In this document: piece by piece, positions 1 to 64,000 of the stretch | Numbering within the stretch: the stretch's first letter is position 1 | Layout of the letters: each line of letters begins with the position of its first letter | From: Sphyrna mokarran | Lineage: Eukaryota | Length of the DNA stretch: 64,000 bases | NCBI GenBank assembly: GCA_024679065.1 | Contig: JAGIQG010000004.1 | Coordinates: forward strand, 54,932,001-54,996,000 | Direction: 5' to 3' | Translations under genes and position numbers: made by a program | The notes under the pieces: generated by a model | What the model was told of the DNA's origin: nothing | Seen by the model: the letters and a program-made list of their open reading frames with translations, nothing else | The model's database searches: none

Positions 1-1421
1 ACTTTAGTACTGTTTGGAAAGGTACAGTGACATGTTTAAAACAGAACATCCGTTGCACGCGTCTGTTGCTACAATTATATATTAAAACACGCGACGTTAA
101 GTAATGCTGCTATTGAATACTTGATACGTCCACAGTGTGTTGCAATGTTGCTACATTTAGAAACGGTATGTTCGCATTTCGAGAAGATCGAGTGAAATAC
201 GCCCACTGCCAAGTTCCAATCGTCAATACGCCTTGTCAATATTTAGCAAAGTATAAATGTAACTCAAAAAGAAAGTTACAAACCCCCAGCAAATAGTTTA
301 CACTCTATCAGCTTATCCAGATAAACCGCCAACACAGTAATCTTTTACATACCGCGCATACAGTTGTCTCTATTTGAGTTAGCTTAGCATTAAAATTAAT
401 TATACTATTTTGTTTCCATATTGAGCCAACTATTGTTTGTCAGGTAAGAAAATTAAATGTTAGGTAAACAGGAGTATTATGACAGTTGAACAATTGCCTA
501 TTTACTTACATTTTTCAGGATCCATCTCCTTCCGGTTAAATCTTTTATTGTCAGCCTAACTAAACGGATCAAATCCCAGTGGATTAAAAACAAACAATGA
601 ACATGGTTTCTTCCATGGAAGTATTTGAAGAAACAAATAAGACAACAGAGAAGGACGCTGCAGAAGATGCCGACTTTATGGAAGAAGAAAATGACAGTCT
701 AGCACTATAGGAGAATGACGCTTGGATGAAGAATACATGCTGTTTATTGCAAAATGGAATTCGATGCATATGCATAAAAGAGAACTTCGAGTGCTCTGGG
801 GAAAGAATCTGGATGGGAATAATTGGGCAATGCTGTTCAATTGCCAGCACGGGTCAAACGGTCACCTTCTCAGATACAGGATTCCACAATTCGACACAGT
901 GTCATGTGGAAATAGATGTTTGTAAAGCAAGAAACAACTCGAACCTACTTTCAGAAATTGATAGGGAAATCCAAGTATTCAGCTTCAACTGTTTTCTTCC
1001 AGGAGCATCAGCTGAACTGGACGTAATGCACTGGTTCAACGTAATGACGGGACGTATGAATCTACACACAGGTTTTTCTGTGTTACTGAACAAAGTGAAC
1101 ACTGATCATAAATTTGTAAAAGATCCTAGAAAATCGATTTTTTAAAATTTTATTTTACAGATAATTAAGTAACACGGGACACAATGTATCGTTATAGCCA
1201 AAGGAACATAATTGTCATTATTTTTAAAATATATTTATTTTTGACAAGAAAGTTATCTTTTCCAGAAAAAAAATTTCTTAGAATAACCGAGTAGCAAGAT
1301 AATGTATTGCATTATCTGATAGTCATGATGTCGTCCAGTAAAAACACTGTTGGTGCCGGCACAGCAGATGGACGCGATCAGGGTAGACCGTAGGCGTGAA
1401 TTCTGCGTCGAAATTCAATTG

Positions 1422-1586
1422 CTAATCGTTTTCCGCCTCCGTATAGCCAGTCTTTTTTGCCCCATTTTGCTTCGTTCTCCGCAGTTGGGCATATTCAGTG
1501 CACGTTTCTTTAGCTTTGCCTTTGTCTGAGCCGGTCAACGCTACACGTGAGTATATCAGGTCATTACCGACTTTCCTTTGTTGCGT
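1422..1586 (-). CDS. Receptor A exon 7, terminal coding exon with ITIM 2 and ITSM-like motif (TQQRKVGNDLIYSRVALTGSDKGKAKETCTEYAQLRRTKQNGAKKTGYTEAEND*)
   Basis: Acceptor gaccttgcag. The phase-0 frame yields LIYSRV and TEYAQL, with TAG at 1424-1422. Not in the ORF track. Confidence 0.8.
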   Translation of the reverse strand, partial: TQQRKVGNDLIYSRVALTGSDKGKAKETCTEYAQLRRTKQNGAKKTGYTEAEND

Positions 1587-4500
1587 CTGCAAGGTCAATG
1601 TTTAAAAATATTGTTTACTGGTTGCATCACAAGTCCCATAGTCCGTTGTTCAAAAAAAATTCATCAGAAGGGCACGCAGATCATCTTATAACAGCATAGG
1701 GGCAAAGTCAACAGAGACATATTTCCTGCTTTATCGCATGGGTATTGATGTTACACTGGTGTATTTTATTTCTCTGATCGGTTACTCGGCCCCACCTGAG
1801 AATACTCACCTTGTCACTTTTATGCTTTGGAGTTTTGCTCAAATCTAATGCAGCATAATGCACAAATCCAGACGCATTCTCCTGTTTGTGCAAAACGGAA
1901 AACTTTTGTTACGTGGCTTGTTCATTGTGTTCATCAGTTTACACTAATTTTGGTCAAACATTGAGCGGATTAACTTGGAATCCAATAGACGTGCACAAAA
2001 TATGATTAATTTACATTTTCTTAGTGCGAATATTAAGACACTGTACACTTCTCACTCCTATACCAAATATTTAAACCCACCAATTTCACTTGACGTAATT
2101 GTTATGTAAATGTTGAAACGGGCGCCAGCTTCATTACGTACAGGTTATCTCCGATCTGAATGCATAACTGAATTGATGAAAACTTATTAAGTATATTTTC
2201 AACGAGATAAGCCGTTCTCTTTTTTAAACTGTTCTAAACAGTTCATCACTGTTTGACAATAAAACACTCGATGGCAAGTAAATTTCCACATCCGATTGAA
2301 ATGTGGAATCTCATTGAGACAAACCAAGATGCGGAGATGCTGGCGTTGGACTGGGATGGGTTCAGTAAGAAGTCTCACAGCACCAGGTTAACAATTGATC
2401 TGATGCAGGAGCAGTGTCCCGAAACTTCGTGATTCCAAAAACAAAACCTGTTGGAATTTAACCTGCTGTTGTGAGACCTGTTACTGAGACAAAATAATTA
2501 CATTTATTTAATGGGCTTAAAATGGTCTGACGTGATTATATTCACTTTCCATTACATCAATCTTCTCTAGTGTTTCAACAAACTGCCTGTAAAATGAATG
2601 AACTTACCAGTTCCTGACTCCTGTTTCCTTCTGTTACACGTCCGTCTTTACCTAGAAATAATTGAAATTTAATGATATTGAAAGAAAAACGTTCTGAAAA
2701 TGATTCTTACGGACCCGAAATGTTTAGTCTGTGTGCCTCTGCACAGGCGCTATCAGAAGTGTTGTCCAGGATTTTCGGTTTTTCAACTCTTTTTTAACAT
2801 CAGAGATTGCCTCACATCAGAGATGGCCAGAAAAAAAAAGCCCAAGGTAATTTTCAATTTCGCATTGTGCGGAAAATAATTGAAATCCTTACAAGGAACA
2901 GGGTGCTTTAAAATATTTCGCGGAAACTACGGTAATACTACACATTCTACCAGAAATCGGGCAAGTACCGAACATCAACAACAATAATATTGCGTGACTG
3001 AGCAGGCCCGAGGAGCCGTCTGGCCTACTAATGCTACTGTTTTTTATGTAGCACTGTGCAGAACGCTTCCCGGACCACAGCCACGGTTAAATCTAATTGT
3101 AACTCCACCACGGAGCGGTTTGAAAACTTATTTTGTGTCAGAGTGTATTTCATTCATCTGGTTGCAAAAGGAAATGTGTTTGGAAACATCTAGATAATGG
3201 TTTTCATTACTTCTTTCTATGTCCTAAAACATATTTTCAACAATTAGTGCTTCCTCAAAGCTATACAACTCTTTTCAACTTTATCTCCGAACTGTCTTTT
3301 CTATTGCGTTCCCCGGAAACTATCAGTAGTCCCAAAGGTATGTACGAAAATCAAGTGTTATCTTACCTTCATTCTTCAGCATTTGTTTCCGCTTCGCAAT
3401 GACGATCGCAAGCACGAGGAACGACAATGCAACCAGCGCAATCAAATAGTAATGTAATGTCGGGGTATTTTCTGCAAGATTAATTGTAACATGAGGTAAT
3501 ATTGGATACTAAATTAAAAAAGGCTCCAAGACAGTTTATTATGTAAACCATAGTGATGGTTGCACCAACCCCGCAGTGTTCAACGGAAATAGAACGTTTG
3601 ACTAAAAAGCTTGTTTGCAGCTAAGGATCTGCAGTATCTTCTGCCTCGAATATTTGACGCATTATTGATGAATCTACGAAGACTAAAAGGCTGGAGTCAC
3701 ATGTAGGCCAGACCGGGAAAGGGTGACTGATTTCCTTTCCTCAAAGTCATCCGAGAGCCAGATGGGTTTTTGCGATGAATTATAGTTTCATGATACATTA
3801 CTGAAACGAATGTTTAGTTCAGTATTTATTAATTGGTTTTAAATGTCATGATGTGACTTGAACCGATATCCTCACAGCTTTAGCCTGCACGTCTTGAGTA
3901 ATAATCTAGTGGCATTAAAATCTCGCCACTATCTTCCCTTCGAAGTATGCCATTGGAGATAACCGGACAACACCTAAATGATTCACCCTTAACTGCCGCC
4001 TGAAAGGGCCTATCAAGCTACTCCATTTAAGGGCAATTAGGGATAAAGAATAAATATTGGCCTAACGAGCGACGTTCACATTCCATGAAAGAGTTTACTT
4101 CAAAAATACACTGAACCGGATATACAGCGTTTTTACCGGTTGCAGTTTAGATGAGATTTATGAGACTGATTTCAGTTAAACCCATTTTGATCTGTAAGTA
4201 GGATGAGAAGCTGGTCATTTGGTTATTCCAAATCTCTGCACTGAATGGAACCAAACTTATAAAAATATTGAAATCTCACGGCAATCAGCCCTTGCGCAAA
4301 CAACGGGCCTTCAGATCAAAGCAATAGTTTTCAATCAAGAGGGGTTCGCAACGATCAAGTTTAAAGCATTTTCACCAAAATAAACAGAAAGCGAAAAAGA
4401 CTAATAATATTCAGTTAAGAAATATTAAACTAGAAAATTTGGACGAACACTTAGTATTGTTCCGTTAGAAATAGAGCAATTTGAAAGCAGATACGTATGG

Positions 4501-6875
4501 ATTTTTGTTCTTATATGGGATGTGAGCATTGCTGACGAAGCCAGCATTCCCATTCCCAATGCCTCTGAACAGAACGGCCTGCTAGAAAGTTGCAGGGGCA
4601 GTTAAGATTCAACCACGTTGCTCTGGCTCTGAAGTCACATGCAAACCTGGCTGAGTAAGGAGGGACGTCCTTGCCTGAAGGACGTTCGTGAGCCGGATTG
4701 GTTTTTTACCACAATCGATGATAGTTACATGGTCACCATCACTGAGACTAATCTAATACTCGGTAGCTACTAATTGAATTATGTTTCCAGAAGCTGCTCT
4801 TGTGGGATGCGAATCCATATCCTTAGATTGATTACTAGCCTGAGTGCATGCTGGCTATATAAATCGATTTCAACACATTTCATTAAATTCAGTGTAAAGG
4901 CACTTTAATATTTCTGTTGATATTTCCCGTGGCATTTCTGTGATTATTAATATGCATAAAACTTACGAAAAAAAAAACACTATGAATTCTACTGTAGGTT
5001 GCTTTTCTTTTAGAACAGTTTTTCCCCTACCTCGGTTTGGTTTAGGAATCGTGTACACCACAATAGCCGGAGTCTTGAGGGTGACATGAGATACCTGGCA
5101 TGTATAATTGACGCCTCTCGGTACAGGCTGATTCTCAACAAAAGTGCTGGAAACCTCATACAGTCCGTCTCTGTTCTGCACTTTACTGGTGTGTGTTCCT
5201 GATGCAGTTTCGACGCCATTTTTATACCAAGTGAGGGTGTAATTTTCCGGATAAAATGCAGCCGTTTCACAGACGAGGATCAGAGGCGCAGTCGAATTCC
5301 CTTCAGTTACCCTGGAGAAAAGATTCAGTGGGGTTGGGGCAGCTGCGGAACAGAAAATGAACAAAGTACCTGTGCACGGTTTGGAAAAATTAAATATACT
5401 TTTGACGTTCGGTTAATGTCCTCACTCACTGGCAATTCTTATTTCCTGCATTTGAATATTACACACAAGATCAATATACAACTAATCCGTATAAAGACCG
5501 GCATTCGATCAACGACAATCATTTTTGAATTCCCTGTGGGACACAGGGTGAGGTGATTTGTTAATCAACGTTCTGTTAAAGCGGCTAGAGAATTGAATGT
5601 TGATGAGATTGTCTTCTCGCAGAGTTTTTACATACTTTATATACAATGATATGACAGATTGACGAATAATATTCATATTCTTGATGATGAAATAAGCATT
5701 TCAATGCTTCTTTAAAGTCGCATTTGATTGAACAAACTACTTTCAGTTGAATCAGCCGAAGTTTCACCAGCAGAGCGTCTCTTGTTAAATTATAGGCAAA
5801 ATATTGCAGATGCTGCAATCTGAAATAGCCTCTCTGTGTTTATTTATTTATTAGAAAATTAGTGAACTGGCAGCGATGTATGTCTGAAACTCCAATCTGT
5901 TGAGTAAATCGATTTGGTCAAAAGTTAAATATTGAATATTTGAATACGTGCCGTATCGTTCTTTGACATTTACTTTAAGGAATACTGGTATTCATGGACA
6001 ATTAAAACTAAGCCAAAAGCTTTGCATATTTTTCTTGGGAATGGCCCACTAGTATAAAAGATTTTCAGTTAGTTTTACTTTAGGAATTCATTCTGAATGC
6101 CGCCAATATAAATTGACTTTATAGTTGTGATGTGTTTGATAAATATTACTAATATGTTCAGTACTCTCCGAGTGGCATTGCTGGTATAATTTTAACGCTG
6201 AGGACACGAATATACAACTAACATCGCGAAATATGTTAATAGACATGATTTCACTAAGAAAAAGAATGCACATTCCTGATTGTTGTGTTTGATGTATTAT
6301 GGTGATCTCGTTCGCCTGTATTTCAATCTTACCATGTACAATTAGATGCGATCCGGTTCCATTTCGTTGATCTATTCCCCGACGGATCACGGTACAATGG
6401 TAGATTCCAGAGTCTTGCAATTTCACATTTACTAAGCGAAAGAAACCGCTCACTTTATTTTCCACGCCAAAAGTTTTTCTCTTGTCTGGGCTTGAATGCA
6501 GGAATTCACTCTCACCATGTTTCCACCAGAATACCCGTACCCAGGATTGGGATTGAAAAATGGGGAATATACAGTAGAAGGTGATGTTTCCCCCTCTGGA
6601 TACAATCGCTTCGACTGGTGCTTGAGACACACTGAACGAAGTATGGTCCGCAACTGTCAGAAAGATAGACAGACACAGGTTAATTGCAGTAGATACAACA
6701 TAAATGTCGAAAAGTGAAAGCATAATCTAGAGAGAGGAAATAAGGTTCTTTAAATTGATATGAAAACTACTTCCTCGGAAGTTATTAATCAAAGTAACAT
6801 GGCAAGTGAAAAACTAGTACCTGCATGAATAATTCCTCGGAGGACCAAGCATAAAAGTGCTATGATCGTTGTCAT
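1422..6875 (-). CDS. Receptor A: SIRP/NITR-like VJ-C1 Ig-superfamily type I membrane receptor, inhibitory form (357 aa, 7 exons)
   Basis: Manual splice assembly: join(6875-6821, 6653-6333, 5342-5031, 3471-3367, 2651-2608, 1881-1810, 1586-1422). All introns are GT-AG, phases 1,1,1,1,0,0, 1074 nt open to TAG. Signal peptide, V domain, C1 domain, hydrophobic TM and tyrosine motifs VHYAAL, LIYSRV, TEYAQL. Every splice site is conserved in the paralogous copy. No transcript evidence available. Confidence 0.88.
1810..1881 (-). CDS. Receptor A exon 6, cytoplasmic, ITIM 1 (ENASGFVHYAALDLSKTPKHKSDK)
   Basis: Acceptor caaacag, consensus donor AAG|GTGAGT, 72 nt, phase 0-0. Confidence 0.82.
2327..2486. 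mobile_element. Short fold-back element derived from Penelope-like terminal repeats (intron 5 of receptor A)
   Basis: 29-nt imperfect inverted repeats at 2363-2391 and 2458-2486. The right arm resembles the terminus of the Penelope remnant at 37870-37958. Degenerate hammerhead core CTGATGC...GAAA. Confidence 0.6.
2608..2651 (-). CDS. Receptor A exon 5, cytoplasmic spacer (GKDGRVTEGNRSQEL)
   Basis: Acceptor tttctag, donor G|GTAAGT, 44 nt, phase 1->0. Same length in copy B. Confidence 0.78.
3367..3471 (-). CDS. Receptor A exon 4, transmembrane (ENTPTLHYYLIALVALSFLVLAIVIAKRKQMLKNE), uncharged
   Basis: Acceptor cttgcag, donor G|GTAAGA, 105 nt, hydrophobic stretch followed by KRK stop-transfer. 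Confidence 0.88.
3690..3937 (-). mobile_element. Deu-domain (SacSINE1-like) SINE fragment
   Basis: Reverse complement of the element at 12450-12802 (ctggagtcacatgtaggccagacc...ccagatgggtttt). Confidence 0.7.
4512..4855 (-). mobile_element. Deu-domain (SacSINE1-like) SINE
   Basis: gggcagttaagattcaaccac...ctgaagtcacatg...gtgagccggattggtttttt, same family as 12450-12802. Confidence 0.7.
5031..5342 (-). CDS. Receptor A exon 3, C1-set Ig domain
   Basis: Acceptor ttccgcag, donor G|GTAGG, 312 nt. Motifs LVCETAAFYP, LTWYKNG, NRDGLYEVSS, YTCQVSH. Lies within ORF 4963..5364. Confidence 0.95.
6333..6653 (-). CDS. Receptor A exon 2, V-set Ig domain with J-like G strand
   Basis: Acceptor tttctgacag, donor G|GTAAG, 321 nt. 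Motifs ITFYC, VFWW, QDSGIYHC, NGTGSHLIV. Lies within ORF 6088..6723. Confidence 0.95.
6821..6875 (-). CDS. Receptor A exon 1, signal peptide MTTIIALLCLVLRGIIHA
   Basis: ATG at 6875, hydrophobic core, 55 nt ending in phase-1 donor G|GTACTA. Confidence 0.85.
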
Positions 6876-6879
6876 GATT

Positions 6880-7030
6880 TGCAAGGCTTCCAACTGTTGC
6901 CTCTGTGCTAACTGCGAACTTACAACTTTTTAAAATAGCTTGCTGTTCGTGTTCCTTCAGATTCGTCACAGCCAGGATGTTGATACATCACTTTCAACAT
7001 CCGGAAAGTGAGGTTTCAAAAACTACGCTT
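6880..7030 (-). promoter_or_regulatory. Putative proximal promoter of receptor A
   Basis: TATA-like TATTTTAAAAA about 55 nt upstream of the ATG. Overlapping ETS-like ACATCCGGAAAGTG at ~6997-7010 and GAAAGTGA IRF-like half sites. Largely conserved in copy B. Motif-level evidence only. Confidence 0.4.
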
Positions 7031-9527
7031 CCATTTTTAAGTGAGATTTTCTAATTTTTGCAACTACTTAGTTTCCTGGAATTACATATTTTACTGGCAG
7101 CACAAAGTAAGGGGAATATACATTTTCTAACACTGAATTTATGAACACTCTCCGAGTTGGTTTCTTTCCTGACAGGTAATGAACGAAAATAAATTGAGAA
7201 TACGCACCATTGTCATATTCAGACCTACTGTAAATAGGGACAGTTGTCTGGCTGTTTTTATATTGTACAACAGGTGGAGAGACATGATCTGAGAGCTGAC
7301 AACATGTGCACTATCTTCAGTGAGACCAGAAGGTTGGGAATATGTTGCTATTTTTAAGGAGAGCACAGTCGAATATGAGCTTTTTGAAGAGGATTGACGA
7401 CAATGGTATCCATGGGCATAAAGTCATCAAATAAGTCGACTGTTAGCATGTTAGCGGTGACCGGGACTGAAAAAGTGGGCGACAAGTTGTTCATTCGCAC
7501 GTAAACTTTGGCAGAGAAAATGGTTCTTAGATAATACGTGTTTAAAGTGTGTTTGGGGAAAAACACGAGAGGTTTCTGCGTTACAGAGTTTCTCGGTTAT
7601 GGTAGGATGCGGAGTAGCAATTTGGTTCGCTAGATAAATGGAAAAGAAGGGAGCTGTAGAAATCATTGGCTGGAAGATAATTTGATGACAAAGGATTCCT
7701 TGAACGTTTTGTAATATTCGCTAAGCGAGGAAGCTTGAGAGATTTAAGCAGAATGTTTTGGTTTGGGGGTAGGGAGGGTGAATGTGTAGAGTGGTGGGTT
7801 GTTTGAGATGAGCGTGGCAGTCGCGGTGCAGGCGAACAAAAAATTACTTATTGTTGCTCTCCAGAACAATTATCCAATAATGAGCAGTTGTGGCTGTGAA
7901 CGGTGAGACTTTGGGAAGCTTCTCTTGATTTAACCAGATGAAGCTTTGGATGGTTAGACCCGTTGTTTGTAAGAGCTAGTCAATCCTTTTGGAATTGAGG
8001 ATGCGAAGGTTAATGTTACACCAATATTACAGTAAGCATCCGAGAACGTGAGGCATTTAGTTTGACTACCTGCGCTTACTCTTTATATCCTTTCTTTTGT
8101 CAACAGAATTCCAAATTATTTCATTCGCGGAGTGCACTGTTTCCAATCTGTATCCCAGAAAGACATTTTGCTACAAAGCTGTATAATCTGTTCGCCATCA
8201 CAGGAATTGCCTTGTATGTTATTGTCACATGCTTCCTCTCAAAGTAATTTTTTGGATACAATTATTCAACCAGAGAGCATGCTTCATACTCAATGGTGTC
8301 TCATGCCCAGCTTAGTCGATTACGAGTTGGATGCTCACTCCGGAGGCTTCAACAGTTAATCTGAACTGCAAAATATTGCTTTGCTCGCCGAATGCTACAA
8401 TATTAGAGGTGTCGCATTTCAGATGAGGTGTTCTGTAACCGCAGCTGCTTCGTAAAACGACCTTTCCTTCTCCAGACCTTGCTTCCTGTTTTCTTTCACC
8501 TTTCTATGTAACGTTTGCACTTCGATGTGAATTGGGCCACATCGAAGATTAACTACTGCTATGGAGAGAACATCAAGATGAATGATGAAAAACGAGATAA
8601 AAATTGCACAGCCACCTGAGAGAGCCAACCGTCTTGATGTGAAGATGAGTTCGGAAATGGGAGAGATTGTGCCAGTTTCATGGAATTCAGTTATTCAGTT
8701 GGGTAGGAGACGCTGAGAACATTCTTTTTAGAACAGAAACAAGGAAGAATAAATGTGATAAAAATTTTTAAAACTATGAGTAGCTTTACAGAACTAAATG
8801 GAGAAATTGTTTCTCGGATTTGTAAGGTAAACACGCACATCTGTGATGATTATAAAGCAGTCAGAGGTGAGAAATATTTATGGGCTCTGCACTATAATCC
8901 CTTTTATTCCTTCAGGGATGTTGATGTCGTAGGAAAGATCACCATTTGTTACTCATCCCGAATTGCCCTATCAGAGCACAATCAAGAATCAACTATTTTG
9001 TTGTAGATCTGAAATCACAAAGGAGCCCTGTTAAGTATTGAATTCCATCACATTAAAACAAGTTGCAGGAGATAATGCTGGGGAAGAGAGAAAATATATA
9101 TGTTTATGTAAAACCGAGTTTCCGCGGAACTTTGAAGCTGCTGTCCTGCATTTGTATGGTACGGGAGCATTTTGATTTGTGCTGATGTGGATCGAGTATT
9201 ATATCTTAACAAAATGGATGTTTTGAGCAACAAATCACTAACCAGTACGAAAAAGCAAAATATATCCCCAAGCCGTGGCTTGACCAAATAAAAAGTCTTG
9301 ACCAATTGAAATGCACAATTATTACATTGAACAATATGAAGAGAAATACGGGGATGTCTAACAATAACAGGCCACAGAAAATTCGGAGCTAAACGCGAAC
9401 ATTCAAAAGTGAATAAAAGTGGACTTTTATAAGAAAACAATTACCAAATATATTGATAGAATACCAACACTTAATAGCAAATGTTCAAGTCAAATCGATA
9501 TGCATTAGCAGGACAAGCGAAATGGTG

Positions 9528-10940
9528 TCCTGTCACTAGTGGAGTGCCACAAGGCTCAGTACTAGGTCCTCTTCTATTTGTGGTCTACATAAACGACTTG
9601 GAAGTAGGGGTAGGTGGTGAGATCAGCAAATTTGCTGATGACACCAAGATGCTTGGATTGGCGGGTACAGAAGAGCAGTGTCAGGCAATACAACAGGACA
9701 TAGACAGGTTGGTAGACTGGGCAGATAGATGGCAAATGGAATTTAATCCGGAAAAATGCGAGGTGATGCATTTTGGCCGGAAAAATGTAGAAGAGAATTA
9801 TAGGATAAAAGGTAAAACTATACGGAGCATAGAGACGCAGAGAGACTTGGGGGTGCAGGTTCACAAGTCTCTGAAGGTGTCCTCACAGGTGGAGAAGGTG
9901 ATAAAGAAGGCGTATAGTATGTTAGCTTTCATAGAAAAGGGTATAGAATACAAGAGTAGGAGTTTGATGTTGCAGTTGTATACAACTTTGGTTAGGCCTC
10001 ACTTGGAATACTGCGCCCAGTTCTGGTCTCCGTACTATCGGAAGGATGTGGAGTCCTTGGAGAGAGTGCAGAGGAGGTTTACCAGGATGCTGCCTGGTAT
10101 GGAAGGACTGTCCTATGAGGAACGATTAGATAGACTGGGGTTGTTTTCCCTTGAAAGACGTCGGCTTAGAGGGGATCTCATAGAGGTGTATAAGATTATA
10201 AGGGGTATAGATAGAGTAAATGGAGGTAAACTTTTTCCACCTTTAGAAATGGATAGGACGAGGGGTCATGGCCATAGGGTGAGGGGGGCTATGTATAGGA
10301 CGAATATTAGAGGGCAGTTTTTCACACAAAGGGTAGTGGGGGTGTGGAATGCACTGCCGAGTAAGGTGGTGGGAGCAGGCACGCTGGGGCTGTTTAAGGG
10401 TCTCTTGGACAGCCACATGAGCGGTATGCAGATAGAGGGATATATTAGGACTGTTTAACTACGGCTTTTTTCCACAGGTAATTCGGTCCATAATTTTGAG
10501 CATGCATTCGGCAGGTGGTGCGGGTACAGCTCTTGGATGTTGATTCATGGGTTGCCTGGTACCTCATGTCGTAAATGAGTGCTTTATGTGGACCATCTGA
10601 AGGGCACCATGACAGCTCAGAGACTATCGATGTGGCTGTGCAGACACTTGGAATTGGGCCGGTGTCTGCGGGAGTTTGCGCGTTCTCCCCGTGGTTGCGT
10701 GGGTTTTCTCCGGGCACTCCGGTTTCCTCCCACAACCCAAAAATTCGCTCTTAGGCTGATTGGGTAACAAATTGTCCCTATGGTGAAAATTTTCCATATT
10801 AGGAATAATATATATATTATTATATAGGAATATTAAAATAGGATAATGTATTTGCTACTATTTGGTATGACGGCGGCGCGGGCTCGTTGGGCCGAAGGGC
10901 CTGTTTCCCGTGCTGTGTTGCTTAATAAAAAAAAAATAAT
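9528..10940 (+). mobile_element. Young 5'-truncated CR1-clade LINE with an uninterrupted RT C-terminal ORF, a V-SINE-derived 3' UTR and a 7-bp TSD
   Basis: ORF to TAA at 10458 with [36 protein letters not shown] aatggtg at 9521-9527 and 10941-10947. A-rich tail. Empty site in copy B at ~53413. Confidence 0.95.
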
Positions 10941-11310
10941 AATGGTGCTAACATTATCTTGATGTTCTTTATAACTTTCCAGTCAATTGTCCTTTCTGGA
11001 CTTTAAAAGCTTAATTAAAGCATATGGTTCAATACCTAAGTCTGGTGCAAAAACATATTAATTTTGTTTATCGCGCGACATTTGCAGAAGCAACTAATTC
11101 AGCGCGTTCCGATTTTCGGAAGTTGACAGAATTTTGCAACAGGCAGTTTTTTTTTGCATTCTCGGTATTCCCGATTTCTATATTTTTTTCTGCAAATTAC
11201 TGTTAGTTTCATAATCATTGGTATAATTAGACTATCCTTTTATATTTGGATTAATGTGTTTTGAAGAGCTTTTTGCTCAAATTGATGAAGCCATTTATCA
11301 AAAGCAATTC

Positions 11311-11516
11311 CAGAATTATTGGAAACCAGACAGTTTAGTTCAGGAGACAGCCTTAATTGTGGGACAATTAACAAAAGCAAAACCAGAATTATTGGAAACA
11401 AGAGAAATTCGTTCAGAAGACAGTCTTAATTGTGCAACAATTAGCAAAAGAAAAACCAGAGTTATTAGAAACGAGACAGGTTAGTTCAGTAGACAGACTT
11501 AATTGTGAGACAATTA
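11311..11516 (+). repeat. 73-bp tandem repeat, about 2.8 diverged units
   Basis: Units start cagaattattggaaac at 11311 and 11384, with a diverged third start (cagagttattagaaac) at 11457. Confidence 0.9.
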
Positions 11517-12449
11517 AGGAATAATTAATTCATTAATAGAAATGCTAGGAATACCGCAAGTGTAATTTGGAAAAGAAAAATGTTATAATTATGAACAAAT
11601 CATTAACAGCTGCTAATTAATACAGTTTCTTAAAGTGCTGTGGGGAGAAAAATCTAGTGTACTTCTCAGGCCGCCGAGTAAAAAGAGATAATATGACTTC
11701 TTAATCTTATCTCGAAAGAATGAATAGGCACTTGATTAATGAGATGTTGAAAATGTGGGTAGTGAGGGAGAGACAGAGCTTTTGATGAATAAGCGTTGAA
11801 AGTTATTTTCTAAGTTTTTCGGAGTCGTCACTTCAGAACGTCGCCTTTGAAGGTGACACGAAATTTCTTCGATTGTTAAAGATAAGCTCTCTCCTCTTAT
11901 TACTATCAACGAATAGCATATTGCTATTAATTAGTACTTTGCCTTTTATCTTTCTGACGTTTTACCTTTTTCATAGTTAATAAACATGTTGTACTCGCCA
12001 TTTAGAGTGACCTTACTTCTGATATAGTTAAGTCGGTGGATTCTGATGCAATTTTTAAATGGGTGGTAATTGCAAACAAGTGATCCCCACAAATCTTAGA
12101 TCAGATAAATAACAAAAAATGTAATACTGCCTCTGCATGAAGAAGATTCCGAAGGGTACAGGAGACATCGCTTCACTCCGGACTGATTAAGAATTGCGTT
12201 GCCTTTTCCTAAAAGGCTTTGAAATAAGTTTAGTTTGAAGTCTCAACACATATATACTTCGTGTGATATCATTTATTTTATATTGTAGTCGAGAACAGCT
12301 TGCACAATATCTCTAAGCATTAGACCGTTGATTAGGCTACTTGGTGATTGCTGTTCCCACAACCATCCTGTTGTTTATTAAAAATGCTGTTAAAATCAAA
12401 GCATGTTGTGTTGATCGCTTTGGCAATAGACTAGCAAAATTGATAGTGT

Positions 12450-12802
12450 AGGCAATGGCCTAGTGGCATTATTCCTGGATTATTTATTCAGAAACTCAGT
12501 TGATGTTCTGGGGATCGGGGTTCGAATCTCGTCACGGCAGCTGGTGGACTTTGAATTCAATAAAACTTATCTGCAATTCAGAATCCTCTCATAGCTATTG
12601 CCGATTATTGGAAGACCCATCTGTTTCACTAATGCCCTGTGAGGAAGGAAATCTGCCGACCCTATCCGGACTGATCTAGATGTGACTCCAGAACCACAGC
12701 CATGTGGTTGACTCGCAACTGCTCTCTGAACGAGGGCATCTCGGCCTCGGCAATAAATGCTAGCCAGCCAGCAACTGGCTGTCGTAGGAATTAATAAAAA
12801 AA
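12450..12802 (+). mobile_element. tRNA-headed Deu-domain SINE (SacSINE1-like), near full length
   Basis: A box tggcctagtgg, B box ggttcgaatc, core cccatctgtttcactaatgccc...ggaaggaaatctgcc...atgtgactccag, A-rich tail. Confidence 0.8.
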
Positions 12803-14384
12803 ATTCTCTCGTCATTGTGCCATTCCGCTCCATAGTAGACATTAACTATAAGAAATAGAATGGTTCTGTGCGTCCACCTATGGACACAAAAGGACACGTA
12901 GTCGTGTTGTAATAATTTAAAAACTATTTAACGCAATCACAAATCGGGGTCTGGTGAATTGAAAGAAACAAGCATGGTTTATATCATATTCTCCTTGACA
13001 TACCTTATCTGCGAGATCTTCCTCTCCCTTTCCTGGTAGTTCTCGGGACCGCATGGTAGATATTATGCTGTTATTGCGGCTGACATGTCAAAAGTAATTA
13101 CATAAATTATTCTTTGTTTTTTTAAAACAAAGATGTTTATTTTTATTCACAATTGAGAAATTGAATAGGATGCATAGATATAGCTGAATGTAGAATCACA
13201 GACACATTTTATATCTTTACTGTGACCAAAGTCTACCCAAAGAACTAAACAATTAAAACAGGCATGAAAACAAAACCCAACCAAAATGGGAAAGATGTAA
13301 AGTGCACAGGGGCCTTAAACTGTTTAAATTTAAACACCATGGGCCTACTTAGAAATTAAATTACTACAACGTAACACGGCATTTCTAACTTTTGAGAGGT
13401 ACCCATTAATTGTTCCCCAGTAGACAATACCACTTCTTTTCGCGTTGTTTACGTTTCAATCAGGTAGACTTAATTTAGGTATGAAATAAATGCAGTGCAT
13501 CTCTGCCTCGCCTAATGCGTGGCGATAACTACATGTACTTTGAGTTCGGCTTTCTAATGACTCTTTGTTAACCTAATGCCTAATCCTACGTAACGAGGTG
13601 AGCCCAGATTTTGTGTCTCGAATGTATACGTGATGTTTTCAAACAAATGCACAATCCACTTTGGACATTATAATTACAGTTTTGGGAATGACGAGCTGAT
13701 CCCGAGATTCGTTTTTAGTTTTCACAAAATATGTATATTTCAAGTGACTCCTGATATCGGAACTACCGCCATTGCCGTCAGACGTGGAATAAAATTCAGC
13801 ATGAATCTCATTGTGGTCATAGCGTACTATGCTTCTCATCAGTGTTACTGGGAACTCGCTAATGTTTTCAGAGTAACAGGCTCTATATTAATGTTTTAGA
13901 TCCCGAGACCATGAAAAGATAGCTCAACTCGACGCAACATTTTTAAACATTCTGAAAGTTTCGAGGTTCCAGCGTTGTTGGAGTAGTGCTTAACCTCATT
14001 CCATTCTGAACATGCAAGTGTTCCGTTGGAGTATTGTTCTTTCAAAACTTGTTAGAAATGCCATGGAGACTTTCCATGTTTAATAAAACTGATGTGGTGC
14101 GGTTTCTCCCAAATAATCCACGTTACACGTTTGGGCTTTGTTTCACTATACCGGTTATTTCTTCTACGAACCAACGCGAGTAATACTTCCAGCAGTTCTA
14201 GTTATAGATGTTTTGTTTCTTATGGGCTGTTACGATTTTCCAGTGAGCAATTTAAATGTCAATCATGGAACAGTTGACAACAGTTCCACAGTGATTCAGA
14301 AAGTTTTTAGTTCAAGCCGTACAGTATAGTTCTGAAGGAACGATTCATAGTTGTGTCTGTTGCCTTTCGGACGCAGCTTCATAC

Positions 14385-14705
14385 TAAGGCCCCGCCTGCT
14401 GGAAGTCGCTCGAAAAGAATTCCTAAACATGATGTGCTTCACCTCCCTTGCCCTGTGGAACGCAGGTGGTGGGAATGCCAGGAAAGAAGTGGCAAAGTCA
14501 ATCAAAAGTGAAAGTAGATAACCATTTGGGCCTGCAGCTTATGCACCTCGTGGAAAGCATGACAAACGCTGCTCTCATCATTACGCACCGGGCTGGGTAC
14601 AACGTCAAGCGCACCGCCCTCAGCAAGGTCCGTCACTTGAGGAAAGTCAGTTCAAGGAAATTGGCGGTAGTGACGTAATCCGTGTATGGAAATAAAGAAC
14701 GGTAC
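14385..14705. promoter_or_regulatory. Candidate enhancer/promoter-like motif cluster, present only in copy A
   Basis: CpG-enriched unique DNA with CCCCGCC, GGAAGT (14401), AAAAGTGAAAGT (14504-14515, IRF/PRDM1-type), TGACGTAA (14671) and TGGAAA. Motif-level evidence only. Confidence 0.3.
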
Positions 14706-14740
14706 GCCGCCAGGATGCACTTCTGGATTCTAAACTATCT

Positions 14741-15252
14741 TGGTTTCCTTATCTGAGGAAGGATGGCTTGCTATAGACGGAATACATCGAAGGTTTACCA
14801 GGCTGATCCCTAGGATGGTAGATTCATGAGGAGAGGTTAAGTTGCATAGGATTATATTCACTAAGAAGAGTGAGATGGGATCTCAGAGAAACCTATACAA
14901 TTCTAACAGGGTTAGGCAGGGTAGCTTCAGAAAGAATGTTCCAAATGGTGACGGCGTTCAGAACGAGGGGCCGTAGTTGTAGGATGATGGTAAATTTTCC
15001 AGAACTGAGCTGAGACAGAATTTTTTCATCCAGAGAGCGGCGAATGTGTAGTATTCACTAGCACAGAAGATAGATGAGGTCAAAACCTTCTCTGATCTCG
15101 AGGAGAAATTTCAGACAGCTCTGAGGCCTAAAGGAATCGAGGATATGAGGGAAGTTGGGTTCAGGATATCGAATTCGATGATCTGCCATGATCAAAATGA
15201 ATGAAGGAGCAAGCTCGAATGGCATACTTCTGCTTCTGGTTTTTATGCTTCT
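14741..15252 (+). mobile_element. Decayed CR1 LINE 3' fragment
   Basis: Remnant RRFTRLIP/GDL.ETY coding pattern and CR1-type tail. Copy B retains only its 3' part (56391-56685). Confidence 0.75.
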
Positions 15253-15489
15253 ACCTTATCAGTAAATTGACTGACATTTCCAAGGGCGTTAATGGTTGTC
15301 TATTGGCGCTTAAAATTCCTGCATGACAGCAAACAAGTAACTTCCATCGATGTTTCCACTCTCGCATAACCAACTCTGATGAAGCTACCAGGATATTATA
15401 CTTCTTGCTTATTGCTATTCCAAAATAAGTTTATCATTCTTTCTTGGTACGCTTCAGGGGTTGAGCAGATCGACGGGCAGGGAACGTTT

Positions 15490-16370
15490 AATCGAAGAAG
15501 ACGGTCATTTGCAACGTAAATTGTTTCTTCTTGCTGAAGGCACCTGCTGAAAATCGTTCGGAATCATCAAGTTTTCCGCCTCTCTGATCACAAAGTGCTG
15601 TCTTATTTGCACCCTGCTCCTTGCATTAACATCTACTCCTCTAGGTCACAAATAATTGCTTGCAACGAATGACCACCGTTTTCCGCATCCATTAGATGCC
15701 CCAAGATCGTATTTCGCGATTTCATGTTTGTTGATGACAGTGCACGAACTGCCAGATCCGATCTTGACACCCATCGTAGATGCGCATATACTCTATCGCA
15801 CGTGACGATGTTGGTCTTATGATCAGCATAAGGAAAACCGAAGCAACGTATCAGCTTGTTCCAGCGAAACTCTATCTCAAGTTCGGTAGTCCACAGTGGT
15901 TCAATTATCTTGACTGCACTCTCCCTCGCTGCCCCCGCTCCCTTCGTTTTCGATTATACAAAACGCCTGCAAGAATTGTAAAAGCACTTCTGTAACCATT
16001 AAAACACCACGAACAGCAGTCATGTTATGAAGACGAGCAGTCTGAAATTCTATGGAGCAATGATCCTCTCTCTGCAGGCCTTGGCGCTGGAAATTGTACC
16101 TCCACCATGCCAAAAAGTTCGACGGCTTTAACTTGAGTTATATTCGGAAGCTTCTGAAGATTGGATAGTCATGCAATATACCAGAGAGTGATTGGTTGAC
16201 CCGAGTTTGTATATGTCAAACATCCGCACAACAGAAGTCACAACTGAATTAAGTCGATCTGATTGCCAGAACGCCTAATACTCGTTCATCGAAGTTAATC
16301 TTCTATGGAGATCTTGAGTAAATGGATTCCCACAGTCAAAGGAACAGCTACTAGGACATTCCGAAGACTT
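15490..16370. mobile_element. Decayed RTE-clade LINE fragments (endonuclease-like piece on -, RT C-terminal piece on +)
   Basis: GLMISIRKTEATYQ and FNYLDCTL on +. The paralog shows IAKYGLGASN and ENLMILN on - (ORF 56921..57394). Confidence 0.55.
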
Positions 16371-16477
16371 TGGCACATTTTATGATAGGCTCTAACATTC
16401 TCCCAATAACAAAAAGTAAGTAAATTAACAAACTAACCTTACTGACTGGACTTGTCCCACGAGTATCTGAAAACTTC

Positions 16478-17505
16478 GACGGCTCCTCAGGGGGAAGTAG
16501 TAAATATCAGCATACCTTTCCTTTGATAAGAGGACCAAAACTGTTCTTAGTATTCCTCTTGTTGTCTGCCTGGTGATTTGTATACTTTTAGCCAGACTTC
16601 CCTTCTTCACGCATATTTAAAATAAAAATGAACAATCCATTTGCCTTGTCAATTACTTCCTGAACATTCAGGCAAGCTTTTTGTGATTTATGCCCAAGGA
16701 CACCCAAATCCCTCTGAGTTGCAGCTTTCTGCAGCCATTCTTCATTTAGACAACATTTGGGTGCTTTATTCTTCCGGCTAACGTGCATAAATTAACATCC
16801 TTCTACATTGTGCTCCAAATTTTTGGCCCACTGACTTAAGCTATCTGTATCCTCTGTACACTATTTATGTCATCCACAACACTTGTCTTTCCATCTGTTT
16901 TGTGTCATTAGCAAATCTGATAATAGTACAATTACTTTGCTCATCCATGTCACTGATATATATTGTAAATAATTGTGGTCCCAGCACTGATCCTTGTGAC
17001 ACTCCACCAGTTATATGTTACTATCATGAAAATGTCCCTCTTATTCCAAATCACTATCTTCCCGTAGGTCACGAATCCTCTATCCATGCTCATACACTTA
17101 CCCGACACAATGGAACCTTATATGAAATAGCATTATGTGCAGTATCTTATCGATTTTTTTTGTAAATTCAAGTATACTACATATAATGGTTCCTCTTAAT
17201 TAATTCTGCTCAAAGAATTGTAATTAATTTTTCAGGAATATTTTCCCCTTCACAAAGTCAAAACTGACTCTGCTTTCTTATGTTATTCATCCCTAAACCC
17301 TCTGCTAAAACATATTTTATGATAGGCTCTAACATTGTCCCAGTAACAAATATTAAGCTAACTAACTTATACTCATCTGATTTTCTTCTCTTTCCTTTTA
17401 GAATGGTGTTTTATTTGCAGTTTTTCCATCCTCAGGGAATTTTCCAGGAGCGTAAGAATCTTGGAAACTTAGAACCAATGCACTTACTGTTCTGTCGTTA
17501 CTTCC
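16478..17505 (-). mobile_element. Old CR1 LINE RT fragment
   Basis: QRDLGVL remnant and gtgtcacaaggatcagtgctgggaccacaa (VSQGSVLGPQ) on -. Confidence 0.75.
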
Positions 17506-18359
17506 TTTAATGTCTATTTCCCTTCAAGGGCTTCGGCCGCTGGCAGGCAACGCCTCCGTTCCCCAATTAATTTCTCCTTTGCCCCACAACTTATTTGTCA
17601 GAACGAATGGTTAGCACATTCATACTGCAGTGTGAAATCGATGCTCTTTCCCACGCTTTGTCACAATTGAAGTTAAGTTCGCAACAGTATACTTCTAGTT
17701 GGGTCAATCAAGGTTACACCTACGCTCCTCTTCCATATCAAAAATCAATCTACTTTGTTCTTAAATAAAAAATAAATTCTATGCTCACTCTTATCGTAGG
17801 ACCGCATTGCGTGGTTCTTTTGTGCGTCAGCATAATGCTTATAATGCATCATTTAATAATTTGACTGTTAATTTCTGTAGTTGTGAGCACTCAGTATATG
17901 GCGAACAGTTGAGGTGGAAAACATTAATGGAAAGCACGGAATGAGAGTAATGGTGAATGTATCGTCAGCCTTAATGTAATGACGTGGCGAATGGGGATAA
18001 ACGGCTTACACGGCTGCCTCTATGAGAAGGATAAATTGCTTCTGCCGTCATTTTAAGGCATCTTAAGAGGAACGAGCTTGTGAGTGAGTGGCGTTTTTCC
18101 ATGGCATTTTTACAAACGGTTATTAACTTCGGTAATATGAGTGTACTTGCACATGTTTCTTGGTCTAGAGCATCTGCTCAACCCCTTTCAGGGATAAGGA
18201 GAAAACGTTGAGCCCATTATAATCGTCATTTTTCAATTCTATTGTCCCGGTTTGTGTTACCACGACAATACACGAGTAACACGCTGGAGTGTACTGCAGG
18301 GCTTCCTCGCATTTACTGAACAGGGTTGAATGTTGAATCTTGAACTTTGTGAGCAAAGA

Positions 18360-19180
18360 ATCGTGGAATCATACATTGAAGAGGCCCTGCTGCCCATTGA
18401 GCCTGCACCTGAATTACCTGAACTCCCACCTAATCTCATCAGTCGGCACTTGATCCATAGCCCTGAATGCTATGACGTGCCAACCGTTCATCCAGGTGCA
18501 TTTTAAAGTACGTGAAGCAACCTGCCTTGCCACCCTCCCAGGCAGTGCATTCCAAGTCGTCACTATCCTCTGGGTAAAAAAAACCTTTCCTCACATCCCC
18601 CCTAAATATCCTGCCCCTCATCTTGAACCTATGTCTTCTTGTGACTGACCCTTCAACTAACGGGAACAGCTGATCTCCACCCATTTTGTCCATGCCCTTC
18701 ATTATCCTGTACATCTCAATTAAGTCGCCCCTCCGTCATCTCTGCTCCAACGAAAATAATCGAAGCCTGTCCATCCTCCTTCATAACGTAAATGTTGCAT
18801 TTCAGGCAGCATTCTAGTGAATCTCCTCTGCACCCCCTCGAGTGAAATCAAATCTTCCTGTATTGGTGACCAGAACTGCACACAGTACTCTAGCTGTGGT
18901 CTCATCAAAATTCTATGCAACTCTCAGATCACTTTCCTGTTTTTGTAATCTATGCCTCGATTGATAAAGGCAACTGTCCCATTTCAATTTTCACCACCTT
19001 ACAAATATGCCCTTCCTGAGAATAAACACGGCAAAGTTCCTTCGTTCCACAGAACTTCCTGGCGTCGACCATTCATCAAATGTTTCCTTATCAAATTATT
19101 CTATCTAATGTGTATTCCCTTACACTTTTCAGGGTTAAATTCCATCTGCCACTTACCTGCCCATTTGATAATTCCATCTA
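18360..19180 (-). mobile_element. CR1 LINE 3' fragment
   Basis: RPQLEYCVQFWSP, VQRRFTRMLP and QLFPLVEGSVTRRHRFK in ORFs 18720..18920 and 18439..18714. Confidence 0.88.
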
Positions 19181-19188
19181 TGTACGTG

Positions 19189-20370
19189 AATGGACGAAGG
19201 TAGATCAGTTGATGTCATATACATGGATTTTAGTAAGGCGTTTGATAAGGTTCCCCATGGTAGGCTCATGAAGAAGATAAGGATATGTGGGATAGAAGGA
19301 AATTTGGCCGATTGGATAAGTAACTGGCTGTATCATAGAAGACAGAGGGTGGTGGAAGGAAATTTTTCAGAGAGGAGGCCAGTTACTAGCAGTGTAACAC
19401 AAGGGTCAGTGCTGGGTCCTCTGCTATTTGTGACTTGGAAGAAGGGGCTGAAGGGCGGGTTAGTAAATTTCCTGACGGTACCAGATCGGTGGAGTAGTGG
19501 ATGATGTGGAGGTTTCTTGCAGGCTGCAAAGATACATTGATAGGATGCAGAGCTGGGCTGAAAAGTGGCAGAAGGAGTTTAACTCTGATAGATGTGAAGT
19601 GATTTATTTCGCTAGGACAAACTTGAATGCAGATTACAGGATCAAGGGCAGAATTCTAAAGAATGTGGAGGAACAAAGAGATCTTGGGGTTCATATCCAC
19701 AGATCTCTGACGATTGCCACTCAAGTGGATAGAGCTGTGAAGAAGGGTTTTAGTATATTAGCATTTATTAATAAGGGCTTTGAGTTTAAGAGCCATGGGA
19801 TTATGCTGCAACTACACTGGATGTTGGTAGGACCACGTTTGGAATATTGTGTTCAGATCTGGTCACCTCATATAAAAACGATGTGGAAACATTGGAGAAA
19901 GTGCAGAGGAGATTTACCAGAATGCTGCCTGGTTTGGAGTGTAGGGCTTTTGAGGAAAGGTTGGGGGAGCTGTGGCTTTTGCCTTTGGAACGGAGGAGGA
20001 TGAGAGCCGACTTAATAGAGGTTTATAAGATGATGAGAGGGATTGATAGAGTGGACGTGCAGAGACGATTTGCTCGGGTGGATGTAACTGTTAATCGGGA
20101 GCATGACTATAAGGTTCATGGTGGGAGGTTTAGGAAGGATGTTCGAGGTAGACTCTTTACTCAGATAGTGGTTGGGGTGTGGAATAGACTGCCTGCTGTG
20201 ATAGTGGAGACGGACTCTTTAGGAACTTTCAAGCAATTATTGGATAGGCACATAGAGCACACCACAATAATAGAGGATAACTGCATCTTGGGATTGGACA
20301 TAACTTGGCATAACACTGAGGGCCGAAGAGCCTGTACTGTGCTGTAATCTTCTATGTTCTATGTTCTATA
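19189..20370 (+). mobile_element. CR1 LINE RT fragment, frameshifted
   Basis: [47 protein letters not shown]. Tail gggccgaagagcctgtactgtgctgt followed by (tatgttc)n. Confidence 0.92.
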
Positions 20371-20379
20371 TCTTCTTAT

Positions 20380-23300
20380 AAGTAGTTAGCTTCGCTGCTA
20401 ACCACCTGACAAATCTTTGTGACATCTGCAAACTTCTTAATGCTTCCCCACGAAGTCCTCTATGCAATTTCCGTAAGCGACAGATAATATAGGACCCTCA
20501 CGGATCCCTGTGGAATGCAAATCGACTATGGCTTCCAATCACTAAAGCAGCCTTCTGCCATCTCTCTTATACAATATATTCAATTCTGAATCCACTTTAT
20601 CAACTTGTCCTGTATCTCATATACATTTACCTCTTTAAAAGTCTCTCATATGGAACATTGTCAACAGCTTTGCTGAAATCCATTTTAACTCCGTCAACAG
20701 CACTACCCACGTATAAACACCTGGTAACCACCTCAAAAAATTCCATCACATTTATTAAGCATGAACCCCCTGATGAAGCAACAAAGATTATCCAAGCAGA
20801 CATAGATACTCGCTTTCAGAATTTTCTCCAAAGGTTTCCCCTGCCAATGACATAAGGCTCACTGACGGATAGTTATTTGCATTATCTTAACAACCCTTCT
20901 TAAGTATTGGAACCACATTCGTTGTTCTCCAGTCATCTGACAACTCCCCTGTGGCCAGAAAGGAATTGAACATTTGGGTCAGAGCTCCTGTAATCTCCTC
21001 CCTTGTCTCCCAAAGCAGCCTAAGGCTCAATCCATCGGGGTCTGGAGATTTATTCTCTTTTAAGGCTACCAATACTTCCAATACCTTGTCCTTTCCTATG
21101 TCAATTTGCTGAAGAACCTCACAGTCGCTTTCCCTGAATCCCATGCCGTCGTCCTCATTGCCTTGAGTGACAATGAATTCATTCAAACTCCACCAATGTC
21201 CTCTGGTACCACCTATGATTGCCCTCTTGGGCCCCACTCTTTCTCTCGTTAACATCTTCCCATTGATATTATTGTGAATATCTTGAGATTTTCTCTTCTT
21301 TTACCAGACTGAAATTTCTCACACTTCCTTGATTCTTTCCTAATTGCTTCCATAAACTCTAACTCGCACTTCCCATATCTCACGAATGTTTCCACTGATT
21401 TACTCCCCTTCTACTTCTTAAAAGGCTTTCTTTTCCTTCTCATTGTATTGTGAATTTCTCTGGTCATCCATGGTTCTGTTGGCTTTTTATGCCTTCCTGT
21501 CACCCTACGTAGAGCATGCAGGACCTGCAGCCTCCCCATTTCATTTTTGAATGCTTCCTCCCCGCCCCACTGCTCTTCAGAAGATTTTGTCATTAGTTGT
21601 CTATCTTTCCCAGTGTACCTTGGCTAGATCTTGAACAATTTTACTAAAATCCAGTCTTGTCAATCTAAAACCTTTTTTTGCAGCTTGTTTATTTCCTTCT
21701 ACATAACAAGTTTGAGTTGTACCATGTTGTGACCTCTATCACTAAAGTGCTCCCCCACCAGTTCCTCAACGTCTTGTTCGGCTTAATTCCACATAATTGG
21801 ATCTAGTGTAGAACCTTCCCTTGTTGAACACTCTACATATTGAATTGCAAAGCTCTCCTGCACGTATTTCAAGTAATTTATTCTATCCAAGCCCTTAACT
21901 CTATGTATATTCCATTTAATGTTGGGAAAGTTAAAATCACCTAGATAATAACCATATTGATATTGTTTTTCACATATCCGCAGCTTGAGCACACATTTTC
22001 TCCCCAATACCCCTCTCATATCTGCGGGTCTATAACAACGACCTAACAATGTGGCTGTCCCTGTTCTATTCTTAAGCTCTGCCCATAAATTTTCATCAGA
22101 TCCCCTTTCCAAAATTGGTTTCTTAGTTAATCATGCAATGCCTCCTCCTCTTTTATCTTCTCCCCTGTTCGATCTGAAGACCCTATATCCCAGATGTTGA
22201 GTTGCCAATCGTGCCCTTCCTTCAATCATGTCCCTTCGATGACCACTGCATTACATTATGTATGTGCTAATCAACTCAACCGAATCAACCGATTCAAGGC
22301 CAGCTACTTTGCTGTTACGATCAGACTTTTGAATGGGACCTATCTCATACTGAGTTACTCAGAATTTACATCCTAGCCATGACTGTAATACTACATTTTA
22401 TACCCTTTCCTTTCCTTCTTTACGTACGATATGCTTTACTTGTATAGCATGCAGCAAATAATACTTTTCATTGTACAATAACACATATGGCAATAGTAAA
22501 CTTAATCAAAATTATCAAGTTCAATTCATCCGTTTTAACTGCAATTCTCCTGGCGTTAAAGTAGAGACCATCCAACCTGGCCTTACTTACTTGAAAATTA
22601 ATACAGCTGCAACCCCTTGACTTGATTGTTTTACTGTATGATTTGGTGCCCTTATTCTGTGCCTAACCACACCCCCCACCACCACCACTCTCCGCGCACC
22701 CTTATCCCCACTACATTAATTTTAACTCCGCCCAACAATACTGGCAAGAATGTTAGTTCCAGTCTGATTCAGATATAGAACGCCCATTTGTACAGGTTCT
22801 ACCTTTCCCATAAATTGTCCCAGTGATCCAGGAGGCTAAAATCCTTATTCTGCACCAACTCTTAAGCCACGTATTAATCTGCACCGTCCTACTATTTCTG
22901 TGTTCGCTACCTCATGGCATTCCGATTTCATCCTGAGAAGTCTTGCTTTTTAATCCAATGCCTAACTCCCTGAATACTTAATGCAAGACCTCACCCCTCT
23001 TTCTATTATTGGTACCAATATGTACCATGACCTCGGACTAATCACTCTTCCCCTTCGATACACTACACCTGTTCAGTCACATCACGGACCCTAGCAGTAG
23101 GGAGGCCACCTATCATCCTGGAGTCACATTGATGGATACATAAGTGCCTATCTCTCACGGGTTTATAGAATCCCCTATTAGCATTCTGCTGCTACAGTCC
23201 CTTTCCCCTCCTGCACAGATAGACTGTTTGTGGTCTCAGAAGCTTGGCTCTGCCAACGCCACCTGGAGGAACCAGCGCCCTCATCAGGCTCCAAAAAAGA

Positions 23301-23600
23301 ATGCCGATTGCAAGCGAGATACTCGGGGACTCCTGAACGACCTGCCTACATCTCTTCGACTGCCTGATGATCACCCATTCCCTTCCTTCCTCAAATTCCT
23401 TCAGCTGCAGTGCAACCACCTTCCAAAATGTGCTATTCACAGTGTTCTGAGAATCGCGGGTGCTCCACGATGTCTCCAGCTTCGGTTCCATCACTGAAAC
23501 CCGAGATTTAAGTATCTGCAGCTGCACACTTTTCAGCACACATGCTGGCCACCGGCACTGAAAATGTGTTCGGCCTCCCACATGGAGAAAAAGAGCAAAC
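20380..23600 (-). mobile_element. Decayed long CR1 LINE with ORF1, endonuclease and RT remnants
   Basis: KSPDPDGL..RLLWE..DWRTTNVVPILKKG, LGDFNFPNIKW (APE) and ORF1-like LQILKSRVS..EWVIIRQSKRCRQVVQESP (23192..23581). Confidence 0.85.
22287..22510 (+). mobile_element. 3' tail of a Rex1-like LINE nested in the CR1
   Basis: NRFKASYF...IRLLNG remnant and a tail resembling 42590-42790. Confidence 0.5.
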
Positions 23601-26253
23601 CGCAGCTCCGAGCTCTATCACATTGCAGAGATTGTTTTGGACAGGTGCCCTTACATTGGAAGAAATGAAATGCAACCCCATTATTCAAAGAGAGCTGGAA
23701 AGAGAAAACGTCGAATAAGAAGCAAGTTAACCTGACCTCAGCAATAGGGCAAAACTAAAAGCCATTGGAAAGAGCATGCTAATAGGGCAAGTAGAAACTT
23801 AGGCAGAGCTTGTTCAGATTGATGAAAGGAGCGTGGTGTTTGACGAATTCATCAGATAGTTTTAGGTTGTAACGAGTAAGACCAACGACGGATAATTAAT
23901 GGCTTTGGTGTAGTCGAACATTCAAAAACAAAATAGCCCTTATGCGTAAGATGATAAGTGATCAAACTGTACTACTTTGGAAAGGTACACTGAATGAGAG
24001 GAAAAAGAGCTTAGAAATATACTGGCAATTTTGGTTTTGCAGCCTATAATTAAAACAACACCATAAAAATCAGTGCTTGCACTTGACGATTTGCAATATA
24101 TGTCATCAACAGAGCTGACTGGGTTCAATGCAGTGATCCTTTTTAAGCGGCACAATGTTACAAGAGAAGGGCGCAAGAAATATTGCAAAGGAATATAAGC
24201 TGAAGTGAGTGCTGAAGAAAATTGCGGATGAGAAGCAATGTTTGGAAATGTGAAGTCATCCATGTTGCAAGGAACAAAAAACGAAAAGCATAATATGTTT
24301 TAAACCTGAGAGAATCAGAAACGCCCAAATTTTAAAGGACTTGGGCGTCATTTTGCCCCAGTGACCGAATGCTAAGGTTCACTACGGGAAAGCAAGAACT
24401 ATGTCGACTGTTATTGCGATTGGATTGTAAAACACGTATAAAACTCCTTTTTTTTCCTACTAGTTCGCAATGTCTTGTTCAACAACATCTACCGTTCCTG
24501 GAGTACTGTGTACAGTTTTGTTTTTCTCATCTCCATGAATATATCGTTAACTTAGAGGGTCTGCAAAATATGTGTACTGAATTTCTTCACGTGATGATGG
24601 CATTGTTGTATGAGAGAAATAGTAGAGTAGGCTTACGTTATATCTAACTTTGAAGAATAAGAGGTTTCACATTGAAATATGTACAACTATGCGCCGTAAG
24701 GGAACACATAGCAAAGTTTGGAATCATGCCTACAACAAGGGAAAATGGTTGTTTTTTGTTTGGAAAAGAATAATCTCAACCACGCAACAATACTGCAGGA
24801 CATACTCATCATAATACCCAGGACGCAATTATTTTCAGCTGCTTCGTCAGATACCTTCTTTCCATCATAGGGTCCAGCAGTGGGGATGCTCGCTGATAAT
24901 TTGGGGGACTCTGGTATAGTAGAAGTGTCATTGGATTCGTGATCCAGAACGCTGCACCAATTCTCTGGAGACATGGGTTTTGATTCCTCCACAGTTGCTG
25001 ATGAAATTTGTTTTGGTAAATATATCTAGAATTGTTAAACTAGCCTTAGTAATACTGGAGATGGTCCTTACCTGACGCTCAAGTTGTGTTGTCAGTGATC
25101 AGTACAAACGATATTGTTGCCCACCGCCTTATACTTCTGGAAACGGGTGTTTCATTAAATGAGGAATTTTGAGATAAATGTTCCGCCATCATTAGCGAAC
25201 ACCCCACAACTCTGATATGTAATGGGTGGAAAGTAACTGACATTTCGGAAGATGGTTTCTTGTGGTTAACTTGTGGATCTCCTGCAGAGATCCCTGGTCT
25301 ACGACGATTGAAGTACAAAAATCATTGTTAACTTTCTTCCAGCTAGATATGATTTCATCCTGTTATGAGTTTTCGTTCGTGTTCCAATCGACTTTAAAAT
25401 TACCAGGGGTCTGTGATGCCACACTCTGTCAAGTGCTGTCAAAGTCAGTCACTCTGGAATTCAGCGCTTTTGTCAAGTTTGGACAAAGTCTGCAATGAGA
25501 GTGAAGAAGCCAAATTGGACACCAGAACATTGCTGAACAACTGTCGCTTATCCGCACTATTAATGACAGACGGCGATACAATTTCGATGATTTAGTGTAG
25601 AATGATAGGGTTCAATTGGGCGGCTAGTTTTACTCCCGCGAAATAAGTTGACTGTTGTGGAGAAAATGATGACTGGAAAGAATGACGTGTGTGTTTAATG
25701 ATTTATAACCCAATGCTGCCCAACAAATTCCAAGGACTGTAAACAAAAGTCTGCAAATGAATAATGCTGCATTTTGTTGTAAGATGGCATCTTTGAAATT
25801 TGGAAAGCATTCGTCCAAAATTGCTCTCTTTCTTATTTTAGCCTTGCATGGAGCAATTTGAACAGACGGATAAATGCGTCTGTTTGAAAAGGCGACGATT
25901 TGAAAGTAATGCTCAAACTTCACTCACTGAATTACCTTTAAGTTTAGGACTTATTGCCACAGATCACACTTAAGAATGAACTTGATTTGAAACTTGGTAC
26001 TGGCCTTTTTCTAATCATTTTATGTGGCAGCAGTGAACTGAACATCAGATCAAATGTAAACCGAGCCATTTACGAAATGAGAGATATGATTTAATATTCA
26101 CCACAGAGAAAATAAATAATTATCCGAATACTATTCCAAATAGCAGCGAAAGGAATTGAAGTACCTCTCGTCCAAAGCCCTGTTCATAAAATCAAAGCTA
26201 TGTGTGTTCTCACCGGCATGGCCGAAAACAAACGTAGTAACGTTACATCAACT

Positions 26254-26596
26254 CAGAGTTGAGAAAAATGAGCAGCACGAGAGCACTGCATTTAGAAAAT
26301 TGCTGTCTCCTTCCCACCGCTTATACTACTTTTAATTCTACTACCCTGTTATCATCTGAAAAAAATTACACGTCAGCAAATAAATCAATCTATGGTAGAA
26401 GAAAATTAATGAATTTACTTCAACTCAAACAGAGTTGAGAAAAATGAGCAGCACGAGAGCAGTGCATTTAGAAAATTGCTGTCTCCTTCCCACCGCCTAT
26501 ACTACTTTTAATTCTACTAACCTGTTATCATCTGAAAAAAATTACACGTCGGCAAATAAATCAATCTATGGCAGAAGAAAATTAATGAATTTACTT
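26254..26596 (+). repeat. 176-bp direct tandem duplication, 2 copies
   Basis: cagagttgagaaaaatg at 26254 and 26430, about 5 mismatches. Confidence 0.95.
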
Positions 26597-27152
26597 TCTT
26601 ATTCTGACCCCAGCTATGTTGACCTGCTCAATCGAAAAGCCTACTGACACCAATAGCTGTTTAGATGAGCACATAGAATTCCAAGGCCAGTTGTGCAAAT
26701 ATAGAGTTACATAAACCAAACACTTTCTGGAAAGCAAAAGCAAGAACAAGAGGGTCAAAGTCACAATCAACTTTCTGAGTTCTTCGTAGTTACCCACAAT
26801 ATATTTAAATATGTTTTTATCTCTGCCGAGGTATAAAAAAATCAATATAAAACTTTGCAGTCAAGAAGATCAATAGCAAGTACCCAATGGGAAATACAGG
26901 TGAATATTGTAAATTGCCAAATAACAATTATTATTGCAGTGAATAAAACTAGACTATAATCTTGTAAAGCATATTAATTAACAGTTGAATTAAATATATT
27001 TTGGTTCGTAGGAAGATACATACAAAGGGACATACGACACAGGAATAGGCCATTCAATTCTTCCAGCCTGCCGCACCATTTTATGAGATTATGGCTGATC
27101 GTCCGTATCAAAATCATTTTTTCATACGATCCCATATTCCTTAAGACACAAG

Positions 27153-27283
27153 GCAAAATACTGCGGGCGCTGAAATCAGAAACAAAAGCAGAAAATATGG
27201 GAGTACCTCAGAAGGTCTTACAACATCTTTGGAGAGAGAATGGAGCTAAGATTTCGAGTCTGGATAACCTTTCGTCAGAGCTC
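27153..27283 (-). mobile_element. Short Penelope-associated repeat with a minimal hammerhead-like motif
   Basis: Minus strand reads GAGCT-CTGACGA-AAGGTTATCCAGACTC-GAAA-TCTT-AGCTC. Related decayed copies at ~2692-2783 and ~46143-46240. Confidence 0.55.
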
Positions 27284-29224
27284 GAATATTCCTTAATATA
27301 TTCACTGTTTAGAAATCTTTTGGCCTCTATTTTGAACACCTCAGTGACATTAGAGTCCTCCGGGGTAGAGCATTCTAAAGATTTGTCACGCTCTGAGTGA
27401 AGAAACTACTCCTCATCTTCGACCTAAAATGCCTATCCTGATTATGAAGCAGCATATTCTGCTCCTATGGGCGGGCATCACCTTCACGGATGCTACCCAC
27501 GCTCACAAGCGAAAATCATCATTAATGTCAGTAATTCAGTAAAGAACAGACTTGCATATGGGTAAGATCTATATTTTACTTTTACTTATTTCATCTTGCA
27601 CGCGATATTTTTGAAATTAGACCAAAATAATAAACCAAAGATTCCAGCAATTTCTACACATTTTCATACAGAAGTGGAATGAACAATTGATGAGTAGTGA
27701 ACTTCCGTTGTGGATTTTGCATATCAACTGGACATCCCCGACACATTAATGTGAATCGCCTGCGACGCAGAATATCTGGAAAAATTACACTAATATTGTA
27801 TACACGGAGCCAAAGTTTTGTAATCTTGCACATCACAAACAGATGCCGGAATGTGCTGACCGGGGAATTTTAACAGTAACTTAATTGCCGTATTAATATA
27901 AGACTACCTGTGACACTAAGAAATAAACTATAAAATTTCTTAATATACAAGTGCTACTTAATTTAGATATAGTTTGATTCCTTCAGAAGAACTTCACAAT
28001 ATCTTATGTTGGTTATATATTGCTCTTCTTTAATTGGTAAATGATACATTGTTGTTTAAAACTGAGCATTGACCCTTGCTATGCCTTCCTCAATTCTATT
28101 CCACAATTGAGCAACTAAATTAAAATTCTACCCACTTCATAACACCTCATGCCCCATTCGTGTCGTTTGCTTTGTGTCACCTACAATATTGTACCTCAGT
28201 GGGAAGCACCAGTTTGAACCACCTGTTACTAATCTTATTGCGATCCTAAAGTTGACTGATTGTTGAAAATTGAAGCAAGTGTTTTAGTATTTGGTGCAAG
28301 CTGTGTTTTGTTAAAATACTGGCACAGTCAACTGATCCAATAGCACATTTACCACTTAAACGTTGAAAGTGGTAAGTTCGATGGTGAGGATCATTTCAGG
28401 ACTTGACGTTATGTTTCGTGCTCTGAATGAACGTTCTACAGTTTTTCAAATTGCGAATATATCTGCAAACAAAATAAAAAGAAAGCAGGAGTTAGCGGTT
28501 AACCTCGATCAAAATGGCAGATTACAAAATAATTCCATGATAGAAATGAATACGTAAACATAGAGATGGGGGTCGAGAAATGTATTACTCCAAACCAACT
28601 AGCATAACGTTCTACTGCTTTTATTGGACCGATGTTTCTGATATTTTGATTTGAATGTTGCAAAAACAGGCAGAGAGCTTGCGCAATAAGACGTTACATT
28701 TATCCCATTCATCCTATTGTGGCCATACGGCAATGTTTCATAATTTGATTAAATCGGTTGCGGAGATTTATAAGTTTACAATCCCTTCACTTCTGGTCAG
28801 GAAGCCTCGGTTTTCTTCGTGCCATTGTTAATATTAAGTCATCCGGTAAAACTCGCTGCCAAACAGCTGTGTACCACAAACCGTTTATTGGTTATAAAGA
28901 AATGCAAAGATAAATCCAATGATATCACTCACAAAAAATCAATAAGTCATTTGGCAGTTTTCTGTCCTGGCGCGAGAATTAATTGTTGCAAGAGAGGTAT
29001 ACTCGCGGTCTTGCCATTGAAGTTGTGCCACTAACAGAACACTAACCTGTTGTTTTCTGATCGAGGAATTGCAAAAGCTGTGGTTGTGTAATGTTTGTGC
29101 GACTACCCCTAATCCAACGAATTTTGCTGGAAATCTGAAGTGGAGAATTTGAAATCAGATTTAAAAATACAACAAGCAACATGATTTGGAAAAGTTTGTT
29201 TCAGGCAAATTTGGTTTTTTTGAT

Positions 29225-29580
29225 GTTTGGATGCGGGTGTCGCTGGCTGAGCCTTTGCTAATTACTCTTGAACTGGGTAGCATGCTTGGTCGTTTCTGCG
29301 GCTGTTTACAGTCAACCATATTGTTGTAGACTTCCGATCACACTTACGTGAAACCGGATAAAGGCGGCAGATTTACATCTCTAAATGCCATGAGTGAACC
29401 AGGAGAGTTTTACAGCAACTAACAATGAATGGTTTCATAGCTGGCATTCAAATTTTAATCCAGATTTCCTTTAATCGTTTAATTCAAACTGACTTCATCG
29501 GCTGCTCTCCTATTCCAACCCTGGTCCTCGGCACATTATCCTGGGTCTCTGGAATACTAATGGCAATACCATAGCCCCAA
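29225..29580 (-). mobile_element. Deu-domain SINE, decayed
   Basis: ggatgcgggtgtcgctggc...gtcaaccatattg...ggcggcagattt...gtgaaccag. Confidence 0.6.
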
Positions 29581-30378
29581 TGTTCTATTCCTGCCTCCCC
29601 AATAGTCGAAGCGTTTTGCTAATCATCTTTCCGTTAGAGAAACGTACATAGCCTCTGGATTAGATATGACCCCATTCCTAACTTATTATGGTGGATTCTA
29701 ACCTGTCCTCTAAAAAGGGGAAGTAACGCAGTGAGATGTAACGAAACTTCAAGGAGAACAGCACGTGCCTCAAGATAAACCAATGAGCCAAAATAAACCA
29801 ATGCACTAGCAAAACGAAGATTGAAACCTACTCACTAAATGCCAGTAAACCTCCTGTTTCAAAAATGTAGCAGTATTATTTTCACCAAATTTTCACACTT
29901 TCCACCCATTGCCCTTCTGTTCTTGAAAGTTATTCAGATGAGTGTTCTTTGGTGCCATTAGGCCGCGTACTCCAATCAATCTGACCGAACTAACCGTCTA
30001 TATCCCTGTGTCCCAATAGAGAACGGAGAAGTCTCTTAAAAATCAGAGACGATGCTTGGCTTTATATCGTATATAGAATACACGGCAAGGATGGCATAAT
30101 TCACCTTTATAAGGAACCAGTTAGGCGTCAGTAGGTGTTATGTTCTAATGCATATCACGTTTTACAAAAGATGCTCAAGGCGCAGAAAGGTTACAAAACG
30201 GATCTAAAGGAATAGTAGAATACGACGATATGGGGACGTCAGTTGTAAAGAAAGATTGCAAAAGCTGGAATCATTCTCCTTAATGTTTAAGGGGTTAACA
30301 GGAAATTTGCTAACTGTCTTCCCAAAGATGAACAATTTTAATAGAAGTGACACTATTGTAGAAAAGTCGATAACCAGA

Positions 30379-31530
30379 ACATTAAAACTAAGAGGAGGAG
30401 TAGGCCGCTCGAGCCTCCACCGCCATTCAATAAGGTCATGGCTGATCTTTTTGTGAACTCAGTTCCACTTACCTGCCCGTTCACCAAAACCCTTAGTTCC
30501 TTTACCGTTCAAAAATTTATCTATCCTTGCCTTAAAAACATGTAATGATAGCCTCAACTGTTTCGCTGGGCAGGGAATTCCACAACCCTTTATGTGGAGG
30601 ATCCTCCTCAACTCAGTCTTAAACCTGCTTCCCCTTATTTTGAGGCTATGTCCCCTAGTTCTACTTTCACCCGTCAGTGGAAACAATTTCCCTGCTTCTA
30701 TTTTATCAATTCCCTTCATAAACTTATATGTTTCTATAAGATCTCCCTTCATTCTTCTGAATTACAATGAGTAAAGCCCAATCTACTCAGCCTTTCCTCA
30801 TAAACCAACCCTTTCAACGCCAATATCAACCAGTGAACCTCCCTGCTTCTCCAGTACCAGTACATCCTTTCTCAAGTAAGGAGGCCAAAACTGTACACAG
30901 TACTCCAGGTGTGACCTCACCAGCACTTTATACAGCTGCAGCATAAACTCGCTGTTTTTAACTCCATCCCTCTAACAATGAAGGACAAAATTCAATTTGC
31001 CTTCTTAATTACCTGCAGCACCTGCAAATCAACTCCTTGAGATTCCTGCAAGAGGGCATCCATGTTCCTCTGCACAGCAGCATATTGCAATTTTTTTAAC
31101 CATTTAAATAATAGTTCATTTTGCTTTTATTCCTACCAAAATGGATGACCTCACATTTACCAAAATTGTACTCCATCTGCCAATTCCTTATTCAGTCATG
31201 TGGATTATCTATTTACAGACTCTCAGCGTCCTCTGCGCACTTTGCTCTTCCATCCAACTTAGTGTCATTTATGAATTTTGACAGACTACACTTGGTTCCC
31301 AATCCCAAATCATCTGTGTAAATCGTAAACAATTGTGGTCTCAACATTGATCCCTGAGCACACCACGAGTCATCAACCAGAAAAACACCCATTTATCCCC
31401 AACCTTTGCTTTCTGTTAGTTGACCAGTTTTCTATCCATGCTAAAGTAACATTGTGCATCTTTATCTTATGTAACAGTCTTTAGTGTGGCACCTTGTCAG
31501 ATGCCTTCTTGAAATCAAGATATACCGCAT
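30379..31530 (-). mobile_element. CR1 LINE 3' fragment
   Basis: MKGDLIETYKFMKGIDK..LFPLTGESRTRGHSLKIRG (ORF 30459..30752) with upstream RT remnants. Confidence 0.9.
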
Positions 31531-31661
31531 TTTCTTTCAATATGACACCTTCCTTTATTCCCTTAAATATCCGTGCAGACATGGATATTGGAGGACAGAG
31601 TTTGAAGGAATAGCACAAGATAAAAGTTATCTGAGGTTTGGAGTGGAACCTTAACCTACAG

Positions 31662-31929
31662 TTTAACCCTTTCTCCCGATTAACAAAGATTAGTCCAGCT
31701 CAAATGTTGCGAGAAGCACGACTCATAATATCATACTAGCTTTTTGATTCAGATCGACGAAATCTACATAAAGTAGGAACCTACCACAGGCTGAATTTAA
31801 CCCTTTCTCCCGATTAACAAAGATTAGTCCAGCTCAAATGTTGCGAGAAGCACGACTCATAATATCATACCTCTTTTTGATTCAGATCGACGAAATCGAC
31901 ATAAAGTAGGAACCTACCACAGGCTGAAT
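31662..31929 (+). repeat. ~134-bp direct tandem duplication, 2 near-identical copies
   Basis: tttaaccctttctcccgattaacaaag at 31662 and 31796. Confidence 0.95.
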
Positions 31930-34691
31930 ATCTTCGTTAAAGTATCATTTCCCTTTGCAATCATCTGAATGAGCGTTATTTTTTCTGCTTCTCCTCGCCG
32001 CTCCAGCTATCACTAAACATTTTCGTGAACATTCTTGACTGCTGGACTGAAGCACGTGGATATGGGCCAAAATTTCAGTTCTGGTTGAATGAAGCTAAAA
32101 TTTCCCACAGCAATTCTGGTCTCGAGAAAGACAGATGAGCAAGATGATTAGTTCGAATTGCTATTCCTGAGATTTTTGCGACAATTCTGGATGCACGGAG
32201 ATTGGTGGAGATCTGGGTGGCGCTTAGCTCAGAGCGTCCAAAGAGATTTATTCGCTCACTTACACTGCCTATCCTCTTGCACGAAGACAAACACTTAGAC
32301 GAGATGCTGCAGAATTGCCCACTCCTGCTGTCTGAATGGACATTTGGAGAAATAAGAAAATGATCAATGGTAGGTATTGATGAAGAAAATTATCAAAACA
32401 TAGTGATGCAGGAGCATGTGCACCGAAATTTCGAACACTTAGGAGGAGACCTCCAACTTCCCGGACTCTCACCATTACCGACCACAATACACAACTTTGG
32501 CCATGTAATATCTCGTGTCATGACTCCATTCTCACAACTAGATTGCTATAGGCATACTGGGAGTAGATCTTTGAATCCGTTTTACCCTAACTGATATTTT
32601 ACTTTCATGTATTTTCTTGTGTATTTTCTAGTCTCAATTTCTTTTTCTCGTCCTCTTTCAACTTAATGTATCTGCCCTGGTTCTTGTTTGAGTAATCCAC
32701 CTGACATGCATCTTGCACCTGTTTTGTTTCAGCATAACACCTATCTTCCAAACACCCAACCGCCCTGCTTAACATTGGGTTGTCTTTATCTATTGCTGAA
32801 ATGTATCTATCCTGGACCCGAAATATTTCTTCCTTAAAGATTCCCCCATTGTTTCCTGAATTAAATTGCACTAATTTTTCATGTTGAAATATAATACAGA
32901 CTAAAAATAATCTCTTTAATTAAAGCAAAGATAAATAAAACCACGATTTTTCACCCATGTTTCCCATCTCCTTAAAGACATTTCTGGTGGAGGACGGTCA
33001 ACCTTTTATATGGCTTTGACACACAACGTGCGTGTGCGTTAAGGAAGTCATCCAAAAAAAAACTATTTTACTCTCACCAGAGGCCTACATCTTCAGGTCA
33101 CTGATGAAACATCAAGAATAGAAATTGTAAATTTTTACCTACTTTTTATCTCAAAGGAGTGTGAATCCAATTGTGTTTCACCACTGACTGGTTTAAATTC
33201 AACAAAATCAAGAAATCCACATTGAAATATTGGTGACTGCATATTCTTGTCAGGTTAACTCATTATGAAGAGCCATTGGAAATTTCCCAAGAGAGGAATG
33301 CTGCGTAAAAGCAAAGCATTTGTTTGTGCGCAGTATCACAGTAAAGTGCATTGTTTTTTTTTCTACAAATGTAATGATTTTGAGGAAGCGAACATGGCTA
33401 TTTCTCCTTTCAGTTCGTTTCTGGCATTAACTTAAATCTTAGCTGATCCATTCCTGAACCCAATTTACTCATTGTTGCGCCATATACCTTGAAATATTCG
33501 TCCAAGAAACATGTGTCCATCTAAATTCTTGATCATTTCAACGGGTTTCTGAGTTACAAATATTCATTACAATTTGCGTGAAAATGAACATGTGCTTTAT
33601 ATTCATATTACAATGGTTCTTATTAACTATTAACTTGTATTTGCTCAACTGATTCTTGTGCTTACTATCTCAACCTATACTAGATTCATTTCGGCGTTTA
33701 TTTTATAAATACAATTAGCATTCCACAGTGCCATGTGCAAGGCGACAAAATATGGAGAGCTGATCTTCAGCATTTAAGCGTGTGCAATGTTCTGGTGGTA
33801 AGTCATCAGCCTGACTGCTTCTCCCCCTACAGATTTCTCCTGGGTTGCGTTAGAGGTCTTGCATTTTGCTATTTTCGTTTCAGATTTTCTGCATCATCTA
33901 TGTTTCATTTCTTGTATCATGAGCTGGAATATTTGGGGAGATAATTGGGTACAGCCAATGATTCAGGTTTCTGCTACAGATTGCATCAAGAATGAGCTGG
34001 GGGTAGGGCAAGGATGAGGAAGAGTATAATCATATATTGTGATAGGGTTGAACGAAAGCAAGTGGAGTGGAACGTTTTCCCAGTGGAAATTAATGCTTGA
34101 CATAGATCATTAGGGATTAGTGGCAGTTTTATTTATGGCATAAATCATTTGTGGTTTTCTATGCTTCCCAAACGTTGTGTTGAAGGGATTATGTCGGCGT
34201 AAGGGCATGGTCAAACGAATTGGTCTTGTTGCAATCAACCTCAGTGTAAGTTGTATCTGAATACTATGTGCTAACTTCTAAGTATAAAAGTTTTCACTTT
34301 GCAGACTTCTAAAGGATACATTTCATTTCCTGACTTTCCTCTGTATTTGCGGCAGGCTGTTTTTTTTTTACAATCGTGCCAAATACAAATGACCATGAAT
34401 GCTGGAAATATAAAACGATTATCCGATATCTGAAGAATAATCACGACGTGAAATGTCTGAATTTCTCTTTCCATAGATGCTCCAAAAACTCCTTAACTCT
34501 TCCACATTTTCCTTGCTTACGTAATATTGTATTTGAAGTGAACAGGCGCTAGTGAAAATTCTAGAAGTTATTTGAACTTAAATTCTAATCGTCTTCATTT
34601 GAAACTTTAACCATTTAGGCAACATGAGATAATTTAGCGAATGAACCCAGGAAACCTTCAACAAATTGCAAATTAATTTCTTTTAAAGACA

Positions 34692-35224
34692 GGGCGGGAA
34701 TTGACTAACGTAGTAGGACTTTTGCATTTCGGTTCAGATTTTGGGCACTCTCTAAATCTCGAGGCAGCATTTTACAGGATCGTCCCACCCATCCATGCGC
34801 AGTTCGAACACGTAAAATCGCGCAATGGGAGGATCATATCGACTTTAGGGCTCACGTATTTTTACAAGAACCGGATATCCTGCGAGGTCAGCCTTTTGCC
34901 GGAAATGAGCGAAAGACTGAATAATATATCTAAATTCACTTAAATGTGAATTTACACTTTAGCGAGCCTGGCGCTCATCCTTCGTGCTCACTTGCCTTTC
35001 TAGACTCATAGGAAAGTTTATCTCTGGCGAGGAAAACATCTGCAGACCATGAACTGGAAACAGTTGGATTGGCCTCGCTGGTAGAATTAAAGGCCATTGA
35101 AGCACTTTCCCAAAGCCGTGGGCTCAGGGGAGGGATACCCTTTGGGCAGTGTCAGTCTGAATCAGGAACTCTCCCATTTTTACACTTACTGGATATTCAG
35201 AATCATTCTTGTAAAATTCCTCCC
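34692..35224. mobile_element. Possible non-autonomous DNA transposon (MITE-like) remnant
   Basis: Imperfect terminal inverted repeats gggcgggaattgac and gtaaaattcctccc around a CpG-richer interior. Confidence 0.35.
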
Positions 35225-37371
35225 GTTGACTCTGTTATATCACTGTAATTTGTTTCCCTTGTGCAGCGATATTTGCTGTGCAACTTGCTCAGTGCAAACT
35301 TTTGCCATTTAATTTATTCCAAGTCAAAAACACATGGTGAACAATGTTATTACTGCATTCTGACTGGCCTAACTACGGCAAGGCTAATATTCAATTGGCT
35401 TGCGGCGTGCGTAATTGGTATGCGATTGGTGAGATAGAATGTGATCAGTTTGTAATTGATTTCCTGGAAGAGATACAATTTGCCATTTTTCAATGGTTGG
35501 CCCTCTTATAAATGACAGAAACGTTAAATTAAGTTGATCTGAGACCCAAAAGTAGAAGTCTAGCATGGATCACTGACTTTTAATGGAGAGAGGGATGATA
35601 AAATAAATGGGGAAACGAGAATTAAAAGGGATCAAATTCCGAAAAATGGAACAATATTTTTCAGTTGACGCCATTGTTGTCAGTGCACATAGGTGAATAC
35701 CCAGTTTCTGTCTCCTTTTAGCGACAAGGTATTAGCTACTCATAATATTTTGTTATCTTCAGTTCATTGGTGAATATTCAGACTATAGATAATAATGCAT
35801 TTATTCATCTGATCTTCTCTGCGTCTGCGATAGGCTGAAGAATACTATTAGCTTCCTTCTATTTGAACAATGTTTAGATAAAGTGAATCTGTTGCTCTGT
35901 GTGATACAGTAGTGCATTGTGGGTAGAGTATACGCTTAGCATTTCTCTCAGTGTAAACTATAACGTGCTGCATTTGGTCACAGTATCAACAAGCACAGTT
36001 TTTTTTCCTAAAGACTCTACTGGTTAAAAAAGAGCCTAAGGATCTGCGAAAATATTTCGTCAGATAAATTTGCAAGGTATATTTATATAAAAATGCATAT
36101 ATAAAAAATCTGATTGACGTTGATTATTCTTCAGAAAAGTGATAGCCGCTCCATATTTGCTTGATTACAGACGAATCTCTTACAAATCTTCACATAACCA
36201 TATCCTATGTGTGCAAGTTAATTATGTAAGTAGCTTTAGTTTGATGCATCAGCTCATGGTCGAGGCAACATTTTCTGCTTTGAGAAGCAGCTCTGCATCG
36301 CTCCATCCAGTAGGAAGGTAGGTTAATTAAGACAATTTGGGGAAAATTTTGTTAATCTGTTAACAGAATAAATGTCGATTGTGTTCACTAAGCATTGATC
36401 TATGGCACGTAAACTCTTTGGAGTGGCAATCACCGACGGAGAACAATCTGGAGGAACTTACCTTCGTTGTAATTCCAAAGCCACTATCTCGCCCAACATT
36501 GCTCTCTCGGAATTGGTGAGACAGTTGCACAGGCAAAGGAAGGCACAAGCGAATACTGTGATTTCACGGTCTGATTTTAATTCTCTGTCGTTGTCTTCAC
36601 AGTGATCCTGGCCTGATTCACATTCCTTCCAGTCTGCCTTATAATGATCGTGACCTGTTCTACACTCCTCCCGATCAATATCACGCCGCGGCTAACCTGC
36701 TACATATCTTCAATCTGTCAACAATCATTTGATGAAACTGACCACATTTCTTCTACAGCCTCTTACCATGACCCAAATGAATGTCTACGCAGTTGCGTGG
36801 TTCCATTCTTCTATTATTGATTCCTAAGCGGACAATAGCTTTCGATGATTTCTCTCCTCGTTCCCATAGTTCTGCTATTGTCTCCCAAAGAAGGTACTCT
36901 GACCTTGTGCTAATTCTCATATATATGCTTCCTCGCTGAGATCTCACCCTAATACAGTATTAGCGTTTACATCTAGCTTGATGACACACAGCTGTACCTC
37001 ACCACGGCCTCTTTTAATGTTTCCTCATCCCTAAATTTTCACAATGATTGTACAACCTCCATTACTGGACAACATAATCCTGCAACTAAATATTAGGAGG
37101 TCCAAACCGTTTGTATTTGTTCTGCCATGCTTTCTCACTGGCAAGTGTTCAGGGTTGATTCGGAATGCCTAAAATTGTTCTTATATTTCACCATGAAACA
37201 CGGGTTAGAAATCCGTGCCATCAGTAAGACCATCCTTTTTAACTCGTTGCTTTTCCTAACTCAGCTGATTTACTTCCAAATTCTCATCCCTGTCCTTTTT
37301 ACCTCTGGATGTAACTCCGCCAATGCATTCATTGACGATCTCTTGTGAATCGGGAAGCCTTGTCTGTTTGA

Positions 37372-37958
37372 TGCAAAAAAGGACGTCTCGAGGCGTGGTA
37401 CATTGACGAGACCATGCAGACACTAGGACAATGGATGAATGGACACCATTTGACAATCACCAGGCAGGACTGTTCCCTTCCTTTCGGAGAGCACTTCAGC
37501 AGTCGAGAGCGTTCAGCCTCTGATCTTCAGGTAAGCGTAATCCAAGGCGGCCTTCAAGAAACATGATAACGCAGAATCGCCGAGCAGAAACTGATAGCCA
37601 AGTTTCCCATACATGAGTACCACCTCAATCAGGATCTGGGTTCAGCCACACTATCTGGAGCCCCCGACTTGCCTGGACTTGCAAAATTTCGTTAACTGTC
37701 ATGGCTTGAGGCAATTCACGCCTACTTAATCTCTATTTAACCCCCTCTCCGCTCGCATTGTCTGCATCTGTAAGAACTTGATTACCTGTTAAGACTCGCA
37801 TTCCACGCATTATCTCGCAAATTGAGTCTGTGTCTCTGTACGCCCTATTTATGAACCCAATCCTCCATTTACCTGTTGAAGGAGCAGCGTTCCGAAAGCT
37901 CATGGTATAAAATGAGCCTGTGTTAGATTTTAATCCAGTATCGTGAGATTTCTTACTG
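37372..37958 (+). mobile_element. Penelope-like element remnant: GIY-YIG endonuclease C-terminus plus terminal repeat
   Basis: Translates CKKGRLEAWYIDETMQTLGQWMNGHHLTITRQDCSLPFGEHFS...EQKLIAKF..HLNQDLG with two stops. Degenerate hammerhead CTGTTGA-AGGAGCAGCGTTCC-GAAA at 37873-37897. Confidence 0.85.
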
Positions 37959-38019
37959 TTTCAATTCCATGAAGGTGTTATTTGATACTTTTCGCCATAT
38001 AAACCTCTGAAGCACGTTT

Positions 38020-40520
38020 AGAGCACAGAAAATAGAACATTACAGCGCAGTACAGGCCCTTTGGCCCTCGATGTTGTGCCGACCAGTGGCACCAATCTAA
38101 TGACTCTCTATCTAACCTATTCCAATGTTATCCATATGCTTATCCACTGACCATTTGAACGTCCTTAAAGTTGGCGAGTCCACAACTGCTGCAGGCAGGG
38201 CATTCCACGCCCTTACTACCCTCTGAATAAAGATCATACCTCTGACATCCGTCCTATAACTACCACCTCTTAATTTAAAGCTATGTCCCTTCGTGTTAGC
38301 CATCATCATCCAAGGAAAAAGGCTGTCACTATCCACCCTATCTAACCCTCTGACCATCTTGTATGCCTCAATTAGGTCACCTGATAACCTTCTTCTCTCT
38401 AATGAAAATAACCTCAAGTCCCTCAGCCTTTCCTCATAAGACGTTCCCACCATACCATGCAACATCCTGGTAAACCTCCTTTCCAATGCCTCCTCATCTT
38501 TATTATAATGCAGCGACCAGAACTGTATGCAATACTCCAAGTCCGGCCACACCAGAGTTTTGTACAGTTGCAACATGACCTCACAGCTCTGAAATTCAAT
38601 CTTCTACCAATAAAAGCTAACACACTGTACGACTTCTTAACAACCTGATCAACCTGGGTGTCAACTTTCAGGGATCTATGCACATGCACACCGAAATCTC
38701 TCTGCTCGTCGACACTACCAAGAATCCTTCCATTAGCCCTATATTCTGTACTCCTGTTCCTCTTACCAAAGTGAATCATCTCATACTTTTCCGTATGAAA
38801 CTCCATTTGTCACCTCTCAGCCCAGCTCTGCAGCTTATCTATGTCCCTCTGCAAACTGTAACATCCATCCTCACTGTCTACAACTCCTCTGACTTTGGTG
38901 TCGTCAGCAAATTTACTAACTCATCCTTCTACACCCTCATCTAAGTCACTTATAAAAATGACGAACAGCAGTGGCCCCAAAACAGATCCCTGAGGTACAC
39001 CACTTGTAACTGAACTCCAGGTTGAATATTTCCCATCAACAACCACCCCCTGTCTTCTATCAGCAAGCCAATTCCTATCCAAACTGCTAATTCACCCTCA
39101 ATCCCATGCATCTGCAATTTCTGCAGTAGCCTAACATGGGGAACCTTATCAAATGCTTAGCTAAAATCCATATACACCACGTTAACTGCCTTACCCTTAT
39201 CTACCTCTTTGGTTACCTTTTCAAAAAACTCAATAAGGCTTGTGAGGCACGACCTACCCTTCACAAAACCGTGTTCACTATCCCTAGTCAACCTTGTTCT
39301 CTCTAGATGACTATAAATCCTATCCCTTATAATACTTTCCAAAACTTTGAGAAGTTAGGCTCACCGGTCTATAATTCCCAGGGTGGTCTCTACTCCCCTT
39401 CTTGAACAAAAAGACAACATTTGCTACCCTCCAGTCTTCCGGCACTATATCTGTAGCAAATGACAGCATGAAGATTAAAGCCAAAAGCTCTGCAATCGCC
39501 CCCCTAGCCTCCCAGAGAATCCTAGGGTAAATCCCATCCGGTCCAGGGGACTTATCAATTTTCATACTCTCAAGAATTGCTAACACCTCCTTATGTATCT
39601 CAATCCCATCTCGTCTACAGCCCTGTATTTCATTATTCTCCTCGACTACACTGCCTTTCCCTGCGTGAATACTGACGAAAAATGCTCAGTCAGTGCCTCT
39701 CCTATCTCTTCAGGTTCCATGCACAACTTCCCACTGTTGTGACTGACTGGCCCTAATCTTACCCTAACCAATTTTTTATTCTTGACATACCTATAGAAAG
39801 CTTTAGGGTTCTCCTTGATCCTATCCGCCAAAGTCTTCTCATATCCTCTTCTAGCTCTTCTTAACTCTCTCTTTAGCTCCTTCCTGGCTAATTTATAACT
39901 CTCCAGTGCCCGAACTGAGCCTTCACATTTCATCTTTATGTAAGCCTCCTTTTTCCTCTTCAGCAGAGATTCAACTTCCTTAGTATACTACTGTTCCCTC
40001 CCTCGGTCACTTCCTCCATGCCTGACAGGTACATATTTATCAAAGACTCGCAGTAACTGCTCCTTGAATAATTTCCACATTTCAGATGTTCCCCGGCCTT
40101 GCAGTTTCCTACTTCAATCTACATATCCTAAATCTCACCTGATAACCTCATAATTACCTTTCCCCCAGCTATAACTTTTACCTTTCGGTATATGCCTATC
40201 CCTTTCCATCACTCAGGTAAATGTAACCGAATTGTGGTCACTATCACCAAAATGCTCACATACCTCCAAGTCTAACAACTGGTCTGGTTCATTACCCGGT
40301 ACCAAATCCAATATAGCCTCACCTCTTGTTGGCCTATCTACGTATTGTGTCATGAAAGCTTAGTGCAGGTATTGGACAAAAACTGACCCCTCTAATGTGC
40401 TTACACCATAGCTTTTCCAATCGATATTTGTAAAGTTAAAGTCCCCCATAAAACTACCCTGTTACTTTTGCTCCTATCCAGGATTATCTTTACAATCCTT
40501 TCCTCTACATCTCTGGAATT
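38020..40520 (-). mobile_element. CR1 (HER1-like) LINE, 2.5 kb, endonuclease end to 3' tail, disrupted
   Basis: ORFs 39646..39933, 39320..39586 (KSPGPDGIYPRIL, NYRPVSLTS), 39157..39342 (HGFVKGRSCLT), 38423..38806 and 38112..38576. Confidence 0.95.
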
Positions 40521-41521
40521 TATGTCATCCAATTCAGATTTCTGCAGCATCCTCAATTTGAAATGATCCTGTATTCGTGGTCCTGATTCATTAGTGATGT
40601 TCCTAAATTATGGCATTCTCTCCCTAATCCATTCCGCCTGCATAATATAGAGATCCAAGCGAAGATAACAAAAAACTATCTAACATTAAAGAGGCCATAG
40701 TTTTTTGCTGCACCAGCACTGATACTGGACAAACTATAACAGTTGTTATGCAAGACTAGCTCGTTTTCAGGGTGTTGCACTCAACAGAAAAATGTACTTC
40801 GTTGCAACAGAGATGAGCTAAGAGGCGTTTTCCTTACTTAGCCTTCCAAATCCACGCGACTCTAGCAATATTTAGCAACACGCGTTACTAATAGCAGAAC
40901 AAACCCACCAGCGCTTCAGTATACCTTTTCGAAGTGTTGACCTTTCCAATGCTGTTCATGAATCCCTACTTTGAATATTAAAAATCTTGCTAATCCCAGG
41001 AAGGTATCATAGACAGATTTCGTTGTTCACAGCCAACGGTGCTGTGGAGCGAGCACGTCAGCCTCCGGGGATTGTTCTGGAGTGAAACATTAATCTGGGC
41101 ACTACTGTTGATCAATTTAAGGATTTTCACTCCCAGTGTACATTGCTGTTTCTTTATAAATAAAAACTAATCCAGAAATCTGCCTGAAGGCAGAAAGCCA
41201 ACATATGCTCCCACTTGCATTCAAAGATACTTTGTCAATAAGTATCCACGGCCACTTCTAATTGCCATGGACGTTCGAGTCACCATATTTCCTTCTTTTT
41301 TATGTGTTTGCGCATAACGTTTTCAGAACATCTTTAGAATAATCATTACTGTGTTTCTTAAAGGGAATGCAAACTTCTCAAAAGATTCACTTATAATCGT
41401 CCAGTTATGTAGTAGGAAATATATTTTCACGTATTATTGATTCCCAAGTCCCATTTTATGGAGCAATCTGGCAGGAAGTTCGATGCCCAGTGGAATACGA
41501 ATGCAGAAATACCGAGCACTG

Positions 41522-41823
41522 CTCTGAGGCCTCGGGTTCGATTCCCACTATGGCCCATGAGAAACTTTGAATTCAATTGAAAAAAAAAATCTGGAATTCA
41601 AAAGCCAAATGATGACCAGGAAAGCATTTCGTTAAAAAAAAAACTGGTTCTCTAATGCTTTTCAGGGAAGGAAATGTGCTATTATTTCCATGCTTAGCTT
41701 GCATGCGACTTCAGATACACGCAATGCGTTTGACTTTTAACTCCCTCTGAAATGGTCTAGTAGGGTACTGAGAAGGGCAGCACATGCTAATCTGCTCAGC
41801 AAAGCCTAGATCCTAACAGAAAA
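41522..41823 (+). mobile_element. Deu-domain SINE
   Basis: B box gggttcgattccc, core ctggttctctaatgcttttcagggaaggaaat. Confidence 0.65.
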
Positions 41824-41835
41824 ATTATATCTGTG

Positions 41836-42790
41836 ATCAGTAATGATAGGCAATAGCATCTTCTTCATGATTATCCTCAATACCAGTGTCCCGCAAGGCT
41901 GTGTCCTGAGCCCTCCACTTTGCTCCTAATACATCTATGATTGTTTGGTCAAATTCCCCTCCAATTCGATTTTCACGTTTGCTGATGACACTAGCATAGT
42001 GGTCGGATCTCAAACAACGATGAGATAGAATATAGGACTGACTGAATTGGCGGAACAACCATAATCCTTCCCTCAATGTTAGTAAAATGAAGGAGAGAAT
42101 CATCGACTTCAGGAAGCTTAATGGAGAACATGCCCCTCTTGACAGCAACAGGGATGAAGTGGAAATCATTGAAAGCTTCAATTTTCTCGGTGGCTAAATC
42201 ACCAATGACCTATCCTGGACACTTGACACCAGCGCTATAGCTAAGAAAGCCCACCAACACCTCTACTTTCTCAGGGGTCTAAGGAAATTCAGCATGTCCG
42301 CTTCAACTCCACCAAATTTTGTAGATACACCAGAGAAAGCAACATTTCTGGATATATCACAACTTGATATGGCTCCTGCTCTGACTAAGACCTCAAGGCA
42401 CTAAAACGGGTCGTGAACGAAGCCCAATCCATCGCGCAAACTAACCTTCCATACATTGACTCTGTCTACACTTCCCACTCCCACGGAAAAGTAGCCAAGG
42501 AGCGTAATAATCAAGGACCCTATGCACCCAGGATGTACTCTCTTCCACAATTTTCCATTGGGAAAAAGATAAAAAGCCTAAGGTCATGTTCCAAAGGACT
42601 CAAGATCAGCTTCTTCCCCACTGCCATCGGACCTTTGAATAGACCTATTTTATATTAAGTTGACCTTTCTCGTCAGCCTAGATAGGACTATACTGCGACA
42701 TTTTGAAGCGTTATGCGTTGTTTCCTTAGGAACAACAAACAATGTTTTTCATTGTATACTAATACATGTGACAATAAAAGCTTAATTTAA
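41836..42790 (+). mobile_element. Rex1/Babar-like non-LTR retrotransposon 3' fragment
   Basis: IILNTSVPQGCVLSP, FTFADDT, SLNVSKMKE.IIDFRK and KKAHQHLYFLR remnants with stops and frameshifts. Confidence 0.8.
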
Positions 42791-42911
42791 AAGCAAGGTC
42801 TTCAAATGGAAGTCCCTTGCCTGTATCTTTACTAATTGGATGACAACATGATGTAGTGGATTTTTTTTTGTAAAACTTTTCCGTCATCATTTCCATCTCC
42901 AAATGTACGAT

Positions 42912-43804
42912 ATATAGTTGGAGGATAAGATTCAGCTTAATAAAGACCATTCCTCACCAAGTGCCCAGAATTTGTTTAAAGTTGACTTTTATGGCTGATT
43001 TTGGCAATGTGCTGAAGCTGTAATTTCTGAGTCACTGAGATCAGTGTTACAGTATTTTAGTATATAGAAAAATGCAATACGTATGGGAAATTTAAACTTA
43101 ACTTTCCTACATCTTGTGTAATCATTAGTAAGAAAAGGACAGACAATGTGTGCAGGAATAAGCCTTCGATCATGTAAAGGAATTAATTAAATAATTAAAT
43201 GCCAATACACGAAACAGTTACATTTTACCGTGGTAACGATAGTGCTGTTTAGAAAGGTGCAGTAACATGATTAAAACGGGACATCCGTTGCACGTGTGTG
43301 TCGCTATAATTATACATTGAAACACACGATGTAAAATAACTGCTGCTTTTGAATACTTGATACATCCAGTGTGTTGCAATGTTGCTACATTTAGAAATGA
43401 TACGTTCGCATTTCGAGAAGACCGAGAGAAATACGTCCCCTGCCAAGTTCCAATCGTTAGTACGCCTTGTCAATATTTAGCAACGTATAGGTGTAGCTCA
43501 AAGCAGAAAGTTACAAACCCCCAGCAAATAGTTTACACGCTATCAGCTTATCCAGATAAACGGCCACACATTGTCTGTCCTTTTCTTACTAATGATTGCA
43601 CAAGATTTAGGAAAGTTAACTTTAAATTTCCCATACGTATTGCACTTTTCTATATGCTAAAATACTGCAATACTGATCCAGTGACTCAGAAATTACAGCT
43701 TCAGCACATTGTCCAAAATCAGCCATAAAAGCCAACTTCAAAGAAATTCTGGGCACTTGGTGAGGAATGCCCCTTATTAAGCTGATTTTATCCTCCTACT
43801 ATAT
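42912..43804. repeat. ~240-bp inverted repeat (arms 42912-43152 and 43565-43804, spacer ~410 bp)
   Basis: aagaaaaggacagacaatgtgtg versus cacacattgtctgtccttttctt, and cattcctcaccaagtgcccagaattt versus aaattctgggcacttggtgaggaatg. Confidence 0.95.
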
Positions 43805-44962
43805 TTTTTACATACCGTAATAGCCACTATTTGGGTTAATTTAGCGTCAAAATTATTTATACTACTTTGTTTCCATATTGAGTCAACAATTGTTTGTCAG
43901 GTAAGAAAATTAAATGTTAGGTAAACCAAAGCATTATGACAGTTGAACAGTTGCCCATTTACTTGCATTTTTCAGGATCCATCTCTTTCCAGATAAATGT
44001 TTCGTCGTCAGCCTAACCAAACGGATCAAACCCCAACAGGTCAAAAAAAAAAATGAACATGGCTTCTTCTGTGGAAGTATTTGAAGAAATAAATAAGACA
44101 ACAGAGAAAGAAGTTGCAGAAAATGCCGACTGCCTGGAGTAGAAAATGACAGTCTATCGATATAGGAGAATGGCGCTTGGATAAAGAATACATACATTTT
44201 GTTGCAAAATGGAATTCGATGCATATCCATAAAGGAAACTCTGATTGCTATGGGGAAAGAATCGGGATGGGAATAATTGGGCAACGCTGTCAAATTTCCA
44301 GCACGGGTCAAACGGTCACTTTCTCAGATACAGGATTCCACAATTCGACATGGTGTCATGTAGAAATAGATGTTTGTAAAGCAAGATACAACTCGAACCT
44401 ACTTTCAGTAAATCGATAGGGAAATTCAAGTATTCAGCTTCACCCGTTTTCTATCAGGTGCATCAGCTGAACTGGATACAACGCACTGGCACGTATTCAA
44501 CGTAATAAGGGGACGTATGAATCTACACCTTTTTTTCTGTTTTACTGAACAAAGTTAATACTGATCGTTAATTTGTAAGGAGTCCTAGAAAAACGATTTT
44601 TAAAAAAATTTACTTTACTATACAGATAATTAGGTACCACGGGACACAATGTATCGTTGTAGCCGAAAGAACATATTTGTCATTGTTTTTAAAATGTACT
44701 CATTGAACAATACCGTATGACAAGACAGTTTTTTTTAAGCAACGAAAATAAACTTCTGGAAGTAACTGAGTAGCAAGTGACTACCACGTACTGCATTATC
44801 TGATAGACATGATATCATAGAGCACAAACACTCCTGGTGTCGGTACTGCAGAGAGACGCGATCAGCGTACTCCAGAGAAGTGAATTCTGCGTCGAAATTC
44901 AATTGCTAATTGTTTTTCTTCTCCGTATGGCCAGACTCTTTTGCTCCATTTTGTTTCATTCT

Positions 44963-45070
44963 TCACAGTTGGGCATAATCAGTGCATCTTTCGTTAGCTT
45001 TGCTGTTGTCTGAACTGGTCAACGCTACACGTGAGTATATCAAGTCATTACCGATTTTCCTTTGTTGAGT
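44963..45070 (-). other. Receptor B exon 7 homolog, relic ITIM/ITSM frame (TQQRKIGNDLIYSRVALTSSDNSKANERCTDYAQL*), 3' UTR in the full splice form
   Basis: Acceptor gaccttgcag intact, paralog of 1586-1479, TGA where copy A has CGG. Confidence 0.75.
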
Positions 45071-45302
45071 CTGCAAGGTCAATGTTTGAAAATATTGTTT
45101 ACTGGTTACATCGCAAGTCCATGGTCCGCTGTTCAAATAAATTCATCAGAAGGGCACACAGATCATCTTATAGACAGCATAGGGGTAAAGTCAACAGAGA
45201 CATATTTCCTGCTTTATCGCATGGGTGTTAATGTTACAATGGTGTACTTTCTTTCTCTGATCGGTTACTCGGCCCCACCTAAGCATACTCACCTCGTCAC
45301 TT

Positions 45303-45356
45303 TTATGCTTTGGAGTTTTGCTCAAATCTACTGCGGCATATTTCAGACTCATTTTC
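45303..45356 (-). CDS. Receptor B exon 6 coding part, frameshifted (ENESEICRSRFEQNSKA*)
   Basis: Acceptor ccaagcag. The exon is 64 nt (45356-45293) versus 72 nt in copy A. TAA at 45305-45303, donor GAG|GTGAGT retained. Confidence 0.75.
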   Translation of the reverse strand, partial: ENESEICRSRFEQNSKA

Positions 45357-48300
45357 CTGCTTGGGCAAAAAGGAAAATTTTTGTTAAGCGGCTGGTTCAA
45401 TGTGTTCACTTGTTTAAAATAATTTCGATCAAACATTGAGTGGATTAACCTGGGATCGAATAAACCTGCGCAAAATATAATTAACTTACAATTACCTCAG
45501 CGCGAATATTAGGGCACTCGACACTTTACACTCTTATCCCAAATGTTTAAACCCGCCAATTTTAATCGACATAATTGTTACACGAATATCGAAACAGGCG
45601 GTAACTTCATTACGTAGAACTTATTTTCGATCTGAATGAATAAATGGATCGATGAAAGCTTAGTAACTGTATTTTCAACGAGATAAGCTGTTCTCTTTTC
45701 TAAACGTGTATCGCTGTTTGCCAATAAAGCAACTGTATTTCCACATCCGATTAAAATGTGGAATTTCATTGAGGGAAAAACAAGATGCGGAGATGCCGGC
45801 GTTAGACTGGGGTGGGTGCAATAAGAAGTCTCGCAGTACCAAGTTAAAAATTCAACTGATGCAGGAGCTGCGCACTGAAACTTCGAGATTCCAAAAAAAA
45901 AACCCTTTGGACTTTAACCTGGTGTTGTGAGACCTTTTACTGAAACAAAACAAATACATTTATTAAGTGGACTTAAACTGATCTGATTATATTAAATTTC
46001 CACTATATCAATCTTTCTTGGTGTTTCAACAAACTGCCTGTAAATGAATGAACCTACCAGTTCCTCGCTCCGTTTCCCTCCTGTTACACTTCCGTTTTTA
46101 TCTGAAAACAAGTGAAATTTAAAGATATTCAAATATAAAAGTACTGTAGAAGAATCTTACGGACCCGAAATATTAACTCTGTGTGCTTCTATACAGGCGC
46201 TACCAGAAGTGTTGACTTTATCCAGGATTTTCTATTTTTCAACTCATTTTTCACATCAGAGATTGGAAAGATAAGTCTATGGTTAAAGAAAAACCCAAGA
46301 GGATTTCTAATTTTGTAATGTGCGGAAAATAATTGAAATCCTTAGAACCAGCAGGGTACTTTAAAATATTTCGTGGGAGCAATGGTAATATTTCGCATCG
46401 TATGAGAAGGCGGGCAAGTGCCCAACATCAGCGACGGTAATATTGCGTGACGGAGCAGACCCGAGGAGCCATCTGGCCTTCTACTGCTCCTGTTTGTTTT
46501 GTAGCTCTCTGCACAGCCGTTCTCGGACCAGAGCCACAGTTAAAGCTAATTGTGACTCCACCACGCAGCGGTTTGGAAACTAATTTTGTGTGGGACTGCA
46601 TTTTGTTCATGTGGTTCCAAAACGAAGTATATTTGGAAACATCTAGATAACTGTTTTTATCTTTATTTTATCTCCATGTCTTAAAACATATTTTCAACAA
46701 TTAATGTTTCCTCAACATCATACGACTCTTTACAACTTTAATTCCGAACTGATCACCAGTTTACAGTAATTTTGGTCAAACATTGAGTGGATTAAACTAG
46801 GATCGAATAGACGTGCACAAAATATAATTAATTTACATTTACCTAAGTACGAATAGTAAGACACTCTAAACTATCAGTCGTGCCAAGGATATGTACAAAA
46901 ATCAAGTGTTATCTTACCTTTATTCTTTAGCATTTGTTGCTGCCGCGTAATGACAATCGCAAACACGAGGAATAATCCAACTAGTGCGCACACTCGAATC
47001 GAATAGTAAAGTAATATCGAGATATTTTCTGCAAGATTAATTGTGACATGAGGTAATAGTGGATATTAAATAAAAAAGGGCTCCAAGATATTTATTATTT
47101 AAACTATAGTGATGGTTGCACTAATCCTGCATTGTTCAACGGAAATAGAACGTTTGAATAAAAAAACTTGTTTGCAGCTAAGTATCTACAATATCTTCTT
47201 ATTCGAACACTTGGCCATTATTGGTTAATCTACGAAGACTAAAAGGCTGGCGTGATGTTTAGGCCAGACCGGGAAAGGGTGACTGATTTCCTTTCCTAAA
47301 AGTTATCAGAGAGCCAGGTCGGTTTTTGCGTCAGAATTATAGTTTCATCCCACATTACTAAAACGAATGTTTAGTTCAACATTTATGAATTGGTTTGAAA
47401 TGTCATGATGTGATTTGAAGCAATATCCTCATAGCTTTAGCCTGCACGTCTTGAGTAATAGGCTAGTGGCATTAAAATCTTGCCACCATCTTTCCTTAGT
47501 AGTATGCCATTGGAGATAATCGGACAAAAACCAAATGGTTCACCCTTAGTTGCTGCCTGAAAAGGCCTATTAAGCGACTCCGTTTAAGGGCAATTAGGCA
47601 TAAATAATAAATAATGACCTAGCCAGTGACCTTCACATTCCATGGAAGAGTTTACTTTTAAAAAATCGGTGAACCGGAAATACAGCATTTTTGCCGGTTA
47701 GAGTTTAAATAAGATTTATGAAACTGCTTTCAGTTAAACCCATCATGATCTGTAAGTAGGATGAGAAGATGGTCACTTGATTATTCCAAAGCTCTGCACT
47801 GAACATAACTGAACGTGTAACAATATCGAAATCCCATGGCAATCAGCCCTTGAGCAAACAATGGGCCTGCCGATCATAACAATAGTTTTCAAGCAAGAGG
47901 AGTTCGCAACGATCAAGTTTAAAGCATTTTCAACAAAATAAACAGAAAGTGAAAAAGACTAATAATATTCAGGTTAAGAAATATTACATTAGAAAATATG
48001 AATGGTTGCTTGATATTGTTCCGTTAGAAATCGAGGAATTTGAAAGGAAACATGTTTGGATTTTTGTTCTTATTTATGAGATGTGAGCTTTGCTGACGAA
48101 GCCAGCATTGCCCATTCCCAATTGTTCCTGAACAAAATGGCCTGCTAGAAAGTTGCAGGGGCAGTTAAGTTTCAACCACGTTACTCTGGCTCTGAAGTCA
48201 CAGGTAAACCTGGCTGACTAAGGAGGACAGATTTCCTTCGCTGAAGGACATTCGTGAATCGGATTGGTTTTTAAAACAAACGATCATAGTTACATGGTCA

Positions 48301-50462
48301 CCATTAATAAGATTTACCTGATATCCCATAGCTATTAATTGAATTATGTTTCCAGAAGCTGCTCTTGTGGGATGCGAATCCATGTCCTTAGATTGATTAC
48401 TAGCCTGAGTGCATGGCTGGCTATATAAATCGATTTCAAACATTTCATTAAATTCAGTGTAAAGACACTTTAATGTTTCTGTTGATATTTCCCGTGACAT
48501 TTCCGTGATTATTAATATGCGTAAAACTTACGAAAAAAATCACTATGAATTCTACTGTAGGTGGCTTTCCTTTTAGAAACAGTTTTTCCCCTACCTCGGT
48601 TTGGTTTAGGAATCGTGTACACCACAATAGCCGGAGTCTTGAGGGTGACATGAGATACCTGGCATGTATAATTGACGCCTCTCGGTACAGGCTGATTCTC
48701 AACAAAAGTGCTGGAAACCTCATACAGTCCGTCTCTGTTCTGCACTTTACTGGTGTGTATTCCTGATGCAGTTTCGACGCCATTTTTATACCAAGTGAGG
48801 ATGTAATTTTCCGGATAAAATGCAGCCGTTTCACAGACGAGGATCAGAGGCGCAGTCGAATTCCCTTCAGTTGTCCTGGAGAAAAGATTCAGTGGGCTTG
48901 GAGCCGCTGCGGAACAGAAAATGAGCAAAGTACTGTGCACGGTTTGGAAAAATTAAATATACTTTTGACGTTCGGTTAATATTCTTACTCATTCGCAATT
49001 CCTATTTCCTGCATTTGAATATTACACACAAGATCAATATACAACTAATCCATATAAAGACCGGCATTCGATCACCTACAATCATTTTTGAATTCCCTGT
49101 GGGACACAGGGTGAGGTGATTTGCTAACCAACGTTCTGTTAAAGCAGCTGGAGAATTAAATCTTGATGAGACAGTGGTCTCGCTGAGTTTTTACGTGTTT
49201 TATATACAATGACATGACAGATTGACGAATAATATTCATATTCTTGATGATGAAATAAACGTTTTAATGCTTCTTTAAAGCCGCAGCTTGATATTTGATT
49301 AGACAAACTACTTCCATTTAAATCGGCCGAAGTTTCACTAGCAGAGCCTCTCTGTTAAATTATAGGCAAAATGTTGCAGATGCTGGAATCTGAAACAGCA
49401 TCTCTGCGTTGTTTATTTATTTATTTGAAAATTAGTGAACTGGGAGCCATGTATGTCTGAAACTCCAAACGGTTGAGTAAATAGATTTGGTCCACAGTTA
49501 AACATTAAATATTTGAATACGTGCCGTATCGTTCTTTGAAACTTACTTTAAGGAATACTGGTATTCATGGACAATTAAAACTAAGCCAAAAGCTTTGCAT
49601 ATTTTTCTTGGGAATGGCCCATTAGTATAAAAGATTTTCAGTTAGTTTTACTTTAGGAATTCATTCTGAATGCAGCCAATATAAATCTGGTGCATAAATT
49701 GATTTTATAGTTGTGATGTGTTTGATAAATATTACTAATATATTCAGTACTCTCCGAATGGCATTGCTGGTATATATTTAATGCAGAGGATACGAATATA
49801 CAGCTAACTTATCGCCAAATATGTTCATAGACATGATTTCACTAAGAAAAAGAATGCACATTCCCATTGTTGTGTTTGATGTATTATGGCGACCTCGTTC
49901 GCCTGTATTTCAGTCTTACCATGTACAATTAGATGCGATCCGGTTCCATTTCGTTGATCTATTCCCCGACGGATCACGGTACAGTGGTAGATTCCAGAGT
50001 CTTGCAATTTCACATTTACTAAGCGAAAGAAACCGCTCACTCTATTTTCCACACCAAAAGTTTTTCTCTTGTCTGGGCTTGAATGCAGGAATTCACTCTC
50101 ACCATGTTTCCACCAGAATACCCGTACCCAGGATTGGGATTGAAAAATGGGGAATATACAGTAGAAGGTGATGTTTCCCCCTCTGGATACAATCGCTTCG
50201 ACTGGTGCTTGAGACACACTGAACGAAGTATGGTCCGCAACTGTCAGAAAGATAGACAGACACAGGTTAATTGCATTAAATACAACATAAATGTAGAAAA
50301 GTGGAAGTGTAATCTAGAGAGAGGAAATAAGGTTCTTTAAATTGATATGAAAACTACTTCCTCGGAAGTTATTAATCAAAGCAACATGGCAAGTGAAAAA
50401 CTAGTACCTGTAAGAATAATTCCTCGGAGGACCAAGCACAAAAGTGCTATGATCGTTGTCAT
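45303..50462 (-). CDS. Receptor B: paralogous VJ-C1 receptor, putative activating form (298 aa, TM arginine, tyrosine-free short tail)
   Basis: join(50462-50408, 50240-49920, 48906-48595, 47028-46918, 46101-46058, 45356-45303), all GT-AG, 897 nt to TAA. An 8-nt deletion in exon 6 relative to copy A shifts the frame. Could alternatively be a decaying gene. Confidence 0.82.
45783..45942. mobile_element. Paralog of the Penelope-derived fold-back element
   Basis: Homologous to 2327-2486. Confidence 0.6.
46058..46101 (-). CDS. Receptor B exon 5, cytoplasmic spacer (DKNGSVTGGKRSEEL)
   Basis: Acceptor ttttcag, donor G|GTAGGT, 44 nt. Confidence 0.76.
46918..47028 (-). CDS. Receptor B exon 4, transmembrane with Arg (ENISILLYYSIRVCALVGLFLVFAIVITRQQQMLKNK)
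   Basis: Acceptor cttgcag, donor G|GTAAGA, 111 nt. In-frame +9 and -3 nt indels versus copy A. Confidence 0.88.
47245..47495 (-). mobile_element. Deu-domain SINE fragment (copy B)
   Basis: Paralog of 3690-3937. Confidence 0.7.
48072..48420 (-). mobile_element. Deu-domain SINE (copy B)
   Basis: Paralog of 4512-4855. Confidence 0.7.
48595..48906 (-). CDS. Receptor B exon 3, C1-set Ig domain
   Basis: 312 nt, LVCETAAFYP...YTCQVSH, four amino-acid differences from copy A. Lies within ORF 48512..48940. Confidence 0.95.
49920..50240 (-). CDS. Receptor B exon 2, V-set Ig domain with J-like G strand
   Basis: 321 nt, same splice sites as copy A, one amino-acid difference (VENR vs VENK). Overlaps ORF 49825..50217. 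Confidence 0.95.
50408..50462 (-). CDS. Receptor B exon 1, signal peptide MTTIIALLCLVLRGIILT
   Basis: ATG at 50462, 55 nt, phase-1 donor, paralog of 6821-6875. Confidence 0.85.
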
Positions 50463-50466
50463 GATT

Positions 50467-50620
50467 TGCAAGGCTTCCAACTGTTGTCTCTGTGCTAACT
50501 GCGAACTTACAACTTTTAAAAATAGCGTGTTGTTCGTGTTCCTTCAGAGACGTCACAGCCAGGATGTTGATATTTTACTTTCAACATCCGGAAAGTGAGG
50601 TTTCAAAAACTACGCTTCCA
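50467..50620 (-). promoter_or_regulatory. Putative proximal promoter of receptor B
   Basis: Paralog of 6880-7030 with ACATCCGGAAAGTG conserved. Confidence 0.4.
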
Positions 50621-53600
50621 TTTTTAAGTGAGATTTTCTAATTTTTGCAACTACTGAGTTTCCTGGAATTACATGTTTTACTGGCAGCACAAAGTAAGGA
50701 GAATGCAGATTTTCTAACACTGAATTTATGAACATTCTCCGAGTTAATTTGTTTCCTGACAGGTAATGAACGAAAATGAATTGAGAATACGCACCATGCT
50801 CATATTCAGACCTACTGTAAATAAGGACAGCTGTCTGGCTGTTTTTATACTGCACAAGAGCTAGAGAGACATGATCTGGGAGCTGACCACATATGCACTG
50901 TGTTCAGTGAGACCAGAAGATTGGGGATATGTTGGCTATTTCTAAGGAGAGCACAGTAGAATTCGAGTTTTTTGAAGAGGAATGATGACAATGGTATCCA
51001 TGGGCCTAAAGTCATCAAATAAGCCGACTGTTAGCATGTTAGCTGTGACCGGACTGTAAAAGTGGGCGATAAGTTGTTCATTCGCATATAAACTATGCAT
51101 TGAAAATGGTTCTTAGATAATACATGTTTAAAGTGTGTCTGGGGAAGAAGACGAGAGATTTCTGCGTTACAGAATTTTTCGCTTATGGTAGGATGCGGAG
51201 TAGCAATTTGGTTCGCTAGATAAATGGAAAGAAGGAAGCAATAGAAATCATTGGCTGGAAGATAATTTGGTGACAAAGGATTCCTTGAACGTCTTGTAAT
51301 ACTCGCTAAGCGAGAAAGCTTGAGAGATTTAAGCAGAATGTTTTGGTTTGGGGGTAGGGAGGGTGAATGTGTAGGGTGGCGGGTTGTTTGTGATGAGCGT
51401 GGCAGTTGCGGTGCAGGGGAACAAAAAAATTATTTGTTGTTGCTCTCCAGCACAATTATCTAATAATGAGCAGTTGTGGCTGTGAACGGTGAGACTTTGG
51501 GAAGCTTCTCTTGATTTAACCAGATAAGGCTCTGGATGGTTAGACCCGTTGTTTGTAAGAGCTAGTCAATCAATGTTATACCATTATTACAGTAAGCATT
51601 CGAGAACGTGAGGCATTTATTTTGACTACTTGCGCTTACTCTTTATATCCTTTCTTTTCTCAACAGAATTCCAAATTATTTCATTCGAGGAGTGCACTGT
51701 TTCCAATCTGTATCCCAGAAAAACATTTTGCTACAAAGCTGTATAATCTGGTAGCCATCACAGGAATTGTCTTGTATTTTATGGTCGCATGCTTCCTCTC
51801 AAAGTAATTTTTTGGATACAATTATTCAATCAGAGAGCGGGCTTCATACTCAATGGTGTCTCATGTCCAGCTCAGTCGATTGTGAGTTGGATAATCATTC
51901 CGGGGGCTTCAACAGTCAATCCGAATTGTAAGATAATGCTTTGCTAGCCGAATGCTACAATATTAGAGATGTCTCATTTTAGATGAGGTGTTCAGTAACA
52001 GCAGCTGCTTCGTAAAACGACCTTTCCTTCTCCAGTCCTTGCTTCCTGTTTTCTTTCACCTTTCCATGTAACATTTACACTTCGATGTGTATTAGGTCAC
52101 ATCGAATATTACCTACTGCTTTGGGAGAGAACACCAAGATGAATGATGAAAAACGAGATAAAAATTGCACAGCCAACTGAGAAAGCCAACTCTCTTGGTG
52201 TGAAGATGAGTTCGGAAATGGGAGAGATTGTACCCAGTTTCATGGAATTCAGTTATTCAGATGGGTAGGAGACGCTGAGAACATGCTTTTTAGAACAGAA
52301 ACAAGGAAGAATAAATGTGATAAAAATTTTCGAAACTATCAGTAGCTATACAGATGTAAATGGAAAAATTGTTTCTCGGATTTGTAAGGTAAACACGAAC
52401 ATCTGTGATGATTAGCGAAGTAGTCAGAGGTGAGAAATATTTATGGGCACTGCACTATATTCTCCCTTATTCCTTCAGGGATGTTGATGTCGTTGGAAAG
52501 ATCACCATTTGTTACTTATCCCAAATTGCATAATCAAGAATTTTGTTGTAGATCTGGAGTCACTCACCGGCCAGACTGGACAATAAGACAAATAAACTTC
52601 CATAAGGGCCATTACTGGGGGGGGAAATTCACTGATAGAAGATTTAGATTCCAGATAAAATAGCTGCTTCAAATACCTCAATAACTTAAATATTAGCTGA
52701 CGTGCTGGTATTTGGTCGAATGCTGCCAATTCCTTACAGTCGGTCCTCTTAATTGTTTCGTCAATCGTTAGCATCTAAGCCACCATCTTTGCGCTCTGTG
52801 CTGCACATGCTAAGCAATGTTTGGCTAGCATCAAGCAAATGGATGCCAAAATGTCCTAAACACTTGACTGAAAATGTTTTAATTGCAGCCTATCAAAGTA
52901 GCCGCGTTAAGTACTGAATTCTATCGTACTGAAACAAGTCGCAGGAGATAATACTGGCGAGGGGAAAAATGATATGTGTTTACGTAAGACCGAGTTTCCG
53001 CGGAACTTTGAAGCTGCTGTCCTGCATTTATATGGTACCGGAGCATTTTGGTTTGTGCTGATATGGATCGAGTATTACATCTTAACAAAATGAATGTTTT
53101 CAGTACCAAACCACGAACCAGTACGAAAAAGCAAAATATTCCCCAAGCCGTAGCTTGACTAAATAAAAAGGCCGTGATCAATTGAAATGCACGATTATTA
53201 CATTGAACAATATGAAGGGAAATACGGGGATATCTAACAGTAACAGACCACAGAAAATTCAGAGCTAAAGGCGAACATTCAAAGGTGAATAAAAGTGGAC
53301 ATTTATAAGAAAACAAGTACCAAATATATTGATAGAGTTCTATATTGATAGAATACCAACGCTTAATGGCAAATATTCACGTCAAATCGGTATGCATTAG
53401 CAGGACAAGAGAAATGATGCTAACATAATCTTGATGTTCTTTATAGTTTTCCAGTCAATTGTCTTTTCTGGACTTTAAAAGCTAAATTAAAGGATATGGT
53501 TCAATATCTAAGCCTGGTACAAAAACAAATTCTTGTTTACCGCGCGACATGTGCAGAAGCAAACAATTCAGTGCGTTCCGATTTTCGGAAGTTGACAGAA

Positions 53601-53779
53601 TTTTACAACAGGCAGTTTTTTTTTGCATTCTCGGTATTCCCAATTTCTATTTTTTTTCTGCAAATTTTTGATGGTTTCATAATCATTAGTGTCATGAAAC
53701 TATAATTTTGTAGTTTGAATTAATATGTTCTGAAGAACTTTTTGCTCAAATTGATGAAGCCATTTAACAAAAGCGATTC

Positions 53780-53985
53780 CAGAATTATTGGAAACCAGAC
53801 CGTTTAGTTCAGGAGACAGCCTTAATTGTGGGACAATTAACAAAAGCAAAACCAGAATTATTGGAAACCAGAGAAGTTCGTTCAGAAGACAGTCTTCATT
53901 GTGCAACAATTAGCAAAAGAAAAACCAGGGTTATTAGAAACGAGACAGGTTAGTTCAGGAGACAGACTTAATTGTGAGACAATTA
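53780..53985 (+). repeat. 73-bp tandem repeat (copy B)
   Basis: Paralog of 11311-11516. Confidence 0.9.
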
Positions 53986-54924
53986 AAGAATAATTGTTCA
54001 TTAATAGAAATGCTAGGAAGACCGGAAGGAAGACCGGAAGTGTAATTTTGAAAAGAAAACTTTCTTTTATAATTATGAACAAATCATTAACAGTTGCTTA
54101 TTAATACAGTTTCTTAAAATGCTGTGGAAGTAAAAATCTGGTGTACTTCTCAGGCCACTGAGTAAAAAGAGATAATATGACTTGTTAATCTTATCTAGAA
54201 AGAATGAATAGGCACTTGATTAATGAGATGCTGAAAAATGTGGGCAGTGAGGGAAAGACACAGCTTTTGACGGATAAGCGTTGAAAGTTATTTTCTAAGT
54301 TTTTCGGAGTCGTCACTTCAGAACGTCGCCTTTGAAGGTGTCACGAAATTTCTTCGATTGTTAAAGATAAGCTCTCTCCTCTTATTACTATCAACGAATA
54401 GCATATTGCTATTAATTAGTACTTTGCCTTTTATCTTTCTGACGTTTTACCTTTTTCATAATTAATAAACATGTTGTACTCGCCATTTAAAGTGACCTTT
54501 CTTCCAATATAGTTAAGTCTGTAGATTCTGATGCGATTTTTAAATGGATGGTAATTGCAAACAAATGATCCCTACAAATCTTAGATCAGATAAATAAAAA
54601 AAATGTAATACTGCCTCTGCATGAAGAAGATTCCGAAGGAGACGTCGCTTCACTCCGAACTGATTGAGAATTGCGTTGCTTTTTCCTAAAAGGCTTTGAA
54701 ATAAATTTGAATTTGAAGTCTCAACACATATATATTTCGTGTGATATCATTTATTTTATATTATACTCGACAACAGCTTGCGCAACATCTCTAAGCATCA
54801 GACCGTTGATTAGCTTACTTGGCGATTGCTGTTCCCACAACCATCCTATTGTTTATTAAAAATGCTGTTAAAGTCAAAGCATGTTGTGTTGATCGCTATA
54901 ACTTCGGCACAATACTGACAGTGT

Positions 54925-55276
54925 AGGCAATGGCCTAGTGGTATTATTGCTGGATCATTATTTCAGAAAATCAGTTGATGTTCTGGGGATCGGGGTTCGA
55001 ATCTCGTCACGGCAGCTGGTGGACTTTGAATTCAATAAAACTTATCTGCAATTCAGAATCCCCTGATAACCATTGTCGATTATTGGAAGACCCATCTGTT
55101 TCTCTAATGCCCTGTGGGAAAGGAAATCTGCCGATCTTACCCGGACTGATCTAGATGTGATTCCAGAACCACTGCAATCTGGTTGACTCACAACTGCTCT
55201 CTGAACGAGGGCACCTAGGCCTCGGCAATAAACGCTAGCAAGCCAGCAACTGGCTGTTCTACGAATTAATAAAAAA
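54925..55276 (+). mobile_element. Deu-domain SINE (copy B)
   Basis: Paralog of 12450-12802. Confidence 0.8.
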
Positions 55277-56929
55277 ATTCTCTGGTCATTGCGCGCATCC
55301 GCTCCGTAGTAGCCATTAACTGTGAGAAATAGAATTGTTCTGTGTGTCCACCTATGGATACAGAAGGACACGTAGTCGTGTTGTAATAATTTAAAAACTA
55401 TTTAACGCAACCACAAACCAGGGTCTGGTGACTTGAAAGAAACAAACATGGTTTATCTCATATTCTTCTCGACATACCTTATCTGCGAGATCTTCCTCTC
55501 CCTTTCCTGGCAGTTGTCAGGACCGCGCGGTGATATCGGTAGATATTATGCTGTTATTGCGGCTGACATGTCGAAAGTAACTACATAAATTATTCTTTGT
55601 TTCTTTTTTAAACAAAGATGTTTATTTTTCTTCACAATCGAGAAATTGAATAGGATGCATAGATATATCCAAAAGCCAGTCGAATGTAGAATCACAGACA
55701 CAGATTTACTCAGTTATACATTTTATACCTTTACTGTGACCAAAGTCTACCCAAAGAACTAAACAATTAAAACAGGCATGAAAACAAAACCCAACCAAAA
55801 TGGGAAAGATGTAAAGTGCACAGGGGCCTTAAACTGTTTAAATTTAAACTCCATGGGCCTACTTAGAAAATAACTTACTACAACGTAACACGGCATTTCT
55901 CACTTTTGAGAAGTACCTATTAATTTTTCCCCAGTACAGAATGACACTTCTTTTCGCGTCGATTACGTTTCAATCAGGTAGGCTTAATTTAGGTATGAAA
56001 TAAATGCAGTGCATCTCTGCCTTGCCTAATGTGTGTCGATAACTATTTGTACTATGAGTTCGGCTTTCTGAGAACTCTTTGTTAACCTGACGCCTAATTC
56101 TACCTAATGAATTGAGCCCAGATTTTGTGTCTTGAATGTTTACGTGATGCTTTCAAGCAAATGCATGACTCATTTTGGACATTATAATTTTTATTTTAGG
56201 AACGGCTGCTAAGAGCAGCTTTTCCTGAGATTCGTTTTTAGTGTTCACAAAATATTTAACTATATTTCAAGTGATTCATGATACCGGAACTACCGCCATT
56301 GCCGTCAGACCTAGAATAAAATTCGGCATTAATCTCATTATGCCTCGCATCGGTGTTACTGGGAACTCGCTAATGTTTTCAGAATAACAGGTGACGGCGT
56401 TCAGAATGAGGGGCCATAGTTGTAGGATGATGGTAAATCTTTTAGAACTGAGCTGAGACAATTTTTTTCACCCAGAGAGCGGCGAATGTGTAGTATTCAC
56501 CAGCACGAAAGATAGATGAGGCCAAAACATTCTTTGATTTCGAGGGGAAATTTCAGACAGCTCTGGAGCCTAAAGGGATCAAGGATATGAAGGAAGTTGG
56601 GATTAGAATATCGAATTCGATAATCAAAATGAATGATGGAGCCAGCTCGAATGGCCCACTCCTGCTTCTAGTTTTTATGTTTCTACCTTATCAGTAACTT
56701 GACTAACATTTCCAAGGGCGTTAATGGTTGTCTATTGGTGCTTAAACTTCCTGCATGGCAACAAACAAGTAACTTCCACCGATGTTTCCACCTCTCCCAT
56801 AATCAACCCTGACGAAGCTACCAGGATATTATACTTCTTGCTTATTGCTATTCCAAAATAAGTTTATCATCCTTTCTTGGTACGCTTCAGGGGTTGAGCA
56901 GATCGACGGGCAGGGAACGTTTAATTGGA

Positions 56930-57812
56930 GAAGACGGTCATCTGCAACATAAATTGTTTCTTCTTGCTGAAGATATCTGCTGAATATGCGTTCAGAATCA
57001 TTAAGTTTTCCGCCTCTCTGATCGCAAACAGCTGTCTTGTCTGCACCCGTTCTCCATGCATTAACATTGACTCCTCTAGGTCATCAATAGACGTGCTTGC
57101 AAAGAATGACTGCCGCTTTCCGTTAGACGCCCCAAGACCGTATTTGGCGATTTCATGTTTGTCGATGACAGAGCACAAACTGCCAGATCCGATCTTGACA
57201 CCCATCGTAGCATGTGCGTGTGTTCCATTGCACGTGACATCGTTGGCCTTATGATCAGCATAAAGAAAACCGAAGCAACGTATCAGCTTGCTCCAGCGAA
57301 GCTCTATCTCAAGTTCCGTAGTCCACAGTGGTTCACTTGCCTTGACTGCACTCTCCCTGGCTGCTCCACTCCCTTCTTTTTCGATCATCCACAAAACGCC
57401 TGCAAGAATTGTAAAAGCGCCACTGTAACCATTAAAACACCGCGAATAGTAGTCATGTTATGAAGACGAGCAGTCTGTCTGCCAGACTGAAATTCTATGG
57501 AGTAATGATCCTCTGTATGCAGGCCTTGGCGCTGGAAATTGTACCTCCGCCACGCCAAAAAATTCGACGGCTTTAACTTGAGTTATCCTTGGAAGCATCT
57601 GAAGATTGGATGGTCATGCAAAATACCAGAGAGTGATTGGTTGACCCAAGTTTGTATGTCAAACATCCGCACAACAGAGAGGTCACAACTGAATTAAGTC
57701 GATCTGATTGCCAGAATGCCTGATACTCGTTCACCGAAGTTAATGTTCTATGGAGATCTTGTGTAAAGGGACGCCCACAGTCAAAGGTACAGCTACGAGG
57801 ACGTTCTGAAGA
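56930..57812. mobile_element. Decayed RTE-clade LINE fragments (copy B)
   Basis: Paralog of 15490-16370. Confidence 0.55.
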
Positions 57813-58209
57813 CCTTGCTTTGGTGTGTTTATATCGACCCTGATTCCTTTGCAACTCTATAGTTCTTTTAAATTCCAACATATATTAGTTGAATGTGTTG
57901 TATTATATGTAACACACAAATTACTTTCAAGCGTTGATTCTACGTGTATTTGGTACAGACTTTGCGTATTTTCTGTAGCTGTAAGTTTGACAAAACTATT
58001 CTGCAATTTTAGTAGGCTTGTACCAAGCACAGCAACAACAGAAACATACTATAACAAAGCAGTTGCCCTAACAAAATCACATTGATGAGCGTCTGTTTTA
58101 ATGATGTTCTACATCCATTAGACATCTGGATAAATTAGTGCATTTCCCAAGCATCTCATTCTGTCTTATCTCAAATAAGAGTAGACTTATTCTTACTTAT
58201 GTTCTGTGA

Positions 58210-58249
58210 GTGTGTGTGTATGTGTGTGTGTGTGTGTGTGTTTGTGTGT
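58210..58249 (+). repeat. (TG)n microsatellite
   Basis: Direct reading. Confidence 0.95.
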
Positions 58250-58619
58250 TCTCACATGCGTTATGTACTAACTCAGTTCAATGCAAATTGCTTTATTACT
58301 TTTACGGTTATAAGCAAATTCATCACTCAATGTTTTGTTGTAAAAAGTAATTAACTCAATCCAAATAACCGCAAAGCAATATCTAATCACCTAAGCAAAA
58401 TAGAAGGTCGCTGATTGGAATCTGATTTAATGCAAATAAATGAAATCTGAGACTATGAGCTCAACATATCAATTACGGGGGCATAACAACATACTTCCCC
58501 CATTCTGAATAACTGGGGAATGAAGATAGCATGAAATACATTATCTTAACAAAAGGTAAGTAAATTAACAAACTAACCTTACTGACTGGACTTGTCCCAC
58601 GAATATCTGAAATCTTCGA

Positions 58620-59650
58620 GTCTCCTAGGGGTAAGGTAGTAAATATCAGCATATCTTTCCTTTGATAAGAGGACCAAAACTGTTCACAGTATTCCTGTTG
58701 TTGTCTGTCTGGTGATTTGTATACTTTCAGCCAGACTTCCCTCCTTCACGCACAATTCTATTTAAAATAAAGAGCAACAATCCTTTTGCCTTCTCAATTA
58801 CTTCCTGAACATTCAGGCAAGCTTTTTGTAATTTATGCCCAAGGACACCCAAATCCCTTGGGTTGCAGCTTTCTGCAGTCTTTCTTCATTTAAAAAACAT
58901 TCGGCTCCTTTATTCTTCCAGCATAAAATAACATCCTCCTACATTGTGTTCCAAATTTTTGGCCCACTGACTAAAGCTAGCTGCATCTTCTGTACACTAT
59001 TTGTGTCATCCACAACACTTGTCTTTCCATCTATTTTGTGTCATTAGCAAATCTGGCAATAGTACAATTACTTTGCTCATCCACTTCACTGATATATATG
59101 GTAAATAATTGTGGTCCCAGCACTGATCCCTGTGACATTCCACCAGTTACATGTTGCCATCCTGAAAATGTCCCTCTTATTCCAAATCACTATCTTGCCG
59201 TAGGTCGCCAATCCTCTATCCATGCTCATACACTTACCCGACACAATGGAATCTTACACGAAATAGCATTTTGTGTAAAAATCTTATCTTTTTTTTGTAA
59301 ATTCAAGTATACTACATCTAATAGTTCCTCTTTATTAATTCTGCTCATTATCATCTCGAAGAATTGTAATTAATTTTTCAGGAATATTTTCCCCTTCACA
59401 AAGTCAAAACTGACTCTGCTTTCTTATGTTATTCATCCCTAAACCCTCTGCGAAAACATATTTTATGATAGGCTCTAACATTGTCCCAGTAACAAATATT
59501 AAGCTAACTAACTTATACTCATCTGATTTTCTTCTCTTTCCTTTTAGAATGGTGTTATATTTGCAGTTTTTCAATCCTCAGGGAATTTTCCAGAAAGTAA
59601 GGATCTTGGAAACTTACAACCAAATCACCTACTGAGTCTGCCGTCACTTC
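58620..59650 (-). mobile_element. Old CR1 LINE RT fragment (copy B)
   Basis: Paralog of 16478-17505. Confidence 0.75.
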
Positions 59651-60494
59651 TTTTAATATCCATTTCCCTCCAAGGACTTCGGCCGGTGGCAGGCAACGCC
59701 TCCGTTCCCCAATTAATTTCTACTTTGACCCGCAACTTATTTATCAGAACGAATGGTTGGCAGATTCATACTGCAGTGTGAAATCGATGCTCTTTCCCAC
59801 GCTTTGTCACAATTGGAGGCAAGTTCGCAACAGTGTGCTTCTAGTTGGGTCAATCAAGGCTACACTAACTCTCCTCTCCCATATCAAAAATCAATCTACC
59901 TTGCTCTTACAGGTCCAAAAAATTCTATGCTCACTCCTATCGCAGGATTGCATTGCATGGTTCTTTTATGCGTCAGCATAATGCTTATAATGCACCATTT
60001 AATAGCTTGACTGTTCATTTCTGTAGTTGTGAGCCTTCACTATATGGCGAACACTTGAGGTGGAAAACACTAATGGAGTGCACAGAATGAGAGTAATGGT
60101 GAATGTATCTTCAGCCTTAATGTCATGACGTGGCCGGGGATAAAAGGCTTACACGGCTACCTCTATGAGAAGACTAAATTGCTTCTGCCGTCATTTTAAG
60201 GCACCTTAAGAAGAACCTCAGCTTGTGAGCGAATGGCGTTCTTCCATGGCATTTTTACAAATGGTTATTAACTTCGGTATAAAGTGTACTTGCACATGTT
60301 GCTTGGTCTGGAGCATCTGGTCAACCCCTTTCAGGGACAAGGAGAAAACGTTGAGCCCATTATAATTGTCATTTTTCAATTCTATTGTCCCGGTTTGTGT
60401 GTACTACGACGATACATGAGTAACACACTGGGGAGCACTGCAGTGCTTCCTCGCATTTACTGAACAGTGTTGAATGTTGAATCTTTAACCTTGT

Positions 60495-61335
60495 AATCAT
60501 ACAATCATGGAATCATACATTGAAAAGGCCCTGCCGCCCATTGAGCCTGCATCGACGCATTAGAAATACCTGAACTCCCAACCAATCTCATCAGCCGGCA
60601 CTTGATTCATAGCCTGAATGCTATGACGTGCCAAACGCTCATCCAGGTGCATTTTAAAGTATGTGAAGCAACCCGCCTTGACCACCCTCCCAGGCAGTGC
60701 ATTCCAGGCCGTCACCATCCTCTGGGTGAATAAAAACTTTCCTCACATCACCCCTAAATCTCCAGCCCTTCACCTTGAACCTATTTCTTCTTGTGACTGA
60801 CCCTTCAACTAAAGAGAACAGCAGCTCTCCACCTTTCTGTCTATGCCCTTCATTATCCTGTACATCTCAATCAAGTCGCCCCTCCGTCATCTCTCCTCCA
60901 ACGAAAATAATCGAAGCCTATCCATCCTCCTTCATAACTTAAATGTTGCATTTCAAGCAGCATCCAAGTGAATCTTCTCTGCACCCCTTCGAGTGCAATC
61001 AAATCTTCCAATAATGTGGTGACCAGAACTGCACACAATACTCCAGCTGTGGGCTCAGCAAAATTCTATACAACTCCAAGGTTACTTTCCTCTTTTTGTA
61101 ATCTATGCCTCGATTGATAAAGGCAACTGTCCCATTTGCATTTTCACCACCTTACTAATATGCTCTTTCTGTGGATAAACACGCCAAGGTTCCTTCGTTC
61201 CACAGAACTTTCTAGTGTCAACCATTCATTGAATGCTTTCTTATCAAATTATTCTATCTAACGTGTATCGCCTTATACTTTTCGGGGTTAAATTCCATCT
61301 GATGCTTACCTGCCCATTTGATGATTTCATCTCTA
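60495..61335 (-). mobile_element. CR1 LINE 3' fragment (copy B)
   Basis: Paralog of 18360-19180. Confidence 0.85.
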
Positions 61336-61341
61336 TAAGTG

Positions 61342-62455
61342 AATGGACGAAGGTAGAGCAGTTGGTGTCATATACATGGATTTTAGTAAGGCGTTTGATA
61401 AGGTTCCCCATGGTAGGCTCATGAAGAAGATAAGGATGTGTGGGATAGAAGGAAATTTGGCCGGCTGGAAAAGTAACTGGCTGTATCATAGAAGACAAAG
61501 GGTGGTGGAAGGAAAATTTTCAAAGTGGAGGCCAGTTACCAGCGGTGTAACACTGGAGTCAGTGTTGGGTCCTCTGCTTTTGTGACTTGGAAAGAGGGGG
61601 CTGAAGTGTGGATTAATAAACTTGCTGACGACACCAAGATTAGTGGAGTAGTGGATGAGATGGAGGGCTCTTGCAGGCTACAAAGCGACATTGATAGGAT
61701 GCAGAGCTAGGCTGAAAAGTGGCACATGGAGTTTAACTCTGATAAATGTGAGGTGATTAATTTTGGTAGGACAAACTTGAATGCACATTACAAGGTCGAC
61801 GGCAGAATTCTAAGGAATGTGAAGGAACAGAGAGATCTTGGGGTTCATATCCACAGACCATTGACAGTTGCCACTCAAATGGATAGAGCCGTGAAGAAGG
61901 TTTATACTATGTTAGCATTTATTAACAGGGGCTTTGAGTTTAAGAGCTATGGGATTATGCTGCAACTATATTGGATGTTGGTAGGACCACATTTGGAATA
62001 TTATGTTCAGATCTCGTCACCTCATAAAAGAAGGACGTGGAAGCATTGGAAAGAGTGCAGAGGAGATTTACCAGAATACTGACTGGTTTGGAGTTTAGGT
62101 CTTGTGAGGAAAGGCTGAGGGAGCTAGGGCTTTTCTTTTTGAAACGGAGGAGAATGAGAAGCGACTTAATAGAGGTTGATAAGACGATGAGAGGGATTGA
62201 TAGAGTGGATGTGCAGAGACGATTTGCTGGGTGGGTGTAACTATTACCAGGAGGCATAACTATGAGGTTCATGATGGGAGGTTTTGGAAGGATATCCAAG
62301 GTAGATTCTTTGCTCAGATAGTGGTTGGGTGTGGAATAGACTTCCTGCTGTGATAGTGGAGTCAGACACTTTAGGAACTTTCAAGCAATTATTGGATAGG
62401 CACACAGAGCACACCACAATGATAGGGAGGGGATATCTTGATCTTGGGATTGGAC
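61342..62455 (+). mobile_element. CR1 LINE RT fragment (copy B)
   Basis: ORFs 61343..61585, 61726..62082 and 62037..62240, paralog of 19189-20300. Confidence 0.92.
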
Positions 62456-62459
62456 ATAG

Positions 62460-64000
62460 CTCCCCCATGAAGTCATCTATGCCATTTCCATAAACGACAG
62501 ATAATAGAGGACCCAACACGGATCCCTGTGGTATGCAAATCGACTATGGCTTCCAATCACTAAAGCAGCCTTCTGTCATCTCTCTCATACAATATACTCA
62601 ATTCTGAATCCACTTTACCAAATTGTCCGGTATCTCATGCACATTTACCTTCTTTAAGAGTCTCTTACGTGGAACATTGTCAAAGGCTTTGCTTCATCCT
62701 TTTTAACTACGTCAACAGCACTGGTATAAACACCTGGTAACCACCTCAAAACATTTCTTCACATTTGTTAAGCATGAACCCCCTGACGAAGCAACAAAGA
62801 TTATTCAAACAGACATAGATACTCGCTTTCAGAATTTTCTCCAAATGTTTCCCCTGCTAATGGCGTAAAACTCACTGACAGATAGTTATTTGCATTATTT
62901 TAAGAACCCTTCTTAAATATTGGAACCACATTTGCTGTTCTCCAGTCATCTGACAACTCCCCCGTGGCTAGAAAGGAATTGAAAATTTGGGTCAGAACTC
63001 CTGCAATCTCCTTCCTTGTCTCCCAAAGCAGTCTAGGGCTCAATCCATCCGGGCCTGGAGATTTATTCTCTTTTAAGACTGCCAACACTTCCAATACCTT
63101 GTCCTTCCCTATGTCAATTTGCTCAAGAACCTCACAGCCTCTTTCCCTGAATCCTACACTATTGTCCTCATTGTCTTGGGTGATGACGAATTCATTCAAC
63201 CTCTACAAATGTCCTCTGGTATCACTTATGATTGCCCTCTTGGGCCCCACTCTTTCCCTGGTTGACATCTTCCCATTGATATTGTTGTGAATATCTTGAG
63301 ATTTTCTTTTCTTTTACCAGACTGAAATTTCCCATACCTCCTCGGTTCTTTGCTAATTGCTTCTATAAACTCTAACCTGCACTTCCTGAGCCTTACTAAT
63401 GTCTCCATTGATTTGCTCCCGTTCTACTTTTTAAAAAGGCTTTCCTTTCCTTCTCATTTTTTTTGTGAATATCTCTGGTCATCCATGGTTCTGTTGGCTT
63501 TTTATGCCTTCCTATCTCCCTACGGAGAACATGCAGGCACTGCACCCTCTCCATTTCATTTTTGAATGTTTCCACCCCGCCCCACTGCTTTTTGGAAGAT
63601 TTTGTCATTAGTTGTCTACCTTTCCCAGTTCACCTTGGCTAGGTCTTGAACTATTTTACTAAAATCCGCTCATCCCAATCTAAAGCCTTTTTTGCAGCCT
63701 GTTTATTTCCTTCTACATGACAAGTTTGAATTGTACTATGTTGTGATCTCTATCACGAAAGTGCCCCCTTACCAGTTCCTCAACGTCTTGTTTGGCTTAA
63801 TTCCACATAATTGGCTCTAGCATAGATCCTTCCCTTGTTGGACCCTCTACATATTGAAGTGCAAAGTTCTCCTGCACATATTTCAAGTATTCTATTCTAT
63901 CCAAGGCCTTAACTCTATGTATATTCCATTTAATGTTGGAAAAGTTAAAATCTTCTAATATAATAATCATATTGATATTGTTTTTCACATATCCGCAACT
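62460..64000 (-). mobile_element. Decayed long CR1 LINE (copy B, runs off the window)
   Basis: KSPGPDGLSPRLLWE and DFNFSNIKW, paralog of 20450-21985. Confidence 0.85.

Follow-up and report, generated by a model that had tools for sequence, protein, structure and literature searches.

The question raised by this locus is whether two neighbouring genes that carry almost the same ectodomain are an inhibitory immune receptor and its opposite-signalling partner. Sequence-only reading of the window (the whole 64,000-nucleotide stretch of Sphyrna mokarran DNA that was analysed) had suggested just this. The answer turns on three things: how the two genes came to share an ectodomain, what their membrane and tail exons encode, and what their relatives in other cartilaginous fish look like.

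A tandem gene pair of VJ-C1 plan

Comparison of the window with itself finds a tandem duplication (Table 1). Each duplicated block carries one receptor gene on the minus strand, gene A (1422-6875) and gene B (44963-50462), the linked copies lying 43 kb apart; the limits 1422 and 50462 are the stop codon of A and the ATG of B. In tblastn searches of the window with 164 family proteins, these are the only two receptor copies, and no further Ig exon is found.

Each gene consists of a leader, a VJ exon, a C1 exon, a transmembrane (TM) exon and tail exons, and all exon borders carry AG/GT splice sites. In B, six of six acceptors and six of six donors are canonical, and the leader, V, C1, TM and cyt1 exons are without a lesion. 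A phase-1 end of the TM exon does not fit tail exon T1, which needs phase 0; in both genes, as homologues confirm, the 44-nt cyt1 exon bridges the two. This exon was missing from the earlier description of the pair.

The V-set domain of A closes with a J-like segment, NGTGSHLIVH, directly followed by a splice donor, and the VJ exon of A has neither an internal split nor a recombination signal. The consensus for a joined VJ is given in the accessible text of PMC11599192 as FGxGTx(L/V)xV. By this measure the exon is of the joined kind: G-x-G and L-x-V are kept, with N at the F position.

Table 1. Positions of the duplicated blocks and of the exons of genes A and B in the window
Feature	Position	Strand	Remarks
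Duplicated block, copy 1, with gene A	5..21982	.	self-BLAST, 83-91% identity to 43240-63997
Duplicated block, copy 2, with gene B	43240..63997	.	self-BLAST and 500-nt identity profile
A leader	6821..6875	-	ATG at 6875, phase-1 donor
A VJ exon	6333..6653	-	Pfam V-set E=3.9e-8; 73% identical to Mustelus P0001
A C1-set exon	5031..5342	-	Pfam C1-set E=5e-13; 87.5% identical to Mustelus P0001
A TM exon	3367..3471	-	uncharged; 3 codons short
A cyt1	2608..2651	-	44 nt, phase 1 in, phase 0 out; matches cyt1 segment of homologues P0001, P0003, P0004
A tail exon T1	1810..1881	-	72 nt, phase 0/0; ITIM-like VHYAAL
A last coding exon T2	1422..1586	-	ITIM-like LIYSRV, ITSM-like TEYAQL, one more tyrosine
B leader	50408..50462	-	ATG at 50462
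B VJ exon	49920..50240	-	3 nt and 1 aa different from A; Pfam V-set similar to A
B C1-set exon	48595..48906	-	7 nt and 4 aa different from A; Pfam C1-set similar to A
B TM exon	46918..47028	-	arginine (CGA) in TM
B cyt1	46058..46101	-	44 nt, phases as in A; frameshift in T1 left uncompensated
B T1	45293..45356	-	64 nt after 8-nt deletion; splice sites intact
B T2	44963..45070	-	open through LIYSRV and TDYAQL, then TGA at A's CGG

Shared ectodomains, divergent signalling halves

The near-identity of the two ectodomains, a central claim of the sequence-only reading, is borne out. Over 106 codons the V domains differ by three nucleotides and a single residue (K/R). The C1 domains differ by six nucleotides and four residues over 103 full codons, and by seven nucleotides over the whole 312-nt exon. 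The V and C1 exons are thus 99.1% and 97.8% identical, against 92.9% for the intron between them and 90.9% for the duplicated flank (11925 aligned non-coding bases). Synonymous differences in the ectodomain number 3 at 147 sites, compared with about 9% in the flank (Poisson P=0.0008). On this comparison, the ectodomain exons of A and B have been homogenised.

Exon-centred gene conversion would keep V and C1 of B near-identical to those of A, and because it does so, B would present the ligand-binding surface of A. The open V and C1 frames of B are, of course, no proof of selection on B, since conversion from A would maintain them in any case.

The other half of each gene behaves differently. 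Across TM and tail the two copies have diverged about twice as far as in the flank, introns 4 and 5 standing at 79.8% and 83.0% identity (Fisher p=5e-18 and 3e-10), which argues that the signalling modules of the two genes are held separate. For A, the uncharged TM and ITIM/ITIM/ITSM-like tail proposed earlier are confirmed at the level of motifs: the hydrophobic stretch contains no R, K, D or E, and the tail has three tyrosine motifs, two of them ITIM-like (VHYAAL, LIYSRV) and one ITSM-like (TEYAQL).

The TM of B reads ...YYSIRVCALVG..., its arginine standing two residues ahead of the family's conserved TM cysteine. This is one column N-terminal of the usual arginine column (8 of the 9 R-type rows aligned), at a position otherwise held by Pro or Ala. 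Two indels separate the TM exons. One is a 3-nt in-frame deletion in B relative to A and Mustelus. The other, of 9 nt, is a derived deletion in A when judged by Mustelus and the rest of the family: B, Mustelus and 19 further aligned family rows all retain the three codons missing from A, that of the conserved cysteine among them. The view that an inhibitory-to-activating conversion can still be read in the DNA survives only in part: not every step ran from A to B, as the 9-nt deletion belongs to A and the arginine of B stands off the family's usual column.

In the tail of B, T1 has lost 8 nt. Read in phase 0, it gives 17 residues with no tyrosine, then a TAA at 45305-45303, 10 nt ahead of the T1 donor. 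T1 is, however, a cassette with phase 0 on both sides, and T2 of B is 3' UTR when T1 is included and coding when it is skipped. Skipping restores an ITIM (LIYSRV) and an ITSM (TDYAQL) in frame. Here the earlier description of B stands for the TM arginine; the tyrosine-free tail holds only with T1 included. Downstream of the stop of A (TAG at 1424-1422) lie AATAAA signals at 1239 and 1154; both hexamers are mutated in B, and neither AATAAA nor ATTAAA occurs within 1400 nt of the B stop.

A VJ-C1 family in cartilaginous fish

A and B belong to a large multigene family of non-rearranging VJ-C1 receptors, known to date from cartilaginous fish alone. Its members share one exon plan and one domain order with the pair, whose cyt1, T1 and T2 exons match homologues. 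The nearest protein is P0001 of Mustelus asterias (V 73%, C1 87.5%, T2 81% identity). In the V tree, A and B (99*) join P0001 (SH-aLRT 88, unstarred) within a 13-row clade (96*) made up of sharks and rays; in the C1 tree, A, B and P0001 form one clade (99*). A phylogeny of V and C1 had been proposed as a check on the pair, and on both trees A and B cluster with cartilaginous-fish VJ-C1 members.

The family is already present in public annotation under SIRP-like names. NCBI's automatic names for members include [quoted passage not shown] and "signal-regulatory protein beta-1-like", but also "tapasin-related protein-like", "CD276 homolog" and "NCR3 ligand 1-like"; databases also label members SIRP-alpha-like. 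No description of a VJ-C1 family of cartilaginous fish was found in the literature searched, and none of the proteins retrieved was identical to A or B, this species' copies being seemingly absent from the collections searched.

Many members of the family carry ITIM tails, and many others a TM arginine with a short tail. The latter architecture is seen in Hypanus (P0023 and P0034, NCBI models in which the tail ends after cyt1 without a tyrosine motif), Scyliorhinus (P0002, P0009), Mobula (P0048), Hemitrygon (P0052), Heterodontus (P0073) and Leucoraja (P0050). The ectodomain of the Leucoraja protein is 95% identical to that of an ITIM-tailed Amblyraja protein. On both trees the arginine-type members are interspersed with ITIM-type ones: the V tree requires at least 8 changes to account for its 9 R rows (33 rows scored), and the C1 tree at least 10 for its 11 R rows (45 rows scored).

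Several known systems invite comparison. SIRP-alpha and SIRP-beta-1, like A and B, join a VJ-like V domain to a C1-set domain and set an ITIM-bearing inhibitory member beside a short-tailed partner whose TM is basic and whose ectodomain is nearly the same. Over V and C1 in one stretch, the family profile matches SIRP-alpha (2wng, E=6.4e-33); taken by itself, the C1 exon hits SIRP-gamma (5.6e-14) and SIRP-alpha (2.1e-13). However, the SIRP ectodomain has one V and two C1 domains, and A and B have one C1 each. Among solved structures, the V exon finds its best matches in V domains of PD-L1 (E ~2e-5), with no SIRP V among the best 60. For both the C1 exon and the whole profile SIRP ranks below UrIg2 and the IgA heavy chain, and Ig heavy chains in general score at least as well as SIRP. 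On these two features, a single C1 and a sequence no closer to SIRPs than to other V-C1 proteins, A and B depart from the SIRP family.

UrIg and UrIg2 of elasmobranchs resemble the pair in having a non-rearranging VJ exon and a split leader followed by C1-type domains, as the accessible part of PMC12227049 describes them. Among solved structures it is in fact UrIg2 (9dmx) that the C1 exon matches best (E=3.7e-17). The number of C domains differs, however: nine in nurse shark UrIg2 and several in UrIg (PMC12227049). The words ITIM and SIRP are absent from its main text as accessible (PMC12227049), whereas A and B combine a single C1 with ITIM/ITSM tails. With one C1 exon against several C domains, A and B depart from this group as well. 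A further non-rearranging IgSF family whose members have joined VJ domains is PRARP, described from chicken and other non-mammals (Fu et al. 2019, J Immunol 202:1992); the likeness is drawn from the title of that paper and from mentions in PMC10751288 and PMC11599192.

For the route from inhibitory to activating form, KIR2DL/KIR2DS and other such pairs offer a parallel. There, a point change gives a basic TM residue, a frameshift or stop removes the ITIM tail, and the ectodomain is left nearly unchanged. Activating KIR-type receptors reportedly arose from inhibitory ones, a view said to go back to Abi-Rached and Parham in 2005. KIR pairs, however, use C2-type domains of the leukocyte receptor complex; their likeness to A and B is one of design, not of descent. 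Genes of leukocyte receptor complex type were not found in sharks, according to the accessible text of PMC4016189.

What the second gene may do

The best explanation, in which we place about as much belief as doubt, is that A is an inhibitory receptor and B its non-inhibitory tandem partner with the same ligand surface. Both would be expressed and reach the cell surface. The tail tyrosines of A, judged from their motifs, would be phosphorylated after ligand binding and recruit an SH2 phosphatase. In B, the 8-nt deletion would end the tail ahead of any tyrosine. Nonsense-mediated decay usually follows a 50-55-nt rule, and because the stop of B lies so close to its last exon junction, its mRNA should escape. 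With a membrane arginine and a truncated tail free of tyrosine, B would therefore be a non-inhibitory partner. It would most likely couple through the arginine to an ITAM adaptor with an acidic TM, and so signal in opposition to A; its minimum role would be that of a signalling-null competitor for the ligand of A. Against the adaptor step counts a report that shark genomes available in 2014 held no FcR-gamma chain (PMC4016189, as far as its accessible text goes). The off-column arginine, the ITIM/ITSM in T2 of B and the lost AATAAA signals sit uneasily with this explanation as a whole.

The same observations can, of course, be read as damage. B might be a decaying copy, intact upstream only through conversion from A, its arginine an unselected substitution. 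The frameshift in T1, the stop in T2, the lost hexamers and the displaced arginine would all follow, and the TM-exon dN/dS of 0.67 is not clearly below 1. We consider this unlikely, though it is the strongest of the rivals. Against it, the first five exons of B carry no lesion and all its splice sites are intact. Both TM indels are multiples of three, against only 3 of the 36 non-coding indels of the gene, which speaks for a TM exon whose frame has been maintained. All lesions sit in the portion that a receptor would drop on becoming an activating or decoy form, and in several other species gene models annotated as expressed show this same truncation.

Slightly less probable again is a dual receptor, in which the 64-nt T1 is skipped to join the TM arginine to a shortened ITIM/ITSM tail. 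Human KIR2DL4, with a TM arginine and an ITIM tail, is the comparison for such a protein, and Mustelus P0036 likewise combines a TM arginine with an ITIM-bearing tail. The NCBI model of Mustelus asterias P0001 joins cyt1 straight to T2, and in B the two motifs of T2 remain exactly in frame, with the stop right behind them. Between A and B, T1, intron 6 and T2 keep 86-93% identity within surroundings at 80-83%. However, the acceptor and donor of T1 in B are of the same quality as those in A, making inclusion the default expectation. The T2 stop, moreover, removes the last 19 residues kept by A and Mustelus, and the substitution pattern of T2 (dN/dS ~0.47; 7 non-synonymous, 4 synonymous) does not depart significantly from neutral.

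That A and B are alleles or haplotypes of one locus, set in tandem by an assembly error, is very improbable despite their near-identical coding ectodomains: outside the coding exons they diverge by 9% in the flank and by as much as 20% in the 3' half, a LINE reverse-transcriptase insertion at ~9.5-10.9 kb is private to copy 1, a stretch of ~1.1 kb at 13.9-14.9 kb finds no equivalent in copy 2, and the copies lie 21 kb of unique DNA apart in a window with no N. The two genes are genuine paralogues, and the mis-assembly that the earlier reading had named as its possible undoing can be set aside.

A broader proposal, which we regard as tentative and rather doubtful, is that the VJ-C1 family is the main paired inhibitory/activating system of cartilaginous fish, with A and B an instance of turnover in progress. 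If so, conversion would be holding the ectodomain the same while the signalling halves stay separate; B would just have lost its ITIMs by a frameshift predicted to evade nonsense-mediated decay, and A would have deleted the TM position that bears the arginine. On this view the pair could be the product of a dual ancestor, bearing both TM arginine and ITIMs, that split into two specialised genes. The family would then stand where bony vertebrates have their LRC, FcR-like and SIRP receptors, and cartilaginous fish would have built a paired-receptor system on the antigen-receptor-like VJ-C1 unit itself.

Two gene copies with nearly identical ectodomains

The window, which is free of N, holds a tandem duplication in which positions 5-21982 (copy 1) match 43240-63997 (copy 2) in collinear pieces that are 83-91% identical. 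Between the copies lies a spacer of about 21 kb of unique, transposon-rich sequence. Each copy carries one minus-strand gene, called here A (copy 1) and B (copy 2); tblastn searches with four homologues, and then with 164 proteins, placed Ig exons at these two places only. The limits of the candidate region, 1422 and 50462, are exactly the stop codon of A and the start codon of B. In both genes, every acceptor ends in AG and every donor starts with GT.

Exons of genes A and B, with borders set by copy-to-copy alignment, splice sites and homologues (TM, transmembrane; cyt1, T1 and T2, cytoplasmic and tail exons 3' of it, T2 being the last coding exon)
Exon	Gene A	Gene B	Strand
Leader	6875-6821	50462-50408	minus
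V	6653-6333	50240-49920	minus
C1	5342-5031	48906-48595	minus
TM	3471-3367	47028-46918	minus
cyt1	2651-2608	46101-46058	minus
T1	1881-1810	45356-45293	minus
T2	1586-1422	45070-44963	minus

Upstream of the leader exon, 7018-7210 and 50605-50797 match the N-terminal 76 residues of the model for P0001, a homologue from Mustelus asterias; the match suggests that this model has an alternative or mispredicted first exon. The spacer contains a direct tandem repeat of 167 nt (26254-26420 and 26430-26596, 97% identical). An inverted repeat of about 240 nt (42912-43152 and 43565-43804, 92.6% identical) flanks the start of copy 2 at 43240, and may be a transposon pair or be related to the duplication junction. 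Some stretches are private to one copy. Within about 1.4 kb found only in copy 1, an open frame on the plus strand (9481-10458) has an RVT_1 domain (E=1.6e-12); this stretch is a LINE insertion that postdates the duplication. Copy 1 also has about 1.1 kb of its own at 13.9-14.9 kb, and copy 2 about 0.7 kb at 57.8-58.5 kb.

The V exons match Pfam V-set (E=3.9e-8 in A, 9.2e-9 in B) and the C1 exons match C1-set (5e-13 and 3.3e-12, respectively). The V exon terminates in NGTGSHLIVH immediately before its donor; of the J consensus quoted in PMC11599192, the G-x-G and L-x-V positions are present. By its sequence, then, the V exon is a joined VJ domain.

The sequence-only reading had called the two ectodomains nearly identical, and so they are. 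The V exons differ by one residue and 3 nt over 106 codons, the C1 exons by four residues and 6 nt over 103 full codons (7 nt over the whole 312 nt). Identity between A and B is 99.1% in the V exon, 97.8% in the C1 exon, 95.8% in intron 1 and 92.9% in intron 2. Because the introns are less similar than the exons they adjoin, the excess of similarity is centred on the exons. In the upstream duplicated flank (7300-21982), 11925 bases align at 90.9% identity. At the rate of this flank, about 13 synonymous differences would be expected over the 147 synonymous sites of the ectodomain exons, where three are seen (Poisson P=0.0008). Short-tract gene conversion, with selection to keep the ectodomains equal, is the reading preferred for this deficit; as an alternative, purifying selection by itself is weaker.

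A and B are 73% identical to Mustelus P0001 in the V domain and 87.5% in C1, while their own V domains are 99% identical to each other. Such a pattern would be expected of a fast-evolving ligand-binding domain under concerted evolution.

The 3' halves of the genes behave differently from the flank. Identity falls to 87.4% in the rest of intron 3, 79.8% in intron 4, 83.0% in intron 5 and 86.2% downstream, an excess of divergence with Fisher p between 1e-4 and 5e-18; it returns to 86-93% in a patch around T1, intron 6 and T2. The TM exons of A and B share only 82% identity. Taken as one segment, the TM exon to the downstream flank (1247-4700 against 44723-48170) is 80-87% identical between the copies, significantly below 90.9%. 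Either the signalling halves split earlier, or everything else has been homogenised since.

The signalling halves

Three small lesions separate the signalling modules of A and B: an 8-nt deletion, a change from Pro/Ala to Arg, and a 9-nt deletion in A. The uncharged TM and inhibitory-type tail that had been assigned to A are both present. Its hydrophobic stretch has no charged residue, and its tail carries, at motif level, VHYAAL in T1 and LIYSRV and TEYAQL in T2, which also holds a fourth tyrosine. The arginine reported for the TM exon of B is there as well.

The further statement that the tail of B has no tyrosines holds only if T1 is included. That exon, 8 nt shorter and read in phase 0, gives 17 residues without tyrosine before a TAA at 45305-45303, 10 nt ahead of the donor; T2 of B, however, is still open through LIYSRV and TDYAQL, with a stop directly after. 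Between the TM exon and T1 lies cyt1, a 44-nt exon present in both genes and omitted from the sequence-only reading. It is required to bridge the phase-1 end of the TM exon and the phase-0 start of T1. Being 44 nt long in B as well as in A, cyt1 leaves the frameshift of B uncorrected.

It had also been proposed that the steps of an inhibitory-to-activating conversion are legible in the DNA. The TM arginine and the 8-nt tail deletion can indeed be read in B, but the TM exon has changed on the A side too. When 22 TM regions are aligned, A alone lacks three columns that read R/P-V-C in B and Mustelus, and has therefore lost a TM cysteine that most members keep. The arginine of B is a proline in Mustelus. 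In eight of the nine aligned family members that have a TM arginine, the arginine immediately precedes a conserved Cys/Ser/Tyr column; that of B lies one residue N-terminal of this usual position.

What might these two genes be? That A and B form a receptor pair of the inhibitory/activating type is the preferred reading, and it is given an even chance of being right. Here, A would inhibit via its phosphotyrosine motifs. B would present the same face to the ligand but could not inhibit, and most likely would couple through its TM arginine to an ITAM adaptor with an acidic TM. A message whose stop lies within 50-55 nt of the last exon junction usually escapes nonsense-mediated decay; the T1 stop of B lies within that distance, and thus its message should escape. 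Against the adaptor step counts a 2014 survey (PMC4016189), which reports no FcR-gamma chain in shark genomes. On a shark ITAM adaptor, nothing relevant was found in the literature searched.

A less likely alternative is that B is a decaying copy whose ectodomain has been rescued by conversion. Gene A has AATAAA 182 and 267 nt past its stop; in B both are mutated, and neither AATAAA nor ATTAAA occurs within 1400 nt of the stop. Of these sites (1154-1239 in A, 44620-44705 in B), one has changed to AGTAAA in B, a weak variant signal. The TM exon has a dN/dS of 0.67, cyt1 of 0.43 and T2 of 0.47, with few changes in each, and in the tail exons too few to separate constraint from neutrality. Indels between A and B are multiples of three in 3 of 36 cases in the non-coding parts of the gene, while the only two in the TM exon are of 9 and 3 nt; this speaks for maintenance of the reading frame in the TM exon.

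Somewhat less likely again is a dual receptor, in which skipping of T1 joins the TM arginine to the ITIM/ITSM motifs. T1 is in phase 0 on both sides, so that a transcript without the damaged exon would encode a receptor that has the TM arginine together with one ITIM and one ITSM. The NCBI model of P0001, the nearest known protein, splices cyt1 straight to T2, and its Mustelus paralogue P0036 has a TM arginine and an ITIM-bearing tail in one protein. That the arrangement of A and B, with its spacer and its private stretches in either copy, is an assembly artefact is very improbable.

A family in cartilaginous fishes

The preferred reading, of an inhibitory/activating pair, concerns two members of a larger family. 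With the V domain as query (within its unspliced open frame), four proteins were found among eight candidates, all from sharks. A catshark member recovered 22 proteins among 1917 candidates; 19 are named to shark, ray or chimaera species, and we infer from their accession-number series that the other three are from Callorhinchus. A four-member profile, run against 1.84 billion representatives, gave 1036 matches at E<=0.001, of which 276 had E<=1e-10 and 86 had E<=1e-30. All 30 representatives that were looked up stand for clusters from cartilaginous fishes. They belong to Hypanus, Hemitrygon, two species of Mobula, Amblyraja, Leucoraja, Heterodontus, Heptranchias, Mustelus, Scyliorhinus, two species of Chiloscyllium, Hemiscyllium, Carcharodon and Callorhinchus. 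Within a species, several members lie on one chromosome. NCBI names them automatically as SIRP-alpha-like, SIRP-beta-1-like, tapasin-related-like, CD276 homolog, NCR3 ligand 1-like or lambda light chain-like.

Three combinations of membrane segment and tail are found repeatedly. The first has an uncharged TM and a long tail with several ITIM/ITSM motifs; the second, a TM arginine and a short tail, which in models from Hypanus ends after cyt1, as is predicted for B; the third, a different TM with an arginine and an end reading ...VDH. Proteins of the third type (P0010, P0017, P0039, P0041, P0057, P0060, P0063 and P0081) extend from chimaera to sharks, with the arginine near the TM start in seven of the eight models (the exception is P0039) and a conserved ...(I/V/M/F)(D/E)H end. 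An arginine form from Leucoraja (P0050) is 95% identical to an ITIM-tailed Amblyraja protein (P0026) over 213 ectodomain residues.

Trees were made from proteins of 190-520 aa with ids no higher than P0100, leaving out rows with less than 80% coverage of the exon query. A and B are sisters on both the V and the C1 tree (99*). With P0001 they form a starred clade on the C1 tree (99*); on the V tree their join to P0001 has an SH-aLRT of 88 and is unstarred, all three lying within a starred clade of 13 rows. Arginine forms are scattered on both, requiring at least eight changes for nine arginine rows among 33 scored (V) and at least ten for 11 among 45 (C1), counts that lean high, given how few columns the trees rest on and how many of their forks are open. 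TM classes were assigned heuristically and then corrected by eye. The V tree has 70 rows, 37 of them unscored, and the C1 tree 83, with 38 unscored.

Where does this family belong? Among solved structures, UrIg2 is the best match of the C1 exon (E=3.7e-17), and next come IgA heavy chain, SIRP-gamma and SIRP-alpha. The V exon matches PD-L1 V domains best, weakly (E ~2e-5), then TCR, VNAR and amphioxus VJ-C2 near 1e-3, with no SIRP among its best 60 solved matches. A 25-member profile matches, in order, IgA heavy chain, UrIg2, another chain, a Fab heavy chain and then SIRP-alpha, whose V and C1 are covered in one stretch (E=6.4e-33). An AlphaFold model of a Heterodontus homologue (P0003, 25-row alignment) has a mean pLDDT of 76.4, with most 10-residue V/C1 blocks above 90, a TM helix at 225-263 and a disordered tail. 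Foldseek, which gave at least 500 matches for it, places antibody light chains and a TCR chain at the top (best E=1.8e-16); this check, made on a relative of the window's own proteins, only confirms the V-C1 unit. On these comparisons, the unit is antigen-receptor-like VJ-C1.

Kinship with B7 or PD-L1 was considered and rejected; the V matches are weak, and the best 60 matches of the family profile include neither PD-L1 nor another chain of the B7 family. Identity with UrIg or UrIg2 is ruled out because the architecture differs: those proteins have several C domains, whereas A and B have one C1. The words ITIM and SIRP are absent from the main text of the UrIg2 paper (PMC12227049). In design, SIRP is the mammalian protein most like A and B, which have one C1 domain to its two; it is not demonstrably the closest relative.

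What a shark receptor pair would mean

Receptor pairs have arisen repeatedly as a counter to pathogens that turn inhibitory receptors to their own use. Their design is, of course, well known, and the names SIRP-alpha-like and SIRP-beta-1-like in the public models of relatives already hint at pairing; the value of the A/B pair is thus that of a testable lead rather than a surprise. No description of the VJ-C1 family, and no inhibitory/activating paired-receptor system for sharks, rays or chimaeras, was found in the largely open-access main texts searched. The survey PMC4016189 reports shark genomes as having no LRC-type, FcR-like or FcR-gamma genes.

The pair offers a compact test case: its signalling modules are three small lesions apart, and its ligand-binding exons hardly differ. 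Next to UrIg/UrIg2 and SIRP, the family would be a third kind of gene with a non-rearranging VJ-C1 unit, and this would bear on the debate over the origins of antigen receptors. With a large family built on such a unit, the paired-receptor design would reach to the oldest jawed vertebrates.

Follow-up and report, generated by a model that had tools for sequence, protein, structure and literature searches.

Two neighbouring genes in a 64,000-nucleotide stretch of DNA from Sphyrna mokarran (the window) have nearly identical extracellular exons and divergent signalling exons, which raises the question of how the former have been kept alike. BLAST self-alignment revealed a direct segmental duplication, in which copy A (positions 5-21985, its extent as seen in the window) aligns in direct orientation with copy B (43240-64000, continuing past the window end). 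The copies contain tandem VJ-C1-TM immunoglobulin-superfamily genes, both on the minus strand. With 23 relatives as tblastn queries, one C1 exon was found per copy, and the same queries together with three Arg-type TM segments identified no extra family exon between the copies (22000-43236) and no second TM exon. The first 115 nt of the window are 3' flank and gave no exon match by tblastn. Rfam returned no matches in the sequence searched, and no genes flanking the pair lie in the window.

Gene A consists of a leader exon (6821-6875), an exon for an unsplit VJ-type V domain (6333-6653; Pfam V-set, 3.9e-08), a C1-set exon (5031-5342; Pfam, 5e-13), a TM exon that lacks 9 nt present in B and Mustelus (3367-3471) and three exons for the tail. 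These are the membrane-proximal exon 5 (2608-2651), exon 6 with the ITIM VHYAAL (1810-1881) and exon 7, whose coding part (1422-1586) includes the ITIM LIYSRV and an ITSM-like TEYAQL; the ORF totals 357 aa. The TM is devoid of charge, and the ITIM tail predicts an inhibitory receptor.

Gene B has the same first exons, i.e. leader (50408-50462), V (49920-50240, one residue different from A) and C1 (48595-48906, four residues different), so that the two proteins differ at 5 of 211 residues across V and C1. However, its TM exon (46918-47028), which lacks 3 nt present in A and Mustelus, codes for an Arg (codon 46994-46996; Pro in Mustelus) 17 residues ahead of the cytoplasmic boundary. After exon 5 (46058-46101) comes an exon 6 (45293-45356) with intact splice sites that is 8 nt shorter than that of A, causing a frameshift and a stop at 45305-45303. 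The frame is open and the splice sites are intact from the leader to exon 6, giving an ORF of 298 aa without an ITIM. Exon 7 (44963-45070) is open as far as TDYAQL, followed by a premature stop, and is translated only upon exon 6 skipping. Thus, provided that exon 6 is spliced in, B combines a TM Arg at -17 with the absence of ITIMs, and activation via an ITAM adaptor is predicted. The earlier note on this DNA had proposed an analogy with the paired receptors SIGLEC5/14 and SIGLEC11/16. The two ITIMs and ITSM-like motif of A, the gain of a TM Arg in B and the loss of its tail by the 8-nt frameshift, which go beyond that note, strengthen the analogy. An inhibitory/activating pair is likely, since ITIMs are present in one gene and a TM Arg with a shortened tail in the other.

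The Mustelus gene model lacks exon 6, so B might skip the frameshift and retain an ITIM. Exons 5 and 7 are in frame, and this splice, which the Mustelus model uses, would yield a 316-aa protein with LIYSRV and TDYAQL. Such a dual-signal receptor with a TM Arg, an ITIM and an ITSM-like motif would be KIR2DL4-like, and the pair would differ in strength rather than in the sign of the signal. The premature stop of B just past the last motif fits this possibility. However, both splice sites of B exon 6 are kept, changes in exon 7 relative to Mustelus are more often specific to B than to A, and the exon is weakly constrained (pN 0.129 versus pS 0.189, a ratio of ~0.7), which makes regular exon skipping quite improbable.

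Both are members of a VJ-C1-TM family that occurs throughout the chondrichthyans and bears only automatic names. The J-like GxG motif of the single V exon is well preserved (G149 and G151 conserved in at least 90% of 46 sequences). In 12 of 58 TM-bearing relatives an Arg lies within the TM, with tails of 8-56 residues. The sequences of the relatives come from gene prediction, and their short tails may not be complete. In 11 of the 12 the Arg is at -17 or -18, and the -17 position in B matches this register (12 positions scanned). When the 13 rows with an Arg in the TM are mapped onto the C1 tree, 13 label changes are required, of which starred branches force seven or more. The Ig domains are V-set and C1-set, not C2-type as in the LRC receptors (LILR, KIR), which argues against membership in that group. 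Fold searches returned generic Ig matches alone: the model of the Mustelus ortholog scored best with B7-H6 (Z 16.8, rmsd 4.5, 193 aligned), tied with several unrelated two-Ig proteins, and SIRP was absent from the best 50 rows listed in each search, which excludes nothing. By sequence, SIRP-alpha and SIRP-gamma are among the best non-antibody PDB matches, and the automatic NCBI name of many relatives is SIRP. UrIg2 is the top PDB match of the family alignment, a weak one (E 3e-18) that covers a generic V-C1 region.

We then compared the copies along their length. The exon counts of the earlier note were reproduced exactly for V (3 differences in 321 nt, two synonymous), C1 (7/312, with two synonymous), TM (18/102, plus indels of 9 and 3 nt) and exon 5 (9/44), as was the divergence of about 16% for the first ~115 nt (18/111, 16.2%); the leader exons differ at 3 of 55 nt. 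Segmentation yielded a mosaic of 14.4% divergence over 5-4765, 4.8% over 4766-7096, 8.2% over 7097-17202, 0.5% over 17203-17402 and 10.5% over 17403-21981. The low-divergence block at 4766-7096 (B equivalent ~48330-50680) comprises the C1, V and leader exons and adjoining intron. At its 3' boundary (4764-4788, best breakpoint 4771), which lies ~260 bp downstream of the C1 exon and adjoins a high-copy repeat (depth ~11,000 at B 48117-48317), divergence changes abruptly from 14% to 4% (14.4% to 4.8% by segment). The identity profile is therefore not flat. The two longest identical runs among 19,104 aligned bases coincide with the two Ig exons: 222 bp over the 5' part of the V exon and its acceptor (6467-6688) and 179 bp over the 3' part of the C1 exon and its donor (5016-5194). 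The length of the former was reached in none of 2000 permutations (mean 79-88).

The claim that the ectodomain exons are far more similar than everything around them holds with respect to the TM and tail exons, but not upstream. The non-coding patch at 17203-17402, with 1 difference in 200, equals the V exon in similarity, and two others are also low (11780-12030, 8/251; 13150-13420, 11/271). Exchange was thus not restricted to the ectodomain. Homogenisation of synonymous sites, which had also been claimed, was borne out (4 differences at ~149 sites in V and C1, 2.7%; P = 0.002 versus the 9% upstream rate), and dS of V and C1 is below intronic divergence. That of the flanks was borne out in part. 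Non-coding DNA within the block differs at 107 of 1737 positions, versus 1075 of 12000 upstream (P = 7e-05), and divergence is low at 4770-5030 (10/258, 3.9%), in intron 1 (7/167) and at 6876-7200 (20/325). However, the intron is patchy, reaching 9.3% midway between V and C1 (5601-6000, 37/399), and the whole 15 kb upstream stands at 9.0%.

A trivial explanation would be an assembly artefact, with the V and C1 exons collapsed to a consensus or two alleles assembled in tandem. Read-derived contigs of run X1 make this hardly credible, although X1 may come from the source sample and among the contigs listed none covers the entire stretch. Contigs are identical to B over 518, 1377 and 646 bp, including the TM Arg and the exon-6 deletion, and another has 86 differences from B in 662 positions, exactly the count of A. 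The depth of the reference letter is 27-29 at six of seven sites where A equals B and 14-18 at six of seven sites where they differ. Since each copy is present at single-copy depth, and the stretches common to both at twice that depth, the V exons are not collapsed, and three copies at ~15 depth each are not alleles of a single diploid locus.

Could selection alone have produced the mosaic? One duplication without any exchange, after which the ectodomain was constrained by strong purifying selection while the TM and tail evolved fast, would agree with the low pN of the V exon (0.004) and with a lower interspecies divergence around C1. The domain-by-domain comparison with Mustelus largely refutes it. 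The V domains of A and B differ from each other at 1 of 107 residues, yet from Mustelus at 24 and 25 (P = 2e-07), i.e. 23% of residues; for C1 the values are 4 of 104 between the copies and 13 of 104 to Mustelus (P = 0.04). In contrast, across TM and exons 5 and 7 the copies differ at 25 of 82 residues, as much as from Mustelus (22/101 and 20/84; P = 0.38). Protein trees place A and B as sisters for V (100/99) and C1 (100/98), in line with the per-exon pattern that the earlier note had predicted; in the tree of TM and exons 5 and 7, 1 of 10 branches is starred and the bootstrap is unsettled, and distances were used instead. The domains are thus incongruent, the ectodomain grouping by species and the signalling part being older than speciation. 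A third paralog of the same genome, C, found in X1, differs from B at 99 of 866 positions (11%) over leader to V, where A and B differ at 36 of 883 (P = 6e-09); in intron 3 the counts are similar (110/921 for C, 124/928 between A and B; P = 0.36). Since V diverges between species and between paralogs, and the TM and tail of A and B are as distant from each other as from Mustelus, purifying selection alone is insufficient, as had been argued. The introns and 3' flank of the 3' part point the same way, being 13-19% diverged between A and B, more than B from another species. There, contigs of that species (X3) differ from B at 257 of 2620 positions and the copies from each other at 387 of 2583 (P = 1.5e-08). 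Together with the homogenised synonymous sites, these data make a history without exchange very unlikely. Nevertheless, the dip is partly intrinsic to the C1/intron 2 region: X3 differs from B by 7.0% there (94/1338), as against 9.8% further 3', and the A-B value (77/1315) is not significantly lower than the interspecies one (P = 0.24). Three relatives have fixed another letter than B at 29 sites. Of these, 19 lie in the 3' part, where A never agrees with B, and ten in the 5' part, where it does so four times (P = 0.009); the sites come from the best 40 of 1603 rows by support, and the four shared derived sites span less than 70 bp.

The exchange itself might have been a single unequal crossover or long event that substituted the entire sequence 5' of 4771 in one of the copies, at an age of ~9% divergence. 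B would then be chimeric, and purifying selection on exons, splice sites and promoter DNA would account for the 1-5% dip. One sharp boundary, the lower divergence of all 15 kb upstream (9.0%, versus 14.3% in the 3' part) and the reduced interspecies divergence in C1/intron 2 are in keeping with it, and conversion and recombination are held to be indistinguishable in such data (PMC3210942). However, synonymous sites and the 4770-5030 intron are well under 9%, V is not slow either between species or in paralog C, and both identical runs exceed every permutation of the 5' block. These misfits require an additional later layer of short tracts, and we find a crossover history unlikely. The likely mechanism is conversion and not an unequal crossover with shorter tracts added.

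The sequence data thus support the gene-conversion interpretation put forward earlier, on account of the uneven profile, the low dS and the absence of collapse. We consider it rather probable that A and B are a predicted inhibitory and a predicted activating receptor whose ectodomain exons were re-copied by repeated ectopic gene conversion, which would keep a common ligand. The duplication would date from roughly the time when the Mustelus lineage separated, given the star-like TM and tail distances. B may have arisen from an inhibitory ancestor by a Pro-to-Arg change together with losses in the TM and tail. The 3-nt TM deletion would have shifted the Arg register from -18 to -17, and the exon-6 frameshift, with a later stop in exon 7, would also have been part of the switch. 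Non-allelic exchange would have affected the 5' part several times, leaving ~9% divergence upstream, 4-6% near the exons and less than 1% in the youngest tracts. Tracts reaching the TM and tail were likely purged, because they would wipe out the difference in signalling, and further exchange there was then probably prevented by the growing divergence. Selection for matched ligand binding would have preserved the ectodomain tracts, presuming that B signals at all, and the ligand is likely fast-evolving or pathogen-mimicked.

Alternatively, conversion may have been neutral, with B a decaying or decoy gene, its Arg incidental and the ectodomain tracts surviving since similar sequences convert more often. 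Equally young tracts do occur in non-coding upstream DNA, the B tail has its frameshift, its premature stop and the loss of a Tyr, the adaptor is a hypothetical one, and AATAAA or ATTAAA is absent from the 2 kb beyond the exon-7 stop (A has four). Nevertheless, the open frame and intact splice sites of B through exon 6, the Arg at the family register and the location of both longest identical runs on the two Ig exons make neutrality an unlikely explanation.

On a wider scale, there is about an even chance that cartilaginous fish, chimaeras and rays included, possess an undescribed family of their own, with clustered genes for unrearranged VJ-C1 paired receptors. Activating members with an Arg in the TM would repeatedly acquire the ectodomains of neighbouring inhibitory genes, and the present locus would represent a de novo inhibitory-to-activating switch with ongoing conversion of the ectodomain. 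Neither restricted homogenisation nor the VJ-C1 family was found described for cartilaginous fish in the open literature, subscription journals being mostly outside the search; PMC10751288 and PMC11599192, in the parts consulted, deal with other VJ or ITIM genes. If true, the KIR/Siglec-type arms race would reach back to the base of jawed vertebrates, and sharks would be predicted to have an Arg-pairing ITAM adaptor. The FcR-gamma chain was not found in shark genomes in one survey, as far as its accessible text goes (PMC4016189), and the adaptor of B thus remains a predicted one. No shark paper was among the matches listed for FCER1G, TYROBP or CD247, and term searches of PMC3964593 and PMC6795676 did not settle the adaptor of shark Arg receptors, although the supplements of the former may list the family or adaptors. 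Provided that B signals, the same pathogen-driven cycle of switching and re-matching would operate in sharks on an antigen-receptor-like scaffold. The pair would then be a handle on the adaptor for Arg-type receptors of sharks and on the ligand of an unrearranged VJ-C1 receptor.

Among known systems, SIRP-alpha, -beta and -gamma share the VJ-C1 start, with VJ in a single exon, the ITIM tail and the automatic name. However, SIRPs have a V domain followed by two C1 domains, and SIRP-beta1 is activating through a TM Lys and DAP12; the single C1 exon and outer-TM Arg of the shark genes argue against membership. Siglec-16 likewise activates through a TM Lys and DAP12, the Lys being central, unlike the outer Arg of B. 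Primate SIGLEC11 and SIGLEC16 are inhibitory and activating neighbours whose ligand-binding exons are homogenised by conversion in each lineage (PMC5701461), but the shark genes are VJ-C1 rather than sialic-acid lectins and lie in tandem direct orientation. LILRA and LILRB resemble the pair in combining activating members with a TM Arg and short tail and inhibitory members with ITIM tails, but have C2-type domains and use FcR-gamma (PMC10679719). Activating KIR and Ly49 similarly derive from inhibitory homologues that acquired a charge in the TM and lost the tail with its ITIMs (PMC2213150), although B, from a cartilaginous fish, has an Arg rather than a Lys and a frameshift rather than a stop in the first ITIM. 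In cartilaginous fish, skate MDIR also form an activating/inhibitory family, but are CD300/TREM-like (cited via PMC3031540), and shark UrIg2 is an unsplit VJ-C1 gene with C-domain conversion, but with nine C1 domains (PMC12227049). Restricted homogenisation of paired receptors itself is documented in mammals (PMC3210942) and Xenopus (PMC5112662). The CEACAM pairs of Xenopus are a non-mammalian case with N-exon conversion and few synonymous changes, yet have a built-in ITAM, conversion limited to the exon and genes in opposite directions (PMC5112662). Finally, in the 'merohomogenization' of KLRC, KLRI, KLRB, Ly49 and PIR, described for rodents and primates, the ligand-binding exons alone are homogenised and the signalling exons predate speciation, as in the shark pair, where C1, the leader and upstream DNA are affected too (PMC3210942).

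Self-alignment revealed a direct duplication in the window, with copy A at 5-21985 and copy B at 43240-64000, interrupted by insertions specific to one copy. In each copy, a minus-strand gene is split into seven exons bounded by GT-AG sites: one each for leader, V, C1 and TM, then three for the tail. Pfam assigned the Ig exons to the V-set and C1-set. All six matches of a first protein search were shark proteins with automatic names (SIRP-like, CD276-like or uncharacterised), the nearest being from Mustelus asterias (77% in V), which points to a shark as the source of the window. The insertion found only in A (9528-10940) overlaps an uninterrupted frame of 326 codons at 9478-10458, which looks like the terminal part of a CR1-type reverse transcriptase; decayed elements resembling this insertion lie at 19206-20368, 38019-39195 and 61352-62402. 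Other copy-specific insertions occupy 13881-14946, 43571-43802, 52564-52893 and 57818-58546. The segment 43565-43813 is an inverted copy of 42903-43152 (91.6%), a tandem array of three 73-bp units is common to both copies (11295-11517 and 53764-53986), and the spacer harbours a 176-bp tandem duplication at 26254-26596.

Copy A codes for 357 residues, with an uncharged TM and a tail that carries two ITIM-type motifs (VHYAAL and LIYSRV) and an ITSM-like one (TEYAQL). The TM of B has an Arg at the position of a Pro in Mustelus, as well as a 3-nt deletion. Exon 6 of B lacks 8 nt, so that the frame stops at 298 residues, upstream of every tyrosine motif, and exon 7 has a premature stop and has lost one Tyr. 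Among the matches listed, a contig of X3, a sequencing run from another species, shows 8 gap letters relative to B across exon 6, which fits a derived state of the deletion in B. The stop of B lies 10 nt upstream of the last junction; thus, according to the 50-nt rule for nonsense-mediated decay, its transcript should escape this pathway. Alternatively, skipping of exon 6 would yield a form of B with both Arg and ITIM, and the Mustelus gene model has that splice. After the exon-7 stop, AATAAA/ATTAAA signals on the minus strand number four in A (1239, 1154, 748 and 549) and none in B within 43000-44965.

The earlier note had proposed gene conversion of the ectodomain exons, and its counts of A-B differences proved exact: 3/321 in V (2 synonymous), 7/312 in C1, 18/102 plus 9-nt and 3-nt indels in TM, and 9/44 in exon 5. 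Its ~16% for the first ~115 nt corresponds to 18/111. The identity profile is not flat. When the 19,104 aligned bases were divided by penalised segmentation, divergence was 14.4% at 5-4765, 4.8% at 4766-7096, 8.2% at 7097-17202, 0.5% at 17203-17402 and 10.5% beyond 17402, with the best-fitting breakpoint, the step from 14.4% to 4.8%, at 4771; the counts per segment were the same with a second, independent global aligner. On its 3' side the homogenised block (boundary at 4764-4788, about 48330 in B) borders a high-copy repeat, with a depth of about 11,000 at 48117-48317 in B. Identity between A and B is uninterrupted for 222 bp in V, a length reached in 0/2000 permutations, and for 179 bp in C1, the two longest such stretches.

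Synonymous sites are indeed homogenised (4/~149 in V and C1, P = 0.002 against 9%). The same claim for the flanking intron holds in part: non-coding differences are 107/1737 within 4770-7200 vs 1075/12000 upstream (P = 7e-05), but the middle of the V-C1 intron has 37/399. Similarly, V and C1 are far more alike than TM and tail, as claimed, but not more than everything around them, since upstream non-coding patches are equally similar. Three such patches, 5-10 kb upstream of the gene, diverge by 0.5-4% against a 9% background: 17203-17402 (about 59340-59550 in B; 1/200, as similar as the exons), 11780-12030 (8/251) and 13150-13420 (11/271). Recent conversion could explain them, as could conservation of regulatory elements. 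Given the unhomogenised mid-intron and these patches, A-B similarity is a mosaic of ages rather than a single tract limited to exons.

Could purifying selection alone account for this? In V, Mustelus differs from A at 24/107 residues and from B at 25/107, whereas A and B differ at 1/107 (Fisher P 2e-07); the values for C1 are 13/104 to Mustelus vs 4/104 (P 0.04). In contrast, over TM and exons 5 and 7 the A-B distance (25/82) resembles those to Mustelus (22/101 for A, 20/84 for B; P 0.38). In trees of V and of C1, A pairs with B on a starred branch, as the note had anticipated, and the TM-exon 5-exon 7 tree did not settle the branching order. Copy C, a paralog seen in contigs of run X1 and located elsewhere in this genome, beyond the window, lies 11-12% from B at 46974-47913 (intron 3) and 49728-50612 (leader-V). 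It differs from B at 99/866 positions in leader-V vs 36/883 between A and B, and is equidistant in intron 3 (110/921 vs 124/928); copy C thus escaped homogenisation. Over seven listed contig pieces, with denominators estimated from piece lengths, the 3' part has fewer X3-B differences (257/2620) than A-B ones (387/2583), and in C1/intron 2 the X3-B count (94/1338) is not significantly above the A-B one (77/1315, P = 0.24). That region is slower between species too (7.0% vs 9.8% in the 3' part). Among 40 of 1603 variant rows, 29 sites fixed for another letter in three relatives were kept and 11 dropped; the letter of B also occurs in A at 0/19 sites in the 3' part and 4/10 in the 5' part, the four lying inside 70 bp. 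Together, these comparisons indicate that constraint contributes, yet that A-B exchange after tail divergence is needed. A leader-exon letter at 50413 is common to B and C by depth and absent from A and three relatives, reflecting either homoplasy or a small B-C exchange.

Consensus collapse of V and C1 was also considered. Contigs of run X1 (0.87 of sampled words matched; possibly the source sample) show both copies, as does depth, arguing against an artefact; this evidence comes from contigs rather than long reads (32 pieces and the 40/1603 variant rows). Among the matches listed, X1 contigs are identical to B at 45301-45818, 45913-47289 and 47268-47913, intervals that contain its TM Arg and its shortened exon 6; another contig differs from B at 86/662 positions, exactly the count of A over that stretch. 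At 14 listed sites, reference-letter depth is 27-29 at 6/7 where A and B agree and 14-18 at 6/7 where they differ. As copy C and the distant paralog D (7.3-kb contig) also have a depth of about 15, we infer that 15 is single-locus depth and that A and B are not alleles. Paralog D has a V-C1 intron of 573 nt (X1 record 6 at 48630-48931 and 49916-50291) and is also present in X3 and X4.

With a profile search at E values no higher than 1e-30, 91 family representatives were recovered. Names were looked up for 20 of them, every one a chimaera, shark or ray protein; in this subset, members of one species are on a single chromosome-size contig. TM screening of 83 proteins, with 3 (>520 residues), 7 (without C1 anchor) and 15 (without called TM) dropped, left 58: the TM is uncharged in 32 that have tyrosine motifs and in 14 that lack them, and contains Arg in 12. 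In 11/12, the Arg is at -17 or -18 relative to the cytoplasmic boundary, and the tails are short (association P = 0.008). As the Mustelus Pro is at -18 and the Arg of B at -17, the 3-nt deletion shifts the new Arg into the commonest register (9/12). A tree built from 43 C1 rows (29/32 inhibitory-type, 11/12 Arg-type, P0003 judged by eye, A and B) leaves all 13 rows with Arg ungrouped; their labels need 13 changes, of which 7 or more are forced, against a mean of 11.3 after shuffling. An ITIM-tail gene and an Arg-TM gene of Heptranchias (P0007 and P0022) pair on a starred branch, differ at 13/102 positions in C1, and represent a candidate second pair. Because gene models are predicted and representatives were taken at 50% identity, the family-wide Arg/ITIM pattern is a lead. 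One type of Arg TM segment ending in acidic-His (P0018, P0022, P0050, P0069, P0070, P0074 and P0093) recurs in proteins whose C1 domains are on unrelated branches, with a range that includes chimaera and several shark orders; this is a hint of an ancient activating exon swapping ectodomains.

An inhibitory gene was most likely duplicated about when the source lineage split from that of Mustelus. One copy would then have switched, gaining the TM Arg and losing the ITIM tail; non-allelic exchange probably then copied the 5' part anew on several occasions, the latest affecting V and C1, with tracts reaching TM or tail likely purged. The homogenisation seen between A and B is real; in openly available article texts, we found no description of converted paired receptors, or of this VJ-C1-TM family, in cartilaginous fish. 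Top profile matches were UrIg2, SIRP-alpha/gamma and antibody chains, and for the Mustelus protein the structure prediction (pLDDT 77) fits B7-H6 and other two-Ig proteins to a similar degree. SIRP membership was set aside: A and B have one C1 domain, and B has Arg where SIRP has Lys.

In all sequence features checked, A and B appear to work like paired receptors of the SIGLEC/LILR/SIRP kind. LILRA receptors have a TM Arg, a short tail and FcR-gamma as partner (PMC10679719), and B likewise has a TM Arg and a short tail; one survey did not find the FcR-gamma chain in sharks (PMC4016189). Activating KIR were reconstructed with the same switch of TM charge gain and ITIM-tail loss (PMC2213150). 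The likeness to SIGLEC11/16 drawn earlier is supported, homogenisation of this kind being described for that pair (PMC5701461). Mammalian merohomogenization has this pattern, its authors regarding conversion and recombination as inseparable (PMC3210942), and the pattern also occurs in Xenopus CEACAMs (PMC5112662).

Follow-up and report, generated by a model that had tools for sequence, protein, structure and literature searches.

Several described receptor systems resemble the pair of genes reported here. KIR are receptors for MHC class I built from C2-type domains, and SIRP-alpha and SIRP-beta1 have V plus C1 domains, the former with a four-tyrosine inhibitory tail and the latter being its short partner with a charged transmembrane (TM) segment. 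According to excerpts of PMC2213150, the activating KIR of hominoids arose by a TM charge together with a stop in the membrane-proximal ITIM, and the ITIMs of macaque KIR3DH were removed by a frameshift. Opposing pairs typically homogenise their ligand domains, as excerpts of PMC3210942 describe for NKG2A/C, KLRI1/2, PIR-A/B and Ly49. PMC10751288 and PMC12227049 deal with non-rearranging VJ-C1 genes, and their excerpted parts describe no ITIM/Arg pairs.

The window analyzed here is a stretch of 64,000 nucleotides from Sphyrna mokarran (contig JAGIQG010000004.1, positions 54,932,001 to 54,996,000). It contains a tandemly duplicated unit of ∼43 kb (positions 1-21985 correspond to 43240-64000 at 82-90% identity), and each unit carries one minus-strand receptor gene, the two being tandem V-C1-TM receptors termed copy A and copy B. 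The exons of both (leader, V, C1, TM, c1, c3 and c4) were set by GT-AG edges and homology, and the two large exons in each copy were assigned by Pfam to a V-set and a C1-set domain. A search of the window by tblastn with 15 relatives revealed no third gene of the family, and the remaining long open reading frames resemble what we take to be LINE reverse-transcriptase fragments. A 73-nt tandem repeat (3.1 copies) was present in both units (11295-11517 and 53764-53986), and a 176-nt near-perfect tandem duplication was found between them (26254-26596).

Copy A (1422..6875, minus strand) is composed of the leader (6875-6821), V (6653-6333), C1 (5342-5031), TM (3471-3367), c1 (2651-2608), c3 (1881-1810, 72 nt) and c4 (1586-1422) exons, and its predicted protein of 357 amino acid residues has a TM segment of 25 uncharged residues and a tail of 102 residues, which contains four tyrosines and three ITIM/ITSM motifs (VHYAAL in c3, LIYSRV and TEYAQL in c4). 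In copy B, also on the minus strand, the leader exon with its ATG (50408..50462), the open V-set exon (49920..50240, 3 of 321 nt different from copy A), the open C1-set exon (48595..48906, 7 of 312 nt different), the TM exon (46918..47028, 111 nt) and c1 (46058..46101, 44 nt as in copy A) are followed by a c3 of 64 nt that is frameshifted at the first ITIM (45293..45356) and by the last exon c4 (44906..45070), now predicted to be 3′ UTR. If spliced like copy A, copy B would encode 298 residues with a tail of 41 residues and no tyrosine. A possible frame-neutral 15-nt exon, c2 (45919..45933, minus strand), is probably unused, given its weak donor, its position inside a very high-copy repeat and a homolog spacing that fits without it. 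The short repeat in question (45882-46078, in the c1-c3 intron) occurs in both copies, with a summed depth of 381,087 in the public sequencing run X1. In the TM-c1 intron of copy B, a 123-nt piece (46750-46872) is a copy of the intron just upstream of c3, without the acceptor; it is 86% identical to 1928-2049 of copy A and 82% to 45403-45525 of copy B, and it is missing at the corresponding place in copy A.

Copies A and B are thus neighboring paralogs with near-identical ligand-binding domains, as in paired receptors; copy A combines an ITIM/ITSM tail with an uncharged TM segment, and copy B has a TM arginine, with the loss of the ITIM holding only if c3 is spliced as in copy A. The pair would follow the route of the activating KIR (KIR2DS/3DS) and KIR3DH, from inhibitory to activating through a positive TM charge and ITIM loss, but copy B differs from these in having V plus C1 domains, an arginine rather than a lysine, and a genomic indel rather than a point stop or a lost exon. 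It shares with NKG2A/C, KLRI1/2, PIR-A/B and Ly49 the near-identical ligand-binding exons, the divergent TM segment and tail, and, as predicted, an arginine without ITIM in the activating member, whereas folds and lineages differ, the cases in the excerpts of PMC3210942 being all mammalian. With SIRP-alpha/SIRP-beta1 it has in common V plus C1, a four-tyrosine tail and a predicted short partner with a charged TM segment, and many relatives are labeled ‘tyrosine-protein phosphatase non-receptor type substrate 1-like’ in RefSeq; however, A and B have one C1 domain, not the two of the V-C1-C1 architecture of SIRP. The V domain of A and B ends in a J-like GxG within one exon and is followed by C1, a likeness to NKp30/NCR3, UrIg, UrIg2 and PRARP, but NKp30/NCR3, an MHC-linked receptor with a TM arginine, has a single V domain without the C1 that A and B carry, and UrIg2 has three or more C domains.

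The searches ranked UrIg2, SIRP-alpha, antibodies and B7-type proteins by sequence and fold without clear separation. UrIg2 was the top PDB sequence match (E 1.5e-18), and a SIRP-alpha chain (E 3.4e-16) was no better than antibody chains (E 3.8e-16). A structure model of the nearest homolog, Mustelus asterias protein P0002, together with both fold searches, supported V plus C1 at the level of the model and did not name a family, and SIRP was absent among the fold-search matches listed. From its predicted features, the A/B pair would work like a SIRP-alpha/beta or a KIR pair, which makes it a functional counterpart and not an assigned member of either family.

The original prediction held that an 8-nt deletion turned the ITIM tail of copy B into a short tyrosine-free one. 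The codons that it compared (TCT GGA TTT GTG CAT TAT GCT in copy A, TCT GAA A TAT GCC in copy B) were found in the sequence, and the net change around 45341-45344 is indeed -8 nt (64 versus 72 nt), although it is not one clean deletion, as about two substitutions adjoin it. With the acceptor orthologous to that of copy A, translation goes out of frame at the first ITIM as proposed and reaches a TAA (45305-45303) 10 nt upstream of the c3 donor. Because the indel lies on a run of A, and the removal of a single base would leave an in-frame, ITIM-like motif (SEYAAV), an assembly error that added an A after an in-frame 9-nt deletion was considered. This explanation is hardly credible and is largely refuted by run X1 (Logan contigs; its kind was guessed as DNA, the library not being on record). 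A contig of 518 nt (45301-45818, depth 17.6) matched copy B with no other letters and no gaps, bridged the indel by more than 31 letters on each side, and was accompanied by no indel at the site among 12 listed of 13 rows. Since single contigs from elsewhere in the genome had depths of about 17-20 in X1, 17.6 is a single-locus depth. The identity of the contig with copy B at this depth means that the indel is present in DNA, in one run and as presence only: X1 is possibly the source of the window itself, and contigs drop variants, so that presence is shown and not homozygosity or frequency. Sequencing error, which would have undone the prediction, is therefore largely set aside. X1 was the one match when public sequencing runs were searched for the stretch, with no RNA run among the matches. 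Over 48860-49336 and 48640-49033, 32 of the 40 listed variants of X1 against copy B equal copy A and 8 of 40 equal neither copy, and the depth of X1 over the C1 exon is ∼3 times the single-locus depth; probably a third paralog lies outside the window, or the X1 individual differs from that of the window.

The descent of copy B from an ITIM-bearing ancestor was also borne out. In outgroup homologs, among them those of Heptranchias and Heterodontus, the motif is VHYAAL, VHYVAL or LHYTAL and its spacing is that of copy A, and the relics LIYSRV (45043-45026) and TDYAQL (44983-44966) can still be read in the ancestral frame of c4 of copy B. The TM segment of copy B was found to contain an arginine (codon CGA, 46994..46996, minus strand) that is included in the best hydrophobic windows of both 19 and 21 residues. 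At the aligned position, Mustelus P0002 and Heptranchias P0005 and P0006 have Pro, P0007 and P0011 have Leu and P0004 has Ala, and the arginine is regarded as derived because of the Pro in P0002, P0005 and P0006. As read from these alignments, the ancestral state is an ITIM and no TM arginine. Inside the helix, copy B has also lost one codon relative to the inferred ancestor, which leaves 16 uncharged residues after the arginine, and three codons are missing from the TM exon of copy A at the place of the arginine, among them that of a Cys conserved in many relatives. Unique changes in the signaling half numbered 14 in copy A and 17 in copy B.

The two copies have diverged very unevenly. Their nucleotide identity is 99.1% in V and 97.8% in C1 against 76-89% in TM and tail, with 10 differences in 633 nt of the V and C1 exons (3 in 147 synonymous sites) and 25/105, 9/44 and 23/165 differences in the TM exon, c1 and c4, respectively. 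The synonymous rate of V plus C1 is below that of the V-C intron, with its 70 differences in 987 positions (p = 0.014), which argues for gene conversion rather than selection alone; the near-identity of the ectodomains thus points to gene conversion, as judged from the substitution pattern. A second patch may lie in the c3-c4 intron (45071-45292 and 1587-1809), where the copies differ at 15 of 221 positions (93% identical) and the flanking introns at 100 of 560 (upstream) and 51 of 267 (81-82% identical; p about 5e-5). Local conversion may have refreshed part of the relic region there; c4 itself is not homogenised between the copies.

Taken together, we consider, with a probability of roughly 0.6, that copy B, with its genuine frameshift and new TM arginine, encodes the activating partner of the inhibitory copy A. 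The frameshift gains its likely activating meaning because the TM arginine is also found in copy B. The product would be a predicted V-C1 receptor of 298 residues with a 41-residue tyrosine-free tail that signals via a putative ITAM adaptor. In this mechanism, c3 would be spliced in through the A-like acceptor, the mRNA would escape nonsense-mediated decay (NMD) with its stop 10 nt from the last junction, the arginine would pair with an acidic TM residue of an adaptor of the CD3-zeta/FcR-gamma type, and gene conversion would keep both ectodomains on the same ligand.

The tyrosine-free tail of the original prediction was obtained (41 residues, no Tyr), but only with splicing as in copy A, and the splice sites were therefore compared. 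The c3 donor of copy B (GAG/GTGAGT) is strong, its acceptor has 15 of 20 pyrimidines compared with 13 of 20 in copy A, and an in-frame competing AG of copy A has been lost. TTAAC (45383..45387, minus strand), which matches the branch-point consensus by motif only, has its A 28 nt before the c3 acceptor; it is missing at the same place in copy A. Alternative AGs had been proposed to keep the shifted frame, and this was true of those 3 nt upstream and 9 nt downstream, but when 15 AG positions of copy B were scanned, beginning 160 nt upstream and continuing through the whole exon, three (45484, 45391 and 45307) restored the ancestral frame, and the first two of these rebuilt an ITIM-like LKYAAV. 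The tail exons all join in phase 0, so that skipping c3 is frame-neutral as well and leaves LIYSRV and TDYAQL in frame. Copy B might then be mainly a dual-function receptor, comparable to KIR2DL4 or the bifunctional rat Ly49, with the TM arginine, an ITIM and a C-terminal ITSM in one protein, and bifunctional intermediates are known from excerpts of PMC2213150 and PMC3210942. The gene model of Mustelus P0002, the nearest homolog, has no c3, and in c4 of copy B the fourth tyrosine is lost while ITIM and ITSM are intact up to a B-only TGA (44965-44963) directly after the ITSM. We regard such a receptor as unlikely nonetheless. The c3 acceptor of copy B is at least as strong as that of copy A, 8-10 of 20 positions are pyrimidines at the rescuing AGs, which are also located upstream of the best branch-point motif (TTAAC is downstream of 45391), and among 16 relatives with a TM Arg or Lys none had a long tail or two motifs. 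The intact c4 motifs may also owe something to the A-derived conversion patch, though c4 itself was not homogenised. Changes in c4 polarized against Mustelus comprised 9 B-only and 5 A-only (p = 0.42), and pN/pS was 0.50 up to the ITSM (11 changes) and 0.91 after it, on small counts; dN/dS and lineage counts are compatible with relaxed and constrained evolution alike.

An activating copy B further requires a stable mRNA. In excerpts of PMC7310861, the 50-nt rule operates in zebrafish, and NMD was not triggered in cultured zebrafish cells by a stop located 6 nt upstream of the last junction (citing Wittkopp 2009); EJC/upf1 mutants showed a rise for only 3.5-8% of the genes whose 3′ UTR intron lies <50 nt from the stop, such residual NMD being clearest at ≥36 nt in human cells. 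The stop of copy B, 10 nt before the c3/c4 junction, favors the predicted escape from NMD on this analogy, which depends on c4 being the last exon, as it is placed from copy A. The 3′ end itself was found to be altered. Copy A has four AATAAA within 0.9 kb (1239, 1154, 748 and 549), and all four are changed in copy B, on whose strand no canonical AATAAA or ATTAAA was found from c4 to 39780 (39780-44970, 5.19 kb), the position of its first canonical hexamer. At the window density 7.3 hexamers would be expected against the 0 observed (Poisson P ∼0.0007; a post hoc value that is blind to local composition). AGTAAA, a variant poly(A) signal, stands in the homologous place of one copy A AATAAA (44614..44619, minus strand) and may serve as the poly(A) signal of copy B; if it is unused, a UTR of more than 5 kb could trigger decay.

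Copy B could accordingly be fading or poorly expressed, as a null allele or as an activating receptor on its way out, with a long 3′ UTR that lowers or destroys its mRNA. The frameshift, the nonsense codon in c4 and the loss of the poly(A) hexamers can all be read as decay, the intact ectodomain exons could be explained by conversion and not selection, the stretch was found in one run only, and activating receptors are short-lived according to excerpts of PMC2213150. This outcome appears rather unlikely, for the leader, V, C1, TM and c1 exons of copy B retain open frames and intact splice sites, none of the three length changes within or close to its TM exon shifts the frame, AGTAAA is kept at the homologous place, and the lesions hit signaling motifs, alongside an arginine at the activating position of the family.

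The adaptor is a further step on which the activating reading depends. A TM arginine couples NKp46 and NKp30 to CD3-zeta/FcR-gamma (excerpts of PMC6514059). In an excerpt of PMC4016189, a 2014 screen reported no FcR-gamma in sharks, and excerpts of PMC2213150 trace the adaptors of activating receptors only to bony fish; our literature search found no paper on shark adaptors, and none of six adaptor/receptor terms occurred in one supplement file of PMC3964593, a part of that source. Copy B could in that case be an expressed, non-signaling decoy that competes with copy A for ligand, its arginine lying at the membrane surface without a bound adaptor, and the 2014 screen and the failure to show any shark adaptor agree with this. 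We consider a decoy very unlikely, because the best hydrophobic windows include the arginine and its spacing is the one of 16-17 residues common to the short-tailed members of the family.

The place of the pair within this family was analyzed with its closest proteins, which were from cartilaginous fish. The first was Mustelus asterias P0002 (76% identical in V and 87.5% in C1); the V-C1-TM architecture is common to A, B and named shark, ray and chimaera proteins, and the RefSeq names in the family are SIRPA-like or tapasin-related-like. A, B and P0002 formed a supported group in the ectodomain and signaling-half trees. In the signaling-half tree the branching order of A, B and Mustelus was not resolved, which leaves the duplication undated relative to the split from Mustelus. 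The profile searches yielded 23 proteins and then at least 150 representatives. We examined 116 proteins (the best 110 ids minus one turtle protein, plus five cluster members and A and B), dropped 40 (8 longer than 500 residues, 7 without a C1 end and 25 without a TM segment) and removed duplicates, which left 70 besides A and B. The Arg/Lys type was defined by an Arg or a Lys that precedes the cytoplasmic edge by 12-18 residues. Among these best-ranked proteins, a tail of more than 60 residues was found in 0 of 16 of the Arg/Lys type versus 40 of 54 others, and two tyrosine motifs in 0 of 16 versus 28 of 54, with one motif in 3 of the 16; these counts come from automatic gene models of related proteins, and the rows are not independent, so that p-values computed on them exaggerate the support. 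Short tails also occurred in 14 rows without Arg. Among 35 hand-picked cartilaginous-fish proteins, a long tail was present in 0 of 14 of the Arg type versus 18 of 21 others. The split between Arg and tail was robust for run-length cut-offs up to 19 and eroded from 20.

Two kinds of Arg-type TM segment were observed. The first ends in Asp-His (P0017, P0021, P0041, P0060, P0063 and P0084) and was found in Heptranchias, Heterodontus, Chiloscyllium and Scyliorhinus, and by inference in Callorhinchus (P0017). The second is inhibitory-like with an Arg beside the conserved Cys (P0003, P0012, P0024, P0167 and P0054). The arginine of copy B lies one column further out than in the second kind, which argues for an independent origin. 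In Mustelus, P0165 (with an ITIM) and P0012 (with an Arg and a 13-residue tail) are 98% identical in the ectodomain and 47% in the TM region. In rays, P0024, P0166 and P0167 (Arg type) against P0010 form further ITIM/Arg pairs, and the tail of the ray Arg-type proteins still begins like c1 but ends soon afterwards. No short protein resembling the TM segment and tail of P0002 was found among 11 candidates. On an ectodomain tree (FastTree, 58 rows, with 4 near-duplicates and rows without the V motif omitted and up to 4 Arg labels set by eye), the Arg rows did not cluster: 12 changes were needed for 16 Arg rows, compared with a shuffled mean of 14.0, and 54 of 500 shuffles were as low. This lack of clustering fits repeated origin and recombination alike.

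We propose, tentatively and at somewhat less than even odds, that cartilaginous fish, from chimaera to rays and sharks, possess a so far undescribed family of paired receptors made up of non-rearranging VJ-C1 proteins. Six of these proteins would represent an activating TM type of old origin (Arg, 16 residues, Asp-His), and inhibitory copies would in addition have been freshly converted several times, copy B being one such case with readable ITIM relics. ITIM/Arg pairs of this family were not found described in the open-licence literature; other papers, such as one on shark NCR3 genes, may cover the family.

The two-step switch of TM charge and ITIM loss is already known from primate KIR, and A/B is likely a shark instance of it. 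The indel alone would be an ordinary way of losing an ITIM, and if copy B is silent or skips c3, it is a minor lesion of a paralog. Together with the arginine and the homogenised ectodomain, it makes a clean and testable case of a shark receptor switched from inhibition to activation. Few innate receptor pairs have been described in sharks, and the question of their adaptor is unsettled. The few residue differences between the ectodomains of A and B offer a ready pair for a hunt for ligand and adaptor. If the family-wide reading is true, it requires an ITAM adaptor for the Arg-type receptors in sharks, and the KIR-type cycle of birth and loss of activating receptors would extend to the deepest split of the jawed vertebrates.

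What the first reader, a model, noticed from the sequence alone, without database searches (positions are those of the whole stretch)
46918..47028. Transmembrane arginine unique to receptor B, in the position used for FcRgamma/CD3zeta pairing
B reads LLYYSI-RVC-ALVGLFLVFAIVIT and A reads LHYYLI---ALVALSFLVLAIVIA. A 9-nt in-frame indel (CGAGTGTGC) supplies Arg and Cys at the outer end of the TM, and the juxtamembrane KRK becomes RQQ. Established: an N-terminal TM Arg characterises FcRgamma/CD3zeta-coupled receptors (NKp30, NKp46, LILRA, GPVI, OSCAR), unlike the central Lys of DAP12 partners such as SIRPB1. Both indels preserve frame, suggesting the exon stayed under selection.
Basis: partly seen in the sequence, partly recalled or inferred. 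Interest (0 to 1): 0.76.

Follow-up and report, generated by a model that had tools for sequence, protein, structure and literature searches.

The report
Shark receptor caught switching to activating
One of two tandem shark immune-receptor genes gained a membrane arginine and a frameshift in a tail exon, so it likely acts as the activating partner of its predicted inhibitory twin, a switch that relatives in this little-described family appear to have made repeatedly.

Summary
In detail: 46918-47028 is the TM exon of gene B, a tandem duplicate (43.5 kb apart) of gene A. Both encode leader-VJ-C1-TM-tail receptors with 98-99% identical ectodomain exons. Shark outgroups carry the triplet, with Pro where B has Arg, so A lost 9 nt, the Cys is ancestral, and B's Arg is a substitution. 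The functional idea gains support. In 64 family TM segments Arg peaks 17-18 residues before the cytosolic boundary (12 cases, no Lys); B's is at 17, TM position 3 of a 19-residue window, as in FcalphaRI. None of the 12 has two tyrosine motifs (27 of 52 others do). B also has an 8-nt frameshift in tail exon 2, predicting a 41-residue tyrosine-free tail, while A keeps three motifs. Skipping that exon would keep two motifs, and no RNA was available. Best reading: an inhibitory receptor recently turned activating through a zeta-family adaptor, in a SIRP-like chondrichthyan cluster. The principle is known from KIR/Ly49; adaptor binding, splicing and expression are untested.

The parts
46918..47028 (-). 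Gene B transmembrane exon (111 nt, phase 1-1), the finding
   Evidence: AG/GT ends; 78% identical to Mustelus P0006 over 37 columns
46994..46996 (-). Arg codon CGA, 17 residues before the cytosolic boundary; Pro in the Mustelus relative
46988..46996 (-). The 9 nt (Arg-Val-Cys) present in B and, as x-x-Cys, in outgroups; deleted in A
50408..50462 (-). Gene B leader exon (predicted)
   Evidence: ATG, hydrophobic, phase-1 GT; 52 of 55 nt identical to A; similar to leaders of P0009/P0011/P0012
49920..50240 (-). Gene B VJ-type V-set exon
   Evidence: Pfam V-set 9e-9; AF2 model pLDDT 90.5, generic V fold; 318 of 321 nt identical to A
48595..48906 (-). Gene B C1-set exon
   Evidence: Pfam C1-set 3e-12; 305 of 312 nt identical to A
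46058..46101 (-). Gene B tail exon 1 (44 nt, no tyrosine)
   Evidence: matches P0006
45293..45356 (-). Gene B tail exon 2 (64 nt) with an 8-nt deletion at about 45345 relative to A; shifts frame, stop TAA at 45305-45303; splice sites intact
44963..45070 (-). Gene B tail exon 3 up to its TGA; still encodes LIYSRV and TDYAQL if exon 2 is skipped, otherwise 3' UTR
6821..6875 (-). Gene A leader exon (predicted)
6333..6653 (-). Gene A V exon
5031..5342 (-). Gene A C1 exon
3367..3471 (-). Gene A TM exon (105 nt), no Arg, 9-nt deletion
2608..2651 (-). Gene A tail exon 1
1810..1881 (-). Gene A tail exon 2 (72 nt, in frame), ITIM VHYAAL
   Evidence: homologous motif in P0008-P0011
1422..1586 (-). Gene A tail exon 3 to stop; ITIM LIYSRV and ITSM-like TEYAQL

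Best explanation
Gene B carries a new transmembrane Arg and a frameshifted tail exon, and is likely the activating partner of its predicted inhibitory twin A, with the Arg predicted to pair with the Asp pair of a zeta-family ITAM dimer (CD3zeta or FcR-gamma). Shown in sequence: A and B are tandem VJ-C1-TM receptors with 98-99% identical ectodomain exons; A keeps three tyrosine motifs and has no TM charge; B has Arg at 17 residues from the cytosolic boundary and an 8-nt deletion in tail exon 2. Inferred: the common ancestor was inhibitory like Mustelus P0006 and Heptranchias P0010/P0011; B switched by a Pro->Arg substitution plus the frameshift, which gives a 41-residue tyrosine-free tail if exon 2 is spliced in; the stop lies 10 nt from the last known junction and would escape nonsense-mediated decay; gene conversion keeps both ectodomains alike, so both would see the same ligand with opposite outputs.
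For: Ectodomain exons 99%/98% identical against TM 74%, tail exon 1 80%. Outgroups show Pro/Ala/Leu/Ile at the Arg site and an ancestral Cys. In 64 family TM segments, Arg occurs 0 times at positions 10-16 from the cytosolic boundary, 8 times at 17, 4 at 18, 0 at 19, 1 at 20; Lys 0 times at 17-18. 0 of 12 Arg members have two or more tyrosine motifs against 27 of 52 others (Fisher p 7e-4); median tail 33 against 96.5 residues; 12 of 26 tails under 60 residues carry Arg, 0 of 38 longer ones. Without the six members that share one old Arg...Asp-His module, 0 of 6 have any motif against 35 of 52 (p 0.0025). B's Arg is position 3 of the best 19-residue window; FcalphaRI's Arg is position 3, Fc-gamma prefers Arg over Lys, and flanking TM sequence matters little (PMC1440944 passages). 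Both B tail exon 2 splice sites are intact. The same two-step switch (TM charge plus loss of ITIMs) formed activating KIR and Ly49 (PMC2213150 passages).
Against: Splicing is not observed. Skipping exon 2 is in frame and keeps LIYSRV and TDYAQL, and the Mustelus gene model lacks exon 2. The Arg's depth depends on window length: position 2, 3, 6 or 8 for windows of 17-23, so it could snorkel. The family counts rest on automatic gene models whose tails may be truncated and on related sequences, so the p values overstate independence. A 2014 screen found no FcR-gamma in sharks (PMC4016189). B lacks all four AATAAA hexamers that A has downstream. pN/pS is below 1 but on few sites (TM 0.17/0.22, tail 3 0.09/0.16) and does not separate coding from non-coding use of exon 3. 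An Arg gained before the duplication and then removed by A's deletion is less parsimonious but not excluded.
Confidence: 0.5

Rival explanations
1. The Arg is incidental and B is a non-signalling decoy or a decaying duplicate. The Arg would snorkel to the outer head groups and the frameshift would reflect relaxed selection on the tail.
For: B has many private changes in TM and tail against P0006, including an early stop in exon 3; no AATAAA downstream; Arg depth is window-dependent; 14 of 26 short-tailed family members have no Arg, so tails are lost without a switch.
Against: Leader, V, C1, TM and tail exon 1 are intact with canonical splice sites; both TM indels are in frame (p about 0.011); the Arg falls on the only intramembrane position where the family tolerates Arg.
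Confidence: 0.22
2. B is a dual-function receptor: the Arg recruits a zeta-family adaptor, but exon 2 is skipped, leaving a 59-residue tail with one ITIM and one ITSM-like motif, as in KIR2DL4 or NKp44-1, or both isoforms are made.
For: The skip is in frame and both motifs are intact, with the stop right after the last one; the Mustelus model has this same exon 1-exon 3 tail; charged residue first, ITIM loss later is described for rat Ly49s3 relatives (PMC2213150); NKp44-1 has both (PMC6514059).
Against: 0 of 12 other Arg members keep two motifs. The kept motifs lie in a tract (45340-44963) 92% identical to A against 82% upstream, where the intron (93%) is more alike than the exon (88%), which points to gene conversion rather than protein-level selection (tract limits chosen after seeing the data). 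Exon 2 splice sites are intact.
Confidence: 0.2
3. B activates through another partner: DAP10, DAP12 or a shark-specific acidic TM protein.
For: FcR-gamma was not found in sharks in 2014; activating SIRP-beta uses DAP12 (PMC3533184).
Against: Type I DAP12 clients use a central Lys, and an Arg at position 3 mismatches DAP12's Asp at position 9 (PMC1440944); the family uses Arg, never Lys, at 17-18.
Confidence: 0.08

Closest known systems
Activating KIR (short-tailed) and Ly49 derived from inhibitory homologues (PMC2213150, passages read)
   Same: Activating form made from an inhibitory one by gaining a TM basic residue and losing ITIMs by stop or frameshift; signalling modules recombined onto other ectodomains.
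   Different: Different protein family and lineage (cartilaginous fish VJ-C1); Arg near the outer TM end rather than the central Lys for DAP12; B still holds an intact motif exon that could be used by skipping.
SIRP family (SIRP-alpha/beta/gamma)
   Same: VJ-type V plus C1 ectodomain; SIRP-alpha is the best non-antibody PDB hit of the family profile over V+C1 (2wng, E 1.5e-31); RefSeq names most relatives SIRPA-like; tails with several ITIM/ITSM-like motifs; paired forms.
   Different: One C1 exon per gene here against two in mammalian SIRPs (recalled); activating members use outer Arg, whereas SIRP-beta uses DAP12; antibody chains and UrIg2 score as well or better, so orthology is not shown.
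FcR-gamma/CD3zeta-coupled receptors (FcalphaRI, NKp46, NKp30, LILRA)
   Same: Type I protein with Arg in the N-terminal TM segment (position 3 as in FcalphaRI); short tail predicted.
   Different: Ectodomain unrelated in architecture (NKp30 has one V domain, NKp46 two Ig domains); adaptor binding untested.
Mustelus asterias XP_078066559.1 (P0006), closest database relative
   Same: 76% V, 87% C1, 78% TM-exon identity; same tail exons 1 and 3.
   Different: Pro in place of Arg, Ser kept, long exon 3, model lacks exon 2; single inhibitory-type protein.

Membership tests
Paired immune receptors (as a kind) | Adjacent genes with near-identical ligand-binding ectodomains | tested here: met
   Tandem 43.5 kb apart; V 318/321 nt, C1 305/312 nt
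Paired immune receptors (as a kind) | One member with ITIMs and no TM charge | tested here: met
   A model: VHYAAL, LIYSRV, TEYAQL; no Arg/Lys within 21 residues of the boundary, one His at 20
Paired immune receptors (as a kind) | Other member with TM basic residue and no ITIM | tested here: inconclusive
   Arg present; ITIM loss depends on inclusion of the frameshifted exon 2, no RNA seen
Paired immune receptors (as a kind) | Shared ligand and opposite signalling in cells | not testable with these tools
   needs expression and assay
FcR-gamma/CD3zeta-coupled receptors | Arg, not Lys, in the N-terminal TM segment | tested here: met
   Arg at 17 from the cytosolic boundary; position 3 of the 19-residue window, 2-8 over windows of 17-23; criterion from PMC1440944
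FcR-gamma/CD3zeta-coupled receptors | Physical, Arg-dependent assembly with the adaptor dimer | not testable with these tools
FcR-gamma/CD3zeta-coupled receptors | The adaptor exists in this lineage | tested here: inconclusive
   PMC4016189 found no FcR-gamma in sharks; shark CD3zeta is recalled, not checked; searches gave no paper on it
SIRP | VJ-type V domain followed by C1-set domain | tested here: met
   single V exon ending in a G-x-G-S J-like strand; Pfam V-set and C1-set
SIRP | Three-domain V-C1-C1 ectodomain (recalled) | tested here: not met
   tblastn with the family finds one C1 exon per gene; relatives are V-C1-TM
SIRP | Activating member couples to DAP12 through a central Lys | tested here: not met
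   no central Lys in B; Lys at position 8 in only 2 of 64 relatives
SIRP | Orthology by tree or synteny; CD47 binding | not testable with these tools
   no whole genome held; profile hits to SIRP, UrIg2 and Ig chains are of similar strength
NCR3/NKp30 | Single IgV ectodomain | tested here: not met
   C1 exon lies between V and TM; NKp30 has one IgV (PMC6514059)
NCR3/NKp30 | V domain specifically closest to NKp30 | tested here: inconclusive
   NKp30 ties with many V domains: Z 13.4, rmsd 2.2, 101 aligned, 22% identity; Foldseek rank 47
NCR3/NKp30 | MHC linkage | not testable with these tools
   no flanking genes found in the window; no genome held

The most novel reading that the evidence does not exclude
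Cartilaginous fishes, from chimaera to rays, carry an undescribed SIRP-like VJ-C1 paired-receptor cluster that makes activating members in two ways: an ancient Arg...Asp-His TM module moved onto new ectodomains, and repeated fresh conversion of inhibitory TM exons by an Arg at one fixed depth plus tail loss. Gene B is such a conversion caught mid-way, with its motif exon still present. If sharks truly lack FcR-gamma, the partner would be CD3zeta-like, making this the oldest known paired-receptor system built on a zeta-family adaptor.
Probability: 0.4. Interest if true: 0.68.

Novelty: new variant of a known kind. Interest (0 to 1): 0.5.

Why it matters
If right, the inhibitory-to-activating switch described for primate KIR and rodent Ly49 also runs, repeatedly, in the oldest jawed-vertebrate lineage, in a SIRP-like family and with the Arg (zeta-family) rather than Lys (DAP12) code. 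A and B differ by only about six ectodomain residues, so they give a ready test pair for which ITAM adaptor sharks use for innate receptors and for whether pathogen mimicry of an inhibitory ligand drives such pairs. The principle itself is known, which caps the surprise.

Tried and rejected
Single 6-nt indel instead of 9+3: fewer matches and contradicted by Mustelus. Arg gained by insertion: rejected, outgroups have the triplet. Arg inherited as an NKp30-type ancestral residue: rejected for this gene, the seven nearest outgroups lack it and the gene has a C1 exon. Alternative acceptors for B exon 2: the two with good pyrimidine tracts (45359, 45356) both give the shifted frame; an in-frame one at 45391 has a poor tract, 7 of 19 pyrimidines. 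RNA: no RNA holder listed, so splicing and the 8-nt deletion could not be checked on reads. No whole genome held. Fold and Atlas searches gave only a generic V-set fold. The careful ectodomain tree did not finish; the quick tree was used, and ectodomain trees are blurred by conversion, so its 15 changes for 15 Arg rows are not a count of origins. The TM-plus-tail tree leaves A, B and P0006 unresolved. No adaptor complex was modelled because no adaptor sequence was held. Earlier scan findings: none. Literature searches (open-access full text only) listed no paper on this cluster; the shark NCR3 family paper (Kinlein 2021) was not held and the one elephant-shark supplement file searched had none of the terms, so prior description is not excluded.

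Full report
Observation. The stretch 46918-47028 is an exact exon on the minus strand (111 nt, phase 1-1, AG/GT) encoding a TM segment; its paralogue lies at 3367-3471 (105 nt). The two sit in a tandem duplication about 43.5 kb apart. The quoted peptides are correct. The best alignment needs 9 nt missing from A and 3 nt missing from B (84 matches, against 80 for one 6-nt gap). Of 56 non-coding A/B indels only 6 are multiples of 3, so two in-frame indels are unlikely by chance (p about 0.011).

Gene anatomy. Predicted exons for both genes are leader, V, C1, TM and three tail exons, all with canonical splice sites. Pfam gives V-set and C1-set; an AlphaFold model of the V exon (pLDDT 90.5) is a generic V fold with no standout relative. 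tblastn with the family finds only these two genes in the window and one C1 exon each. A/B identity is 99% in V, 98% in C1, 74% in TM (82% on ungapped columns), 80% in tail exon 1 and 88% in tail exon 3: homogenised ectodomains over diverged signalling parts, the usual paired-receptor pattern. A's model has a 102-residue tail with VHYAAL, LIYSRV and TEYAQL (ITIM and ITSM definitions from PMC12151841 passages; the last motif ends in Leu and is only ITSM-like). B's tail exon 2 lacks 8 nt. Spliced in, it shifts frame to a stop at 45305-45303, giving a 41-residue tail without tyrosine; the stop is 10 nt from the last known junction, so it would escape nonsense-mediated decay (the 50-nt rule is recalled). 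Skipped, exon 1 joins exon 3 in frame and gives a 59-residue tail with LIYSRV and TDYAQL.

Polarity. The closest database protein is Mustelus asterias P0006 (76% V, 87% C1). Its TM reads SIPVCALVGLSFL then TRRQQ. Heptranchias and Heterodontus proteins (P0008-P0012, P0015) also have the x-x-Cys triplet, with Pro, Ala, Leu or Ile at the first place. So A deleted the 9 nt, B deleted the Ser codon, the Cys and RQQ are ancestral, and B's CGA is most simply one base from a Pro codon (inference; Mustelus DNA was not seen). Tail exon 2 with its ITIM is ancestral too. An Arg gained before the duplication and removed by A's deletion is possible but less parsimonious.

Family context. Profile searches returned a large V-C1-TM family. 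Every member with a TM whose name was seen is chondrichthyan (chimaera, sharks, skates, rays), and within a species they share one contig length, which suggests one cluster (30 proteins were looked up, not all 64 are named). I scanned the 100 proteins P0005-P0104: 31 had no scorable TM after C1 (fragments, truncated models, or under the hydropathy cut-off, among them Arg-bearing P0039 and P0053), 4 long multi-C1 chains and 1 duplicate were dropped, leaving 64. Counting back from the first cytosolic polar residue, Arg is absent at 10-16, occurs 8 times at 17 and 4 times at 18, 0 at 19 and once at 20; Lys never occurs at 17-18. B's Arg is at 17. None of these 12 has two tyrosine motifs, against 27 of 52 others (p 7e-4); 3 of 12 have one; median tails are 33 and 96.5 residues; no tail of 60 or more residues (0 of 38) goes with Arg. 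Six of the 12 share an old TM module ending in Asp-His, found from Callorhinchus to Chiloscyllium and attached to scattered ectodomains. For five of the other six, and for B, the nearest TM is an Arg-free one, which suggests repeated fresh conversion; these six have no motif at all against 35 of 52 (p 0.0025). The models are automatic and related, so the p values are optimistic, and 14 of 26 short-tailed members have no Arg.

Mechanism. In the best 19-residue hydrophobic window the Arg is position 3 (2 to 8 for windows of 17-23). Feng and colleagues place FcalphaRI's Arg at position 3, show that Fc-gamma prefers Arg and DAP12 a central Lys, and that a properly placed basic residue can suffice (PMC1440944, passages). 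NKp46 and NKp30 use Arg with CD3zeta or FcR-gamma (PMC6514059, passages). I therefore read B as an inhibitory receptor recently turned activating (0.5). The dual-function reading (exon 2 skipped; 0.2) is real: the skip is in frame and the Mustelus model lacks exon 2. Against it, the kept motifs lie in a tract 92% identical to A against 82% upstream, with the intron more alike than the exon, which looks like gene conversion (limits chosen after the fact). An incidental Arg in a decoy or decaying copy (0.22) is favoured by B's private changes and its lack of AATAAA hexamers, and disfavoured by the intact frame and the exact depth. Which adaptor is open: a 2014 screen found no FcR-gamma in sharks (PMC4016189, passages); that sharks have CD3zeta is recalled and was not checked.

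Comparison with what is known. The switch works like that of activating KIR and Ly49, which arose from inhibitory homologues by a TM charge plus ITIM loss and spread by recombination of the signalling domain (PMC2213150, passages). The family resembles SIRPs: SIRP-alpha is the best non-antibody PDB hit over V+C1 and RefSeq names many members SIRPA-like. It has one C1 rather than two (the mammalian count is recalled) and uses outer Arg where SIRP-beta uses DAP12 (PMC3533184, passages), so I do not file it as SIRP. It is not NCR3, which has a single V domain. VJ-C1 genes are discussed in general in PMC10751288 and PMC12227049 (passages) without this cluster appearing in the passages shown. Nine full-text searches of open-access papers (listings only) showed no description of it, but the shark NCR3 family paper (known only from a reference list) was not held and subscription papers are not covered.

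Verdict. Real feature, wrong polarity, plausible function, stronger than first stated because of the tail frameshift and the family-wide Arg pattern. New variant of a known kind; interest 0.5. Adaptor binding, splicing and expression remain untested.

Noticed in passing
P0021, P0025, P0045, P0064, P0067, P0088: An old Arg-bearing TM module ending in Asp-His with short tails is shared from chimaera to sharks and sits on unrelated ectodomains; Heptranchias P0025 has it on an ectodomain almost identical to motif-rich P0010, a second apparent pair.
   Followed up: partly
P0028, P0170, P0039 (stingrays); P0007, P0016: Arg replaces Gly just before the TM Cys in inhibitory-type TM exons, with tails ending after tail exon 1; conserved between Hypanus and Hemitrygon.
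   Followed up: partly
window 44963-45340 against 1479-1860: A/B identity rises to 92% (intron 93%) amid about 82%, suggesting a gene-conversion tract over tail exons 2-3.
   Followed up: partly
window 42500-44963: No AATAAA or ATTAAA downstream of B's last exon on the minus strand, while A has four AATAAA; B's 3' end is uncertain.
   Followed up: partly
window 3367-3471: A's TM is three residues shorter than its relatives' and has a His 20 residues before the boundary; effect unknown.
   Followed up: no
window 42903-43813: Inverted repeat with arms of about 250 nt at 92% identity; one arm is an insertion in B's 3' flank relative to A.
   Followed up: no
window 9478-10455, 19190-20344, 38019-39987, 61352-63287: Degenerate reverse-transcriptase-like frames, likely LINE fragments (family resemblance recalled, not tested); part of P0045 matches them, so that model includes repeat sequence.
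   Followed up: no
window 11295-11517 and 53764-53986; 26254-26596: A 73-nt tandem repeat (3.1 copies) upstream of both genes and a 176-nt tandem pair between them.
   Followed up: no
window 52563-52894: About 330 nt present upstream of B and absent upstream of A.
   Followed up: no
P0076, P0085: Two Heterodontus family members have a Lys only 8 residues before the called boundary, a different TM charge pattern or a mis-called boundary.
   Followed up: no
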